A stretch of DNA of 39,289 nucleotides, taken from an uncultured Candidatus Saccharibacteria bacterium. GTDB taxonomy: Bacteria > Patescibacteriota > Minisyncoccia > Sungbacterales > SURF-37. Below the pieces are notes generated by a model. The model made no database searches. It saw only the letters and a program-made list of their open reading frames with translations, and was not told where the DNA came from. Shown one piece after another: positions 1-39,289 of the stretch (within the stretch, counting starts at the first letter, position 1; each line of letters starts with the position of its first letter). The position numbers were made by a program, and so were the translations under genes. The stretch lies in the NCBI GenBank assembly GCA_964365675.1, contig CAYIQX010000001.1, forward strand, positions 1-39,289, given 5' to 3'.

Positions 1-99
1 ATCGTATTTTATAATGCAGAACCCTTCGACCGGTTCGACGTCGCTCACCACAAGCCAGCTTGGGGTAAAGAGATGCTTGGGGGTGGAGTGATTGTCTAG
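1..99 (+). CDS. 3' end of an unidentified CDS entering from the window edge (partial)
   Basis: Frame 1 is open from nt 1 (IVFYNAEPFDRFDVAHHKPAWGKEMLGGGVIV) to TAG 97-99. A strong terminator hairpin follows 15 nt later. The product cannot be recognised from 32 aa. Confidence 0.3.
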   Translation: MVFYNAEPFDRFDVAHHKPAWGKEMLGGGVIV

Positions 100-113
100 T
101 GTTCCAAACGATA

Positions 114-140
114 GCGGCACCCCCGGGGTGCCGCTTTTTT
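114..140 (+). terminator. Intrinsic terminator
   Basis: Perfect GC-rich palindrome GCGGCACCCC/GGGGTGCCGC (114-134) followed by T6 (135-140). Confidence 0.7.
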
Positions 141-179
141 CATGTATAATTGCCATCCCCAGATTATTCACAAATGGAC

Positions 180-208
180 TTGACTTTAATAAATTTGAGC
201 GATACATT
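180..208 (+). promoter_or_regulatory. Sigma70-like promoter for the alaS leader
   Basis: TTGACT (180-185), 17-nt spacer, TACATT (203-208). Confidence 0.5.
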
Positions 209-214
209 GTGAAA

Positions 215-722
215 ACCCCAAGAATGGGGTAGTACATTCTTCATGAATTGCATTCATCTATCGCGCGTGGCTCGAGGTGGGCCTAAGCGCGAACGATGGT
301 GGGTGGCGGCGCGACCGGCGGCAGATTCAGAGGTCTGGCGGGGTAACCCCCTGAACAGCTTCAGCTTCTTGCGGCCGCCGGGCATGGTGTTCCCACGCTG
401 CGCCGGGTTCTGGAAGAGTTTGTCGGGCAACCGATCCACTCGGAAAGAATCCAGTTTGGCGGATGAACACCGTCGCTGCTCTCGGCACTGCCGGAATCTG
501 TTCGCGGTCAAGGCCGCGGCCAGGGGCCGGTGAGGCAAAGAGCGTATCCTCATAAGAGGAGAAGCGGTGACGCGTCGGAAATCGGGGGTCCTCGCGGTGT
601 TGAGCCACGGCGGCCCACGGCACTCGACCGGCGAGCGCGTCGCCACCCACTTGTTCGATTCACCTGGTCCCGATGGGATCGGGGCCACTCGGTGCAGTTG
701 CCGGGTGGTGTTTTTTTTGTGC
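215..722 (+). ncRNA. Unclassified GC-rich structured leader or ncRNA upstream of alaS
   Basis: About 500 nt between the promoter and the alaS ATG with no credible ORF; the six-frame ORFs here are Arg/Pro/Trp-rich junk. Long-range complementarities are present (386-392/465-471 and 566-574/636-644). The region ends in a terminator hairpin plus T8. Confidence 0.4.
685..718 (+). terminator. Terminator/attenuator hairpin 38 nt before the alaS start
   Basis: CCACTCGG (685-692) pairs with CCGGGTGG (701-708), including one G-U pair. The loop is 8 nt and T8 follows at 711-718. Confidence 0.6.
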
Positions 723-755
723 GCTAAGTTGAATAGCCACATTATTTCTGCTCTA

Positions 756-2474
756 ATGGCGACTGTGGGATCCTCAGAGATACGAAAACGCTTCCTTGGC
801 TTCTTTGCCGAACGCGGGCATGCCGTGGTGCCCTCGTCTTCGCTTATCCCCGACGACCCGTCGGTGCTCCTGACCACAGCCGGCATGCAGCAGTTCAAGC
901 CGTACTACACCGGCGAGGCCGATCCGATAAGGGATTTTGGGAGCCGCAATGCGGCTTCAATACAAAAAAGTTTCCGCACGTCGGACATTGATGAGGTCGG
1001 CGATGAGACGCACGATACGTTTTTCGAGATGCTCGGAAATTTCTCGTTCGGGGGCTATTTCAAGGAGGAAGCCATCCGGCTGGCCTATGATTTTTTCAGA
1101 TCAATTAATCTGGCTATCGAATACGTAACGGTGTTCGAGGGTGATCCCGCAGTGCCAGCAGACACGGAATCGGAACGCATTTGGAGAGGGTTCGGCATAA
1201 CCGATATCAGAAAAAGGGGACGGGCCGATAACTTCTGGGGACCGACCGGCGGCGAGGGGCCGTGCGGGCCAACCACGGAGATCTATGTCCGCGACACGGA
1301 GATCTGGAATATTGTTTTCAACGAATACCATCAGCGGCCGGGCAAATCCCTGGGAAAATTGAAGCAAAGTGGCGTAGATACCGGTATGGGGTTGGAGCGG
1401 CTCGCTATGGTGCTGCAGGGGAAACAAAACATTTTTGAGATTGACCTTTTTCTCCCGTTGATCGCGCTTTTACCGACGGGCTTGCCGCCGCGCATTCAAC
1501 GCATTATTGCCGACCACATGCGCGCCAGCACATTCCTTCTGGCCGACGGCCTCCGCCCATCCAACAAGGAAGCCGGCTATATCCTGCGGCGCCTCCTGCG
1601 ACGGGTCATGGTGTATGAAAAACTGTATGCCCTGCCCCCGCATTTGCTTGATTCACTCGCCCATGAAGTTATTCATCAGTACGACGCGGCGTATCCGGAG
1701 TTACTGCGTGAGGGCGAAACGATCCGAAAGGAATTTGCCGAAGAGCGAGAAAAATTCTCAAAAAGCATGGAGCGGGGCATTGCCGAACTCGAAAAAGCGG
1801 CGGCCATCAGTGCAAAAACGGCATTCAAGCTCTACGAGACCTACGGTCTGCCATTCGAAATCTTGAAAGAACTTGGCGGAGAAAGGGCTTCCGGTCTGAA
1901 CCGCGCGGAGTTCGATGCGGAATTCGCCAGGCATCAGGAGGTCTCCCGGGCTGGGCAGGAACGGAAATTCGGCGGCCACGGCTTGCTCCTGGATACGGGA
2001 GAGTTGAAAGCAGGGGACGAGGCGGAGCTAAAGATCGTAACCCGCCTGCACACCGCAACGCATCTTCTGAACGCCGCGCTCCATACAGTGCTGGGGAATG
2101 GGATCGAGCAGCGGGGTTCGGATATCACCGCAGAGCGTACGCGCTTTGATTTTCTTTTTCCGCGGAAGCTGACCGAAGAGGAGATTAAAAAAATCGAGGG
2201 ACTCGTGAAGTATGCCGTGGAAAAGGATTTCCCCGTGACCATCCAGGAGATGCCGCTTGAGGAGGCCAAGCGCTCGGGGGCACTGTTCTTCCATAAGGGG
2301 CATTACCCGGAACGGGTGAAGGTCTACATCATCGGCGATGGCGAGGAAACGTTCTCCCGCGAGCTTTGCGGCGGGCCGCACGTTTCCTCCACCGGCGCGA
2401 TAGGAAAATTTAAGATAACCAAGGAGGAGTCGTCGAGCGCAGGAGTGCGGCGCATCCGAGCAACGGTGAACTAG
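756..2474 (+). CDS. alaS: Alanine--tRNA ligase, short form (572 aa) ending after the editing domain
   Basis: From ATG 756: MATVGSSEIRKRFLGFFAERGHAVVPSSSLIPDDPSVLLTTAGMQQFKPYY. Also FEMLGNFSFGGYFK, VDTGMGLERL, IADHMRA..PSN..AGYILRR, and the editing motifs HTATHLL..H and CGGPHV. The ORF-track GTG at 567 lies in the leader. Confidence 0.93.
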   Translation: MATVGSSEIRKRFLGFFAERGHAVVPSSSLIPDDPSVLLTTAGMQQFKPYYTGEADPIRDFGSRNAASIQKSFRTSDIDEVGDETHDTFFEMLGNFSFGGYFKEEAIRLAYDFFRSINLAIEYVTVFEGDPAVPADTESERIWRGFGITDIRKRGRADNFWGPTGGEGPCGPTTEIYVRDTEIWNIVFNEYHQRPGKSLGKLKQSGVDTGMGLERLAMVLQGKQNIFEIDLFLPLIALLPTGLPPRIQRIIADHMRASTFLLADGLRPSNKEAGYILRRLLRRVMVYEKLYALPPHLLDSLAHEVIHQYDAAYPELLREGETIRKEFAEEREKFSKSMERGIAELEKAAAISAKTAFKLYETYGLPFEILKELGGERASGLNRAEFDAEFARHQEVSRAGQERKFGGHGLLLDTGELKAGDEAELKIVTRLHTATHLLNAALHTVLGNGIEQRGSDITAERTRFDFLFPRKLTEEEIKKIEGLVKYAVEKDFPVTIQEMPLEEAKRSGALFFHKGHYPERVKVYIIGDGEETFSRELCGGPHVSSTGAIGKFKITKEESSSAGVRRIRATVN

Positions 2475-2506
2475 GATCTAGAATTTTTGCACGCTACTGT
2501 TTTCCA

Positions 2507-2556
2507 TCGATCTTATCTATATCAATGGTATATACCATTGATATAGATAGGATCGA
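2507..2556. repeat. AT-rich palindrome family P1, copy 1
   Basis: Perfect 34-nt palindrome ATCTATATCAATGGTAT/ATACCATTGATATAGAT (2515-2548). It extends to 50 nt with one mismatched pair. Related copies lie at 10420-10450 and 33459-33488. Confidence 0.9.
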
Positions 2557-2603
2557 AGTCATTTGTTTTCTCCATTCTAAATCCTGAATGCTATACTGCC
2601 TCC

Positions 2604-3764
2604 ATGGTCGGACTATCCCATCTCTTCCGGCGCTCGCGGCCTGGTCATTTTTTGGCCATTGACTTGGGTTCGGATACCACGATCCGCTCCTTTCTTTTTA
2701 AAGAGGACGGAGGGCGGCGTATTGCGCTGAAAAAATGGTCCTTTGACTTGCCAAGCCGCAAGGATAGTTTCGACAATATCCCGTTCATCGGCCGCTATCT
2801 CCATGCGCTCCTGACGGCATGCATCCGGCAAGCCGGTTCTTGCCCAAAGGAAGCGCTGATCGGTCTTGGCGGGCACCTGGCGCAAAATGAGGTTGAAACC
2901 GTGAATGTTATCCGCGAGCGCGCAGGCGAACCGATCCGGGAAGAGGAGCTTGCTACTGCACTCTCGGCATTCCGTCAGCAACACTCCGAACGAATAGCAG
3001 GAGGCAGGCGTTATCTTCTTGCGAGCGTCGTACCCCTTGGCATACAGCTCGACCAGCGGCCTCTCGGTACCATTGCTCCGGCTCGCCGCGGCCGAGTGAT
3101 CAGGATCGTATTTTTTACCACCTACGTTCTCGACGCATATTGGGAGCTACTGCTGGAGCTTCGTTCCCACTGGAAGGGACTTTACCTTACGACAATATCA
3201 GATCAGGCGGCTATCGCGGGAGCGCTTATCGGAGCCGTCCATAGTCACGAGGCGCTCCTGGTGAAAGTCGGGGCCAAAACAACGGAGGTATCCATAGTGG
3301 ATCATGAAAGTGTCCTCTTTACCGGCCAATTCCCGTACGGCGGGGATGCCGTGACACTTGCTATCGCCCGGCAGACCGGGCTCGATCAGGGAAAGAGCGA
3401 AGAGATAAAAAGGCGATTTGAACAGGGGGGTCTGCCGCAAAAAACCGCCGAGAAGATTCGAGAAGCAGTCCAAAGTGCTAGCCAGGATTGGGTAGGCGCT
3501 CTTAGAGACCTTCTTCGAGCTTCCGGGGTCGTCATACCCGAGCGCATCTTTCTCTTTGGCGGAGGGGCACGGCTCGAGACCATCCGTGCCGCACTGACCT
3601 CGAAAATTTGGTATCATACCCTCCCATCGAGGGGCACCATAGATGTTATGATGCTCGGCGGCGAGGCCGTTACCGGTTCGCCTTTTTGGAATAAAAATCC
3701 TTTTATCTCAGGGCCGGAAGAGGTGGCACTCGGCGCGCTTGTGTACCGGCTGTCGAATAGCTAA
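2604..3764 (+). CDS. Actin-fold ATPase, FtsA/PilM-like
   Basis: Phosphate-1-like AIDLGSDTT; LLVKVGAKTTEVSIVD...PYGGDAVTLAIA; IFLFGGGARL. The order of motifs is typical of FtsA/PilM/MreB-superfamily proteins. Confidence 0.6.
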   Translation: MVGLSHLFRRSRPGHFLAIDLGSDTTIRSFLFKEDGGRRIALKKWSFDLPSRKDSFDNIPFIGRYLHALLTACIRQAGSCPKEALIGLGGHLAQNEVETVNVIRERAGEPIREEELATALSAFRQQHSERIAGGRRYLLASVVPLGIQLDQRPLGTIAPARRGRVIRIVFFTTYVLDAYWELLLELRSHWKGLYLTTISDQAAIAGALIGAVHSHEALLVKVGAKTTEVSIVDHESVLFTGQFPYGGDAVTLAIARQTGLDQGKSEEIKRRFEQGGLPQKTAEKIREAVQSASQDWVGALRDLLRASGVVIPERIFLFGGGARLETIRAALTSKIWYHTLPSRGTIDVMMLGGEAVTGSPFWNKNPFISGPEEVALGALVYRLSNS

Positions 3765-3798
3765 TCACGAGTTGTCTATTACCAATTACTAGTTTTCC

Positions 3799-5286
3799 AT
3801 GGGGTACTTGGACCGATTAAAAAAAGAATCCGAATCTGACGCTGCTCCCGTGAGCCCGCTTCCGAGAATCTCCAGCGAGGCAAGCCGGATCGTCCGTCCC
3901 CAAAAGCGGATAGTTCAGGATATCGCGCCGCCGGAGGAGGGTTCTCTTCGGCTTCAACCCCGCCCAACTTCTCGTTCGGTCGCACCCCGCGGCCGCTTTG
4001 GCCGCCCGGAGGAGGCGAAGGATTTACCATCGTCCCCGCCGTTGCCAAACGAGACTAAGCCGTCGCGGTCAGAATTGGAGATCGCGGTGCATGTTTGGGA
4101 GCCGGACCCCCTTCGGAAAATCCGCCGGAAGCGGCGGCTTACCACCGCCGTGGCCGCATTTGTCCTGCTGCTCGGTGCGGTGCTCCCTATCGTCGTATTC
4201 CCCCGTTTTTCAGTGACGATCATTCCAAAAGTCGAGACGGTAAATGTGCCAGCAATGGAGTTCGTTGCCGATACGGACAGTACAACCCCCCAGGCTTCCT
4301 CGCGCCGGCTCCCGGCTATTGAGGTCTCGGCGAATAAGACCGTGAGCGCGTCTTTTGAGTCCAGTGGGAAAAAATTTTTGCAGGAACGAGCCCGGGGCAC
4401 GGTACTGCTTTATAACGCATTCAGTTCCGCGCCCCAGGCGTTGGTTGCCAACACCCGCCTGCAAGATCCTTCCGGGAAGATTTTTCGCCTGCGTTCGAGT
4501 GTGACCGTTCCCGGGGCGCAGGTCAGCGAGGGGAAAATAGTTCCCACCTTCATATCAGGCGGCGTGGTCGCCGAGGAACCGGGAGAGGCCTTCAATATCG
4601 AGCCGACTGAATTTCGTATCCCAGGATTTCGCGGCACGCCGAAGTACCAGGCATTTTCTGCGAAATCCGAGGAAGCATTCATTGGTGGCTTTGTCGGCGA
4701 GGCCCGAATTGTGGAACCGGAAGATCTGCGGCGCGCTTCGGAGGAGCTAACCCGGACCGCTATTGAGACGCTGGGACAGGAACTCGCCGAAAAAATTCCT
4801 GGGGATCCGGATTTTTTTTCACCGCCCGGAACGCGGGAACTCGTCATTACCCGTATCGATCAGCCCAGGGCCGGGGAACGGCATGATCAATTCACGGTCA
4901 GTGTGCATGCGCGTGGCCGGGCTGTGGTCATACGAAAGTCACATCTTAGCGGAATATTATTAGAGTTGCTGCTCCCGCCGGACAAAGATACGTCGATGGC
5001 CCGGGTCTCGTCCGACCAGCCAGAATTGATCCTCGGCGATATCCGGCTGGGACCGGAAGGAGGAGAAATGCGCCTTACGGCTTCAGGCAAGCTTGCATTT
5101 TGGCGGGAGGCGGATCGTGCCGCTGTTGCCTCGGTGCTTCACGCTTCTACGCCGAAAAAAGCCGAGGCATACCTCCGGGGGCGCGAGGAAATAGGAGCGT
5201 TCCGCATCGAGCGCTTCCCGCCTTGGTTGTGGTTTATCCCCGCGCGCGAGGACGGCCTTAAAATCGATGTGGAGCCGCCGATTTAG
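3799..5286 (+). CDS. Hypothetical single-pass membrane protein with a large C-terminal domain
   Basis: 495-aa ORF with a Pro/Arg/Ser-rich N-terminus and one TM segment (LTTAVAAFVLLLGAVLPIVVF). No family recognised. It sits in the same orientation directly after the ftsA-like gene. Confidence 0.6.
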   Translation: MGYLDRLKKESESDAAPVSPLPRISSEASRIVRPQKRIVQDIAPPEEGSLRLQPRPTSRSVAPRGRFGRPEEAKDLPSSPPLPNETKPSRSELEIAVHVWEPDPLRKIRRKRRLTTAVAAFVLLLGAVLPIVVFPRFSVTIIPKVETVNVPAMEFVADTDSTTPQASSRRLPAIEVSANKTVSASFESSGKKFLQERARGTVLLYNAFSSAPQALVANTRLQDPSGKIFRLRSSVTVPGAQVSEGKIVPTFISGGVVAEEPGEAFNIEPTEFRIPGFRGTPKYQAFSAKSEEAFIGGFVGEARIVEPEDLRRASEELTRTAIETLGQELAEKIPGDPDFFSPPGTRELVITRIDQPRAGERHDQFTVSVHARGRAVVIRKSHLSGILLELLLPPDKDTSMARVSSDQPELILGDIRLGPEGGEMRLTASGKLAFWREADRAAVASVLHASTPKKAEAYLRGREEIGAFRIERFPPWLWFIPAREDGLKIDVEPPI

Positions 5287-5356
5287 GGTATAGGATCTAG
5301 GGTTTAGCACTAGGGGTGTATGGACAGTGCGGCCCTAGTGGCTAGTGGCTATACCC
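5286..5356. repeat. CTAG-rich nested hairpin in the infA upstream spacer
   Basis: GGGTATAG (5286-5293) pairs with CTATACCC (5349-5356), and CACTAGGG (5308-5315) pairs with CCCTAGTG (5333-5340). There are four CTAG tetramers. Confidence 0.7.
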
Positions 5357-5421
5357 TCATGGCGCTAGGCGGGGGCTTGCCGGCTCCAATACCCCGTGCT
5401 ATAGTCCTCCAGTATCCCCTG

Positions 5422-5640
5422 ATGACCGTCCCGGATCGGATTTACAAGGAAGGAATCGTCCAAGAGGCCCTGCCGAGCACCCTGTTCCGGGTGCGTTTAG
5501 ATGATGGGCGGGAAATCCTCGCTCATCTCTCCGGCCGGATGCGGGTGCATCACATCAAGGTTCTGCCGGGCGATCGCGTCCGTATTGAACTTTCTCCCTA
5601 CGATGACACCAAGGGACGGATCGTATTGCGGATGAAGTGA
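5422..5640 (+). CDS. infA: Translation initiation factor IF-1
   Basis: 72 aa from ATG 5422: [70 protein letters not shown] (S1-like IF-1). The ORF-track start at 5320 would add an implausible extension. Confidence 0.9.
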
Positions 5641-5695
5641 AGGGCTTTGTCCGCCGCTTGGAGCCGCAGGCGAACAACGGCGGTTACAAAACCTT

Positions 5696-5842
5696 CACCG
5701 AGCACTCAAATTGATATCTAACTTTTTTCCGATGCCTGTTTCTCCCGAAAACCATATTGCATGCGGTTACGGTGCGATGGCAATTTGAGTGCTCGGTGCT
5801 CAATTTTGTAGTTACTCGCCAACGCTCATAAACAAAATTGGC
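5696..5842 (+). repeat. Repeat element R1, copy A (17-bp-stem hairpin plus conserved leader) upstream of rpmJ
   Basis: CACCGAGCACTCAAATT (5696-5712) is the exact reverse complement of AATTTGAGTGCTCGGTG (5782-5798). The stretch 5783-5848 is about 90% identical to 9099-9165. Confidence 0.85.
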
Positions 5843-5956
5843 ATGAAAGTTCGCGCTTCCGTCAAAAAAATCTGCACAAAGTGCAAGATCGTGCGCCGGC
5901 GCGGCCGCCTGTACGTGCTTTGCACCACGCCCAAGCACAAGCAGCGCCAGGGCTAA
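5843..5956 (+). CDS. rpmJ: 50S ribosomal protein L36
   Basis: Absent from the ORF track because it is under 60 aa. ATG 5843 gives [37 protein letters not shown], then TAA at 5954-5956. It has the CxxC...C....H zinc form and the canonical position between infA and rpsM. Confidence 0.92.
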
Positions 5957-5983
5957 GCCGAGTTACTAAAGCGTCTAACCTCC

Positions 5984-6370
5984 ATGCGCATCGCCGGCAC
6001 GACTATTCCCGATTCGAAAAAGATTGAATACGCGCTCGCGTACATTTATGGCATTGGCATCCCCGCAGCGCGCCAGATCGTTTCTAATGTAAAAATACCC
6101 GCGGAAAAGCGTGCCAAGGACCTGACGCCGGAGGAAATTGGACGCCTTCGTGAATTCATCGAGAAGAACTACCGCATCGAGGGTGAGCTTCGGCGCGAGA
6201 TCATGATGAACATCAAGCGCCTGCGAGATACGAGCACCTACCGCGGGCTTCGGCATAGTCGCGGCCTGCCGGTACGCGGCCAGCGAACAAAAACAAATTC
6301 CCGTACCCGCCGCGGCAACGTTCGGAAGACCATGGGTTCGGGGAGAAAGCCAGCGGCAAGACCCACATAA
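5984..6370 (+). CDS. rpsM: 30S ribosomal protein S13
   Basis: MRIAGTTIPDSKKIEYALAYIYGIGIPAARQI...YRGLRHSRGLPVRGQRTKTN. Conserved operon position. Confidence 0.95.
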   Translation: MRIAGTTIPDSKKIEYALAYIYGIGIPAARQIVSNVKIPAEKRAKDLTPEEIGRLREFIEKNYRIEGELRREIMMNIKRLRDTSTYRGLRHSRGLPVRGQRTKTNSRTRRGNVRKTMGSGRKPAARPT

Positions 6371-6452
6371 CACGACGCCAACATGCGAATGCATGCGAAT
6401 TATGCTAATCCATTCGCATCATTCGCGTGGGATTCGCAAATTAGTGTCGCAA
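6371..6452. repeat. Repeat family R2 (TGCGAAT/ATTCGCR hairpin), copy A
   Basis: TGCGAAT at 6384 and 6394. The inverted heptamer ATTCGCA/G occurs at 6412, 6421 and 6432. The first ~30 nt are about 90% identical to 24320-24352. Confidence 0.8.
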
Positions 6453-6457
6453 TCCAC

Positions 6458-6913
6458 ATGGGCAAAAAGCGCATCATCAAACAAACCGAAGAAGAGATGG
6501 CCAAAGAGGGCGAGACCCTTATGGCAAAACGCGCCGCGGCCGAGCGCGAGGTTAAGTTGCCTTTGAGCGTACGCCGTGGCGTGGCCCACATTCTTGCTAC
6601 CTACAACAACACCATGATCACCGTGACCAATGAGCAGGGGGATGTACTCGCGTGGTCATCAGCCGGCACGCTTGGCTTTAAGGGTACAAAAAAGGCCACC
6701 CCATTTGCGGCCGCGCGCGTCGCCGAGACCGTGACGGAGAAAGTCAGAAAGATTGGCCTCGAAGAGGTAGTCGTGCTGGTGAAGGGAGTTGGTTCCGGGC
6801 GGGAGTCGGCTATTCGGGCGCTGGCCAATCGCGGGCTGAACATCTCCCTTATTAAAGACGTTACCCCGCTTCCGCATAACGGCCCCCGGCCGAAGAAAGT
6901 TAGGCGAGTATAA
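6458..6913 (+). CDS. rpsK: 30S ribosomal protein S11
   Basis: From ATG 6458: MGKKRIIKQ...[45 protein letters not shown]...[16 protein letters not shown]. It carries a modest N-terminal extension. Confidence 0.93.
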
Positions 6914-6918
6914 CACAC

Positions 6919-7554
6919 ATGAAATTAATCATGCCGTCACGAGTCAGCCGGCGCCTGGGAGAGCGATTTTTCTTTAAGGCCGAGCGGGACGCCACGCAAA
7001 AATCCGCCATGATCCGGCGACCCTACCCGCCCGGCGCGCATGGGAAAAAGCGCCGTCGCAAGAGCGCATCTGAATTCTCCATCGAGCTCGCCGAAAAGCA
7101 AAAAGTCCGCTATTTCTACGGCATCACGGATACGGCATTGGGAAACTATGTCCGCGAGGCAACCCGTATGGCCGGGCGCAATAAGACCAAAACCACGGCC
7201 ATGCTGGAATTGCTGGAGTGCCGGTTAGACAATGCGGTCCACCGCCTCGGCCTTGCGGGCTCCCGGCGCATCGCGCGACAAATGGTCGGCCATGGCCATA
7301 TCTTCATAAATGGCCGGCGCGCGACCATCCCTTCAAGAGCGCTTCGGCCGGGCGACCACATCCAAGTACGAGAGGCCAGCCGGGGAATGGCTATCTTTGA
7401 GGGACTGGCCATCCGGTTGAAAAAATACCAGCCGCCGGAATGGCTCCGCCTTGACGCCGAGAAGGGAGAGGGAGAAGTACTACGCCCGCCCCGAGAGAGC
7501 GATAATCTTATTTCCTATAATTTATCCAAAGTCGTCGAGTTTTATTCAAGATAA
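6919..7554 (+). CDS. rpsD: 30S ribosomal protein S4
   Basis: ...YPPGAHGKKRRRKSASEFSIELAEKQKVRYFYGI...LDNAVHRLGLAGSRRIARQMVGHGHIFINGRRATIPS. An alternative start is ATG 6931. Confidence 0.92.
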   Translation: MKLIMPSRVSRRLGERFFFKAERDATQKSAMIRRPYPPGAHGKKRRRKSASEFSIELAEKQKVRYFYGITDTALGNYVREATRMAGRNKTKTTAMLELLECRLDNAVHRLGLAGSRRIARQMVGHGHIFINGRRATIPSRALRPGDHIQVREASRGMAIFEGLAIRLKKYQPPEWLRLDAEKGEGEVLRPPRESDNLISYNLSKVVEFYSR

Positions 7555-7599
7555 CCATTATTCTAATTTCTATTTTCTCGCTTCTAATTTCTCGCCGCT

Positions 7600-8574
7600 A
7601 TGATCCCACTCCCGCAGCAACCCAAGATCGTCCGCGAAGAAGGTAACCAGGCTGTTTTTGAGCTGGAAACGCTTTGGCCCGGATACGGCCAGACCATCGG
7701 CAATGCCATCCGCCGCGTTCTCTTGTCTTCCCTCGAAGGCGCCGCTATCACCACGATCAAGATCGAAGGCATACAGCATGAATTTTCAACCCTCCCGGGC
7801 GTGCTCGAAGACATGGTAGAGCTAACGCTGAACCTGAAGCGCGTCCGTTTCCGCATGCACGGCTCCGGCCCGTATACTGCCACCCTTTCGGTGAAAGGTG
7901 ATAAACGCGTAACCGCAGAGGACATGAGAACGCCTTCCCAACTTGAGGTAGTGAACCCGGGGCAATACATCGCAACCCTTACCGATAAGAAGGCCGCTTT
8001 TATCATGGACCTCACGGTCGAGAAGGGCATTGGGTATCAACCAATTGAATTCCGCCAAAAGGAAAAAGTCGAAATAGGCACGATCGCGCTTGACGCCATT
8101 TTTTCGCCGCTCCGTTTGGTGAACTACGAGGTCGAGAATATGCGGGTTGGTGACCGCACTGATTTCAACTTGGTGCGCTTTCATATTGAGACCGACGGCA
8201 GTATTTCCCCGCGTGAGGCTTTTTCGCAGGCGGCAAAGATCCTTCAGGAACAGTTCACCGTGCTTGCCGGGGTATTCGCACGAAAAATCGAGACCGTTAT
8301 CCAGGAGACGTTGGCACCTGCTCGAGCGGTCGAGCTAATATCTGAAGAGGTGGGAGGGGAGACCCTCGAAGAGCAGGTTCAGAAAAAGCGCGTGGAAGAT
8401 CTGGAACTTTCAACCCGCACCATGAATGCGCTTCTGAATGGCGGCATCAAGAACGTTGGTGCATTGGCAAAAAAATCAGAAAAGAAACTTCACGCCGTCG
8501 AGGGTTTGGGAGATAAAGGGATCGTAGAAATAAAGAAGGCCCTAGGAAATCTGGGGCTGACGCTTAAACAGTGA
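7600..8574 (+). CDS. rpoA: DNA-directed RNA polymerase alpha subunit
   Basis: GNAIRRVLLSSLEGAAIT in the N-terminal domain. C-terminal alpha-CTD (LELSTRTMNALLNGGIKNVGAL). Operon position after rpsD. Confidence 0.95.
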   Translation: MIPLPQQPKIVREEGNQAVFELETLWPGYGQTIGNAIRRVLLSSLEGAAITTIKIEGIQHEFSTLPGVLEDMVELTLNLKRVRFRMHGSGPYTATLSVKGDKRVTAEDMRTPSQLEVVNPGQYIATLTDKKAAFIMDLTVEKGIGYQPIEFRQKEKVEIGTIALDAIFSPLRLVNYEVENMRVGDRTDFNLVRFHIETDGSISPREAFSQAAKILQEQFTVLAGVFARKIETVIQETLAPARAVELISEEVGGETLEEQVQKKRVEDLELSTRTMNALLNGGIKNVGALAKKSEKKLHAVEGLGDKGIVEIKKALGNLGLTLKQ

Positions 8575-8606
8575 ACAAGAACCAGTGAACAGTAACCAAG
8601 CCGAAT

Positions 8607-8957
8607 ATGAAACACCTTAAGCGGGGGCGAAAATTCGGGCGGACAGCGGATCAGCGAAAGGCCCTCCTGCGCATCCTCGCCTCGCAACTGGTGATGAAAG
8701 AGCGCATTCAGACCGGCGAGGCCAAAGCCAAGGAGCTCGCGCCGCTGGTCGAGAAAATGGTTACCCGCGCCAAAGACCAGTCGCTGGCCGCACGGAGAGC
8801 GTTGGAACGCGATCTACCCGAATCGGCCGCCGCAAAACTTATGAAGACCATCGCACCCCGCATGGCCTCCCGCCCCGGCGGATACACCCGCATCATTAAG
8901 CTCGGCCCGCGGAAGTCGGATTCGGCCCGCAGGGCGATCATTGAATTCGTGGAGTGA
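8607..8957 (+). CDS. rplQ: 50S ribosomal protein L17
   Basis: MKHLKRGRKFGRTADQRKALLRILASQL...GGYTRIIKLGPRKSD. Follows rpoA. Confidence 0.93.
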   Translation: MKHLKRGRKFGRTADQRKALLRILASQLVMKERIQTGEAKAKELAPLVEKMVTRAKDQSLAARRALERDLPESAAAKLMKTIAPRMASRPGGYTRIIKLGPRKSDSARRAIIEFVE

Positions 8958-9008
8958 TTGGCCTCCGAGGCTGAGCCGGAGGCGATAGACGAGAAGCTGC
9001 CAATCCTC

Positions 9009-9159
9009 CACCGAGCACTCAATTGCCCCTTGGGCGGAATACTACCCCATGATCGTATTGCAAAACCTTCGCTGTTCCCCTACCAATGGCTTTGTATGCA
9101 TTTGAGTGCTCGGTGCTCAATTTTGTAGTTACTCACTAGCGCTCGCAAACAAAATTGGC
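9009..9159 (+). repeat. Repeat element R1, copy B, upstream of rplM
   Basis: CACCGAGCACTCAA (9009-9022) pairs with TTGAGTGCTCGGTG (9102-9115). The conserved leader ATTTGAGTGCTCGGTGCTCAATTTTGTAGTTACTC...AAACAAAATTGGCATG is shared with 5783-5848. Confidence 0.85.
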
Positions 9160-9525
9160 ATGGAAACCCACATCCTCGACGCATCTACGGAGCCACTGGG
9201 CCGCCTGGCGACAAAGGCAGCGGTTTTCCTGATGGGCAAGCATCGTCCCGATTTCGTCAAACACATCAAGCAGCCGATACGCGTGGTGGTTACCCAAAGC
9301 GATCGCGTAGTACTCACCGGCCGAAAAATGCAGAAAAAAATGTACTACCGCCATTCCGGGTACATTGGCCACCTCAAACAATTCACCGCTGAAGAAATGA
9401 AAAACCGTGACTCCCGCCTCTTAGTCCGCAAAGCCGTACTTGGCATGCTACCGAAAAACAAGCTTCGCCGCGCCCTCGACAAGCGACTGACCGTGTATAA
9501 AGGCAGAGCGCCGAAAAATACCTGA
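9160..9525 (+). CDS. rplM: 50S ribosomal protein L13
   Basis: From ATG 9160: METHILDASTEPLGRLATKAAVFLMGKHRPDF...YYRHSGYIGHLK...VLGMLPKN. The ORF-track start at 9106 falls inside the repeat element. Confidence 0.92.
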   Translation: METHILDASTEPLGRLATKAAVFLMGKHRPDFVKHIKQPIRVVVTQSDRVVLTGRKMQKKMYYRHSGYIGHLKQFTAEEMKNRDSRLLVRKAVLGMLPKNKLRRALDKRLTVYKGRAPKNT

Positions 9526-9595
9526 ATCAAGAATCACGAAGCATGAATCATGGCCCACCGTTCCGTAATTCATAACTCATAATCCATTCGCAATC

Positions 9596-10150
9596 ATGCC
9601 ATCAAAGAAACCAGCTAAAAAGCCCGCCGCGCCTAAAATCCAGCACGTAAAACCGGAGGCAAGAAAGCCGGTCCGATTGAAGACGTCCGCAAAATCTGTG
9701 GTCGCGGCGGAGGCTAAACCGCTCAAGGAGGCCGCGGGTATTGAGCGCGAACCGGTATCCGAGCGTTACTGGGAAGCCGTTGGGCGGCGAAAAACAGCGG
9801 TGGCGCGCGTGCGGCTCTTTACGAAAGGGAATAAGGGAGTATGGGTGAACGAAAAGCCACTTTCGAACTACTTCCCGTATCCTTTTCTTCAGCAAAGGGC
9901 CACCGAGGCGCTCGAAACCATGAATTCCCAAGACCACTTTCGCACTTCGGTGAAAGTATCGGGCGGCGGCATCAATGCCCAGGCCGATGCCATTCGCCAT
10001 GGCACGGCTCGCGCCCTCATTCTCTTCAACCCTGACTTCCGAAAGCGCTTAAAAAAAGCCGGGTTCCTTACCCGTGACCCCCGCATGAAGGAACGAAAAA
10101 AATTCGGATTGAAGGGCGCGCGGAGGGCCCCGCAGTGGGCGAAACGGTAG
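9596..10150 (+). CDS. rpsI: 30S ribosomal protein S9 with a ~55-aa Lys/Pro/Ala-rich N-terminal extension
   Basis: The core begins YWEAVGRRKTAVARVRLF and ends GFLTRDPRMKERKKFGLKGARRAPQWAKR. Follows rplM. Confidence 0.92.
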   Translation: MPSKKPAKKPAAPKIQHVKPEARKPVRLKTSAKSVVAAEAKPLKEAAGIEREPVSERYWEAVGRRKTAVARVRLFTKGNKGVWVNEKPLSNYFPYPFLQQRATEALETMNSQDHFRTSVKVSGGGINAQADAIRHGTARALILFNPDFRKRLKKAGFLTRDPRMKERKKFGLKGARRAPQWAKR

Positions 10151-10158
10151 GACCATCT

Positions 10159-10397
10159 ATGAAGGACGTCCAAAAGCGGGTAGATGAGCGGGTCTAGCAG
10201 TTCAAAATCCCGTACTGGCCGCACGAGATCCTTGCCCGGCTCATTGGGGAAGTGGGAGAGCTTGGCCGCGAGGTAAACCATTTTTTTTCGGCCCCAAAAA
10301 GAAAAAGTCGTCCGAAACGGAAGGGATAACGAGCGCTACGAGAAGAAATCTGCGAACCAAAACACCGCCCCATGAGGCGGTGTTTTGGTGGGAGTAA
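10159..10397 (+). pseudogene. MazG-like nucleotide pyrophosphohydrolase remnant (in-frame TAG, frameshift at a T8 run, truncated)
   Basis: MKDVQKRVDERV-TAG(10195-10197)-QFKIPYWPHEILARLIGEVGELGREVNHFF resembles the N-terminus of small MazG/YpjD-type proteins. After T8 (10281-10288) the expected FGPKKKKSSETEG continues in another frame. The C-terminal half is missing. Confidence 0.5.
10357..10388. terminator. Bidirectional terminator-like hairpin
   Basis: 13-bp perfect stem CCAAAACACCGCC/GGCGGTGTTTTGG with a 6-nt loop. A-run and T-run sequences are built into the stem ends. Confidence 0.6.
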
Positions 10398-10419
10398 TTC
10401 TCGGGAAGGCCGCAGGGTC

Positions 10420-10450
10420 CTATATCAATAGTATATACCATCGATATAGA
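10420..10450. repeat. AT-rich palindrome family P1, copy 2 (imperfect)
   Basis: CTATATCAATAGTATATACCATCGATATAGA. Two positions break the symmetry relative to copies 1 and 3. Confidence 0.85.
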
Positions 10451-10534
10451 TGCGGACTGGCAGGAAAAGTGAATAATTGGCGTTGCCAATCTCGAGAGGG
10501 CTCGTTATGCTTGAGGAAAGTGCTTGAGGAAAGA

Positions 10535-11419
10535 ATGACACGCTTGACGATGGCCTATGCCCGTCGCCTGACTGCATCTCTGCTTGCGGTCTTAGTTTCA
10601 TTTATTCCTGTTCTTGCGTCTCCGGTGGCGCATGCCGCGCCACCTGCCGCGCCGCCTTCTCCGCCGGAAGTCATCGAATTCTGTCCTGATCCACCCTGCA
10701 TTTTTGATGTGCCGTCGGGCGGCAGTGATGGCGGGGGCAGAACCGGGGCAGGACCGGAGGCCAGCGGAGGGACTCCGGGAGGACAAGCTCCCAACGCGCA
10801 GAGCCCTACGCCTGATTCTGCTGTTTCCGATGGAATCGGCCGCGTAGCGGATCGCTCTACCTTTGGAGGGCTCGGCAGAGGTTTTTCCGAGGGCTTTACC
10901 GGAATTACCCAGGGGCCGTCACCCAATGATCCCGGCGCCGGCATCCCCGAAGGACCAGGTGGGGTCAGCAATGCCAATACCACGAGTGCCGGGGTGGGCC
11001 TGAGCACGGCCGCCGGTCTAGCCGCTCTCGCGCTTGCCGCGACCGGGCCGGTGGGATTTGTGGTCGGCCTGGTTCTTGGCCTCGCGGCGCTTGCCCTGAA
11101 TGCCGCCGGCGTGGATGTATCATCCTTTGGAACAATAGGCGAAGGGCTGACCGCGCTGGGCCAAGCCGTGGAAGGCATCGGCCGGGCTATCGGGAATTTC
11201 TTTAGCAGCTTATTCGGTGGCCCGGGAGGAAGGGGAGACGGACCAGAAGGTCCCCCCGGAGACCCCCCTGATAACCCAGGACCTGGCGGCGTTGAGGGTG
11301 TTCCTTCCTCACCCCCTTCTGATCCCAGTGAAGGCAATCCAGATGCGGGCAGTGGAGCTGGGCTTGGCACCGGCGGGCCGGACAGCGATGGCGGCAGTAG
11401 CGATGGCGGCGGCGATTAG
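10535..11419 (+). CDS. Secreted Gly/Pro/Ser/Asp-rich low-complexity protein with one central ~45-aa hydrophobic core
   Basis: Signal peptide MTRLTMAYARRLTASLLAVLVSFIPVLASPVAHA. Hydrophobic core VGLSTAAGLAALALAATGPVGFVVGLVLGLAALALNAAGV. Acidic Gly-rich tail. A 13-nt tandem duplication (10508-10533) carrying GAGGAAAG precedes the ATG. An alternative start is 10550. Confidence 0.55.
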   Translation: MTRLTMAYARRLTASLLAVLVSFIPVLASPVAHAAPPAAPPSPPEVIEFCPDPPCIFDVPSGGSDGGGRTGAGPEASGGTPGGQAPNAQSPTPDSAVSDGIGRVADRSTFGGLGRGFSEGFTGITQGPSPNDPGAGIPEGPGGVSNANTTSAGVGLSTAAGLAALALAATGPVGFVVGLVLGLAALALNAAGVDVSSFGTIGEGLTALGQAVEGIGRAIGNFFSSLFGGPGGRGDGPEGPPGDPPDNPGPGGVEGVPSSPPSDPSEGNPDAGSGAGLGTGGPDSDGGSSDGGGD

Positions 11420-12405
11420 ATGCGCCCTAAGAGAGCGCCGCCCACGAGAGCTGCAACAAGCAGGACTGCAATAACCGCTCGTCTTAGCGGTAGCCGCCAT
11501 TGCACAAGCATTTTCCACTGCTGTTCCCACCAGCCAGGGTCCGGTACGAGTATGAAAACACTGACCCATGCCAGCCACGCCGGCATGATTGTCGTCGTAA
11601 CGAGCGTAACAAAGTGCCAGGAGAGTCCGAAAGCAATGGCGAATGTCACGGTTTTTCGCCAAAGAAGTGCGGGTCCGAGTAGCAAGTAGCCGACGTACCC
11701 CAAGGCGGACAGAACCCGGACCGGCATTTCGGCGCGTAGTGCCAGGCGGGATGCCCACGGCTGGCTCCAGGTTATACCCTGCAGGGACCAGAGAACGGTT
11801 TCCCCGCGGATCCACTCCCGAAAGCCGTATGTCGTTTTCGTTGCGGCATTCAGTATGTACAGGAGCGCCAAATGCCACACCATGACGCGGCGAACTGCCG
11901 CCGGGCTTTTGGGTACTGCGTCAGACGCCCAGCTTCCCGTCCGCCTGCGAGCCTCCCAGGAGAAATACGCTCCGGCGCGCGAGAACACAAGAAGGAAGAG
12001 GTAAATGGCGATGACTCGCCGGATGCTGTTCGTAGCAAAACTCTCAAGAAGCGAGAGGTAGGAATGGATGACAAAGGCAATGAGCGCGGCAGAACGGGTG
12101 CGATAACCGATGGTAACCGCGGCCAGGCAGATGATAAGAAAAATTGAAAGCGCGTAGGCGATGAACGGAGATAGCGGAACGACAACCTTTAGCCAGGGTG
12201 CGGGCTGGAGCGGCCACAAAAATCCCGAGTTGGTATAAAACGCTGGAACATACGGAAGACGCGGCACATGATAGAGCAGAGCCGAGACGCCAAAACAGAT
12301 GCGGAAAAGCGCAAGCCCGATTACCGGCTCCGGGCAGAACCAATAGCCATCCCAGCGTTCAAGGAAGGACCTCCCAATGTGTGCACGGTGGTTACCTCTG
12401 GACAT
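11416..12405 (-). CDS. HTTM-domain (vitamin K-dependent gamma-carboxylase-like, SdpB-like) polytopic membrane protein
   Basis: N-terminal hallmark WFCPEPVIGLALFRICFGVSALLY (WFxP..LAxFRIxFG). Multiple TM segments. IGYRTRSAALIAF fits the HTTM pattern. Start chosen at ATG 12405 (M25 of the ORF). Confidence 0.55.
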   Translation of the reverse strand: MSRGNHRAHIGRSFLERWDGYWFCPEPVIGLALFRICFGVSALLYHVPRLPYVPAFYTNSGFLWPLQPAPWLKVVVPLSPFIAYALSIFLIICLAAVTIGYRTRSAALIAFVIHSYLSLLESFATNSIRRVIAIYLFLLVFSRAGAYFSWEARRRTGSWASDAVPKSPAAVRRVMVWHLALLYILNAATKTTYGFREWIRGETVLWSLQGITWSQPWASRLALRAEMPVRVLSALGYVGYLLLGPALLWRKTVTFAIAFGLSWHFVTLVTTTIMPAWLAWVSVFILVPDPGWWEQQWKMLVQWRLPLRRAVIAVLLVAALVGGALLGRI

Positions 12406-12892
12406 AGCGGCAGGAGGCAATATCGCGGACGCGATGGGGAGGTACGGTTGTATCCGGAGGCAGAGACCACCAGCCATCGGAAAGAGTCAGCGCGGTGATT
12501 CGGGCACCGGAAGAATCATCTCCGGCGTTTATCCGATTCAAGGCCCAGCCGCAAAAATCTCTGCGGAGATTACGATTGGATAACATAAGATTGCGCAGAC
12601 CCCAGCGAAGCGGATGCCCTTCGTATACCCAATGGTTTGAATAATGGAAGAGGGTATAGAGGTCGATATTCTTTACTACTCCATTCACGGTGAGTCCACG
12701 GCTAATTATCTCCACGTGCCGGGGACTACCTCTGACGAACATCGTCCACCGCCCCCATGGAAAGAGTGCGATGTCGCCGAACGGGCGCCAGCGCGGCGGA
12801 AGGCCGGAGGCGAAGATATAGCCAAGAAACAAGATTATAAGTGCCGATTTCCACCAGGTTCTTTGCATACTATGGATTAACCATAGCGGCAT
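12392..12892 (-). CDS. SdpA-like / HTTM-accessory membrane-anchored protein
   Basis: N-terminal TM (WWKSALIILFLGYIFASGL), then FPWGRWTMFVRGSPRHVEIISRGLTVNGVVKNIDLY, resembling the W-x-(M/F)F-x-P motif of SdpA-type proteins and HTTM/LMF tails. The stop overlaps the downstream HTTM start by 14 nt. An alternative start is 12868. Confidence 0.45.
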   Translation of the reverse strand: MPLWLIHSMQRTWWKSALIILFLGYIFASGLPPRWRPFGDIALFPWGRWTMFVRGSPRHVEIISRGLTVNGVVKNIDLYTLFHYSNHWVYEGHPLRWGLRNLMLSNRNLRRDFCGWALNRINAGDDSSGARITALTLSDGWWSLPPDTTVPPHRVRDIASCRYVQR

Positions 12893-12965
12893 AATTCACT
12901 ACTGCCAATCCGACCGGGCTGTCCACAATTGCAGGAGTTCTACCGCCGGGCTATACTGCTCCCAT

Positions 12966-13151
12966 ATGGCAGGGGACTTCCTCGTCATAGCGACTTCCGT
13001 TCTCGCTCCGCCGGCGATGGGGTTTGCGATTTATCGTTGGCGTCTGTCGCGCCGCGAAAGGGTGGCGAGAAAACCCCTCGAAAACATGTATGGCGACATA
13101 GACCAGGAACTCGAGGACTCGTCCAAAGGATCCCGTTCGGACCCTAAATAG
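12966..13151 (+). CDS. Hypothetical small single-TM protein (61 aa)
   Basis: MAGDFLVIATSVLAPPAMGFAIYRW followed by a charged tail. TTGCAG-18 nt-TATACT (12928-12957) ends 8 nt before the ATG. No homology recognised. Confidence 0.35.
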   Translation: MAGDFLVIATSVLAPPAMGFAIYRWRLSRRERVARKPLENMYGDIDQELEDSSKGSRSDPK

Positions 13152-13155
13152 GGCC

Positions 13156-13184
13156 TTGACATAGCGTTTCCAGCATGCTACACT
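13156..13184 (+). promoter_or_regulatory. Canonical sigma70 promoter of cassette 1
   Basis: TTGACA (13156-13161), 17 nt, TACACT (13179-13184). SD AAGGAGGTG lies at 13200-13208. Confidence 0.6.
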
Positions 13185-13212
13185 GACAGCACGCAAAGAA
13201 AGGAGGTGCGCG

Positions 13213-13464
13213 ATGTGCCGAGTTCAGCGAGTCCTGTGTGCGCTCCTCTTCACCACCCTCGTGTCTCTGGCCGCGGCTGGTTGCAGCGCCACCGACCTCT
13301 TCGTGTTCCCGCGTGTGCTGCAGAACGCGACCATGACGCATGAGGAGCGAGGGAAGCTCGAGGACGAGAAGTGGGAACGCGAGTACCGGCGCCTGGACGA
13401 GGCGCGGAAGGCCCAGGAGGCCGCCGCCACGAAGAAGGTCGCCCCTGCCCAGCCGGCGAAGTAG
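13213..13464 (+). CDS. Small lipoprotein (83 aa), compositional outlier
   Basis: Lipobox LAAAGC in MCRVQRVLCALLFTTLVSLAAAGCSA. Charged helical C-terminus. Strong SD. By hand count 71 of 83 codons end in G/C, and all Lys codons are AAG. Confidence 0.65.
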   Translation: MCRVQRVLCALLFTTLVSLAAAGCSATDLFVFPRVLQNATMTHEERGKLEDEKWEREYRRLDEARKAQEAAATKKVAPAQPAK

Positions 13465-13534
13465 CCCGGTCCCGATCAACCGCGAGCGCGGTGCGGTCGG
13501 GGCCTTTTTTAATATCACACCAGAAGGCGGAACA

Positions 13535-13858
13535 TCAATTACTCCTCTCTTCCGAAGAACCAAAATTAGTAGGATCCCGCTCACTGGTGAAACCGCGATA
13601 GCCGCTAGACGGCCCCTTTTCGAGCGTGACGCCAGTAAATTCCGGCTCGGCCTTTATGTTCACTTGCTTGGCCATTTCCGCTTCGAGTTTGCGCCCTACC
13701 TCCCGCCGCACGTTCCAGATGCCCCATAGGCCCAGTGCCAGGACGGCAACGCCGGTGGCGGTAGTCAGCGCAATGTCCGACTTCGATTCGTCTGGTCCGA
13801 AAAACGCGAGAACGAGGAGCCAAAGACCTATGGCGGATATTGCGATCTCCCGCTTCAT
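13535..13858 (-). CDS. Hypothetical two-TM small membrane protein (107 aa)
   Basis: AISAIGLWLLVLAFFG and VAVLALGLWGIW form the TM segments. The ATG lies 1 nt after the stop of the upstream gene (13860-13862). Confidence 0.5.
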   Translation of the reverse strand: MKREIAISAIGLWLLVLAFFGPDESKSDIALTTATGVAVLALGLWGIWNVRREVGRKLEAEMAKQVNIKAEPEFTGVTLEKGPSSGYRGFTSERDPTNFGSSEERSN

Positions 13859-13859
13859 T

Positions 13860-14771
13860 TCATTCGGGAATAATTTCTTTGATCTTCGGGATAGAAACGC
13901 AGGAAAGCGTAATGGTCTTCTTTGTTTCTCCTCCTTCGCCGGTACAGCTGAGCGTTATCGGCGTGTCGCCGCCCTGCTTGCATTCAATATCCACCGTGCC
14001 CGAGGCGTTGACGCCACCCACTCCTTGATCAAGCGCGCATGATGTTGCTCCGCTTGAGGTCCAGGAAAGTGTTACTGCTGTTCCTACTCCGACATTAAGC
14101 GTTCCACCGGCACTTGCGGTGTTTCCCCCGCTGGATGCATTAAAACTCGATGTTGGCGCTGCTGCGGCCGATCCACCTAACTGGCATGTGCCATCGGCCT
14201 TGCAGGTGTAGCCCGATGGGCAATACTTTTCTGCCTGCCCTACGGACGCACAGCAAACATTCCCAAAGGGCACACAGCTCTTACCACCGCATAGGTAGTA
14301 CCCCGCCTGGCATGCACCGACAGCACCCACCCCGCTCGAGGCGGCTGTGCCGCTACCTCCACCCGCTCGGCTACTTCCACCCCCGCCGCAACCGGTATTC
14401 GTCGGGGAATCCGTGCCGGCAAGGCACATTGCGGTCCCAATCGTATTCACCGTTGATGCAGCTAATCCCGTTACCCCTACCGCAAGCATAACCGGGAATA
14501 GGTTGCTCGCCGTGATAACTGCGGGCGCCCCAAGCACTCCTACCAAGCCGGCTGGGACCGCCGCCGCAACAACTACCGCAGCCATTACCGCGACGGCTGC
14601 GAAAGCAACTACCGCAACAGCGATGAGCGCAATACCGATACCGGTTATCGCTCCCTTTGCAAAAGCAAACGTCGGCGCCAGCCCCATAATGACCACCTGA
14701 ACCGAGATGGTCACAAAACGTCGCGCCGCAAGAGGCCTGTTAGCGATAGACCGGAGTGAAGCGAGGGACAT
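13860..14771 (-). CDS. Membrane protein with an Ala/Val-rich TM region, Gly linker, 10-Cys module and Ig-like C-terminal domain
   Basis: ACQAGYYLCGGKSCVPFGNVCCASVGQAEKYCPSGYTCKADGTCQ, followed by TLNVGVGTAVTLSWTSSGATSCALDQG...ITLSCTGEGG. The start is uncertain (14771, 14687 or 14852). Confidence 0.55.
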   Translation of the reverse strand: MSLASLRSIANRPLAARRFVTISVQVVIMGLAPTFAFAKGAITGIGIALIAVAVVAFAAVAVMAAVVVAAAVPAGLVGVLGAPAVITASNLFPVMLAVGVTGLAASTVNTIGTAMCLAGTDSPTNTGCGGGGSSRAGGGSGTAASSGVGAVGACQAGYYLCGGKSCVPFGNVCCASVGQAEKYCPSGYTCKADGTCQLGGSAAAAPTSSFNASSGGNTASAGGTLNVGVGTAVTLSWTSSGATSCALDQGVGGVNASGTVDIECKQGGDTPITLSCTGEGGETKKTITLSCVSIPKIKEIIPE

Positions 14772-15024
14772 AGCCGGATTGCGTGAGCCACTGCATAAGA
14801 AAGAAGGCGAAGATGTTCCACACGATCGTCCATCCGATGAGGAGCCACCCATAACGGCGATACTCCGGCTCCGTCAAAAAGGCGATTCCGAGTACCAACC
14901 CTCCAATCCCGGCAAGGGGCCCGGATACCAATATAGCGATCAAAAGCCACTTCTTTTTACGAAGGGCGATGAGGCCGGAAGATGGTGCTACGGGATAAGA
15001 AGGAGCTGCTGAAATCTGGTTCAT
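14740..15024 (-). CDS. Hypothetical small polytopic membrane protein (94 aa)
   Basis: WLLIAILVSGPLAGIGGLVLGIAFL and YGWLLIGWTIVWNIFAFFLMQW form the TM segments. First gene of the 15024-13535 minus-strand operon. Confidence 0.5.
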   Translation of the reverse strand: MNQISAAPSYPVAPSSGLIALRKKKWLLIAILVSGPLAGIGGLVLGIAFLTEPEYRRYGWLLIGWTIVWNIFAFFLMQWLTQSGYVPRFTPVYR

Positions 15025-15100
15025 ATTTAAATAGGAGCCTTAATTACAACAGCATAGACGCGAAGGGGACCGTAATCAAGCTATGTACGAGCCGCAATCC

Positions 15101-15128
15101 TTGACTTTTTGGCTGCAGAGACTATAAT
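15101..15128 (+). promoter_or_regulatory. Canonical sigma70 promoter of cassette 2
   Basis: TTGACT (15101-15106), 16 nt, TATAAT (15123-15128). SD GGAGGTG lies at 15159-15165. Confidence 0.6.
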
Positions 15129-15170
15129 ATAAAGCAGAAATAACGCACTTCATCTAATGGAGGTGAATCC

Positions 15171-15764
15171 ATGCGGTGGCGCATGCTTGCGCTCATCCCG
15201 ATCGCTCTTGCCGCCTCGGCCTGCGCCAGTATGGGCGCCAGGCCGAACCTCACCCCGAACTTCAACCCGGCCGCTACCCCGAAGAAGATCGCGGTGGAGC
15301 CGGCGGTGATCTACGAGGACTTCAGTTTCGGCCTCTTCGCGGCCAACAGCGAGAAGATCGGGCTTCTGCGCCACATTCCCGGCAAGCTTGCCCACCCCGA
15401 CCCAGAACTCTCAAGATTCTTCTCCGAGAGTTACGCTCAGTTCTTCTCCATGTTCGGGTTCGAGATCGTCTCACCCGACGATCCCGGAGCGCTCCGCTTG
15501 AAGATCAGCGTCGTACCTAAACTGGTTTTCCCCAGTCCTATGGCCGGAAGCGGACAGGCCGTCCTCCAAGTCTATCAGGACGACCGGGTGGTTGCCTACT
15601 ACGGCTTCGTCATCCTCCGGAAGGCCTGGGGACCCGGGTCGGGGCGACCGATCTGGGAGGATGATCACGCCAAGATCTCGCTCTTCCTGAGCGGGAAGCA
15701 CCTCGCTGAACTCCTCAGCGGCTCCGCCCATCCCGGCGCAGCCAGCCCCGCGGCCGACAAGTAA
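15171..15764 (+). CDS. Lipoprotein (197 aa), compositional outlier
   Basis: Lipobox LAASAC in MRWRMLALIPIALAASACAS. Strong SD. Lys codons are almost all AAG. No family recognised. Confidence 0.65.
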   Translation: MRWRMLALIPIALAASACASMGARPNLTPNFNPAATPKKIAVEPAVIYEDFSFGLFAANSEKIGLLRHIPGKLAHPDPELSRFFSESYAQFFSMFGFEIVSPDDPGALRLKISVVPKLVFPSPMAGSGQAVLQVYQDDRVVAYYGFVILRKAWGPGSGRPIWEDDHAKISLFLSGKHLAELLSGSAHPGAASPAADK

Positions 15765-15784
15765 CTGTCGGCCCCGGGGTTTTT
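15746..15784. terminator. Terminator hairpin enclosing the cassette 2 stop codon, shared with the convergent speE-like gene
   Basis: CCCCG-C-GGCCGACA [agtaac] TGTCGGCC-C-CGGGG, followed by T5 (15780-15784). Confidence 0.65.
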
Positions 15785-15785
15785 C

Positions 15786-17519
15786 TTATTTCGATCTGAA
15801 TAGAGCACCCAGCGGTCCAGCTCGAGTAATGACGTATTCGATATCGCTACGAACTTGCTCCACTGGCGCACGGAAGCGGGCGAAAATATTGCCTGTTGCC
15901 GTTTCCACTTCAATGAATTTTCCAACGAAAGAGCTGGGAATACCGAATGACCGAATGGGATGAAATAACGAATTGGGGACAACACCATCTTCCACGGCGG
16001 AATATAAATAAGGACCGGTGACCCCCGGGGTGGCCGTCGGCATCTCTCCGATTCTCTGATACAGCGTCGCAATTGTGATCGCCGAAGGCGAGGCGGCGAT
16101 GAACGCGATCTCAAACAAGCCGGGTATTCCGATGGTTGGGTCTGCTTCCGGTGGATGGAATGCAAGCGTTCTATAGCCGGCGCTTTTCAATGTCTCCTTG
16201 ACGATTGCGTGGAAACGCGATGGAAGCCCCCCGGTATGAACAACAATAATGCCGGACGAATCCAGATATTTATTGACGGCGAGATAGAATTCTTTTGAAT
16301 AGAGCCGGGTAAGCGCGGGATCTGTTGGGTCGGGAAAATCAACGAGTACTATGTTGAAGCGGGATTGAGCGCGCCGCTCCAAAAGCCATCGAAAGGCGTC
16401 ATCATGGACGATCGTAAGGCGCGGATTTGATAACGATCCCCTGTTCAACTCGCGTAACAATGGGTGCGTCATGGCCAGGTCCGTTACCATCTCATCAATA
16501 TCCACGAGCGTTATTTCCTCGACCGAAGGGTACTTCAGCACTTCCCGCGCGAGCAATCCGTCGCCGCCGCCGAGAATGAAAATGCGGCGGGCGCGCTCGC
16601 CCATGAATGACACCACCGGGTGCGCGAACGTCTCGTGGTAGCGTTTTTCTAACACACCCTCCTGAAATTGCAGCTCGCCATTCAAAAAAAGCGACAGTTT
16701 CCCATCGCGATTTTTTATCAGTTGAATGCGCTGGTAGGGAGATGTCCTGTCAAAAAGGACCTCGCTGCCGGCAAAAATCTGGCGAGTGAAAAACTCATCA
16801 AGCCGCGGCGCATAGATAAATCCGACGGCAAGAATCAGTATCCCCGCGAAAAGGAGTATCCTCCCGAAGCGCGAGAACGCGCCAAGCGGCCATGCCGGCG
16901 AGAACCCGGCGGCGAGGATAACGGCCGCCGCCAAATTTAAAAACCCCACGAGAAATCCGGTCTTGAGAAAGCCGAGCGCAGGCAGGAGTAGGAGGGGGAA
17001 AAGCACTGACGCTACGAGCGCCCCGGCATAATCCCAGAAGAATACCTTAGCCAGGGCATCTTTCAGCGTACGCGATGCCGCGGCGATACGGGTGAATATC
17101 GGCACCTCAATGCCCACCAAAACCCCGATGATAAAAATCGTGCCGAAACTGACGGCATGAAAAAGGATCTCGGTGAGGCCGGCTTGGAAAAGGAACATAA
17201 AGAGATTATTGAATACGTGGCCGCCAAGGTACCGGAATAGCCCGGCATAGAGGGCGAATATCAGCGGCGCGGCAAATCCACCGATAGTACCGAGGAGAAC
17301 TTCGATAGTGAGAAACCTTCGTAATAAGTTCTCCTCCCACTTTCCTGACCACCATGCGCCCGTACCGAGCGCAAAAAGGAAAATGCCGATGGTGAGGGAA
17401 AAGTACGTTACGGTCGCCCCCAAAAGATAGGAAAGTACGGCCGCGAGGATTAACTCGTACAGAATGGCTGCGCCGGCCATCACAAATACTGCGGCGAACA
17501 TTAAGCGGGACGAACTCAT
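15786..17519 (-). CDS. speE: Polyamine aminopropyltransferase (spermidine synthase-like) fused to an N-terminal polytopic membrane domain
   Basis: About 230 aa of TM helices, then ILGGGDGLLAREVLKYPSVEEITLVDIDEMV and VLVDFPDP (SpeE-type Rossmann motifs). An extra C-terminal ~120 aa is present. Confidence 0.75.
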   Translation of the reverse strand: MSSSRLMFAAVFVMAGAAILYELILAAVLSYLLGATVTYFSLTIGIFLFALGTGAWWSGKWEENLLRRFLTIEVLLGTIGGFAAPLIFALYAGLFRYLGGHVFNNLFMFLFQAGLTEILFHAVSFGTIFIIGVLVGIEVPIFTRIAAASRTLKDALAKVFFWDYAGALVASVLFPLLLLPALGFLKTGFLVGFLNLAAAVILAAGFSPAWPLGAFSRFGRILLFAGILILAVGFIYAPRLDEFFTRQIFAGSEVLFDRTSPYQRIQLIKNRDGKLSLFLNGELQFQEGVLEKRYHETFAHPVVSFMGERARRIFILGGGDGLLAREVLKYPSVEEITLVDIDEMVTDLAMTHPLLRELNRGSLSNPRLTIVHDDAFRWLLERRAQSRFNIVLVDFPDPTDPALTRLYSKEFYLAVNKYLDSSGIIVVHTGGLPSRFHAIVKETLKSAGYRTLAFHPPEADPTIGIPGLFEIAFIAASPSAITIATLYQRIGEMPTATPGVTGPYLYSAVEDGVVPNSLFHPIRSFGIPSSFVGKFIEVETATGNIFARFRAPVEQVRSDIEYVITRAGPLGALFRSK

Positions 17520-18994
17520 AAACGGAGAGTATTAAAAAATATCCCGTAGTGTCTCATCGGGTCGACGGAAACGGCATCCAGCCGGCCGTCGGGCGCAAGA
17601 ACTCCAGCTCGTTCGTCTTTTCCGGTGATCACGATCGGAACGTTCAGCCACACTGCCTCGGTGCGCCGTACGCCGTCCGTGAGCCGCAGGTACTGACCCC
17701 TGCCAAGAGCGACCCAGCTATTATTCCCGGTGTGCACGACAAATTGCGCGCCTTCTTGGACGGCGGCCCTGATATCCCACGGGTAGTGGACTTCAGCGCA
17801 GATAGGGGATGCGAACGAGAAACCGCCCGTATGAAGCAGGTGCGGTTCTCCCGCCGCATATTGGTATTGGGGATCGAAGATGGGACTTTCCGCGGATATC
17901 TCTGGTCGGATGCGGCCGGCCCAATTCCAATAGAACGGCCGCCAGCGGCCGAACGGCCAGTACTCGCCGCCAATGGCCAAACGCACCTTGTTGGCGCGGC
18001 CGGCAAGCGCCCCATCGCGGCTGAAAAGAAGCGTGGTGTTATAACGCTCCCCGCGCTGGATAGTGGTAAATGTCGCACTAACATCCACCGCTAAGTCAGC
18101 CGCAAGCCGGCGATAGGCCGCAATGAGCACCCCGCCGGATTCAATGCCGAACGCCGCCAACGCTTCCGGATCGGCATCATGCCATGACTCAAGATCGATC
18201 ATGTCTTCCGGCAACAGGACCAGATCAAGCGGCTGGCGGCGTAATTCATGCCGTAGCGGTTCCAGCATCGCGGCCAGGTGTTCGGCCGCGATCTGCCGCT
18301 CACTTGGCGAGAGAATATCATAGGGGAAATTAAGCGCGGAGTCGAACACGGCATCCGTCGAGACCGCGGCCACGCGGAGCTCACGGGGGCGACTCTGGTA
18401 CGCCGCGCCATTTTGGTGAAGCACCCAGCGGGATGCGCTAAAACCGGCGACCAGCAAGAGCACGATGGCGCCGATCCACAGATGTCGCTCCCGTTTGAAT
18501 AAAGTTATGATGCCCCCGGTAAGAACTGCGTTCACGACAGCTCCGAAGAGTGTGAGGCCGGCAATGCCGCCCCAACGCGCCAGCCCCAGGAAGGGTGATA
18601 CGGCAAGCGCGTTGCCCTGCGCCATGACATATACCGGCAGGAACGTGTAACGCGCTTCCAGGAGATCCCAGAACGTCCACAAAAATGGCAGCGAAATGGC
18701 CGCGGCTCTGGCTCCGACAAAGCGGCGAACGAGATGGAACGATACCGGCAAGCCGAGGAAAAGCAGAATGGAAGCCATCCAGCCGAAGGGCTCCGCGGCA
18801 AAATAGACCACCCCGGCCGCAAAGATGATCCGGAAAAGAGCAGTTCCGATGAGGAGGCGCACCAGCCGGCATTCACGCTGAAAAAATAAAAATAGGGGGA
18901 CCAGCCACGCGAGGGCGAGAACCCAAGCGTAGGGCAGTGCCGAAAACGCTCCAATACCGAGAAGCGCAGAAACAACGGGAAGTGCGAGGAACAT
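17516..18994 (-). CDS. lnt: Apolipoprotein N-acyltransferase
   Basis: N-terminal multi-TM region plus a CN-hydrolase domain with LVLLPEDM (Glu), NKVRLAIGGEYWPFG (Lys) and ICAEVHY (Cys). An ATGA overlap links it to the speE-like gene. Confidence 0.75.
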   Translation of the reverse strand: MFLALPVVSALLGIGAFSALPYAWVLALAWLVPLFLFFQRECRLVRLLIGTALFRIIFAAGVVYFAAEPFGWMASILLFLGLPVSFHLVRRFVGARAAAISLPFLWTFWDLLEARYTFLPVYVMAQGNALAVSPFLGLARWGGIAGLTLFGAVVNAVLTGGIITLFKRERHLWIGAIVLLLVAGFSASRWVLHQNGAAYQSRPRELRVAAVSTDAVFDSALNFPYDILSPSERQIAAEHLAAMLEPLRHELRRQPLDLVLLPEDMIDLESWHDADPEALAAFGIESGGVLIAAYRRLAADLAVDVSATFTTIQRGERYNTTLLFSRDGALAGRANKVRLAIGGEYWPFGRWRPFYWNWAGRIRPEISAESPIFDPQYQYAAGEPHLLHTGGFSFASPICAEVHYPWDIRAAVQEGAQFVVHTGNNSWVALGRGQYLRLTDGVRRTEAVWLNVPIVITGKDERAGVLAPDGRLDAVSVDPMRHYGIFFNTLRL

Positions 18995-20394
18995 TACGCG
19001 CCGGCCTTGGGACGGAACAGCGCCCGATAGAGCGTCGACTTTTCGAGCCAGTAGAGCGTGAAGTTCTGACGGTCCATGGCAAAAGAACCCACGCTCGCCT
19101 TCAGAAGGTCGTAGTTATTGGCACTGGCGCGGTCATCAACTTCCACCATCCGGATGGCGCGATCCACCGCATAAAAGACGTGTGTCCCTTTCTCATTGAG
19201 GTAGGCCTGGCGGATCGGGTCATCCGAGAAAAAAATCTGCTTTTTCGTCCCGGCCAGATCAAAGGGCTGGGAAGGATTATCCTTTAACCAGTAAACCCAG
19301 AGGCGACCCGCATCCCAAAAAAGAAGCCGATCTCCGGAGGCAGAAAAATCTATCCCCAGTACCCCGCTCGTGATAAGTTCGAGCTCCGAGGAACGATCGG
19401 GGCGATAGAGGAAAAGCCCATTGGCGGCGTCAATGACCGCCACATCCCCGGCCTTGCTGATGGTTATCGCCGTCGGCGCTTTCTCATCAAGCAGTAGGCC
19501 TTTTCTCCCAAGCAGTTTGGTGTTGCCGCCAAGAAGATCCGACTCGGCGAAAAATCCGTTCTTGCTGATGAAGTACAAATGCTTGCCGCTCACGCCGTAC
19601 GCATGCACCTGCTCGGCAATGGCGATCGGCACCGTTGCCCGACCCTGCAAAAAGAGCGCGCCGCCGGCTGAAAAGTAAACCTCATCCCGCTCAACGGGGT
19701 GGGGGATCACGCGGTCGGCTGAGAAGCCCTCCGGGAGGCCCCGAAATACGATCGGCTCCTCATGAATGCCGGTCGGCAGAAAGGTAGCTCGATACCAGCG
19801 CATCCGCCCGCTGGAATTTCGTCCGATGATGAAGGCGCCAGTATTCTCGTCCCACTGCCACTGGGCCACACTGTTCAATTGCCCCATCACCGCCCCGGTG
19901 TCAGCGTGAACAAACGAGAGGGATACGACTTTTGCCGGATCCCCGCTTTCCACGGCAAGCTCGCGCCGGCCATTCAGCCCAAAAACGCGCTTGCCCGCAC
20001 TGCGGCTGAAGAGCGGCTGGGGGCTGACCGCCGCCGGCGGCAGAAGGATATTCCGAAACTCCAGCACTTCCTCATTGGCAACGCGGACGGCCTTGACCCA
20101 GGGCTGATACCCCTCTTTCTCCACGCGCACCGTATAGCGCTTCGGGACGAGATTCGTGATAAGCGCGCCATGCGCGATAAAGGATGTTTCCTTCGAAAAT
20201 TCGGAGTCAATGAATACATTAGCCCCGGACTGGACCGTTTTCACGAATATGCCGCCGGTGGCCACAAGACCGCGGCTCTGGAGATCGAAAACATACCCTC
20301 GGGAATAGAGAAGGGCAACGGGAGCAACCACGGCAAAAAGCAACGCCATGGCGTAGAAAATTTTCCGCCGGGTGGGTTTATCAAGCGCGCTCAT
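18994..20394 (-). CDS. PEGA-domain protein with a C-terminal beta-propeller-like region, N-terminally anchored
   Basis: TM segment IFYAMALLFAVVAPVALLY. PEGA-type module VFIDSEF...ITNLVPKRYTVRVEKEGYQPWVKAV. The stop overlaps the lnt ATG (TAATG). Confidence 0.65.
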   Translation of the reverse strand: MSALDKPTRRKIFYAMALLFAVVAPVALLYSRGYVFDLQSRGLVATGGIFVKTVQSGANVFIDSEFSKETSFIAHGALITNLVPKRYTVRVEKEGYQPWVKAVRVANEEVLEFRNILLPPAAVSPQPLFSRSAGKRVFGLNGRRELAVESGDPAKVVSLSFVHADTGAVMGQLNSVAQWQWDENTGAFIIGRNSSGRMRWYRATFLPTGIHEEPIVFRGLPEGFSADRVIPHPVERDEVYFSAGGALFLQGRATVPIAIAEQVHAYGVSGKHLYFISKNGFFAESDLLGGNTKLLGRKGLLLDEKAPTAITISKAGDVAVIDAANGLFLYRPDRSSELELITSGVLGIDFSASGDRLLFWDAGRLWVYWLKDNPSQPFDLAGTKKQIFFSDDPIRQAYLNEKGTHVFYAVDRAIRMVEVDDRASANNYDLLKASVGSFAMDRQNFTLYWLEKSTLYRALFRPKAGA

Positions 20395-20518
20395 GAAAGT
20401 ATTTTAGTTGTATCGTACTTTCCTCTGAAAGAGAAGCCCGCCCCTATAGAGGCGGGAGCGTTCACAGTACATATTATTATATATTGCTTCATGAATGTCA
20501 ATATTCCTGGCCGAAGCC

Positions 20519-21838
20519 ATGCGCTACCATGGTTTTGTCGTGGAAAAATTCCTTATTCGAGGTGGGGGACCGCTCAACGGCCGCGTCCGCCTTGCCGGCG
20601 CAAAAAACTCCATCAATAAGCTTTTGGTGGCCGCTCTTCTCACCGAGGAGCCGGTCACTCTTGAAAATGTGCCCTCGAACGGCGAGACGGATATCGTTAT
20701 CGAACTTTGCCGGAGCATCGGCAGTACTATAGAACGCCGAGGCCATACCATTCGCATCTCCACGCCGGAAATCAAAAATCCCCGCGTGCCGGAGTTGTCC
20801 CGGAAAAACCGCATTCCCATCCTCGCCTTAGGGCCGCTCCTGGTCCGGGGCGGCATGGCCGAAGTTCCCGCACTCGGCGGCGATTACCTCGGCCATCGGC
20901 CAGTTGATTTCCACATCGCCGCACTCGAGAAGCTCGGCGCTTCCATCGAAGTTACGGATTCGCTCTATCGGGCTAGTGCTGACTCCGGCCTCCATGGCGG
21001 CAGGGTGGTCCTGCCCTATCCGAGCGTCGGCGCGACGGAAAATACTATTCTTGCCGCCGTTCGCGCCCAAGGCGACACGGTTATTTCCAATGCCGCCGTT
21101 GAGCCCGAGATCATAGACATGATGAAGATGCTCCAGAAAATGGGCGCCATCATTGAGCTTGGTTCCGACCGAACTATCCATATCGAGGGGGTTGGCGAGC
21201 TCTCTGGGGTAACCCACCGCCTTATCCCGGACCGTATCGAGGCCGCTTCATTCGCGACCATGGCGCTTGCAACCGGCGGCGAAGTCATCGTCGAGGAAGC
21301 CCTGCAGGAGCATTTGATAACATTTCTCAATTCCGTACGCCGCGTCGGCGGCGAATATGAGATCCTAGCCGATGGTATCCGCTTTTTCCGCACCAGCGCG
21401 CTTCGGCCGCTCCATATTGAGACTGATACCCATCCCGGATTCATGACCGACTGGCAGCAGCCCTTCACGGTGCTCCTGACGCAAGCCCCGGGCGAATCTA
21501 TAGTCCATGAGACCGTATACGATGACCGCTTCGGCTACATCGAGGACTTGAGACGGATGGGCGCCAATGTTACCCTCATCCCACAGTGCCTGGGGAGCAT
21601 TCCCTGCCGTTTCAGCGGGAAGCTTTATAACCACACCGCGCTGGTCCGCGGGGTGACTCCGCTCCATGCCGCGACCATGCGGATGCGGGACATCCGCGCC
21701 GGCATGGCCCACATCATTGCCTCGCTCATCGCCGAGGGTACATCCGAGATCACGGGTGTGGACGAAATAGACCGGGGCTATGAACGTATTGACGAACGGA
21801 TACGGGCATTAGGAGCGGACATGCAACGAGTGCGCTAG
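20519..21838 (+). CDS. murA: UDP-N-acetylglucosamine 1-carboxyvinyltransferase (Asp at the Cys115-equivalent position)
   Basis: From ATG 20519: MRYHGFVVEKFLIRGGGPLNGRVRLAGAKNS. Active-site loop LGGDYLGHRPVDFHI. ..GATENTILAA... Confidence 0.92.
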   Translation: MRYHGFVVEKFLIRGGGPLNGRVRLAGAKNSINKLLVAALLTEEPVTLENVPSNGETDIVIELCRSIGSTIERRGHTIRISTPEIKNPRVPELSRKNRIPILALGPLLVRGGMAEVPALGGDYLGHRPVDFHIAALEKLGASIEVTDSLYRASADSGLHGGRVVLPYPSVGATENTILAAVRAQGDTVISNAAVEPEIIDMMKMLQKMGAIIELGSDRTIHIEGVGELSGVTHRLIPDRIEAASFATMALATGGEVIVEEALQEHLITFLNSVRRVGGEYEILADGIRFFRTSALRPLHIETDTHPGFMTDWQQPFTVLLTQAPGESIVHETVYDDRFGYIEDLRRMGANVTLIPQCLGSIPCRFSGKLYNHTALVRGVTPLHAATMRMRDIRAGMAHIIASLIAEGTSEITGVDEIDRGYERIDERIRALGADMQRVR

Positions 21839-21918
21839 TTAAGCGGGTCGAGTAAATTAAGCGAAGTAGTCATCGGTCTACTTAACTTGCTTAACTCGCT
21901 TAACGCACTTAACCAGCT

Positions 21919-22926
21919 ATGTTCATCAGGAAAATCGGCATTGATCTTGGAACGGCTAACACCCTGGTCTTTGTGCCGGGGAAAGGAGTGGTGGTCAATG
22001 AGCCGTCGGTGGTCGCGGTATCGGGGAATGATAACCGTATTTTGGCCGTGGGCAACGAGGCCCGCGACATGATCGGGCGCACGCCCGAAACCATCACCGC
22101 CTACCGCCCACTGAAGGACGGCGTCATTGCCGATTATCGTGTTACCGAGGCCATGCTCCGCTATTTTATAGACAAAACCGCGGGGCGCATCCGCCTCATA
22201 AAGCCGGAGGTCATGATATCGGTGCCGGCAAGCGTAACCTCGACCGAACGGAGGGCCGTCATCGAAGCGGCAACCAAGGCCGGGGCCAAAGCCGCCTATG
22301 TCGTCAAAGAACCGGTGCTGGCGGCCATCGGCGCCAACATTCCTATCAACGAGCCCGCCGGACACATGGTGGTAGACATCGGCGGCGGCACGTCCGATAT
22401 CGCCGTTATCTCGCTGGGCGGCATTGTGGCCTCAAACTCGGTCAAGGTGGCCGGGAACAAGCTTGACCAAGCTATTGCCGACTACATCAAAAAGCATTAC
22501 AACCTGGCCATTGGCGACCGCACCGCCGAGGATATCAAAATAAAGGTTGGGAGCGCGGTGCCGCTTGAGGATGACCTTTCGATGCAGATAAAGGGGCGGG
22601 ATCTCCTGACCGGCCTGCCGCGGAACATCGCTATTTATTCATCGGAAATAACCGAGGCCATCGCCGATCCCTTGCATGAGATCGTGCTCGCCATCAAGCG
22701 CGTGCTCTCCGATACGCCGCCTGAACTTGCCGCCGACATCATGGAGCGGGGGATCGTCATGTCCGGCGGCACGTCGCTCCTGCGGAACATTGACCAACTC
22801 GTCTTCCAGGAGACCGGCGTCCCGGCGCACATCGCTGATGAACCGCTGCTCTGCGTTGCCAAAGGCACCGGTATTGCGCTAGAGCACTTGGAGGTGTACA
22901 AGAGAAGCATAATGGCGAAACGATAG
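21919..22926 (+). CDS. mreB: Rod shape-determining protein MreB
   Basis: IGIDLGTANTLVFV, VVDIGGGTSDIAVISLGGIV and IVMSGGTSLLRNIDQ. Confidence 0.95.
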   Translation: MFIRKIGIDLGTANTLVFVPGKGVVVNEPSVVAVSGNDNRILAVGNEARDMIGRTPETITAYRPLKDGVIADYRVTEAMLRYFIDKTAGRIRLIKPEVMISVPASVTSTERRAVIEAATKAGAKAAYVVKEPVLAAIGANIPINEPAGHMVVDIGGGTSDIAVISLGGIVASNSVKVAGNKLDQAIADYIKKHYNLAIGDRTAEDIKIKVGSAVPLEDDLSMQIKGRDLLTGLPRNIAIYSSEITEAIADPLHEIVLAIKRVLSDTPPELAADIMERGIVMSGGTSLLRNIDQLVFQETGVPAHIADEPLLCVAKGTGIALEHLEVYKRSIMAKR

Positions 22927-22987
22927 CGGTAGTCCAATGTTAAGCACTTCAAAGCGATCGCTGAAAAATATTTAACATAGATACGTG

Positions 22988-23093
22988 AAGGAGGTTGCAC
23001 TTGAGCACCTCGACGTGTATAAGAGAAGCACAATGGCGAAAAGGAGGTTGCACTTGAGCACCTCGACGTGTATAAGAGAAGCACAATGGCGAA
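22988..23093 (+). repeat. Tandem 53-nt repeat (2 units), pseudo-copies of the mreB 3' end
   Basis: AAGGAGGTTGCACTTGAGCACCTCGACGTGTATAAGAGAAGCACAATGGCGAA occurs twice; the two units are identical over 52 nt. It is homologous to mreB 22872-22920 (..ALEHLEVYKRSIMAK). Confidence 0.9.
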
Positions 23094-23174
23094 GCGGTAA
23101 CATACTCTTGCGTATCTTTTAGGCATCTGATACAAATTAGCGTAGTTTTCCAAGCGTAAACCTAGGGGGAGCCG

Positions 23175-23840
23175 ATGCTCACATGGGGAAAGGTTCTTGA
23201 GTGGTCCCGGAACACCTGCGATTCGTACCCAGACTCGGGCCGGTACTCGGAATGGTTCTGGACTGCGCTTTTGGCCACCTACGGGACGAGGTCATCGCGA
23301 AGTCTTCTTCAGGCCGCGGCGCAACTCGCAACACAGCACTGCGCACATCCCGACTATGCAATCGGATCCGGTATGCGCGTCTGTGACTGCCACATGCAGC
23401 CCCGCCGCCTCACTCCGTTCGGTACCGCCGTTTGGGAAGGCGATGCCTCTGCGGCTGCCTGGTATCACCTCCCACTTGTTAAGGCCTACTTCTTGGCGCT
23501 ACTCGGCGAAGACGAGGAGAGAGCGAATCTCTACCTGCTAGAGTTTGCAGAATGGCGGCAGAGCCGTGCGCAGGCCTTCGACATCGCACGCGGCATTGGA
23601 GACATACCCCGAGCACACGCGCTCGCACGACAGATAGTGGGTGAAGATCCTCGACGGGTGTATTTCTTCTGTCGGCGAGACGGCATCAACGACCCGGAGC
23701 TCCTCGAATGCGCACGCCATGGTTTGCTGGAGGATCCGAACCTACTCCAGGCCCCTTGGTGTGCCCAGGTAACAGGTGACACGGAGTTCAGTCGACAGAT
23801 CGCCACAGCGCGAGTAGTCGCTCGCTTGCGGGCAGGATAG
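23175..23840 (+). CDS. Hypothetical cytosolic helical protein (221 aa), compositional outlier
   Basis: ORF with an SD-like GGGGGAG 4 nt upstream. Possible promoter TTGCGT-17 nt-TACAAA (23108-23136). No family recognised. Confidence 0.5.
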   Translation: MLTWGKVLEWSRNTCDSYPDSGRYSEWFWTALLATYGTRSSRSLLQAAAQLATQHCAHPDYAIGSGMRVCDCHMQPRRLTPFGTAVWEGDASAAAWYHLPLVKAYFLALLGEDEERANLYLLEFAEWRQSRAQAFDIARGIGDIPRAHALARQIVGEDPRRVYFFCRRDGINDPELLECARHGLLEDPNLLQAPWCAQVTGDTEFSRQIATARVVARLRAG

Positions 23841-23858
23841 CACCCCTTGCCCGCTTTT
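23828..23858 (+). terminator. Terminator hairpin enclosing the cassette 3 stop codon
   Basis: GCGGGCA (23828-23834) pairs with TGCCCGC (23848-23854), followed by TTTTCTTT. Confidence 0.5.
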
Positions 23859-23878
23859 CTTTGGGAAACGCGGAAAGC

Positions 23879-23922
23879 CATGTTAATAATTTACGAACGG
23901 TCGTCAGGAAATTATTAACATG
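23879..23922. repeat. Inverted-repeat family P2, copy 1
   Basis: CATGTTAATAATTT [16-nt loop containing CGGTCG] AAATTATTAACATG. A second copy lies at 30889-30934. Confidence 0.85.
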
Positions 23923-24036
23923 GATGGCATGGCCAGCATTTGATCAGATTCGATCTTGCCCGTTTTTCTTTTTTCTGATATTCTCATAAGGTCTTACTGC
24001 TAACTTTTACTTTCTCATCTCGAGCTTCTCGCTCAT

Positions 24037-24321
24037 ATGGTCGTCCGAATGCGCCATACCAGTTCCGCGACGCGCCAGCGCCGCTCGCACCACGCCCTAA
24101 AGGCGGGGGCGCATTCGCTTTGTTCACACTGCAAAAAAAGCGTCCTGCCGCATACCATCTGCCACAACTGCGGCTGGTACAAAGGCCGGCAGGTGTTTGA
24201 CGTCCTGGCCAAGCTCGACAAGAAGGAACGGAAGAAAAAAGAGAAGGAACTGCATGCGCATGAGAAGGAGACGGCGGGAAAAAGAGAAAAGCTGTCCGCA
24301 GAAGAACTGTCCCATAGATAG
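24037..24321 (+). CDS. rpmF: 50S ribosomal protein L32 with a Lys/Glu-rich C-terminal extension
   Basis: RHTSSATRQRRSHHALKAGAHSLCSHCKKSVLPHTICHNCGWYKGRQV (CxxC...CxxC zinc ribbon), then KLDKKERKKKEKELHAHEKE... Confidence 0.88.
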   Translation: MVVRMRHTSSATRQRRSHHALKAGAHSLCSHCKKSVLPHTICHNCGWYKGRQVFDVLAKLDKKERKKKEKELHAHEKETAGKREKLSAEELSHR

Positions 24322-24408
24322 CGACGCCAATATGCGAATGGCATGCGAATTTTGCGAATCCGTTTCTATTAGCGTCATTCGCGTGAAATTAGCATATTAG
24401 CGTCGCCT
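24320..24408. repeat. Repeat family R2 (TGCGAAT hairpin), copy B
   Basis: Outer inverted repeat GCGACGCCAATATGC (24321-24335) / GCATATTAGCGTCGC (24392-24406). TGCGAAT occurs three times (24333, 24344, 24353) and ATTCGCG at 24377. Confidence 0.8.
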
Positions 24409-24412
24409 TGCT

Positions 24413-25306
24413 ATGGCTTCACGTCACCTCGCCCGCTCCATCGCTATGCAGTCCCTCTATGAGTGGGACTTCAATGGCCAGGCAACGGACGCAATTGATG
24501 AGATAATCAGGAAGAACATGGGTGAATTCGGTCCGGGCCTGGACGACAAGGATTTCCCGCGCCAACTCGTGCAAGGAGTACTAGAGAAGCTACCGCAGCT
24601 CGACAAGATCATCGAGAAAGCCGCGCCGGAATGGCCCATCGGCCAGATAGCGGTGGTAGACCGGAACGTGCTGCGCCTCGGCCTTTGGGAGCTTCTCTTC
24701 GGGGATCACGCCGCCGTGCCGCCGAAAGTCGCCATTAACGAGGCCATTGAGCTTGCCAAAAGCTTTGGCGGAGAATCATCGGGTAAATTCGTGAACGGCG
24801 TCCTCGGCACCGTCTACCGGGAGCTGGGAGAGCCCGGTAAGGAGCACCCCAAGCGGGGCGAGGCCATGGCGGCCAAGGAGGAGGATTATGTCGGCGCTGT
24901 TGTATTCCGCCGCGAGGGGAATAACATCCTCTGGGCGATGATCCACGACATTTTTAAACATTGGACATTCGTGAAAGGGCATAAGAAGCCGGACGAGACC
25001 GCCGAGGCGGGGGCGCTGCGCGAAGTAAAAGAGGAGATCGGTCTCGAAGGCAAGGCGATCGGCGTACTGGGACAAAATTCCTACTCGGCGAAAAACGAGG
25101 CCGGAGAGCCAGTCATCCGAAAGGTGAATTACTTCCTTGTGGGGACTGATGAAGAAAAGCTTACGATCGAAAAAGGCGCAGGCATTGTGGAGGCCCAATG
25201 GTTCCCCATGGAACAAGTATCAGAGACCAAACACTATGCCGATACGAACCACATCATCGAAGCGGCGATGGAAAAAATAAACAGTCAAAAGCCAAAGACA
25301 GAATGA
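24413..25306 (+). CDS. nusB: NusB antitermination factor fused to a C-terminal NUDIX hydrolase domain
   Basis: The N-terminal ~140 aa are NusB-like (ARSIAMQSLYEWDF...VDRNVLRLGLWELLF...VAINEAIELAKSFG...FVNGVLG). The C-terminus carries the Nudix box GHKKPDETAEAGALREVKEEIGL (24977-25045). Confidence 0.8.
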   Translation: MASRHLARSIAMQSLYEWDFNGQATDAIDEIIRKNMGEFGPGLDDKDFPRQLVQGVLEKLPQLDKIIEKAAPEWPIGQIAVVDRNVLRLGLWELLFGDHAAVPPKVAINEAIELAKSFGGESSGKFVNGVLGTVYRELGEPGKEHPKRGEAMAAKEEDYVGAVVFRREGNNILWAMIHDIFKHWTFVKGHKKPDETAEAGALREVKEEIGLEGKAIGVLGQNSYSAKNEAGEPVIRKVNYFLVGTDEEKLTIEKGAGIVEAQWFPMEQVSETKHYADTNHIIEAAMEKINSQKPKTE

Positions 25307-25346
25307 CGAAAGCCCCAGCGAACGTTCGGCTTTCAGCGTTGTGACC

Positions 25347-26036
25347 ATGGATCTCTCGGCACTTGAATCTAAAATCGGCATCACCTTTCAGAATAAGGAC
25401 CTCCTGGAGCAGGCCCTGGTGCATCGTTCCTATCTGAACGAAAACCCAACCTTCCGATTGTCACATAATGAACGCCTGGAATTCCTCGGCGACGCGGTAC
25501 TCGAACTCATCGTTACCGAAGCGCTCTACCGGGAATTTCCGGCGAGGCCCGAAGGAGAACTGACCAGCTTGCGGGCGGCCTTGGTGAATTCAAGGATGCT
25601 TGCCGAACTGGGGGAGGAGATCGGATTGAATGATTTCCTCAAGCTCTCTCGGGGCGAGACCAAAGATGTCGGGCGCGCACGCCAGTTTATTCTCGCCAAC
25701 ACCTTTGAAGCGCTTATCGGCGCTCTCTATCTCGATGGCGGCTATGATCCCGCCAAGCGCTTTATCGAAGGCGTGCTCTTGGCGCGCCTGTCGGATGTCA
25801 TTTCAAGAGAGCTGTATAGGGACCCGAAGTCCCTTTTCCAGGAAGAAGCGCAGGAACGGGTCGGCATTACGCCGACCTACATGGTAATGCAGGACTGGGG
25901 CCCTGACCATGACAAACATTTCGTCATCGGCGCGTATCTGGGGCGGGAGCTCGTTGCCCAGGGCGAAGGCCCCTCAAAGCAAACGGCCCAGGAGGAAGCC
26001 GCTCGGCAAGCTCTCGCGGCCAAGGGATGGGGGTGA
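25347..26036 (+). CDS. rnc: Ribonuclease III
   Basis: HRSY...NERLEFLGDAVLELIV signature, ...FEALIGALYLDGG, and a C-terminal dsRBD (GPDHDKHFVIGAYL...GEGPSKQTAQEEAA). An alternative GTG start lies at 25341. Confidence 0.93.
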   Translation: MDLSALESKIGITFQNKDLLEQALVHRSYLNENPTFRLSHNERLEFLGDAVLELIVTEALYREFPARPEGELTSLRAALVNSRMLAELGEEIGLNDFLKLSRGETKDVGRARQFILANTFEALIGALYLDGGYDPAKRFIEGVLLARLSDVISRELYRDPKSLFQEEAQERVGITPTYMVMQDWGPDHDKHFVIGAYLGRELVAQGEGPSKQTAQEEAARQALAAKGWG

Positions 26037-26038
26037 CT

Positions 26039-26656
26039 TTAGTATCCTCTCTCCAGGACTGCCGTGTCGGCATCGTTGAACTGGTTTTTATCAGTGGATG
26101 GATTCCAGGAAAATACGCTCACCGTTACCGGGTTCTCGCCGGTCTTATTTAATTCTCCAAACCCGAGCGTGAAGCGGCGTCCCTCACCGGGCCCGAGCGG
26201 CAGCTGGACGGGCGACGTGTAACGACCGTCAAGCGTAGGAAGATTTGCCGTGAACTGCCAGCGATCGGATGCTAATGTACCGACATTCACCACGGTGAAT
26301 ACGATAACCGGGCGCTCACCGGCCTGAACGGAATTGGCATGGAGAAAACCGGCGCCACCGCCGGTAGAGATACCGGTATCGATAACGCGGACCGAAAGGT
26401 CGGCCATCGGCTCCGGCGCTGAAGTCATGACCGGCGCGGGCGACCTTGGGCTGGGGAAAATCCGCAGCGGTGTTGGGGGAACGGGCGGAACTGTCACCTC
26501 GGGGACGGTAATGCCGGCGGCAAGGGACTCGGCTGTTGCGCCTTCAGTACGATAACGGGCAAGTTTTACCATACCAATAACTCCGGCGGCCACGAGCGAA
26601 AGCACACCAATGACCGCAAACACCGCCATGACTATTTCGGAACGAGAATACTGCAT
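26039..26656 (-). CDS. Hypothetical N-terminally anchored protein with a beta-sandwich-like (CARDB-like?) C-terminal domain
   Basis: TM segment IVMAVFAVIGVLSLVAAGVIGMV, a Pro-rich linker, then VIVFTVVNVGTLASDRWQFTANLP...GEGRRFTLGF. Confidence 0.55.
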   Translation of the reverse strand: MQYSRSEIVMAVFAVIGVLSLVAAGVIGMVKLARYRTEGATAESLAAGITVPEVTVPPVPPTPLRIFPSPRSPAPVMTSAPEPMADLSVRVIDTGISTGGGAGFLHANSVQAGERPVIVFTVVNVGTLASDRWQFTANLPTLDGRYTSPVQLPLGPGEGRRFTLGFGELNKTGENPVTVSVFSWNPSTDKNQFNDADTAVLERGY

Positions 26657-26797
26657 GGTGCCAATATTATGATATTTAAGTATAAAAAGTCAATACTATC
26701 GAGGCAACCCCGCTCGCTTCTTGCTGGGAAAATTATTCTATGATAAGGAGTAAGAGCGTGTACGCCGCAGGAAAATTGGCAACGAAAGGAGGTCCGA

Positions 26798-27511
26798 ATG
26801 CAGAAGGAGAACTTCCGTCATGCGGCACTGCTTCTCACCCTGGCCGTGTTCCTGACCGGATGCGCCATTTTCTCCAAGCCCTCCGCCGAGATCCCAGCAC
26901 CAGCCGCAACTGCCCGTCCAGCCGATCTCCTAATCCGGATCCGCATGCTCAAGGGGGATCCTGCCGCACGGACTCTGGTGGGCGAGGCCGCGGGAAAACA
27001 GCACGGCCGCGAAGCCGGCCCGTCCATCCGGCTTACCGCGCGTGAGGGCAAGATCCAGCCACATCCGGGGCGCTTCCGATTCACTGTTGAGCTCCGCGAT
27101 TTCACCTACGAGCGAATGCGCGGCGGGACCATCCGGCTAAGCCGCGTAGTCGACGGAGAGCTCCAGCTCCGGGCAGTGCCCATACCTAAGGATTTTGGCC
27201 TGCCGGACAGTCAGGGCCGTCCTCAGCACCGCTTCGAAGTGGAGGTCTTGAACGGCGACGGCCTCATGGAGATTCATAACGACTGGGCCAATGCTGATTC
27301 CGTGCTGGCCGTCCGAGCACCCGATGAAGTCGGACGGCTCTTCCGACCCTATCCGCCCTATCGCGTGCTCTCAACCTGTACCCGCCAGCTCGTCGCCAGC
27401 CACCAGTGCGGGAAATACCGCGATACGAGCGTGGGCGAGCTCCTGAATTTGGTTCGCCACGATGAGGACCGGGTCACAACGGTGCTCTTTATCACCCACG
27501 TGGAAAAGTAG
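26798..27511 (+). CDS. Lipoprotein (237 aa), compositional outlier
   Basis: Lipobox FLTGC in MQKENFRHAALLLTLAVFLTGCAI. SD AAAGGAGGT lies 5 nt upstream. No family recognised. Confidence 0.65.
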   Translation: MQKENFRHAALLLTLAVFLTGCAIFSKPSAEIPAPAATARPADLLIRIRMLKGDPAARTLVGEAAGKQHGREAGPSIRLTAREGKIQPHPGRFRFTVELRDFTYERMRGGTIRLSRVVDGELQLRAVPIPKDFGLPDSQGRPQHRFEVEVLNGDGLMEIHNDWANADSVLAVRAPDEVGRLFRPYPPYRVLSTCTRQLVASHQCGKYRDTSVGELLNLVRHDEDRVTTVLFITHVEK

Positions 27512-27516
27512 CGTCG

Positions 27517-27547
27517 GGCGGGAGGCCGAGGCCTCCCGCCATTTTTT
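27517..27547 (+). terminator. Intrinsic terminator of cassette 4
   Basis: GGCGGGAGGC [cgag] GCCTCCCGCC, followed by ATTTTTT. Confidence 0.8.
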
Positions 27548-27559
27548 CTCCCAATTTCC

Positions 27560-28393
27560 ATGCCAGCAAATTTTGCAAGAATTACCGTCATAAGCGCCGT
27601 CATCGCTGTTCTGCCGCTTTTGGCTCTGGCCGATGACGATTTTGGAGGCGTTTTCTCTGGCAGTGATTTCGGCGGCATCTCCGGAAGTGATGCCGGCGGT
27701 GTATTCGAATTCCCATCCTTTGACGATGGCGGAATTGATATAGGTGGGTTCTTCGGCAGTGATGCCGGCGGGGTTTCCATCACGGATGATAGTATTGTTT
27801 TTGGTGGCGATGCGGGTGACGTAGAGACAAGTCCTGACGTCGGCGACGTTCTCTTCGGGGATTTCGGTGGGTTTTCCGTTTTCGATGAAAGCACTGATGT
27901 CGGCGGCATTGCCGCCTTTGGCGGAGTATCGGGATTTGATGGTACTTCGATATCTTCCACCTCGTTCGGAACATTTTTCGGATCTCCGGCAGAATTTACC
28001 GGCGGCGCCGAACCCACCGATAGCGGAACCGTTGTCATTGCCGAGAGCCCGGTCGAGCCGCCGCCATTTGCCGGTGAGCCGTTTTTTGCCGCCGCCGAGC
28101 CCGCACCCTTCGTCTTCGCCGGCGCCGAGCCCCTTGGTATTGTCGCCGTCTCTCACGCCATTCAACCGGCGGTCTCATCCCGTTCCACGGTCACGCTCTC
28201 GCAAATACCCTATACCGGCATCGGGAGCGTATTCACGACCGTACTCTTCATTCTTGCCGTTTTTGTCCTAAGCGGCATTGTGGCATATTTCCTCACGAGA
28301 GCCATGCATAGGCGTCGGGAGCGCACCAAACGCCTCACTCCCGTGAGGCCAACGGCTCCAAAGGCCATCCGACCGGTTTTTGCCGGATGGTAG
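27560..28393 (+). CDS. Secreted Asp/Gly/Phe-rich repeat protein with a C-terminal IPYTG-TM-basic tail
   Basis: Signal peptide ITVISAVIAVLPLLALA. Degenerate (S)GSD(A/F)GG(V/I) repeats. C-terminus LSQIPYTGIGSVFTTVLFILAVFVLSGIVAYFLTRAMHRRRER... Confidence 0.6.
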   Translation: MPANFARITVISAVIAVLPLLALADDDFGGVFSGSDFGGISGSDAGGVFEFPSFDDGGIDIGGFFGSDAGGVSITDDSIVFGGDAGDVETSPDVGDVLFGDFGGFSVFDESTDVGGIAAFGGVSGFDGTSISSTSFGTFFGSPAEFTGGAEPTDSGTVVIAESPVEPPPFAGEPFFAAAEPAPFVFAGAEPLGIVAVSHAIQPAVSSRSTVTLSQIPYTGIGSVFTTVLFILAVFVLSGIVAYFLTRAMHRRRERTKRLTPVRPTAPKAIRPVFAGW

Positions 28394-28472
28394 CAAAAAA
28401 TATCGCGCCATCTATCCCCCCGTGATAGTATAAAAAGGCCGGCGCATCACCGGCGCTTTTCGATAGAGTGAT

Positions 28473-30668
28473 ATGCGGCTCACTAACCTGACCCTTTCCG
28501 GATTCAAATCCTTCGCCCGTACGACCTCCTTTGAATTCTCCGTCCCGGCGAGCGCCATTGTCGGCCCGAACGGTTCCGGGAAGTCGAACGTGGCCGAGGC
28601 CATCCGTTGGGTGCTCGGCGAGCAATCCATGAAGACGCTGCGCGGCCGGAGGGGCGAGGACCTTATTTTCAATGGCTCACCGAGCGTACCGCGCATGGGC
28701 AAGGCCGCCGTAGCGCTCCATTTTGACAATCGCGACCATTTCATCCCCCTTGATTTCGAGGAAGTCCTGCTCGAGCGGAAAATATTCCGCGACGGCACGA
28801 ACGAGTATTACCTGAACGGCTCCCAGGTCCGCTTGAAGGATATCGTGGAACTGCTGGCTAAAATCGGCCTCGGCGAAACAAAGCACAACATCATCGGCCA
28901 GGGCGAAGTTGACCGCATACTCGCCGCCTCGCCGCGTGAGCGGAGGGATCTCCTCGAAGAAGCCATCGGGCTCCGGCTGTATCAATTGAAAAAACGCGAA
29001 TCCGAACGAAAACTCGAGGAAACCGATGAGAATACCGAACAGGTTTCCCTACTCCTGAAGGAGATACGCCCGCATCTTAAATTCCTGAAATCACAGGCCG
29101 AGAAAGCAGAGAAGCGCGAGGCCGTACGAGCAGAACTTGGGGAATATGTGCGCGCCTATGTCCGGGCGGAAAGCGCACTCATTGCCGGGGCCCGGGAACG
29201 CCTCAAGGAAGAGGCGGCCCCGGCGGAGGAAAAATTACAGCATCTTCTCGAAGAGACTGCTCGCTTGGCACGGGATATAGAAAATACCGAGAGAGGGGAT
29301 GGCAGCGCCGGAGCACTGCGGGAGAAAGAAGAGGAGCTTGCCGAACTCGGATCCAAACGGCGCGAACTCGAGCGGGAACTCGGTCGTATTGAAGGCCGGC
29401 TTGAAACTGCGCCCCCGCGCATGCGCGGCCGGGAACGCGTGGGACTCGTCGAGGTCGAAGCCGCCCTCGACCCCATAATCGCCGAACTGAAAGAAGCCGC
29501 GCTACTGGATACTATTTCCGCCCTCAAAGAGCGCCTCCGCGCCATTTCTACCGCGCTGGAACGGGCGGTTTCCGCGCTGAAACGGGCCGGTGGGGATACT
29601 GCAGACGGCAATACTGCCCATGTTCCCGATCTCAAAGCCGAACGGGACCGCGCCCAAAAAGAAAAAGAACTTGTACTGCTAAATGTCGCACTCGAAACGG
29701 TCCGGAAAGGCCTTGGCGCGCATATCCAAAACGTGGGCCAGGCGCAAATGGGGCTCCGCGAGCGCTTTCAAAAGCTCCGCGAACGGGAGGATGAGGCCAA
29801 CGTGCTGCGAACCGCCCTGCAACGGATCTCCTTTGAGCGGGAAAAACTTGGACTTCGCGAAAACGACTTTAACCGCATAATCGAGGAAAGCGGATTTGAG
29901 CGCCATGAACTTAAAAAACATGAGACGCTGCTGTCCCCGCTCTCGTCCGAGGAGCTAAAAAAGAAGATAGAACGCTTGCGGGCGCGCCTTGAGGAAATAG
30001 GCGGCATTGATGAGACGGTTCTGAAAGAATATCACAATACCAGGACCCGGCATGATTTCCTTGAGCGCGAATTAAATGATCTTGCCGCCGCGAGCAAAGA
30101 CCTCCGCGAACTCATAACCAAACTCGAGGATCGCATTGAGCGCGACTTCCAGGCCGGATTTGCAAAAATAAAAGGCGAGTTCCATAATTACTTCCGCATT
30201 ATATTTGGCGGCGGCAAAGGCGTGCTTGCCTATGTGCCGCTGAAAAAAACTGCGGGAGCAAACGGCGAGGAGGGAGAGGAGAATGGCAATGCCTCGGAGG
30301 GAGAAACGGACTATGGCATTGATATCGAAGTGGACCTGCCGCGAAAACGCATCAAGGGACTGGCCATGCTTTCGGGCGGAGAGCGGGCGCTGGTATCTAT
30401 CGCGCTTCTCTTTGCCATCACCGCGGTAAACCCGCCGCCGTTCCTGGTGCTGGATGAGACCGATGCCGCGCTTGACGAGGCGAACTCTCAAAAATACGGC
30501 GCCATTCTAAAAGAGCTCGCCGCGAAAACCCAGCTCATTTTAATTACCCACAACCGCGAAACCATGCAGCAGGCCGGCATCCTCTACGGCGTCACGATGG
30601 GGGAGGATGGTATGTCTAAAATACTCTCGCTCAAACTCGAAGAGGCCAAGGCCTACGGGAATCATTAA
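28473..30668 (+). CDS. smc: SMC-family chromosome segregation ATPase, short form (731 aa)
   Basis: MRLTNLTLSGFKSFA..IVGPNGSGKSNVAEAIRWVLGEQS (Walker A head). About 450 aa of E/R/A/L-rich coiled coil. C-terminal LSGGERALVSIALLFAI..FLVLDETDAALD. Confidence 0.8.
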   Translation: MRLTNLTLSGFKSFARTTSFEFSVPASAIVGPNGSGKSNVAEAIRWVLGEQSMKTLRGRRGEDLIFNGSPSVPRMGKAAVALHFDNRDHFIPLDFEEVLLERKIFRDGTNEYYLNGSQVRLKDIVELLAKIGLGETKHNIIGQGEVDRILAASPRERRDLLEEAIGLRLYQLKKRESERKLEETDENTEQVSLLLKEIRPHLKFLKSQAEKAEKREAVRAELGEYVRAYVRAESALIAGARERLKEEAAPAEEKLQHLLEETARLARDIENTERGDGSAGALREKEEELAELGSKRRELERELGRIEGRLETAPPRMRGRERVGLVEVEAALDPIIAELKEAALLDTISALKERLRAISTALERAVSALKRAGGDTADGNTAHVPDLKAERDRAQKEKELVLLNVALETVRKGLGAHIQNVGQAQMGLRERFQKLREREDEANVLRTALQRISFEREKLGLRENDFNRIIEESGFERHELKKHETLLSPLSSEELKKKIERLRARLEEIGGIDETVLKEYHNTRTRHDFLERELNDLAAASKDLRELITKLEDRIERDFQAGFAKIKGEFHNYFRIIFGGGKGVLAYVPLKKTAGANGEEGEENGNASEGETDYGIDIEVDLPRKRIKGLAMLSGGERALVSIALLFAITAVNPPPFLVLDETDAALDEANSQKYGAILKELAAKTQLILITHNRETMQQAGILYGVTMGEDGMSKILSLKLEEAKAYGNH

Positions 30669-30723
30669 TGCTTGACCCGGTTTTCTTAAGAGACCTCGAA
30701 AACTCGTTAAAAATCTATATTTT

Positions 30724-30875
30724 CTGGCAGAGCACCGCGGGCGTAAGCCCGCGGGTGAATGCCAGCCCAGAGCGAAGCGGAGGAAAATACATAGACCCAG
30801 CAATTGTGCCAAGCGTATGCGCATTTGGCAAAATTGCTGGAAAGTGCGTAGCACCACGGCCGGAAGGCCGTGGGT
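30724..30875 (+). ncRNA. Candidate structured RNA: three consecutive hairpins, two capped by GNRA tetraloops (strand uncertain)
   Basis: Hairpin 1, 30724-30765: CTGGCA/TGCCAG outer stem plus a 10-bp inner stem and a GTAA loop. Hairpin 2, 30797-30840: 9+6+3 bp. Hairpin 3, 30853-30875: 8 bp with a GGAA loop. There is no credible ORF. Confidence 0.35.
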
Positions 30876-30888
30876 CTCTATAAAAATT

Positions 30889-30934
30889 CCATGTTAACAA
30901 TTTTTTGGCGGTCGCTTTAAAATTATTAACATGG
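30889..30934. repeat. Inverted-repeat family P2, copy 2
   Basis: CCATGTTAACAATTTT [14-nt loop containing CGGTCG] AAAATTATTAACATGG, with one arm mismatch. Confidence 0.85.
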
Positions 30935-30969
30935 ATTTTCCGCGGCATATCGAAAAACCCCTTGCGCCC

Positions 30970-30998
30970 TTGACAACAAACCATACTTCGTGATACTA
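30970..30998 (+). promoter_or_regulatory. Canonical sigma70 promoter of cassette 5
   Basis: TTGACA (30970-30975), 17 nt ending in TG, ATACTA (30993-30998). Confidence 0.55.
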
Positions 30999-31045
30999 CT
31001 TTCCACGGCGATCCAGTACGACTCAATGAGATGAGGAGGGATCAC

Positions 31046-31483
31046 ATGCCACACCGTGGCTACGGCGACGAGGAGGACGAGCGCCTCAGACGGCTCGTTC
31101 AGCGTAACGGCCTGAAGCCGGCGGGCTGGGTGAAAACCACTCGCTCCTTCAACCGCCGGTTCGGCAATCCCAAGCGGACGGGCGGAGCGCTCAAGGCCGA
31201 GTTCTACCGGCTCAAACGCATCGGCGACAAAGGACAGCATCAACGGGACGGTAAGGGTACGTGGCTACGCTTCAAGACCTGGGGTGATCGGGTTCTCGCG
31301 CGGGCGGGGACTCTGGGCGCGGAAGTCGCCGCACTGCGTGCCGAGAACCGCAAGTTCCGCAGGGAGGCAAAATCCCTCCGCGTACGGGCGGAGGCCGCCG
31401 AGGCCGCCAACCGCAGGATCGAGCAGGCGCTCGGCGCAGCCAAGCGACGGGCCGAGAAGGCCATGGTCGTCCACGCGAAGTAG
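31046..31483 (+). CDS. Small Myb/SANT-like plus coiled-coil protein (145 aa), compositional outlier
   Basis: The second ATG (31046) has SD GAGGAGGG 5 nt upstream. GYGDEEDERLRRLVQRNGLKPAGW...RTGGALKAEFYRLKRIG resembles a Myb/SANT repeat. The C-terminus is an Ala/Arg/Glu coiled coil. Confidence 0.5.
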   Translation: MPHRGYGDEEDERLRRLVQRNGLKPAGWVKTTRSFNRRFGNPKRTGGALKAEFYRLKRIGDKGQHQRDGKGTWLRFKTWGDRVLARAGTLGAEVAALRAENRKFRREAKSLRVRAEAAEAANRRIEQALGAAKRRAEKAMVVHAK

Positions 31484-31501
31484 AAATAGGTGTAGATCTT
31501 G

Positions 31502-31531
31502 CAGCTCCGCAGATTCCGGCGGAGCTGTTTT
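31502..31531. terminator. Intrinsic terminator of cassette 5, between convergent genes
   Basis: CAGCTCCGC (31502-31510) pairs with GCGGAGCTG (31519-31527), followed by TTTT. Confidence 0.7.
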
Positions 31532-31548
31532 CATTTTATCCTTGACGA

Positions 31549-32469
31549 TCAGTATTCGAATTCGTCCACCAACAGGCCGTTCGCGTCGCGAAACGTAACC
31601 TTGTCATGCAACGGATCGAACATTTTCTCCGTGCGACGAAGTGAAACGCGCCAGGTATCCCCGAGGAAACCGCCCCGGTCGCGGAAGTTTTTCACACACC
31701 CGGCATAGCTGAAATTCTGACTCATATACTCGATGCACCCCGGCCCGATGACCCCGGCTTGGAACGGACCTTCCGGCGCGCGGCAGGTGGAAACGGCCTC
31801 GATGGTATCAATGCAAGCGCCGCTGAAACCCCGTGCGATAAGTTTTGACTTATCCGGACTTGAATCAGCGCAGGAATTGGCGAGTGACGGCGTGAATGTA
31901 TAGGACTCATTCAGATACCCGATGCAGGCGTTCTCGCGGAAATTTTTCTGATACCCCTGCGCACCAACAAGAGCCCTGACCTCCCCGCCCGGAGCGAGGA
32001 TAACATCCTGCTCAAGCGCATCGATCTCCGGAATATTGTAGGCGCGGGGCAGGGTCGTGCTGAAGCGGCGGCTCGAAATGCTCCAGCCGGTAACGTCTAT
32101 GGGCGCGCTGTCGGGACTGCCGCCAAGTCCGAAAAATCCACCGCCGCCGTAACGGATGGTAACATATTCCTCATCAGCGCTTGTTCCGGAGCGGTGGATA
32201 TTGGCGATGCTGACTTTCCCCTTATAGGGGGATTCGCCCGGCCGCGGAGCTGGTTGTTCTGAACCCGCCTGCGGGGACGGCGTCCCGAACCCGAAGAATC
32301 CCCGCGATACCGGTTGGGGATTTTCAACCTCCGCGCCGAAACCGGGGCCAGTCGCAATGGGACCACTGCCGAAACGATCCAGGAACGGCAGGTCGAGACC
32401 ACTGCCGCTTAAAAGATAATAGCCGGTAACTAGTCCGACGATGACGACGAAAATGCCAATGGGATTCAT
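31549..32469 (-). CDS. N-terminally anchored lamin-tail-domain (LTD)-like protein with a Cys-rich C-terminal region
   Basis: TM segment IGIFVVIVGLVTGYYLL. EEYVTIRY...IDVTGWSISS resembles LTD. The C-terminal part has 8 Cys. Confidence 0.55.
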   Translation of the reverse strand: MNPIGIFVVIVGLVTGYYLLSGSGLDLPFLDRFGSGPIATGPGFGAEVENPQPVSRGFFGFGTPSPQAGSEQPAPRPGESPYKGKVSIANIHRSGTSADEEYVTIRYGGGGFFGLGGSPDSAPIDVTGWSISSRRFSTTLPRAYNIPEIDALEQDVILAPGGEVRALVGAQGYQKNFRENACIGYLNESYTFTPSLANSCADSSPDKSKLIARGFSGACIDTIEAVSTCRAPEGPFQAGVIGPGCIEYMSQNFSYAGCVKNFRDRGGFLGDTWRVSLRRTEKMFDPLHDKVTFRDANGLLVDEFEY

Positions 32470-32479
32470 AGATTCGCGA

Positions 32480-33415
32480 TTACCCCAAAATAGTTCCGAC
32501 GATCTCCCGATGGCCGCGGAGAAAATCCTCCCCGGGCATGGATTTCCCTCCTTCCGGCTTTAACTGCTGAATGGCCATGGTTCCGCGTCCCGCCGCAACA
32601 AGAAATTCGTCATTCTCGTCGAACACCTCGCCGGGTCGTCCCTCGCTTTTTACCCCTTCCCCTTTCACCCGCGCCCTCTCTATTGCCAATCGTATGGCAT
32701 TGCCGTTCCTCTGCCAAAACATATATGCACCGGGCCAGGGCTGGAATGCACGAACCTGCCGCTCGATATCGCGAGCCGGCATTGCCCAGTCAATGTGCCC
32801 GTCCTCCTTTTTCAGGATGCGGCTATAGGTGGCCGCCGCATGATCTTGCGGTCGGGGAGTTATTTTCCCTGTGGCCCAAGACCTAAGAGTTTCGAGGAAT
32901 AATTCCACGCCAAGGTCAGTAAGCGCATCCGAAAGTTCAAGTGCAGTCCAGGCCCGGTCGCTAAGCGGGAACTCCCGGAAAGCAACAATGGGGCCATGGT
33001 CCATTTCGCTATCCATCTGAATGATGGTAACGCCCGACAGGGCATCCCCAGCGAGAATGGCCGATTGAATCGGGGTAGTACCCCGCCACCGGGGCAGGAG
33101 GGACGGATGAATATTTAAGGAGCCGAACTCTGGGACCGCAAGGACATCCGGAGGCAAAATTTTTCCGTAGGCCACCACCAGTGAAAGTTTGATATCATGT
33201 GCCTTCAATTCTTCCGCGAATCCACCCAACGTTACCGGCTGCAGTACCGGGATACCAAATTCAAGCGCGGCCAACTTCACCGCACCCGTCCCGTGGCCAT
33301 CAGCCGCAGTAACCGCAAGTACGGGCTTTAGGCCACCTATGATGAGCCGCCGCAAAAATCGCGCGTTCTGGAGGGAACCGACAAATTCCGATGTTCCAAA
33401 AAAAGCGATCCGCAT
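32480..33415 (-). CDS. fmt: Methionyl-tRNA formyltransferase
   Basis: MRIAFFGTSEF and SLNIHPSLLPRWRGTTPIQSAIL. Sits downstream of def. Confidence 0.92.
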   Translation of the reverse strand: MRIAFFGTSEFVGSLQNARFLRRLIIGGLKPVLAVTAADGHGTGAVKLAALEFGIPVLQPVTLGGFAEELKAHDIKLSLVVAYGKILPPDVLAVPEFGSLNIHPSLLPRWRGTTPIQSAILAGDALSGVTIIQMDSEMDHGPIVAFREFPLSDRAWTALELSDALTDLGVELFLETLRSWATGKITPRPQDHAAATYSRILKKEDGHIDWAMPARDIERQVRAFQPWPGAYMFWQRNGNAIRLAIERARVKGEGVKSEGRPGEVFDENDEFLVAAGRGTMAIQQLKPEGGKSMPGEDFLRGHREIVGTILG

Positions 33416-33458
33416 GGCTTTACAAATTACGAATACTTAAAATTTCCGAATATCACAT

Positions 33459-33488
33459 CTATATCAATAGTATATACTATTGATATAG
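33459..33488. repeat. AT-rich palindrome family P1, copy 3 (perfect 30-mer)
   Basis: CTATATCAATAGTAT/ATACTATTGATATAG. It is flanked about 25-45 nt away by an outer inverted repeat, TTACGAAT (33427-33434) / ATTCGTAA (33536-33543). Confidence 0.9.
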
Positions 33489-33550
33489 GAGGCGGGACGG
33501 TGCGCATATCCGATCCGTATATTTGTGTCCGCTCGTAATTCGTAAAATGG

Positions 33551-34093
33551 TCAAACTGCCTTGGCATCAATCGGGAAAAGATGTTTAGTCCGGTCGGCTA
33601 TGAGCACGCCCTCAAGGTGATCCGTTTCATGCTGAATGACGCGGGCAAAAAACTTTGTAAAGCCCCGCGCGTGCTTTTTGGCATGTTCGTCGTACCACTC
33701 CAGATATACTTTATCGGCGCGCGATATCTCCCCGAACTTCCCGGGGATGGAAAGGCATCCCTCGGCCATTGTTCTTTTTTCCCGTGACTTCTTTTTCAAG
33801 ACCGGATTGATAAACACATTGTACTCCCATTTCTTTGGTACTTTTGCCGTGTTTGAAGCGTTCGCGGTCTCATTGTCAACCGCCCTTGCCTCCTCCGAAA
33901 CCAAAAAAATTTTGAGACCAACCCCGATTTGTGGCGCGGCAAGACCAACGCCATCTGCGGCGGCGCGAAGGGTATCCCTCATATCGGCAATAACCTGCCG
34001 GATGCGCGCTCCGGAAATATCCGAAAGCGGCACGCTTGCCGTTGGCGCGCGGAGCAAATTATGGGGGAGTTTTACGACGGGTTTTACGGACAT
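33551..34093 (-). CDS. def: Peptide deformylase
   Basis: From ATG 34093: GVGLAAPQIG, EGCLSIPG and QHETDHLEG (all three PDF motifs). The ORF-track start at 34342 adds an implausible extension. Confidence 0.92.
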   Translation of the reverse strand: MSVKPVVKLPHNLLRAPTASVPLSDISGARIRQVIADMRDTLRAAADGVGLAAPQIGVGLKIFLVSEEARAVDNETANASNTAKVPKKWEYNVFINPVLKKKSREKRTMAEGCLSIPGKFGEISRADKVYLEWYDEHAKKHARGFTKFFARVIQHETDHLEGVLIADRTKHLFPIDAKAV

Positions 34094-34382
34094 CGCGTTT
34101 TCTTTTACTCCTGCGGGCGCGGTGCCGGCGCAGTTCCCGGAGCCAGGATCGCCGCTTCGGGAGACCTTTGAGCGCGCCGAAAAAATACCTGCCGCGGCTC
34201 CTTGGTTCGAGGCCAGGCTTGGCAAGAACATATTTGGCCAGCGCCCGGAGATCGGGCTCCTCATACATCTTGGCCACGCCGAGGTAGCTTGCGAAGCGCT
34301 TGGGTTCAAGCATCGTCCGCGAGAGGTCGTCGGCGAGCACATGCTCCCTGGAATGAAGGTGCTTGTCGGGCGTCAGGCGCAT
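34059..34382 (-). CDS. Hypothetical ORF overlapping the def start; only the first ~95 aa could be real
   Basis: MRLTPDKHLHSREHVLADDLSRTMLEPKRFASYLGVAKMYEEPDLRALAKYVLAKPGLEP looks protein-like. The Arg-rich tail is an out-of-frame reading of def. No SD or homology recognised. Confidence 0.25.
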   Translation of the reverse strand: MRLTPDKHLHSREHVLADDLSRTMLEPKRFASYLGVAKMYEEPDLRALAKYVLAKPGLEPRSRGRYFFGALKGLPKRRSWLRELRRHRARRSKRKRDVRKTRRKTPP

Positions 34383-34411
34383 TTGACAAATCTGATATTA
34401 TTTGATACATA
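34383..34411 (+). promoter_or_regulatory. Sigma70-like promoter of cassette 6
   Basis: TTGACA (34383-34388), 17 nt, TACATA (34406-34411). SD AAAGGAGG lies at 34434-34441. Confidence 0.5.
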
Positions 34412-34449
34412 TTAGCAGGATTGCACCCCAAAGGAAAGGAGGCGGGACC

Positions 34450-35259
34450 ATGGAAATCGTCCTGCCGTACTTCACGCCCCGAAAATGGGGCGTCCCGTTC
34501 CCGTTCTTCTCTACGCTCGCCGGCGCCAAGCAGGCGGGATTCGACGGCGTCGAGATCCACCTCGTCGGGCTGTCACACGCTGAGGCGCGCCAAGCGGCCG
34601 CCCGTGCGCGCCGCCTCGGGCTCACCGTGTCGGTACATCAGGCCTGGTCCGTGGAAGAGGACGGTGTCCGGCACATCTGGAACGCCGCCTTCGACCTTCT
34701 CGGCTGGCTCCCCCAGGGCCGGGACTACCCGCTCGCCGGGCATATCCCGGCCGGCATCAGCGCGCCGGCGGTGATCTACGCCGATCGGATGCACGAGCCG
34801 ACGGACGCCGATACCTGGGTCCAGACCTGCTGTCATAGGGATGAGCGCGGGCGCTTCCTCGTCCCGTTCGAGCGCTTCCTCCAGGATATCCTGAACGAAC
34901 GCACCCCCATCGTCTTCGATGTCCAGCATGTCCTCGAATACGCCTGCGGCGTCGAGGGCGTTGCCAGCCTGCCGCGCCGGCCTCAAGAGCTCCGGGACCG
35001 GCTCTTCGCCGCCTGGAAGATCATGCGTCCGCTGGTGAAAGAGATCCAACTAGCCGATACTGACCCCTCCCTCGGGAGTTCATGGGGCCGGAACCTGCCG
35101 CTCAACAAGGGCATCCTGCCCCTCCGGGAATTCTGCCGGATGGTGAAGGAATCCGGCTGGGACGGCCGCGTGGTCCCCGAGGTCCAGCCAATGTTCTACA
35201 AGTTCCGCAGGCACAGCTGGGCCGAGCTCCGGCGTCAGACCGCCAAGCTCTTCGCCTGA
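34450..35259 (+). CDS. Xylose-isomerase-like TIM-barrel (sugar phosphate isomerase/epimerase family) protein, compositional outlier
   Basis: From ATG 34450: MEIVLPYFTP...AKQAGFDGVEIHL...LGLTVSVHQAW... is the typical AP_endonuc_2/TIM-barrel opening. Strong SD. High GC3. Confidence 0.55.
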   Translation: MEIVLPYFTPRKWGVPFPFFSTLAGAKQAGFDGVEIHLVGLSHAEARQAAARARRLGLTVSVHQAWSVEEDGVRHIWNAAFDLLGWLPQGRDYPLAGHIPAGISAPAVIYADRMHEPTDADTWVQTCCHRDERGRFLVPFERFLQDILNERTPIVFDVQHVLEYACGVEGVASLPRRPQELRDRLFAAWKIMRPLVKEIQLADTDPSLGSSWGRNLPLNKGILPLREFCRMVKESGWDGRVVPEVQPMFYKFRRHSWAELRRQTAKLFA

Positions 35260-35260
35260 C

Positions 35261-35288
35261 CGGGGGATGTGTCGCATCCTCCGTTTTT
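35261..35288 (+). terminator. Intrinsic terminator of cassette 6
   Basis: CGGGGGATG (35261-35269) pairs with CATCCTCCG (35275-35283), including one G-U pair, followed by T5. Confidence 0.65.
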
Positions 35289-35311
35289 CTTTTTCCCAGT
35301 GCTCCACTAGC

Positions 35312-36646
35312 ATGACCATTATGCGACGCCATATTCATTTTATCGGCATCGGGGGCATCGGCGTATCGGCGCTGGCGCGGCTCTACCGAAGCCGGGGTTT
35401 TCAGGTGAGCGGGTCGGACATTAGCCGCTCCGAGATAACCGACGCGCTCAAAAAGGAAAGCATTCAGACCTTCATCGGCAAGCACAAGGCCGCCAATGTC
35501 GCCGGTTCCGTAACCAACGTCATCCATACGGCGGCGATCCGATCGGATAATCCCGAGCTCGTTATTGCCAAACGCCGGCGCATCCCGACCCGAACCTATG
35601 CCCGGGCGCTCGGCGAACTCTCGCGGGGCTACCGCCTCATCGCCATAGCCGGCAGCCACGGCAAGTCGACGACCACCGCGCTTACGGCGCTCGCGCTTAT
35701 TCGCGGCAAATTCGACCCGACCATGGTCATCGGCACCAAGCTCCGCGAATTCAGAAATTCAAATTTCCGGCTTGGGCGGGGGGCCTGGCTCGTAATCGAA
35801 GCCGATGAATACCGCGCTTCGTTCCTGAACTATCGTCCGACTATTGCCGTCGTGACCAACATAGACCGCGAACACCTCGATTACTACCGAACTGTGGCCA
35901 ACGTCGAGGCGGCATTTTTAAAATTCCTTTTGCGCATTCAGCTCAATGGGACGGCCGTTCTGAACCGCGATGACCGGCGCACTCGACGCGTCGGCCGCAA
36001 ACTTGCCCGTTCCCGCAAGGATATCCGCATCATCTGGTATTCGCTCCGCGATGCGGCGGCCGTAAAAATCCGGAAAGTCATCCGCATTCCCGGGCGGCAC
36101 AATGTTTCAAATGCGCTTGCGGCGGTACAAGTGGCCTCAACCCTCCGTGTTCCGCGATCCGTAAGCTACCGCGCCATCGCTTCCTACCGCGGCGCGTGGC
36201 GGAGATTCGACTATCAGGATCATTTCGCCGGGGCCAAAGTATTCGCCGACTACGCGCATCACCCGACCGAAATAATGGCCACGCTTCAAGGGGCCCGCGA
36301 GCGCTTCCCCAAGAACCGCATTTGGTGCGTATTCCAGCCGCACCACTACGAGCGGACCCGCCTCCTCTACAAAGAATTTTCCCGCGCATTCAAGAATTGC
36401 GATGCGCTGGTACTGCTCGACATCTATGAAGTTGCCGGCCGCGAGCATGCAGGGAGAGATAACCGCGTCAATTCCGAGCGCCTGGCCAAGGCCGTAACCC
36501 GCCGCGGTACGCCAGCCCTCTACCTTAATAACCCCCGCCGCCTCAAGCCGTTCTTGAAGCGGTGGCTCAAGCCCGGCGACATCCTCCTCATGATGGGCGC
36601 GGGGGATATTTGGGAAATGACCAAAGAGCTGGCGGGCCGCAAATGA
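35312..36646 (+). CDS. murC: UDP-N-acetylmuramate--L-alanine ligase
   Basis: IHFIGIGGIGVSALARLY...GFQVSGSD and IAIAGSHGKSTTTAL. ..DYAHHPTEI.. An alternative start is 35321. Confidence 0.92.
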   Translation: MTIMRRHIHFIGIGGIGVSALARLYRSRGFQVSGSDISRSEITDALKKESIQTFIGKHKAANVAGSVTNVIHTAAIRSDNPELVIAKRRRIPTRTYARALGELSRGYRLIAIAGSHGKSTTTALTALALIRGKFDPTMVIGTKLREFRNSNFRLGRGAWLVIEADEYRASFLNYRPTIAVVTNIDREHLDYYRTVANVEAAFLKFLLRIQLNGTAVLNRDDRRTRRVGRKLARSRKDIRIIWYSLRDAAAVKIRKVIRIPGRHNVSNALAAVQVASTLRVPRSVSYRAIASYRGAWRRFDYQDHFAGAKVFADYAHHPTEIMATLQGARERFPKNRIWCVFQPHHYERTRLLYKEFSRAFKNCDALVLLDIYEVAGREHAGRDNRVNSERLAKAVTRRGTPALYLNNPRRLKPFLKRWLKPGDILLMMGAGDIWEMTKELAGRK

Positions 36647-36701
36647 CGAAGGAGCCGCGAATGCCCCAAGCAGAGAAGCCCCAAAACCCTTCCGCGCTTT
36701 G

Positions 36702-36730
36702 TTGCCTTTGCGCCCGTCGCCGCGTATAAT
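36702..36730 (+). promoter_or_regulatory. Promoter positioned for a leaderless ctpA transcript
   Basis: TTGCCT (36702-36707), 17 nt, TATAAT (36725-36730). The GTG start at 36737 lies 6 nt after the -10 element. Confidence 0.5.
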
Positions 36731-36736
36731 CTTCCT

Positions 36737-37954
36737 GTGTCCAAACTTCGGGATTTTCTGAAACCATCGGTCATATTCCTCCTTTCGGTCTTCATCATCG
36801 CCGCCGCTTTCGGCGGCGGCATTTATGTGGGGTACGAGCGGCGGCCAGCCATTGAAAAAGTAAGGGGCGTGCTCGGCCAGGAAACCGCGAAGCCCCAGGA
36901 TGTTGACTTCAGCCAGTTCTGGGAAGTTTGGAGCATCGTGGAGGAAAAATTCGTTGATCGCGATACCATTGTCCGTGACAAGCTGGTCCAGGGAGCCATC
37001 TCCGGCCTGGTCAAGGCCCTTGGCGACCCCTATACCGTCTTCCTTCCGCCCCAGCAATCAAAACTTTTCCACGAGGACGTGCGCGGCAGTTTCGGCGGCA
37101 TCGGCGCGGAAATCGGCATCCGAAAAGAAATGCTGACCGTCATCGCTCCCCTGAAGGGCTCGCCAGCCCAACGCGCCGGACTCAAGGCCGGCGACAAAAT
37201 TCTAAAGATCAATGCCACGACCACGGCCGACCTTTCCATCGAGGAAGCGGTGAGCTATATCCGCGGCCCGATCGGCACCACGGTTACTCTCACCATCAGC
37301 CGGGAGGATGAGGACGTCCGCGACGTGGAGATAACCCGCCAGACCATTGTCGTCCCCATCATCGAGACGGCGAAGAAGGGCGACGGGATTTTCTCCATCC
37401 ATCTCCTGAATTTCAACGAATCCTCGCCGCTCGAATTCCGGCGCGCCATCCGCGAGTTCCTGCTTTCCGGCGATAAAAAGCTCATCCTCGACCTTCGCTC
37501 GAACCCGGGCGGATTTCTCGACGCGGCGATAGATATTTCCTCCTGGTTCATTCCCGCGGGGGAGGTCGTTGCCCGCGAACGCCTCGCCGGCGGCAATGAA
37601 GTCCTCTACCGGAGTTCCGGCCACCGCCTCCTCGAATCGGTGCCCGTCGTGGTATTGATGGATCAGGGTTCGGCTTCGGCCTCCGAAATAGTGGCCGGAG
37701 CGCTCCGGGACGCCAAAGACGTAAAGCTCATCGGCGCGAAAACCTTTGGCAAGGGCTCGGTGCAGGAAGTGGATAATCTGAAGGACGGCGCATCACTGAA
37801 AATAACCATTGCCAAGTGGTTGACGCCAAAAGGCATCTCCATCAACGAAAAAGGCCTCGAACCGGATATCACAGTAGAAATAAAGAAGGAAGACGCCGAA
37901 GCCGGAAGAGACCCCCAGCTGGAAAAGGCCATTGAGGTACTGAAAACCTTATAA
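36737..37954 (+). CDS. ctpA: Carboxyl-terminal processing (S41) protease with a PDZ domain
   Basis: N-terminal TM. PDZ domain (GIGAEIG...VIAPLKGSPAQRAGLKAGDKILKIN). LDLRSNPGG, GSASASEIVAGAL and TFGKGSVQ. Confidence 0.88.
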   Translation: MSKLRDFLKPSVIFLLSVFIIAAAFGGGIYVGYERRPAIEKVRGVLGQETAKPQDVDFSQFWEVWSIVEEKFVDRDTIVRDKLVQGAISGLVKALGDPYTVFLPPQQSKLFHEDVRGSFGGIGAEIGIRKEMLTVIAPLKGSPAQRAGLKAGDKILKINATTTADLSIEEAVSYIRGPIGTTVTLTISREDEDVRDVEITRQTIVVPIIETAKKGDGIFSIHLLNFNESSPLEFRRAIREFLLSGDKKLILDLRSNPGGFLDAAIDISSWFIPAGEVVARERLAGGNEVLYRSSGHRLLESVPVVVLMDQGSASASEIVAGALRDAKDVKLIGAKTFGKGSVQEVDNLKDGASLKITIAKWLTPKGISINEKGLEPDITVEIKKEDAEAGRDPQLEKAIEVLKTL

Positions 37955-38053
37955 CCCGATCAAAACGATTAACCGTTCCACTTCACGGGACTCGATGAAG
38001 GCGGTGAAAACGGACGACTTTACCGAGCGCAGCGATTCATCGTCTTCATCGGC

Positions 38054-38332
38054 TTGACCAACGTGAAACGATTGACCATAAGGGTGCATGGCCGCGTCCA
38101 AAAGGTGTTTTTCCGCCGCACTGCCCAATTCCATGCACGCGCGCTCGGCCTCACCGGTCTTGCCCGGAATGAAGAGGACGGCTCGGTAACCATTATCACC
38201 GAGGGCGCGGAGGAAAAGCTGGAAGGTTTTCTTGAGTGGTGCAAAAAGGGCTCGCCGCTTACGGATGTTACCGGTACCGAGACCGAGTGGCAGGATGCCA
38301 CGGGAGAATTCAGGGAATTCGAGATCCAATAG
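38054..38332 (+). CDS. acyP: Acylphosphatase
   Basis: VKRLTIRVHGRVQKVFFRRTAQFHARALGLTGLARNEEDGSVTIITEG...FLEWC.KGSP. TTG start at 38054 or GTG at 38063. Confidence 0.7.
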   Translation: MTNVKRLTIRVHGRVQKVFFRRTAQFHARALGLTGLARNEEDGSVTIITEGAEEKLEGFLEWCKKGSPLTDVTGTETEWQDATGEFREFEIQ

Positions 38333-38408
38333 CTTTACGGATTACGGATCCATGCCGATATACGGATCTGTCTATCCGTACAGATCAGTAATCTGTAAAA
38401 ACATGAAC

Positions 38409-38873
38409 ATGAAGGTTATCCTGCTCAAAGAAGTCCCAAAGCTCGGAAAAACCGGGGACGTAAAGAGCGTCAGCGACGGCTACGGCAGAAATTTTCTCCT
38501 GCCGCAGGGACTAGCTGAACTTGCAACTGACTCCAAACTCGCATCGCTTGACCGCCGCATGGCCGAGCGCGTGAACCACGACGAGCGCGAAAGGAAACAG
38601 TATGAGACCCTGGCCGCCAAGTTGGGAGAAATCGTCCTCTCGTTTACCGTGAAGGTAGGGGAAAAAGGCCAGGCGTTCGGGTCCGTAACGCGCGAGGATA
38701 TTATCGGAGCGCTGAAGACCCGCGGCATTGCCATTGAACGCGGCTGGATAGAGCTTGAACACGGCATCAAGGCAGTAGGGGAGCAAACCCTCACTGTCGC
38801 CTTTCCGCATAATGTTATCGGGCACGTCAAAATCGCCATTGCGGCAGCAAAAGGTAGGGAATCCAGGAAATAA
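38409..38873 (+). CDS. rplI: 50S ribosomal protein L9
   Basis: MKVILLKEVPKLGKTGDVKSVSDGYGRNFLLPQGLA. An alternative ATG lies at 38403. The ORF-track start at 38232 overlaps acyP. Confidence 0.9.
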   Translation: MKVILLKEVPKLGKTGDVKSVSDGYGRNFLLPQGLAELATDSKLASLDRRMAERVNHDERERKQYETLAAKLGEIVLSFTVKVGEKGQAFGSVTREDIIGALKTRGIAIERGWIELEHGIKAVGEQTLTVAFPHNVIGHVKIAIAAAKGRESRK

Positions 38874-38951
38874 GATCTAGGATTAAGGCAATGAAGTCCC
38901 GTTCACCCGGCCAAGCGTCCCTACTACTTTCTAGTTTCTAGTTCCCGCGGC

Positions 38952-39289
38952 ATGACCCGATACATTTTCGTCTGCGGCGGGGTGATGTCCGGCATTGGCA
39001 AGGGGGTGGCTACGGCTTCCATAGCCCGGATCTTGAAATCCCGGGGCTTTCGTGTCTCCGCCCTCAAAATTGACCCCTACATCAACGTGGACGCCGGAAC
39101 CATGAACCCCATTGAGCACGGCGAGGTGTTCGTGACTGAAGACGGCATGGAGTGCGACCAAGACGTCGGGAACTACGAGCGGTTCCTCGACGAGGACATG
39201 CCGAAGGAGAACTACATGACCACGGGTGCGGTCTACCTCTCCGTGATCCAGCGCGAGCGGAACCTGGAGTACGGCGGACGCTGCGTTGA
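38952..39289 (+). CDS. pyrG: CTP synthase, 5' part (runs off the window)
   Basis: [65 protein letters not shown]. There is no stop before the window end. Confidence 0.9.

Follow-up and report, generated by a model that had tools for sequence, protein, structure and literature searches.

An AT-rich palindrome family that brackets a TrpR-like gene in a Patescibacteria genome: candidate operators dispersed like a mobile repeat

The stretch of DNA analyzed here (39,289 nucleotides, hereafter the window) contains three AT-rich palindromes, none of which is assigned to a strand. Copy A (2507-2556) lies in the spacer between alaS (567-2474; stop at 2474) and a PilM/FtsA-like gene (2604-3764; start at 2604); copy B (10418-10451) lies 3' of rpsI (9596-10150) and 5' of a plus-strand ORF that starts at either 10508 or 10535, i.e. 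57-84 nt away; and copy C (33457-33490) separates def (stop at 33551) from fmt (start at 33415), both genes being on the minus strand. The preliminary description had reported palindromes at these three places, each between co-directional genes, and rereading of the sequences bore out both statements. Copy C is, as described, a perfect 30-mer (33459-33488), and the symmetry of copy B is indeed broken twice, at positions 5 and 8 counted from the centre, each time by a substitution in one arm. For copy A the reported 50-nt dyad with one mismatch (a single T.G position) was recovered, but its perfect part was found to be 36 nt long (2514-2549) and not 34 nt; the conserved 34-mer occupies 2515-2548. 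Searching the window with the 24-nt core and allowing up to three mismatches returned exactly three sites (2520-2543, 10423-10446 and 33462-33485), and the same search returned 0 matches in 100 dinucleotide-preserving shuffles. The PilM/FtsA-like gene downstream of copy A has an extended -10, TGcTATACT (window 2586-2606), which ends 6 nt before the ATG, is conserved in the genomes G001 and G003 and, going by its sequence, looks like a leaderless-type promoter. A consensus scan around copy A for a promoter inside the palindrome was empty.

We extended the pattern search to the whole assembly that contains the window (G000; 647,634 bp in 84 contigs, 96.6% complete, 57% GC) and found 12 copies of the palindrome family in these 648 kb. 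The conserved unit is the 34-mer ATCTATATCAATrGTATATACyATTGATATAGAT, with dyad symmetry reaching 42-50 bp, and non-orthologous copies share no sequence outside the palindrome that would make it part of a longer repeat. Ten of the 12 copies are intergenic, against a genome of which ∼89% lies in long ORFs (P ∼1e-8), and every intergenic copy has co-directional genes on both sides, the junctions being alaS/pilM-like, rpsI/unassigned ORF, def/fmt, alr/unknown, aspS-type synthetase/scpA, sodA/small membrane protein, rplC/rplD, rpoD/pspC, folD/TrpR-like gene and TrpR-like gene/next gene. From palindrome to downstream start codon there are 13 to 135 nt, depending on the copy. The other two copies are genic and occupy in-frame positions within loops of two PMT_2 glycosyltransferase genes (C5:4985 and C6:11176), where both are translated through as ..SISMVYTIDID.. 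and the ORF stays open. Beyond G001, a congener of G000, a scan of public genomes gave just single, chance-like matches in unrelated taxa, and metagenomes contributed ten contigs of relatives from groundwater or aquifers, one of them with the bracketed gene described below. The preliminary description had allowed that the palindromes might have no further copies and no conservation in relatives; 12 copies were found and relatives carry the family, so the palindrome finding stands.

A search for a co-occurring HTH regulator, which the preliminary description had suggested, identified one TrpR/YerC-family gene, located outside the window at C31:5571-5999 and encoding 142 aa. It is flanked by two copies of the palindrome, i.e. 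a degenerate copy at C31:5519, 23 nt upstream of the start codon, and a second copy at C31:6044, 33-39 nt past the stop codon, and G000 has no other member of the family. The protein matches Pfam Trp_repressor (PF01371) with 37 bits against a cut-off of 27, and a family profile search retrieved the YerC/HisR-type structures 3kor, 3frw and 3g1c at E ∼1e-14. The AlphaFold model of residues 11-100 (pLDDT ∼90) matches the same three structures with target TM-scores of 0.82-0.88, and also matches E. coli TrpR, including the DNA/operator complexes 1tro and 1trr. The last 40 residues are modeled as two low-confidence helices. No catalytic domain, catalytic motif or conserved acidic/histidine cluster was recognizable in the protein family.

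Our survey of homologues covered 61 genomes of the order and yielded 28 orthologues and paralogues that are 27-90% identical. In about two dozen of these 28, a perfect or near-perfect palindrome precedes the start by 30-77 nt, and most of those so preceded repeat their own palindrome shortly after the stop. The sequence of the bracketing palindrome varies by lineage and by paralogue, although many share a CAATAG-N6-CTATTG or ATAC-N6-GTAT architecture. The main orthologue adjoins folD in G000, G001, G005, G006 and G013, in two families of the order, and likewise in a metagenome contig; this adjacency indicates that the TrpR-like gene is resident and vertically inherited. A longer TrpR-like subtype (170-184 aa) lies near scpA in the three congeners (G001:C18:7426-7653, G002:C3 ∼8233-8740 and G003:C1:10285-10590); its 175-aa representatives in G002 and G003 are bracketed likewise, in their case by AATACT-N4-AGTATT-type palindromes, and no gene of this subtype was found in the G000 assembly. 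The right arm of the upstream palindrome provides, in G005 and G013, TTGTAA, which is followed after 17 nt by TATAAT or TAATAT and then, after 6-8 nt, by the ATG; in G000 the corresponding arrangement is TTGATA, 16 nt, TAGTCT, 6 nt, ATG. At the gene's own promoter the right arm of the dyad site thus contains a -35-like hexamer at the correct spacing in G005, G013 and G000. Other copies have an outward -35-like TTGATA too, but a -10 at a suitable distance accompanies it only at the TrpR-like gene.

Palindrome families and TrpR-like genes also go together across genomes, in that a given family is confined to genomes with the matching paralogue, apart from one apparent exception (G008). G000 has one TrpR-like gene and one palindrome family associated with it; G001 has three bracketed paralogues and three palindrome families (13, 6 and 3 copies), the two extra families being absent from G000; and the congeneric G002 and G003 have neither a close orthologue nor the G000-type palindrome. 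The number of dispersed copies per genome ranges from zero in G005, which has the two bracket copies only, to ∼15 in G017, which has 17 copies in total, all 17 of which seem to fall outside genes when placed on a stop-to-stop ORF map. Near-identical site cores go with proteins whose recognition helices are similar (G001c and G029; G001b, G013 and G028) even though the proteins are just 54-65% identical, which argues for direct recognition. The apparent exception is G008, where six similar palindromes were found and no TrpR-like gene was found in the 100-contig assembly. Contigs from four groundwater runs in Logan begin or end exactly inside palindromes, at positions 4986 and 10519 of L007 (G000:C5), indicating that such repeats fragment short-read assemblies. 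A bracketed gene of ∼500 bp would for this reason easily be lost from a bin such as that of G008, and may be missing from some other draft assemblies as well.

Because they lie between co-directional genes, the intergenic copies are probably transcribed. Their arrangement would suit an RNA hairpin that works on polycistronic transcripts, as an RNase III site, a stabilizer or an unusual terminator, independently of the TrpR-like protein. Perfect stems of 15-23 bp fold very stably (copy A has -33 kcal/mol, z -10.9), and the positions that depart from Watson-Crick pairing are G.U on the sense strand in four of five cases, which is a small number. However, in copy B the sense-strand RNA contains two A.C mismatches, and its fold is no better than that of shuffled sequences (z -0.69), so the palindromes are probably not obligatory sense-strand RNA hairpins. 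The genome also uses canonical GC-rich terminators with A/T tracts, including the terminator-like hairpin of rpsI itself (10366-10392), which copy B follows at ∼28 nt, and a hairpin acting in RNA would not explain why the palindrome of each lineage brackets, and changes with, the gene of a DNA-binding protein. A processing or termination signal, which the preliminary description had listed among its options, is for these reasons not supported, and we regard the RNA reading as highly improbable. An intrinsic terminator in the strict sense was rejected in addition, as the stem is AT-rich, no T tract follows it and canonical GC-rich terminators exist elsewhere in the genome.

What the palindromes of the different lineages share is linkage to a DNA-binding protein, and the reading that we favor on balance is that the palindromes are double-stranded DNA docking sites, i.e. 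operators, of the single TrpR/YerC-family protein of G000, and that they have spread in a REP-like manner. An operator for a dimeric or tetrameric DNA-binding protein had been proposed from the palindromes alone and is the best supported of the original options, the bracketed gene being the cognate candidate. E. coli TrpR binds its operator as tandem dimers, and the TrpR-like protein would bind its 30-34 bp dyad either as a dimer or as tandem dimers. Overlap of the upstream copy with the -35 of the TrpR-like gene would give autorepression: since the right arm supplies the -35 hexamer, a bound dimer would occlude the promoter, as in TrpR/HisR autoregulation. Proteins of the TrpR/HisR family bind palindromic operators and often autoregulate (PMC9413887). 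The half-sites of the palindromes resemble the TrpR/HisR consensus (PMC9413887) in symmetry and motif flavor (TGTA..TACA, ATAG/CTAT and ATACT being the related forms), although the conserved unit is 30-34 bp as opposed to ∼20 bp. The likeness to the TrpR/HisR (YerC) repressors (PF01371; trpO, 1tro/1trr; HisR, PMC9413887) extends to the fold, the family, the small HTH protein, the dyad site and the position of a site at the gene's own promoter. There are also clear differences, as the sites described here are 30-42 bp long, are near-identical between copies, include a second copy after the stop and have spread by insertion, also in frame into genes, with positions that turn over between sister species, while the protein has a 40-aa C-terminal extension and no amino-acid biosynthesis regulon.

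Judged from the genomes compared, the bracket around its own gene is the only putative target of the protein that is conserved across lineages. The other ten copies would be secondary, a unit of 34-44 nt having been copied and inserted into co-directional, mostly housekeeping junctions and into PMT_2 loops. No coherent regulon emerged, the neighbors in G000 (alaS, rpsI, def/fmt, alr, aspS/scpA, sodA, rplC/rplD, folD, rpoD/pspC and PMT_2) being unrelated. Testing for a conserved regulon at alaS/pilM, aspS/scpA and rplC/rplD in up to 30 genomes gave a single coincidence: the aspS/scpA copy recurs only in G017 (1 of ∼30 genomes), at scpA, which is compatible with chance. The rplC/rplD copy was seen within the genus only, in 2 of 30 genomes (G000 and G001). 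As the dispersed positions are not conserved beyond the genus and their neighbors have no common theme, we read these copies as a secondary spread of the operator; with protein bound, such a copy would most plausibly be an operator or road-block for the gene that follows, and an effect of the dispersed copies on downstream genes is possible. The variable spacing to the start codon and the location of two copies inside genes also weigh against the operator reading. A near-identical 34-nt unit furthermore carries far more information than a site in a 650-kb genome needs, and this excess conservation points to common descent and not to selection for binding alone.

The same distribution could be produced by chromosome-architecture sites comparable to ParB/parS, MatP/matS or Noc, in which a protein marks a dozen specific places for nucleoid organization or segregation and not for control of transcription. 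In those systems a small site-specific protein typically has about ten palindromic sites in the genome, and neighboring genes without a common function would be expected of them. There is in addition a loose, repeated link to scpA: G000 and G017 have copies ahead of scpA, G013 has a paralogue directly upstream of this gene, and the longer subtype lies beside it in G001, G002 and G003. However, the sites avoid coding DNA (10 of 12 intergenic in G000, and an apparent 17 of 17 in G017), whereas matS and parS tolerate genes; the site positions do not persist beyond the genus; and G005 manages with its two bracket copies. We therefore consider an architectural role very unlikely, though somewhat less so than the RNA hairpin, and return to operators that spread.

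Comparison of G000 with G001 (∼77% nucleotide identity in genes) revealed how fast the sites move, and the presence/absence comparison with relatives that the preliminary description had proposed as a check on mobility thus disclosed positional turnover between sister species. Five sites are common to the two genomes (alaS/pilM, after alr, rplC/rplD and both bracket sites). For a further six G000 sites the orthologous place in G001 has no copy, and at least three sites occur in G001 only. Among the window copies, copy A is present in the orthologous G001 spacer and absent from the same alaS spacer in G003, G004 and G005. Copy B has no counterpart in the orthologous spacer of G001, which is 63 nt long versus 137 nt in G000, and copy C is missing from def/fmt in G001, which has a copy one junction further on instead, after fmt. 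At aspS/scpA, G001 and contig C3 of G000 have an overlapping TAATG stop/start, whereas contig C6 has a 62-nt insert that holds a 44-nt palindrome. Of the two genic copies, that at C6:11176 is held by an in-frame insert of 69 nt which G001, G002 and G005 all lack, and that at C5:4985 lies within an 84-nt in-frame insert absent from G002. Outgroups have no palindrome at aspS/scpA, and as the same holds for the PMT_2 gene on C6, the polarity of these changes is gain by insertion. From these alignments, gain and loss of dispersed copies are rapid on the scale of sister species, and the site behaves like a mobile repeat, with short insertions between overlapping genes, in the S10 ribosomal operon and in membrane-protein loops. 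No target-site duplication was visible in five comparisons of filled and empty sites.

Several further observations were made at these loci. The G000 bin holds two aspS-scpA versions (C6:53-793 and C3:5739-6446) that are 90% identical at the protein level, with the palindrome in the C6 version only; the pair reflects either strain or species heterogeneity or contamination (the stated contamination is 2.3%). The two PMT_2 orthologues of G003 have several other in-frame, low-complexity inserts at loop positions. The rplC-rplD interval is ∼520 nt in G001 (C1:8106-8617, L014) as compared with 85 nt in G000, the extra sequence, possibly a small ORF, following the palindrome.

A profile of symmetry along the arms was obtained from 34 distinct copies, taken from G000, G001 and relatives in metagenomes. 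Counted outward from the centre, the arms are complementary at positions 1-15 in 82-100% of copies (28-34 of 34) and at positions 16-21 in 50-80%, with covarying pairs (TA/CG and CG/GC/TA); within the latter range, positions 18-21 are paired in 50-68% of the 34 copies against a background of ∼25%. Complementarity then drops to 18% at positions 23-24 and is 20-32% farther out. The differences between orthologous G000 and G001 sites are, as we read them, symmetric double changes and affect the core as well as the flank extension. Binding of a dimer does not by itself account for symmetry at flank positions that are not themselves conserved. Template switching within a palindrome is an established mutational mechanism (quasipalindrome correction), and we propose that the arms beyond the core are perhaps held symmetric by template switching together with inheritance from the source copy. 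A requirement for a hairpin or cruciform may be another source of the flank symmetry.

Symmetry of this kind, extending into variable flanks with covariation between the arms, is also what a REPIN/RAYT-like replicator would show, i.e. selfish hairpin-forming DNA whose bracketed gene is an inherited partner that promotes or polices copying, with any regulation being incidental. REP-RAYT systems consist of a single-copy gene with its own repeats on either side, each paralogue having a repeat family to itself, and most of the repeats are extragenic. The palindromes share each of these properties, being short, dispersed and mainly intergenic, flanking a vertically inherited single-copy gene and showing compensatory evolution of their arms. 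The insertion polymorphism, the in-frame copies and the range in copy number, from no dispersed copies in G005 to ∼15 in G017, fit as well, and some G000-only copies share a flank extension with older copies (e.g. of CCT/AGG type), as copy-and-paste predicts. However, the partner is a plain HTH protein with two low-confidence C-terminal helices and no recognizable catalytic domain, in place of a Y1 (HUH) transposase; the Y1 profile PF01797 had no match in G000 or G001, in a search that was positive in 6 of 14 control genomes. The repeats are AT-rich where REP sequences are GC-rich, number about ten and not hundreds (3-17 copies in the families found), and have no GTAG/CGTC tag, no REPIN doublets and no target-site duplication. 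We consider it unlikely that a replicator of this type, with regulation as a by-product, is the correct description. G003 was observed to contain two Y1_Tnp genes.

The suggestion in the preliminary description of a REP/MITE-like element is borne out as to behavior, given the insertion and deletion polymorphism and the in-frame genic copies, and is not supported as to membership, as no RAYT was found in G000 or G001 and a GTAG tag and target-site duplications are lacking. REP-RAYT membership was rejected because the partner has a TrpR fold, the ends are ATCTAT...ATAGAT with no GTAG/CGTC and all copies are solitary, and a MITE was rejected because the whole unit is one palindrome with no terminal repeats around an internal segment and no target-site duplication. 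Rickettsia palindromic elements (RPE), which are ∼100-150 bp long and lie in frame in the protein-coding genes of a reduced genome, offer another parallel, in that a palindromic repeat of a reduced genome has been inserted with the reading frame kept. The unit described here differs from them in its length of 34-44 nt, in being tied to a TrpR-like gene and in that just 2 of the 12 copies are genic; we know of no cognate binding protein for RPE. A more speculative proposal, which we put forward tentatively and rate only slightly above the selfish replicator, combines the two sides: a vertically inherited parallel to REPIN-RAYT built on a non-catalytic TrpR-family HTH protein, in which an operator would have turned into a copy-and-insert element via hairpin, cruciform or templated repair, possibly aided by the protein, so that it would seed portable, protein-controlled operators or road-blocks at operon junctions and also in coding loops, and would rewire expression in genomes with hardly any other regulators.

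To our knowledge, gene regulation in CPR/Patescibacteria is almost unknown, and their genomes encode very few regulators. Keyword searches in a collection of papers found no published description of the protein-palindrome system, and the 142-aa protein and 34-bp duplex constitute a concrete candidate protein-site pair for this group. If the protein does bind, the operator of a transcription factor would here be spreading in the manner of a REP element, with implications for the origin of regulons and for the persistence of selfish repeats in very small genomes.

Other palindromes were noted in the same genomes. Perfect palindromes of 36-40 nt that share a CGACGATCGTCG-type centre and have ACAAATA/TATTTGT arms make up a second family in G000, present in three copies (C29:1369-1408, C13:7590-7627 and C67:2085-2120) for which no cognate gene was identified, and a third type, TATTCTCAArTTCTTAAGAA..., occurs there twice (C6:10508-10543 and C23:31-60); a palindrome resembling this third type lies 58 nt upstream of scpA in G004 (L134). 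G003 (loci L027, L034 and L046) and G005 have an AT-rich AAAATTCAAAACGCGTTTTGAATTTT-type family with 5-7 copies at up to three mismatches. Finally, in the spacer after alr in G001, a G000-type palindrome and an ATTAAT-centred one lie ∼100 nt apart (G001:C2:29560 and 29662).

What the first reader, a model, noticed from the sequence alone, without database searches (positions are those of the whole stretch)
10535..12892. Split SdpA/SdpB-like HTTM membrane pair abutting a Gly/Pro-rich precursor-like secreted protein
12392-12892(-) encodes a 166-aa anchored protein containing FPWGRWTMFVRGSPRHVEIISRGLTVNGVVKNIDLY. I recognise this as the W-x-(M/F)F-x-P...G...dl motif seen in SdpA-type proteins and in the soluble tails of HTTM/LMF proteins. 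Its stop overlaps by 14 nt the start of 11416-12405(-), a polytopic protein that opens with the HTTM hallmark WFCPEPVIGLALFRICFG. In Bacillus subtilis, SdpA plus the HTTM protein SdpB are needed to produce the SdpC toxin peptide. Here the HTTM stop codon physically overlaps (TTAG, 11416-11419) the stop of a convergent gene. That gene encodes a signal-peptide protein built of low-complexity Gly/Pro/Ser/Asp flanks around a single ~45-aa hydrophobic core. This is the architecture one would expect of a precursor from which a membrane-active peptide is excised. The chemistry of bacterial HTTM proteins is largely unassigned, so a compact three-gene module would be a tractable new case.
Basis: partly seen in the sequence, partly recalled or inferred. 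Interest (0 to 1): 0.7.

Follow-up and report, generated by a model that had tools for sequence, protein, structure and literature searches.

The report
Split vitamin-K-carboxylase-like membrane enzyme pair
Two overlapping genes in an uncultured groundwater bacterium most likely encode the two halves of a membrane enzyme related to the human vitamin K-dependent carboxylase, with a small partner protein of a previously unclassified family, but nothing yet shows that the neighbouring glycine/proline-rich secreted protein is its substrate.

Summary
B (11416-12405, minus strand) is a true HTTM protein: Pfam gives 44 bits, and a profile that includes it hits human GGCX at 1.5e-18. It keeps the catalytic Lys218, Trp223 and Phe286/His287 equivalents but not the Glu/CO2-site residues.

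A (12392-12892, minus strand) belongs to a tiny family of about 30 sequences among billions, with no Pfam or NCBIfam match. It has an N-terminal TM helix, a near-invariant FPW..W-x-M-F motif and two conserved Cys. Every informative locus but one, close or distant, has an HTTM or HTTM+DCC1 gene immediately downstream of A.

Neither protein matches the SdpA/SdpB or DUF5819 models. The architecture, however, parallels the DUF5819-HTTM(-DCC1) pairs recently modelled as a "split GGCX". A's W-T-M-F resembles GGCX's quinone-capping loop (W399-D-M401-M402).

C (10535-11419, plus strand) is conserved only in four closely related syntenic genomes. It is convergent, has its own promoter-like site, is absent from distant A-B loci, and is not homologous to known partner precursors.

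Verdict: the pair is a new variant of a known kind, and the three-gene "toxin module" is unproven.

The parts
12392..12892 (-). Gene A: a 166-aa (or 158-aa from ATG 12868) single-pass membrane protein. It is the founding window member of an unclassified HTTM-partner family.
   Evidence: The ORF is. Only 4 close homologues were found among 5.8 billion proteins, 19 representatives among 1.84 billion and 11 with the family profile. There is no Pfam or NCBIfam hit. The AF2 model has pLDDT 82. No fold match was found in PDB or BFVD.
12803..12865 (-). N-terminal transmembrane helix of A. Proposed equivalent of the last TM helix of GGCX and of the TM helix of DUF5819 proteins.
   Evidence: The hydropathy peak is, and the model has a helix at residues 2-22. 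The equivalence is an inference from the preprint 10.64898/2026.08.19.745780.
12737..12763 (-). FPWGRWTMF motif of A. P37, W38, M43 and F44 are near-invariant. Proposed lid over the quinone pocket of B.
   Evidence: The alignment is. This stretch has low pLDDT in the monomer model. DUF5819 has QNW-x-LF-x-P at the same position after its TM helix. In GGCX LL9 (W399-D-M401-M402), Met401 stacks on vitamin K. Leu59/Phe60 of a DUF5819 protein contact the predicted vitamin K pocket.
11416..12405 (-). Gene B: a 329-aa polytopic HTTM-domain protein. It ends in an extra C-terminal TM helix rather than a DCC1 domain.
   Evidence: PF05090 scores 44.3 bits, E=2.2e-11. Profile A7, which includes B, hits human GGCX at E=1.5e-18. 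No DCC1-like ORF occurs in the window.
11836..11838 (-). Codon of B Lys190, aligned with the GGCX catalytic base Lys218.
   Evidence: The alignment is and column conservation. K190 is K in 10 of 11 diverse HTTMs. W198=W223, W263=F286 and H264=H287 are also conserved. N159/H160, D263 and F299 are not (S127/I128, Y240, A276).
12392..12405 (-). 14-nt overlap between the stop of A and the start of B, consistent with translational coupling.
   Evidence: Called A-B junctions in relatives range from -61 to +13 nt, apart from one of 184 nt.
10535..11419 (+). Gene C: a 294-aa secreted or membrane Gly/Pro-rich protein, convergent on B. It is a candidate substrate only; the link is unproven.
   Evidence: The ORF is. 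It is conserved in L004, L006 and L013. It has no Pfam or NCBIfam hit. The sense frame is favoured over the antisense ORF.
10535..10636 (+). Predicted signal peptide of C (residues 1-34, with AHA|A).
   Evidence: The sequence is. This region is conserved in the four homologues.
10985..11128 (+). Gly/Ala-rich hydrophobic core of C (residues ~151-198). It probably forms a TM hairpin with a TGP turn.
   Evidence: Hydropathy is. It is the most conserved internal block.
11180..11221 (+). Conserved GRAIGNFFSSLFGG segment of C.
   Evidence: It is invariant or near-invariant in the four homologues.
11416..11419 (.). TTAG: the shared bases of the two convergent stop codons.
   Evidence: This overlap is not conserved in relatives.
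10483..10511 (+). Sigma-70-like promoter match (TTGCCA-17-TATGCT) 24 nt upstream of the start of C.
   Evidence: This is a consensus match only.
10359..10386 (.). 11-bp GC-rich hairpin flanked by A and T runs (AAAACACCGCC-CCATGA-GGCGGTGTTTT). It separates the rpsI/mazG-remnant unit from C.
   Evidence: Read directly from the sequence.
12880..12908 (-). Sigma-70-like promoter match upstream of A.
   Evidence: This is a consensus match only.
13213..13464 (+). Divergently transcribed 83-aa lipoprotein (lipobox LAAAGC). It is conserved upstream of A in the close clade.
   Evidence: Homologues are at L004 4461-4736(-), L006 1566-1805(-) and L001 9361-9636(-).

Best explanation
A and B are the two subunits of one membrane enzyme of the HTTM / vitamin K-dependent carboxylase (GGCX) superfamily, in a 'split' form.

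B provides the polytopic HTTM core, with the quinol-binding and deprotonating site (Lys190, Trp198, Trp263, His264).

A is translated from the overlapping upstream gene and inserts with its N-terminus in the cytoplasm. I propose that its TM helix packs against B like the last TM helix of GGCX. Its FPW..W-T-M-F loop would close over the quinone pocket like GGCX loop LL9. Its small extracytoplasmic alpha/beta domain, probably locked by a Cys106-Cys153 disulfide, would take the position of the GGCX clamp that recognises the substrate.

The Glu-binding and CO2-trapping residues of GGCX are not conserved. The chemistry is therefore probably not Glu gamma-carboxylation. A different quinol/O2-driven modification of a secreted or membrane protein or peptide at the outer face of the membrane is more likely.

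The substrate is unknown. The adjacent secreted protein C is the only local candidate, and no evidence beyond adjacency in close relatives links it to the pair.

What is shown: HTTM membership of B, conserved catalytic-site residues, A-B linkage across the family, and motif conservation. What is inferred: physical complex formation, the lid role of W-x-M-F, quinol dependence, and the protein nature of the substrate.
For: HTTM membership of B:
- PF05090 scores 44.3 bits against a cutoff of 27.7.
- A profile of 11 diverse HTTMs that includes B hits human GGCX at E=1.5e-18.
- That alignment pairs K190=K218, W198=W223, W263=F286 and H264=H287. The roles of these residues are taken from PMC12647623.

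A-B linkage:
- In every locus with DNA downstream of an A homologue, an HTTM ORF of the matching branch follows. These loci are the window, L003, L004, L006, L007, L010, L011, L012, L013, L014 and L016. L017 and L018 have HTTM+DCC1 fusions downstream.
- Gene junctions range from -61 to +13 nt.

Features of the A family:
- It has an N-terminal TM helix, near-invariant P37/W38/M43/F44 and near-invariant C106/C153.
- The AF2 model is confident (pLDDT 82) except in the motif loop.

Parallel system:
- DUF5819 proteins have a TM helix followed by QNW-x-LF-x-P. They lie immediately upstream of HTTM(-DCC1) genes on Bacillus, Virgibacillus, Macrococcus and Streptomyces plasmids.
- A preprint's AF3 model of such a pair resembles whole GGCX. 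The DUF5819 TM helix superposes on a GGCX TM helix, Leu59/Phe60 contact the vitamin K pocket, and Lys189/Trp195/Phe273 are conserved.
- GGCX LL9 (W399-D-M401-M402) caps vitamin K, and the Met401 backbone contacts Lys218.
Against: - No statistically significant sequence or fold similarity links A to DUF5819, SdpA or the GGCX lumenal region. hhalign gave P=0.05 and 0.35, hmmsearch gave about 0 bits, and Foldseek against PDB found nothing at E<=0.001.
- I could not co-fold A with B, so the complex is inferred.
- Several GGCX catalytic residues are not conserved in B: N159/H160, D263 and F299.
- No DCC1-like or other quinone-recycling partner is present in the window.
- A close relative's contig (L004/L015, syntenic, ~65-72% aa identity) is labelled Candidatus Saccharibacteria. 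From general knowledge, this group usually lacks quinone biosynthesis, so the availability of a cofactor is unclear.
Confidence: 0.62

Rival explanations
1. This is the first reader's model, an SdpABC-like toxin production module. A+B would process the secreted precursor C and release or modify its ~45-aa hydrophobic core as a membrane-active peptide.
For: - C has a signal peptide, a Gly/Ala-rich hydrophobic core and disordered flanks. [quoted passage not shown]
- DUF5819-HTTM modules on plasmids are regularly preceded by small secreted proteins with a Gly/Ala-rich amphipathic core. A secreted peptide partner is therefore a recurring theme for this kind of pair.
- C is retained next to B in all four close relatives.
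Against: - C is convergent, not co-transcribed. It has its own promoter-like site and is preceded by a terminator-like hairpin.
- The four genomes that keep C also keep the neighbouring ribosomal-protein genes, so the adjacency may be plain synteny.
- Distant A-B loci (L007, L014, L017, L018) have no C-like gene.
- C is not homologous to the small precursors.
- A and B fail the SdpA and SdpB models.
- No immunity gene of the SdpI type was recognised.
- At 294 aa with two long disordered regions, C looks more like a surface or membrane protein than a bacteriocin precursor.
Confidence: 0.15
2. A-B is a housekeeping envelope-maturation factor. It would act as an LMF1-like chaperone or redox helper, or as a modifier of lipoproteins or other envelope proteins or lipids. 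C would be an unrelated neighbouring surface protein.
For: - The pair lies in a core chromosomal region between rpoA-rplQ-rplM-rpsI and murA/mreB. It is not on a mobile or biosynthetic island.
- A small lipoprotein gene is conserved divergently upstream of A.
- In L007 the pair is flanked by three paralogous Cys/His-rich secreted proteins. This shows that the neighbours vary with lineage.
- The Glu/CO2-site residues are missing.
Against: - There is no direct evidence for any substrate.
- The family is extremely rare: about 30 sequences and a single hit among 185,579 GTDB species representatives. That rarity does not fit an essential housekeeping role.
Confidence: 0.2
3. C is not a real gene. 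It would be a chance open frame in GC-rich low-complexity DNA, or the antisense ORF 10555-11370 would be the true gene.
For: - An antisense ORF of 271 aa is also open.
- A gene caller annotated an antisense 103-aa ORF at this position in L004.
- The two frames share their third codon positions, so the wobble pattern does not discriminate between them.
Against: - The sense ORF is intact in all four genomes. Its signal peptide, hydrophobic core and GRAIGNFF segment are conserved while the flanks vary.
- Amino-acid identity and synonymous-only changes are higher in the sense frame: 70% against 62%, and 93 against 77 codons.
- A GAGGA Shine-Dalgarno sequence lies 5-6 nt before the ATG.
- The antisense ORFs are broken or of variable length in L004.
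Confidence: 0.03

Closest known systems
DUF5819 (PF19136) + HTTM(-DCC1) gene pairs of Bacillales and Streptomyces, modelled as a split bacterial GGCX-like complex (bioRxiv 10.64898/2026.08.19.745780)
   Same: - A small protein with an N-terminal TM helix, a W-x-(L/M)-F motif shortly after it, and a ~130-160-aa extracytoplasmic domain.
- That gene lies immediately upstream of, and often overlaps, an HTTM gene.
- The HTTM protein has a conserved Lys, Trp and aromatic-His.
- Distant members of the A family (L017, L018) even have the same HTTM+DCC1 fusion partner.
   Different: - A does not match PF19136, and hhalign gives only P=0.05.
- B does not match TIGR04033, whereas the DUF5819-linked HTTMs do.
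- The window has no DCC1 domain or gene.
- There is no upstream small secreted Gly/Ala-rich protein of the plasmid type.
- The host is an uncultured groundwater bacterium; a close relative's contig is labelled Candidatus Saccharibacteria.
Bacillus subtilis SdpA/SdpB/SdpC (and the paralogue YitP/YitO/YitM)
   Same: - A small protein plus an HTTM-family membrane protein encoded in tandem.
- The sizes of A and B resemble those I recall for SdpA and SdpB.
- A nearby secreted protein has a signal peptide and a hydrophobic segment.
   Different: - No match to NCBIfam SdpB (TIGR04033), and no SdpA-named model among the Pfam or NCBIfam hits.
- C is convergent rather than the third gene of the operon, and it is much larger and Gly/Pro-rich.
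- No sdpRI-like immunity or regulator genes are present.
- I could not retrieve SdpA or SdpC sequences for a direct comparison.
[quoted passage not shown] PDB 9L54) and bacterial MloH
   Same: - The HTTM core of B aligns with GGCX residues 48-330, with K218, W223, F286 and H287 equivalents conserved.
- The TM helix plus W-T-M-F of A parallels the GGCX last TM helix plus loop LL9 (W399-D-M401-M402).
   Different: - GGCX and MloH are single chains, whereas here there are two genes.
- Equivalents of N159/H160, D263 and F299 are absent.
- The model of A has no detectable fold match to GGCX chains.
- The clamp B jelly-roll and the C-terminal domain are absent.

Membership tests
HTTM domain (Pfam PF05090) | Significant match to the family HMM over the polytopic core | tested here: met
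   B scores 44.3 bits, E=2.2e-11, against a gathering cutoff of 27.7. Profile positions 7-249 of 259 are covered. All relatives are also annotated PF05090.
HTTM / GGCX superfamily | Conserved quinol-deprotonating Lys (GGCX K218), with the stacking Trp (W223) and the aromatic-His pair (F286-H287) | tested here: met
   Profile A7 against PDB GGCX gives E=1.5e-18. The alignment pairs K190, W198 and W263-H264 with these residues, and they are conserved across 11 diverse HTTMs.
Vitamin K-dependent Glu gamma-carboxylase (GGCX proper) | Glu-carboxylate binding N159/H160, D263 next to K218, and the CO2-trapping F299 | tested here: not met
   The aligned positions in B are S127/I128, Y240 and A276. Residue roles are taken from PMC12647623.
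SdpB family (NCBIfam TIGR04033) | Match to the SdpB-family HMM | tested here: not met
   B has no hit at E<=1. As a positive control, Bacillus, Streptomyces and Ralstonia HTTM proteins hit TIGR04033 at 1e-15 to 1e-22.
SdpA family (Pfam PF17418 / TIGR04034) | Match to the SdpA HMMs | tested here: not met
   None of the 28 A-family members scanned against Pfam, nor the 21 scanned against NCBIfam, has a hit to any SdpA-named model at E<=1 (E<=10). Caveat: I had no SdpA sequence for a positive control or for a profile-profile test, and the accession numbers are from memory.
DUF5819 (Pfam PF19136) | Match to the DUF5819 HMM | tested here: not met
   No A-family member hits it, whereas the plasmid proteins hit at 1e-24 to 1e-27. 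hhalign of A3 against a DUF5819 alignment is collinear over 104 columns but not significant: P=0.052, probability 1%.
Split GGCX-like HTTM pair (architecture class) | A small N-terminally anchored protein with W-x-(L/M)-F after the TM helix, encoded directly upstream of an HTTM gene | tested here: met
   Searches cover the A family. Searches cover the DUF5819 and Ralstonia examples.
Split GGCX-like HTTM pair (architecture class) | Physical complex in which the partner's TM helix and motif loop dock onto the HTTM quinone pocket | not testable with these tools
The motif loop is low-confidence in the monomer model, which is compatible with this feature but not evidence for it.
SdpC-type toxin precursor | A secreted precursor co-transcribed with the pair, conserved wherever the pair occurs, from which a hydrophobic peptide is excised | tested here: not met
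   C is convergent with its own promoter-like site. It is present only in 4 close syntenic relatives and absent from L007, L014, L017 and L018. Excision cannot be tested computationally.
DCC1-like thiol-disulfide oxidoreductase partner | A DCC1/DUF393 domain fused to or adjacent to the HTTM protein | tested here: not met
   A local DCC1 HMM finds no ORF in the window or in the close-clade loci. It is found in L017-L029.

The most novel reading that the evidence does not exclude
The A-B pair is a quinol-dependent protein-modifying enzyme in a bacterium of a lineage that probably cannot make quinones. Its substrate would be the neighbouring protein C, whose Gly/Ala-rich hydrophobic core is modified or released as a membrane-active product. 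That would be an SDP-like system with a new partner family, a new precursor type and possibly a borrowed (host-derived) cofactor.
Probability: 0.1. Interest if true: 0.75.

Novelty: new variant of a known kind. Interest (0 to 1): 0.45.

Why it matters
Bacterial HTTM proteins are common, yet their chemistry is assigned in very few cases: SDP maturation, MloH and a presumed role in linaridin maturation.

This locus adds a third, sequence-unrelated-looking partner family alongside SdpA and DUF5819. All three show the same layout: a TM helix, a W-x-(M/L)-F loop and a small ectodomain.

That supports the idea that the lid over the quinone pocket and the substrate-recognition module of GGCX-type enzymes can be supplied in trans and evolve fast.

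It also places such an enzyme in a reduced-genome groundwater bacterium, which raises the question of which quinone it uses.

The same survey shows that the plasmid-borne DUF5819-HTTM-DCC1 modules carry a conserved small secreted Gly/Ala-rich protein next to them. In cultivable Bacillus and Streptomyces, that is a more tractable route to the substrate question than the window itself.

Tried and rejected
- Direct comparison with B. subtilis SdpABC. 600 pattern matches were found but none was confirmed, so my recollection was wrong or unusable. SdpA was therefore tested only through the library HMMs.
- First AF2 model of A with 4 sequences. pLDDT was 53, so it was discarded. The 21-sequence model (pLDDT 82) found no fold match in PDB or BFVD.
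- Sequence searches of PDB with B alone, the B-family profile and the A profile found nothing. Only the broadened HTTM profile reached GGCX.
With the B alignment it returned only the already known L004 contig and one 1.2-kb metagenome contig.
- tblastn of A against plasmids found no match even at E<=10.
- P0023, an 863-aa protein with five weak matches to the A profile, turned out to be a cohesin/CE2-type protein and was treated as spurious.
- The codon-position test for C against its antisense ORF is uninformative because the two frames share third positions.
- hmmsearch of the plasmid small-precursor profile against C gave about 0 bits.
- An Rfam scan of the window found no RNA family.


Full report
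**Observation**

The three ORFs exist exactly as described.

- A is 12392-12892(-), 166 aa. Databases hold the 158-aa form starting at 12868.
- B is 11416-12405(-), 329 aa. Its ATG lies 14 nt inside the 3' end of A.
- C is 10535-11419(+), 294 aa. Its TAG shares TTAG with the TAA of B.

Hydropathy and composition confirm one N-terminal hydrophobic helix in A and a polytopic B. For C they confirm a signal-peptide-like N-terminus ending in AHA|A, 22% Gly, 13% Pro, no Lys and a single hydrophobic block at residues ~151-198.

The genomic setting is a core chromosomal region. rpoA-rplQ-rplM-rpsI lies on one side, and PEGA, murA and mreB lie further along on the other.

B matches Pfam HTTM (PF05090, 44.3 bits, cutoff 27.7). 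Neither A nor B matches any NCBIfam model at E<=1. In particular B does not match TIGR04033 (SdpB family), and no SdpA-named model appears for A.

As a control, HTTM proteins from Bacillus, Streptomyces and Ralstonia plasmids hit TIGR04033 at 1e-15 to 1e-22. The model is therefore in the library, and B is simply further away. I had no positive control for the SdpA model.

**How rare is A, and is it tied to B?**

- A has only four close homologues among 5.8 billion clustered proteins.
- A profile of those finds 19 representatives among 1.84 billion.
- A 21-sequence profile finds 11 in the word-indexed search, all true members and none with a Pfam domain.

The family alignment shows an N-terminal TM helix, a near-invariant (F/Y)PW..W-x-M-F stretch, conserved Gly residues and two near-invariant Cys (C106, C153). 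The Cys pair suggests an extracytoplasmic, disulfide-bonded domain; this is inference.

I fetched every contig I could for close and distant members and scanned all six frames with family HMMs. In every locus that has DNA downstream of A, an HTTM ORF follows. The called junctions range from a 61-nt overlap to a 13-nt gap, apart from one 184-nt gap in L013.

The only exception is the 1.5-kb contig L002, where a GC-rich Ala/Leu ORF follows A. Two other assemblies of the same or nearly the same A protein (L003, L013) do have the HTTM gene, so L002 is probably chimeric or a strain variant.

In the most distant branch (P0030, P0031; about 25-30% identity over partial alignments) the partner is a 430-445-aa HTTM+DCC1-like fusion. 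A and B are thus a conserved, probably translationally coupled pair.

**What the pair resembles**

A preprint of August 2026 (10.64898/2026.08.19.745780) reports an AlphaFold 3 model of a DUF5819 protein (N-terminal TM helix plus DUF5819) with its neighbouring HTTM+DCC1 protein. According to that report:

- the complex resembles the whole human GGCX structure;
- the TM helix of the small protein superposes on a GGCX TM helix;
- the DUF5819 domain sits where the GGCX clamp sits;
- Leu59/Phe60 touch the predicted vitamin K pocket;
- MloH is a fused version.

I recovered such modules from Bacillus, Virgibacillus, Macrococcus and Streptomyces plasmids, plus an unannotated equivalent in Ralstonia. 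Their small proteins carry QNW-x-LF-x-P (EWTMFTP in Ralstonia) shortly after the TM helix. A carries W-T-M-F in the same place.

In human GGCX the loop LL9 contains W399-D-M401-M402. According to PMC12647623:

- LL9 is highly conserved and covers the vitamin K pocket;
- Met401 stacks on the naphthoquinone ring, and its backbone contacts the catalytic Lys218;
- the loop moves on substrate binding.

In the AF2 monomer model of A (pLDDT 82 overall) the motif loop is the only poorly defined part. That fits a loop which orders only on its partner; this too is inference.

**Catalytic residues of B**

A profile of 11 diverse HTTM proteins that includes B hits GGCX in the PDB at E=1.5e-18. The alignment gives the following correspondences:

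| B residue | GGCX residue | Role in GGCX | Conserved? |
|---|---|---|---|
| K190 | K218 | catalytic base | yes (10 of 11 sequences) |
| W198 | W223 | stacks on Lys218 | yes (11 of 11) |
| W263-H264 | F286-H287 | F286 stacks beneath the quinone ring | H invariant, W aromatic in 10 of 11 |
| S127/I128 | N159/H160 | Glu-binding | no |
| Y240 | D263 | adjacent to K218 | no |
| A276 | F299 | CO2-trapping | no |

The quinol-activating half-site therefore looks intact while the Glu-carboxylation half-site does not.

**Limits of the homology claim for A**

No A-family member matches the Pfam DUF5819 or SdpA models. Profile-profile comparison of the A family with an 8-sequence DUF5819 alignment is collinear over 104 columns (TM on TM, motif on motif) but not significant: P=0.052, probability 1%. 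Against the GGCX fragment the result is P=0.35.

HMMER gives about 0 bits for DUF5819 and GGCX. It gives a weak full-length match to the Ralstonia protein only (E=2e-4 for a single-sequence search). Foldseek finds no match in PDB or BFVD at E<=0.001.

I therefore file A as an architectural and motif-level counterpart of DUF5819/SdpA-type partners, not as a member of either family.

**The third gene, C**

C is a real, conserved gene. The ORF is intact in L004, L006 and L013, with a conserved signal peptide, hydrophobic core and GRAIGNFFS segment, while the low-complexity flanks vary. Sense-frame statistics are somewhat better than those of the antisense ORF, although the two frames share third positions.

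Its link to A-B rests only on adjacency in four genomes. Those genomes also keep the neighbouring mazG (or a gene at its position)-rpsI-rplM-rplQ-rpoA block, so the adjacency may be plain synteny. Further points against a link:

- C is convergent on B.
- It has a promoter-like site 24 nt upstream and a strong hairpin before that.
- The stop overlap is unique to the window.
- Distant A-B loci have other neighbours. L007 has three paralogous Cys/His-rich secreted proteins. L017 has a 46-aa ORF and a second DCC1-like ORF. L014 has a small TM protein.

These have a Gly/Ala-rich amphipathic core and, in most, a C-terminal ..FD(K/L/Q). SdpC is likewise a secreted protein with a hydrophobic domain. 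A secreted, Gly/Ala-rich hydrophobic partner is therefore a recurrent theme.

C is not detectably homologous to those proteins. It is three times larger and lies on the opposite strand. I put the substrate hypothesis at about 0.1-0.2.

**Other context**

- No DCC1-like ORF is present in the window.
- The only hit among 185,579 GTDB species representatives is the L004 contig, titled 'uncultured Candidatus Saccharibacteria bacterium'.
- Several relatives come from 0.1-0.2 µm filter fractions of a site labelled 'Hain'.
- From general knowledge, such bacteria usually lack quinone biosynthesis, which makes the cofactor question interesting. I could not test this.

**Verdict**

The HTTM call, the A-B pairing and the motif insight are right. 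The SdpA/SdpB family label is not met, and the three-gene precursor module is unproven.

The most likely reading (0.62) is a two-subunit, GGCX-like HTTM enzyme. Its small subunit belongs to a new, very rare family, and its substrate is unknown. This is a new variant of a known kind.

Interest is moderate at 0.45. The locus broadens the emerging 'split GGCX' picture and extends it to an uncultured groundwater bacterium, but more tractable examples of the class exist on Bacillus and Streptomyces plasmids.

Noticed in passing
window 10159-10386: Remnant of a mazG-type pyrophosphohydrolase gene after rpsI. The N-terminal MKDVQKRVDE.., a frame change, ..QFKIPYWPHEILARLIGEVGELGREVNHFF, another frame change at a T/A homopolymer, and the C-terminal ..GRDNERYEKKSANQNTAP are all recognisable against the intact 110-aa MazG of L004 (7411-7743). 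The catalytic middle part is deleted. This is either a pseudogene or a deletion combined with homopolymer assembly errors.
   Followed up: partly
window 13535-18994: About 5.5 kb is present between the small lipoprotein gene and the PEGA gene that is absent from the relatives L004 and L006, where the two genes are about 200 nt or less apart. The extra DNA carries a 107-aa TM protein, a 330-aa hydrophobic/Gly/Cys-rich protein, a 197-aa secreted protein, a membrane-fused spermidine-synthase-like gene (15786-17519) and an Lnt-like CN-hydrolase gene (17516-18994).
   Followed up: partly
window 13860-14852 (-): A 330-aa protein with a ~90-aa Ala/Val/Gly hydrophobic region, followed by Gly/Ser-rich and Cys-rich segments. 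It has no Pfam hit. It is another low-complexity membrane or surface protein of the same general style as C, but it is not homologous to C (the C-family HMM finds only C in the window).
   Followed up: partly
window 13213-13464 (+); L004 4461-4736(-); L006 1566-1805(-); L001 9361-9636(-): A small lipoprotein (lipobox L-A/T-x-G-C, charged coiled-coil-like tail) is conserved divergently upstream of gene A in all close relatives. A TTGACA-17-TACACT promoter match lies at 13156-13184. It might be functionally linked to A-B or might simply be syntenic.
   Followed up: partly
window 10555-11370 (-): A long antisense ORF (271 aa, Pro/Ser/Ala/Arg-rich) lies opposite gene C. It shares third codon positions with C, which keeps it open. 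It is most likely a shadow ORF. A gene caller picked an antisense ORF instead of the C homologue in L004.
   Followed up: yes
L002 794-1558 (and L001, where the contig ends right after A): In one 1.5-kb assembly of the P0003 strain, gene A is followed by a very GC-rich Ala/Leu-rich membrane ORF instead of the HTTM gene. Other assemblies of the same or a near-identical A (L003, L013) have the HTTM gene. This is probably a chimeric contig or a strain-level insertion.
   Followed up: partly
L007 72-848, 852-1949, 3480-4709: In a distant relative (A 34% identical), the A-HTTM pair is embedded, on the same strand, among three paralogous secreted Cys/His-rich proteins with repeated C..H..GH motifs (BLASTP E=4e-11 between two of them). 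They have no Pfam hits. They are possible lineage-specific substrates or partners.
   Followed up: partly
L019 2824-3159; L024 1236-1541 and 1789-2094; L025 926-1573; L026 1840-2151; L027 2043-2375; L028 2010-2369; L029 2008-2367: Plasmid-borne DUF5819-HTTM(-DCC1) modules of Bacillus, Virgibacillus, Macrococcus and Streptomyces are consistently preceded by one or two ~100-120-aa 'hypothetical' proteins. These have a signal peptide, a Gly/Ala/Lys-rich amphipathic core (e.g. WAAVGKAAAKGVAWGAGW) and, in most, a conserved C-terminal ..FD(K/L/Q). They look like the cognate substrates or precursors of these modules. Some loci also carry an S8 peptidase or a serine hydrolase.
   Followed up: partly
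[not shown]
   Followed up: partly
L017 2192-2680 (-): A second, stand-alone DCC1-like ORF lies convergently downstream of the HTTM+DCC1 fusion gene in this distant A-family locus.
   Followed up: no

Follow-up and report, generated by a model that had tools for sequence, protein, structure and literature searches.

Strong Shine-Dalgarno sequences confined to six single-gene units, and conserved in relatives for five of them, in a segment of a groundwater Paceibacteria genome

In bacterial genomes that mix leaderless and SD-led genes, a Shine-Dalgarno sequence (SD) typically precedes the operon-internal genes and the majority of the leadered ones. Genomes of GeneMarkS-2 group C, Mycobacterium and Deinococcus have a -10 box adjoining many first-gene starts, and their leadered genes use the SD (PMC6028130, PMC3160421). 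In the Bacteroidia the anti-SD is present and is sequestered by bS21, bS18 and bS6, and in Flavobacterium johnsoniae the strong-SD gene is rpsU itself, which forms an autoregulatory loop (PMC7797042, PMC9976891, PMC13000453). Tsurumaki et al. (2022, RNA 28:1041, PMC9297842) put the Parcubacteria without an anti-SD at about half, and in their passages on rRNA and ribosomal proteins they mention no SD-bearing gene class.

The window, the whole 39,289-nt stretch of DNA analysed here, is part of a groundwater Patescibacteria genome of the class Paceibacteria ("Parcubacteria"); its habitat is Hainich groundwater, identical contigs are present in Hainich assemblies, and its nearest genomes are Patescibacteria/Paceibacteria MAGs. 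The 16S rRNA gene of this genome lies outside the window. As in group C, Mycobacterium and Deinococcus, -10 boxes adjoin many first-gene starts, but, unlike in mixed leaderless genomes, operon-internal genes are SD-less and the SD is found only in six monocistronic accessory genes. As in the Bacteroidia, the bulk of the genes are SD-less with AT-rich upstream regions, and a few have an unusually strong and conserved SD in an all-or-none fashion; these few, unlike rpsU, encode accessory products (lipoproteins, an enzyme and small proteins), and positions -1 to -5 upstream are rich in C where those of Bacteroidia are rich in A. The Parcubacteria in which anti-SD loss is described belong to the same superphylum; that loss is directly visible in the sequences of three related loci, and it would account for the SD-less core genes of this genome and its relatives. 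The six also resemble integron cassettes and small flexible genomic islets, being single-ORF units at fixed sites whose presence varies between relatives, but, unlike integron cassettes, they have no integrase, attC-type site or array, each has its own terminator and four a recognisable promoter, and they are dispersed among core operons.

A sequence-only reading had picked out these six genes (C1 to C6, Table 1) as self-contained single-gene units between core operons. They are indeed self-contained and occupy intergenic slots between conserved core genes, with the coordinates and features it gave, and the pattern exceeds what chance would produce. The lipoboxes agree with its three lipoproteins, and the match of C6 to PF01261, which passes the Pfam cut-off, is in keeping with its TIM barrel, but neither Pfam nor a fold search reproduced its Myb/SANT-like label for C5. 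C3 shows conserved Cys and His columns, a sign of a gene under constraint. Independent assemblies repeat the junctions around C1, C2 and C5 (those of C2 are identical in four independent contigs), so the contig is not chimeric at those points.

Table 1. Positions of the six single-gene units, their parts and adjacent features in the window
Feature	Position	Strand	Description
C1	13156–13510	+	promoter, SD, CDS, terminator
C1 promoter	13156–13184		TTGACA (13156–13161), 17 nt, TG-TACACT; 10/12 consensus
C1 SD	13200–13208		AAGGAGGTG
C1 CDS	13213–13464		83-aa lipoprotein, lipobox AAGC
C1 terminator	13468–13504		hairpin, then U6
C2	15101–15790	+	
C2 promoter	15101–15128		TTGACT-16-TATAAT; 11/12 consensus
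C2 SD	15159–15166		GGAGGTGA
C2 CDS	15171–15764		197-aa lipoprotein, lipobox ASAC
C2 terminator	15744–15781		hairpin, then U-run
C3	23165–23862	+	
C3 SD-like	23165–23171		GGGGGAG, ending 3 nt 5' of ATG
C3 CDS	23175–23840		221-aa helical protein, conserved CxCHM motif
C3 terminator	23828–23854		hairpin, then CUUUUCUUU
Scar 5' of C3	22935–23093	+	palindrome copy and mreB 3'-end pseudo-copies
Palindrome in scar	22935–22982		degenerate copy of 46–48-nt palindrome
mreB 3'-end pseudo-copies	22988–23040, 23041–23093		two in tandem, 53 nt
mreB end	22867–22919		
C4	26786–27548	+	
C4 SD	26786–26793		AAGGAGGT
C4 CDS	26798–27511		237-aa lipoprotein, lipobox LTGC
C4 terminator	27517–27540		then U-run
hyp26039	26039–26656	−	divergent from C4; leaderless-type promoter
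C5	30970–31540	+	leader ~42 nt
C5 promoter	30970–30997		TTGACA-16-GATACT; 10/12 consensus
C5 SD	31034–31041		GAGGAGGG
C5 CDS	31046–31483		145-aa basic protein; N-terminal three-helix region and long coiled coil
C5 terminator	31501–31528		then U-run
C6	34383–35294	+	
C6 promoter element	34383		TTGACA, weak -10 box; overlaps start of small divergent ORF
C6 SD	34436–34444		AAGGAGGCG
C6 CDS	34450–35259		269 aa, xylose-isomerase-like TIM barrel, PF01261
C6 terminator	35261–35283		then U-run
Variable region	10151–18993		rpsI to PEGA gene, 8.8 kb; holds C1 and C2
hyp10535	10535–11419		
Three small membrane genes	13535–15024	−	
Motif-scan sites	13200, 15159, 26786, 31034, 34436		

SD strength was scored as the duplex energy of positions -22 to -1 against the canonical 16S tail, CACCUCCUUA (the canonical 3' end is ...GGAUCACCUCCUUA). 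The values for C1 to C6 are -12.9, -10.6, -9.3, -12.3, -12.8 and -11.6, respectively, and those of the 32 other genes scored alongside are all at least -6.9, the majority being above -2. The two sets do not overlap (Mann-Whitney p = 6e-5, 6 vs 32 genes), which bears out the earlier claim of a strong SD in all six and of no SD in the core genes checked; the three small membrane genes, scored later, are at least -6.6. A motif scan of the whole window for intergenic GGAGG or AAGGAGG followed by 4–8 nt, an ATG and a long ORF gave five sites only (Table 1), and strong-SD genes make up about 15% of the window's genes.

The regions upstream of 59 non-SD genes are 55% AT and 19% G, and their enriched k-mers are -10-like. 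Such boxes lie 3–13 nt before the starts of alaS, pilM, rpsI, speE, the PEGA gene, murA, hyp26039 and ctpB, whereas those of the cassettes are 21–56 nt upstream, and these consensus matches suggest that operon-leading core mRNAs are leaderless or near-leaderless. Operon-internal genes (0/13 with an SD) are preceded by AT-rich, G-poor spacers. Across other Paceibacteria loci (1,697 genes), starts have fewer 4-mer SD cores than internal starts do (3.3% vs 5.0%), and strong GGAGG at starts is enriched only 1.8-fold, against about 10-fold in the clade of our genome; the clade's apparent SD frequency is inflated, since cassette homologues led to several of the relatives. The distribution is bimodal: SDs are very strong or missing, with no continuum of weak ones.

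Promoters and terminators had been taken as further foreign signals. The promoters of C1, C2 and C5 are near consensus and a promoter scan gave nothing convincing for C3 and C4, much as had been said, but the TTGACA before C6 is missing a good -10 box. All six cassettes end in a GC hairpin and U-run; the C1 terminator, previously thought marginal, is a good one (-28.3 kcal/mol, z = -3.8), and the other five are confirmed. These signals do not distinguish the cassettes, since near-consensus promoters and terminators of the same type serve the core genes PEGA, hyp26039 and ctpB. The SD, and in part GC3, are the only features that set the six apart. GC3 is 0.86, 0.81, 0.64, 0.72, 0.80 and 0.85 in C1 to C6 and 0.653 ± 0.057 in the remaining genes (p = 0.0014); the enrichment claimed for all six thus holds for C1, C2, C5 and C6 (2.5–3.7 standard deviations over core), mildly for C4 and not for C3. 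The claimed preference for AAG lysine codons is clear (AAG/AAA 38/9 vs 218/257 in other genes, p = 5e-6). GC3 of C6 is not raised in L087 (L-numbers denote the related CPR loci compared), and several relatives have a GC3 above that of our genome.

All homologues found for C1, C3, C4, C5 and C6 belong to related Paceibacteria/CPR genomes, where they occupy the same intergenic slots; a search for non-CPR homologues found none. Each keeps a strong SD with a conserved (A)AGGAGG, and the consensus over about 20 orthologues, (A)AAGGAGG(T) at a spacing of 3–9 nt, is the full complement of the canonical tail; neighbouring genes in the relatives are SD-less except for a GGAGG at SD spacing before fmt in L087. 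In L180, our genome's closest relative, the C1 orthologue has the same position and the SD CAAGGAGGTGCGTG, and the energies of the C1 and C4 orthologues are -12.7 and -11.6, against at least -4.1 for 13 other genes. The C3 orthologues P0018 and P0019 (L175 and L178) occupy the same mreB-rpmF slot with SDs AAGGAGGG and GGGAGGGG. C4 has SD-led orthologues in the same place in L087 (GGGAGG), L095 and L105 (both GGAGG) and L180, and C6 has them in L087 (syntenic, AAGGAGG), L088 and L090 (both AAAGGAG). The only C5 homologue, in L091, is 81% identical and shares its promoter, leader, SD and terminator with ours. The SD is kept at dS of about 1 or more although adjacent leader sequence has diverged, and its retention in orthologues that hold the same slots indicates that it is under selection; dN/dS values of 0.17–0.52 show purifying selection on the cassette genes. 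C2 has no detectable homologue among 5.8 billion proteins searched; it is an ORFan and carries no information on a donor.

Relative to L180, dS is 1.06 for C1 and 1.09 for C4 and 0.6–1.2 for their flanks, so these two were inherited together with the core, still with their SD and raised GC3. C5 has a much lower dS (0.39) than the genes on either side (1.56 and 2.35), and it is absent from L087 and L180. L091 has no C6 at the corresponding site, and C3 is missing from L180, L179, L015 and L095, while in L007 a different cassette occupies the C3 slot. The slots therefore vary between related genomes, and cassettes are still being gained and lost. Scars at the junctions in our genome are limited to a resident palindrome and to pseudo-copies derived from the end of the adjacent core gene, which points to homology-assisted recombination rather than site-specific capture; the mreB pseudo-copies are 77% identical to the real mreB end, and L007 has a similar pseudo-copy immediately 5' of a different SD-led ORF. 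The variable region around C1 and C2 also contains SD-less accessory genes (hyp10535, HTTM, hyp12392, the three small membrane genes, a speE-like gene and lnt) and is a mosaic: the HTTM-hyp12392-C1 block is present in L180 and the membrane-genes-speE-lnt block in L179, and both are missing from L008, L012, L015 and L019. Within it, hyp10535 (GAGGA, ΔG -6.2) is a possible weak seventh member.

The sequence-only reading had explained the six as separate imports from a distant SD-using, higher-GC donor, perhaps the host of an episymbiont, that retain the donor's signals and codon usage. Repeated single-gene acquisition as such agrees with the varying slots, the low dS of C5 and the mreB scars. 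The distant donor is very improbable: a raised GC3 and AAG bias in four or five cassettes, an otherwise SD-free lineage whose relatives can be without an anti-SD, the ORFan C2, the single C5 homologue and the slots empty in some relatives would all suit it, but, C2 aside, all homologues found belong to related CPR and are syntenic, the SD outlasts its adjoining leader, and C1 and C4 have the dS of their core flanks. GC3 is raised in both lineages despite synonymous turnover, unlike in an unameliorated relic, promoters and terminators are of the core-gene type, and, as that reading had itself noted, the window has no integrase or transposase. Phage, defence and NCBIfam profile searches gave no matches, and no viral relatives were found for the four cassettes queried (C2, C3, C4 and C5). 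It is also unlikely that the six are ordinary genes which have an SD because their leaders are longer, with GC3 set by amino-acid composition, expression level or short-gene sampling. The more distant cassette -10 boxes, the normal or near-normal GC3 of C3 and C4 and the weak GC3 shift of SD-motif genes in other Paceibacteria loci (mean z = 0.69) fit such a view, but the 13 operon-internal genes need internal initiation too and have no SD, weak SDs form no continuum, each gene keeps its SD from one genome to the next, and GC3 in four cassettes lies far over that of the core.

Rather unlikely is a reading in which the lineage has no canonical anti-SD and the GGAGG elements are not classical SDs but are read by something else. 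Candidates would be an rRNA tail that is altered or extended, a protein (ribosomal or regulatory), structure in the leader, or a translation apparatus of foreign origin. The 16S 3' ends of three more distant Paceibacteria loci (GGATCATTTAAG.., GGATCATTATCT.. and GGAATTCATCCTTTT) have no CCTCC within 340 nt (3/3 loci), in line with the loss in about half of Parcubacteria reported in PMC9297842; GGAGG nevertheless stands at SD spacing before four genes of these loci, against an expectation of about one, and the bimodal distribution and the depletion of weak SD cores would be natural. Against this, full complementarity to the canonical tail at the proper spacing is hard to explain without that tail, the three loci are distant (NusB 49–53% identical) and fall outside the clade of our genome in a rough NJ tree, and about half of Parcubacteria retain the anti-SD.

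We favour, with a probability of about 0.6, the interpretation that the cassettes are a clade-conserved, native minority of SD-dependent, leadered, monocistronic accessory genes that are exchanged among relatives, in a genome that is otherwise SD-independent; the evidence for a native class covers C1, C3, C4, C5 and C6, C2 being an ORFan. Bulk translation would start without an SD, and each cassette would be a monocistronic unit of sigma-70 promoter (recognisable in four of six), very strong SD, ORF and intrinsic terminator, with a predicted leader of 20–45 nt where the promoter is recognisable and (A)AGGAGG(T) 3–8 nt before the start codon. The SD would most simply be read by a retained canonical anti-SD. 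The predicted products appear to be accessory: three are lipoproteins, and the others are a TIM-barrel enzyme, a helical Cys/His protein and a coiled-coil protein that is small and basic. Related Paceibacteria would gain, lose and occasionally swap the units through recombination that is anchored either in the core genes alongside or in resident palindromes, and the higher GC3 may reflect exchange among relatives together with some gene-specific bias. Since strong SDs are conserved in this clade, it should either have kept the anti-SD or have another reader for them.

The SD split in the window is complete. Duplex energies with the canonical 16S tail were computed for the 22 nt preceding each start in 38 curated gene models, with starts set by homology. 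They range from -9.3 to -12.9 for the six cassette genes (C1 to C6), and the 32 other genes all score at least -6.9, mostly above -2 (Mann-Whitney p = 6e-5); three small membrane genes added to the models score at least -6.6. Each of the six carries a purine-rich element complementary to the canonical tail at SD spacing (3-8 nt), and a plain motif scan of the window for intergenic GGAGG followed by 4-8 nt, a start and a long ORF returned no further site. The dichotomy drawn in the sequence-only reading, strong SDs on these six genes and none on the core, is thus real and quantitatively strong.

A GC hairpin followed by a U-run lies 3' of all six genes, in agreement with the terminators proposed for them. 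The promoters proposed for most of them fared less evenly; those of C1, C2 and C5 are near-consensus sigma-70 sites, C6 combines TTGACA with a poor -10 box, and none was recognisable for C3 or C4. Such strong signals had been regarded as peculiar to the cassettes, but they also serve the core genes PEGA (TTGACA-17-AATAAT), hyp26039 (TTGACT-16-CATAAT; hypothetical genes are named by their window start coordinate) and ctpB (TTGCCT-17-TATAAT), and it is the SD alone, plus GC3 in part, that distinguishes the six genes. The higher GC3 claimed for the group was found in C1, C2, C5 and C6 and mildly in C4, and C3 is not raised (values in the table, against 0.653 +/- 0.057; p = 0.0014). The claimed lysine preference is clear, with 38 AAG to 9 AAA codons in the six and 218 to 257 in the other genes (p = 5e-6).

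The Gly/Pro/Ser-rich secreted protein gene hyp10535 lies in the richest 1-kb GC stretch outside C6 (63% GC) with a promoter-like site at 10483. Its GAGGA resembles an SD but is weak (dG -6.2), which makes it a possible weaker seventh member of the SD-led class. Overlapping the SD in the leader of C5 is a tiny upstream ORF, ATG-AGA-TGA. This leader is ~85% identical overall to its counterpart in a related genome (locus L091), well above the usual conservation of intergenic DNA here, and may be regulatory. A simple gene caller based on codon usage failed to find C3, hyp10535 and m303 and called rpmF wrongly; C3 was therefore validated through the alignment of its conserved family and its dN/dS.

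Coordinates, expression signals and distribution of the features discussed (window positions unless a locus, L-number, of a related Paceibacteria genome is named)
Feature	Position	Details	Present	Absent
C1	13213-13464, +	SD AAGGAGGTG; GC3 0.86		
C2	15171-15764, +	SD GGAGGTGA; GC3 0.81		
C3	23175-23840, +	SD GGGGGAG; GC3 0.64	window, L175, L178	L179, L180, L015, L095
C4	26798-27511, +	SD AAGGAGGT; GC3 0.72		
C5	31046-31483, +	SD GAGGAGGG; GC3 0.80	window, L091	L087, L180
C6	34450-35259, +	SD AAGGAGGCG; GC3 0.85	window, L087	L091
Upstream ORF in C5 leader	31031-31045			
hyp10535	10535-11419			
hyp27560	27560-28393	24-nt periodic repeat at 27635-27798		
NusB-NUDIX fusion	24413-25306	297 aa		
rpsI-PEGA region	10151-18993	8.8 kb, mosaic of two blocks		both blocks: L008, L012, L015, L019
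mreB 3'-end pseudo-copies	22988-23093	two tandem, 53 nt, before C3; real end 22867-22926		
mreB-end pseudo-copy	L007:1566-1620	one, directly before a different SD-led ORF		
AT-rich palindrome, 46-48 nt	22935-22982 (degenerate), 23878-23925, 30889-30936	CCATGTTAA(N)...TTAACATGG; flanks C3, precedes C5	empty slots: L087 (about 7060-7105), L180 (diverged, about 5625-5660)	
Palindrome CTATATCAATGGTATATACCATTGATATAG, 30 nt, near-perfect	2517-2546, 10420-10451, 33456-33488	before pilM, after rpsI, before fmt	also upstream of fmt in L091	
66-nt repeat	5783-5848, 9100-9165	inverted partners 5696-5718, 9009-9026		
Second repeat, ~66 nt	6391-6450, 24341-24406	ATTCGC/TTAGC-rich; immediately upstream of rpsK, nusB		
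16S 3' end	L101:13626-13700	GGATCATTTAAG..; in context ...GTGGATCATTTAAG		
16S 3' end	L109:17651-17720	GGATCATTATCT..; in context ...GTGGATCATTATCT		
16S 3' end	L129, about 18530-18600, minus strand	GGAATTCATCCTTTT; in context ...GTGGAATTCATCCTTTT		

Three of the six proteins were correctly named as lipoproteins, each having an N-terminal signal peptide with a hydrophobic stretch that ends in a lipobox (pattern [LVI][ASTVI][GAS]C): AAGC at residue 21 in C1, ASAC at residue 15 in C2 and LTGC at residue 19 in C4; an lnt-like gene is also present in the window. The predicted TIM barrel is that of C6, which scores 54.3 bits against the xylose-isomerase-like family PF01261 (gathering cut-off 31.1), and all 14 of its homologues match the same family. 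The Myb/SANT label given to C5, on the other hand, was not reproduced: its resemblance is at the motif level only (YGDEEDERLRRLV...W), C5 has no Pfam, NCBIfam or PHROG match, and its model (pLDDT 69), with three short N-terminal helices, had no significant match in a PDB fold search, nor did the C3 model (pLDDT 72). A phage or defence-island origin was considered and rejected, as PHROGs, NCBIfam and PADLOC gave no match to the six proteins or to the L007 cassette, and scans of viral contigs with C2, C3, C4 and C5 found no relatives. The secreted or anchored protein hyp27560, which adjoins C4, contains D/G/F-rich repeat units of the type (S/G)GSD(A/F)GG(V/I)F and is highly variable in length among relatives (277, 294 and 342 aa).

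The window is the whole contig (39,289 bases, ~57% GC), and pieces identical to it are present in several independent groundwater assemblies from the Hainich aquifer, indicating that the C1, C2 and C5 junctions did not arise by chimeric assembly. An Rfam scan of the window found no RNA family, no rRNA and no riboswitch within leaders, and no tRNA was found in it. A scan of GTDB genomes anchored on MreB returned only Patescibacteria/Paceibacteria ("Parcubacteria") MAGs. The closest readable relatives are L179 and L087 (two parts of a single contig of GCA_030697585.1; MreB 96.7% identical) and L180 (GCA_964364625.1; 94.6%), together with L175, L007 and L008, and all share the core order pilM-infA-rpmJ-rpsM-rpsK-rpsD-rpoA-rplQ-rplM-rpsI ... 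PEGA-murA-mreB-rpmF-nusB-rnc ... smc ... fmt-def ... murC-ctpB-rplI. The fusion of NusB and NUDIX hydrolase domains seen in the window is widespread among the related loci, and its L087 orthologue matches PF01029 and PF00293.

Every homologue of C1, C3, C4, C5 and C6 that was found lies in a related CPR contig, and their SDs are conserved beyond the surrounding leaders. The C1 orthologue in L180, a 91-aa lipoprotein gene that adjoins the orthologue of hyp12392, has a nearly identical SD and spacer (CAAGGAGGTGCGTG-ATG in the window, AAAGGAGGTGCGCG-ATG in L180). C3 has only two homologues in 1.8 billion representative proteins, both in the mreB-rpmF slot, with SDs AAGGAGGG (L175) and GGGAGGGG (L178). 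C4 orthologues in L087, L095, L105 and L180 follow rnc and the divergently oriented hyp26039, each with a GGAGG-type SD. The one C5 homologue (81% identical) is flanked by smc and hyp31549 in L091; it shares the TTGACA-16-GATACT promoter and has an GGGGAGGG SD and a terminator. C6 has homologues at 42-50% identity, except one at 36%, and one is labelled Liptonbacteria; the L087 orthologue, exactly between murC and the small ORF that precedes def, has AAGGAGG before its ATG, and those in L088 and L090 have AAAGGAG. In all, a GGAGG-type motif at SD spacing is kept in two genomes for C1, three for C3, five for C4, two for C5 and four for C6. Core neighbours in all these relatives lack an SD with the single exception of fmt in L087 (GGAGG at SD spacing); in L180, scores are -12.7 and -11.6 for the two cassette orthologues and at least -4.1 for the 13 other genes. 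C2 is an ORFan, with no homologue in a search of 5.8 billion proteins and no relatives in a metagenome scan anchored on its speE-like neighbour. Its similarity to an opposite-strand lipoprotein in the same slot of L179 is marginal (E = 0.026), and homology is not claimed.

The sequence-only reading had these genes acquired singly from an SD-using, higher-GC donor, possibly a host organism. For five of the six families this is contradicted by homologues found only in related CPR genomes in conserved synteny, which is the very finding that reading had named as its refutation. Divergence points the same way. Relative to L180, dS is 1.06 for C1 and 1.09 for C4, within the 0.6-1.2 of the flanking core genes, and dN/dS is 0.52 and 0.26, respectively; against L087, where all comparisons are saturated, it is 0.39 for C4 and 0.36 for C6, and against L175 it is 0.17 for C3. 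With dN/dS below 1, C1, C3, C4 and C6 are by these rates functional genes, and dS equal to that of the flanks shows C1 and C4 to have been inherited together with the core; protein evolution is faster in these genes than in the core. The SD and raised GC3 persist across ~1 synonymous substitution per site, a poor fit to an unameliorated foreign signature.

Inheritance with the core does not mean that the genes have stayed in place. The empty sites in related genomes that single-gene insertion should leave were found in part: presence is patchy and apparent mreB-end scars exist, but most families occur in at least one close relative. The C3 slot of L007 holds an unrelated 121-aa ORF (AAGAGGAGGT + 7 nt + ATG) with its own terminator, that of L175 has in addition an SD-led Usp gene, and that of L178 a TrpR-like gene whose SD-like GGAG is weak. 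The C2 slot of L179 is occupied by a 214-aa SD-led lipoprotein gene (the opposite-strand one). Between the window and L091, dS is 0.39 for C5 and 1.56 and 2.35 for its neighbours smc and hyp31549, so C5 was exchanged after the flanks had diverged; values of 0.97 for fmt, 0.69 for def and 0.58 for murC (32480-36646) suggest that recombination tracts between related genomes extend beyond the cassettes. The larger rpsI-PEGA region is likewise composite: L180 (1-1617) has an HTTM-hyp12392-C1 block directly adjoining PEGA, L179 (1306-7054) has three membrane genes, a lipoprotein gene, a speE-like gene and lnt adjoining rpsI, and the window holds both.

Between mreB and C3 lie pseudo-copies of the mreB end that include codons for ...ALEHLDVYKRSTMAKR*, and L007 has a similar copy in the corresponding position. 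Such copies before cassettes are expected if a segment of a relative, "mreB end + cassette", was added by recombination, and they are likely scars of an insertion of this kind. The AT-rich palindrome is present in empty slots as well (the smc-hyp31549 spacer of L087 and the mreB-rpmF slot of L180), which marks it, on this distribution, as a resident slot element and not a cassette end; possible roles are as a terminator, a site for protein binding or a hotspot of recombination. One arm, ATGTTAA, weakly resembles the XerD arm of dif. An integron/attC identity was rejected, since the arms misfit attC core sites, empty slots have the palindrome too and there is no integrase. A Pfam scan of ~20 window proteins found no integrase or transposase, as had been noted before.

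The bulk of the genes appear to start in another way. Upstream of 59 SD-less genes of the window, L087 and L179 the DNA is AT-rich (55% versus 42%) and G-poor (19% versus 29%), and the enriched k-mers are -10-like. In at least nine operon-leading core genes a -10-like hexamer ends 3-13 nt before the start, compared with 21-56 nt in the cassettes, and none of 13 operon-internal genes has an SD. The -10 position before these core genes would suit mRNAs that are leaderless or nearly so. In other Paceibacteria loci (1,697 genes), gene starts are depleted of 4-mer SD cores (3.3%, versus 5.0% at internal in-frame starts), and strong GGAGG at SD spacing is enriched 1.8-fold, versus ~10-fold in the clade of the window and its close relatives. 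GGAGG with fixed spacing was used because a permissive threshold (dG <= -9 anywhere from -22 to -1) gave 138 matches, versus 159 expected from internal starts, in 1,805 genes of 112 loci.

Several repeats lie at these starts. The two copies of the 66-nt repeat (91% identical), each with a complementary arm ~60-70 nt upstream, end precisely at the start codons of rpmJ (5843-5956, missing from the ORF list) and rplM (9160), and look like a common structured leader or promoter of two ribosomal-protein transcription units. A second repeat precedes two further genes, and similar G-poor tracts rich in TTCGC/CTCGC/TTAAC lie before rpoA, rpmF, mreB and rpsI. The CTATATCAATGGTATATACCATTGATATAG palindrome may be an operator or an element of a bidirectional promoter.

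What reads the six SDs depends on the 16S 3' tail. An exact alaS look-up, aimed at extending the contig towards its 16S gene, found no record. The canonical anti-SD-bearing end is ...GGAUCACCUCCUUA. CCUCC is present in none of the three 16S ends read in fetched Paceibacteria loci (L101, L109, L129), and no CCTCC occurs within 340 nt downstream of them, so the anti-SD is absent there; this matches Tsurumaki et al. 2022 (PMC9297842), who report an anti-SD in only 48% of Parcubacteria and losses overlapping the uL1-lacking group. If the window clade had also lost it, selection would be keeping a small AAGGAGG-led regulon read by a non-canonical receptor. Candidates for it would be a different rRNA tail, a protein or subset of ribosomes devoted to this task, or the host cell's own translation machinery, since these bacteria live as episymbionts. 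The uniform absence in these three relatives favours this idea, as do, suggestively only, the four GGAGG motifs that stand at SD spacing before genes of the three loci together (~1 expected). These loci are distant from the window, however, with NusB 49-53% identical and a position outside its clade in a rough NusB+Rnc neighbour-joining tree, whose resolution was too poor for a parsimony reading of the anti-SD state. The 16S 3' ends of L101 and L109 are ~4-7 kb downstream of nusB-rnc, where the window and its close relatives have no rRNA. Moreover, the ~20 orthologous elements have the consensus (A)AAGGAGG(T), which is fully complementary to CACCUCCUUA and canonically spaced, and since it is under selection the anti-SD has probably been retained in the window clade; its loss, with a substitute receptor, is unlikely.

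The closest functional analogue is found in the Bacteroidia, whose ribosomes are SD-blind because bS21, bS18 and bS6 sequester the anti-SD, and where ribosomes without bS21 read a rare strong SD, that of rpsU (PMC7797042, PMC9976891, PMC13000453). The all-or-none SD pattern, with bulk genes lacking SDs and SD cores depleted at starts, is common to both, whereas the gene set and upstream context differ; the window contains no 16S gene and no rpsU, rpsR or rpsF. Genomes that mix leaderless and SD-led genes, Mycobacterium among them (GeneMarkS-2 group C; PMC6028130), have a -10 box at the start. This feature recurs in the window. Internal genes of genomes of the Mycobacterium type do use SDs, unlike the operon-internal genes here. 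Integron cassettes resemble C1 to C6 solely in single-gene modularity, and this identity was rejected because four of the six have their own recognisable promoter, their 3' ends are plain terminators, the genes are dispersed and no integrase is present. The best reading is that the six genes belong to a native class of accessory genes, autonomous and SD-led, which are clade-conserved and recombinationally mobile within a Parcubacteria genome that is otherwise SD-independent, and no description of such a class in CPR bacteria was found in the literature searched.

This has practical consequences. Gene callers with a single RBS model would place wrong starts in one gene class or the other, and screens for horizontal transfer based on composition or "foreign signals" would falsely flag a native SD-led class; the promoter-SD-terminator units are ready expression modules for emerging CPR genetics. 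The slot architecture, a resident palindrome with pseudo-copies of core gene ends, hints at integrase-free movement of accessory genes between tiny genomes. For start-codon choice by CPR/Patescibacteria ribosomes, a nearly SD-free clade with a few conserved maximal SDs gives a concrete handle: if the anti-SD is lost, SD-like elements function without one, and if it is retained, its selective use is Bacteroidia-like, and envelope and accessory genes may then be translated in a specialised or conditional way.
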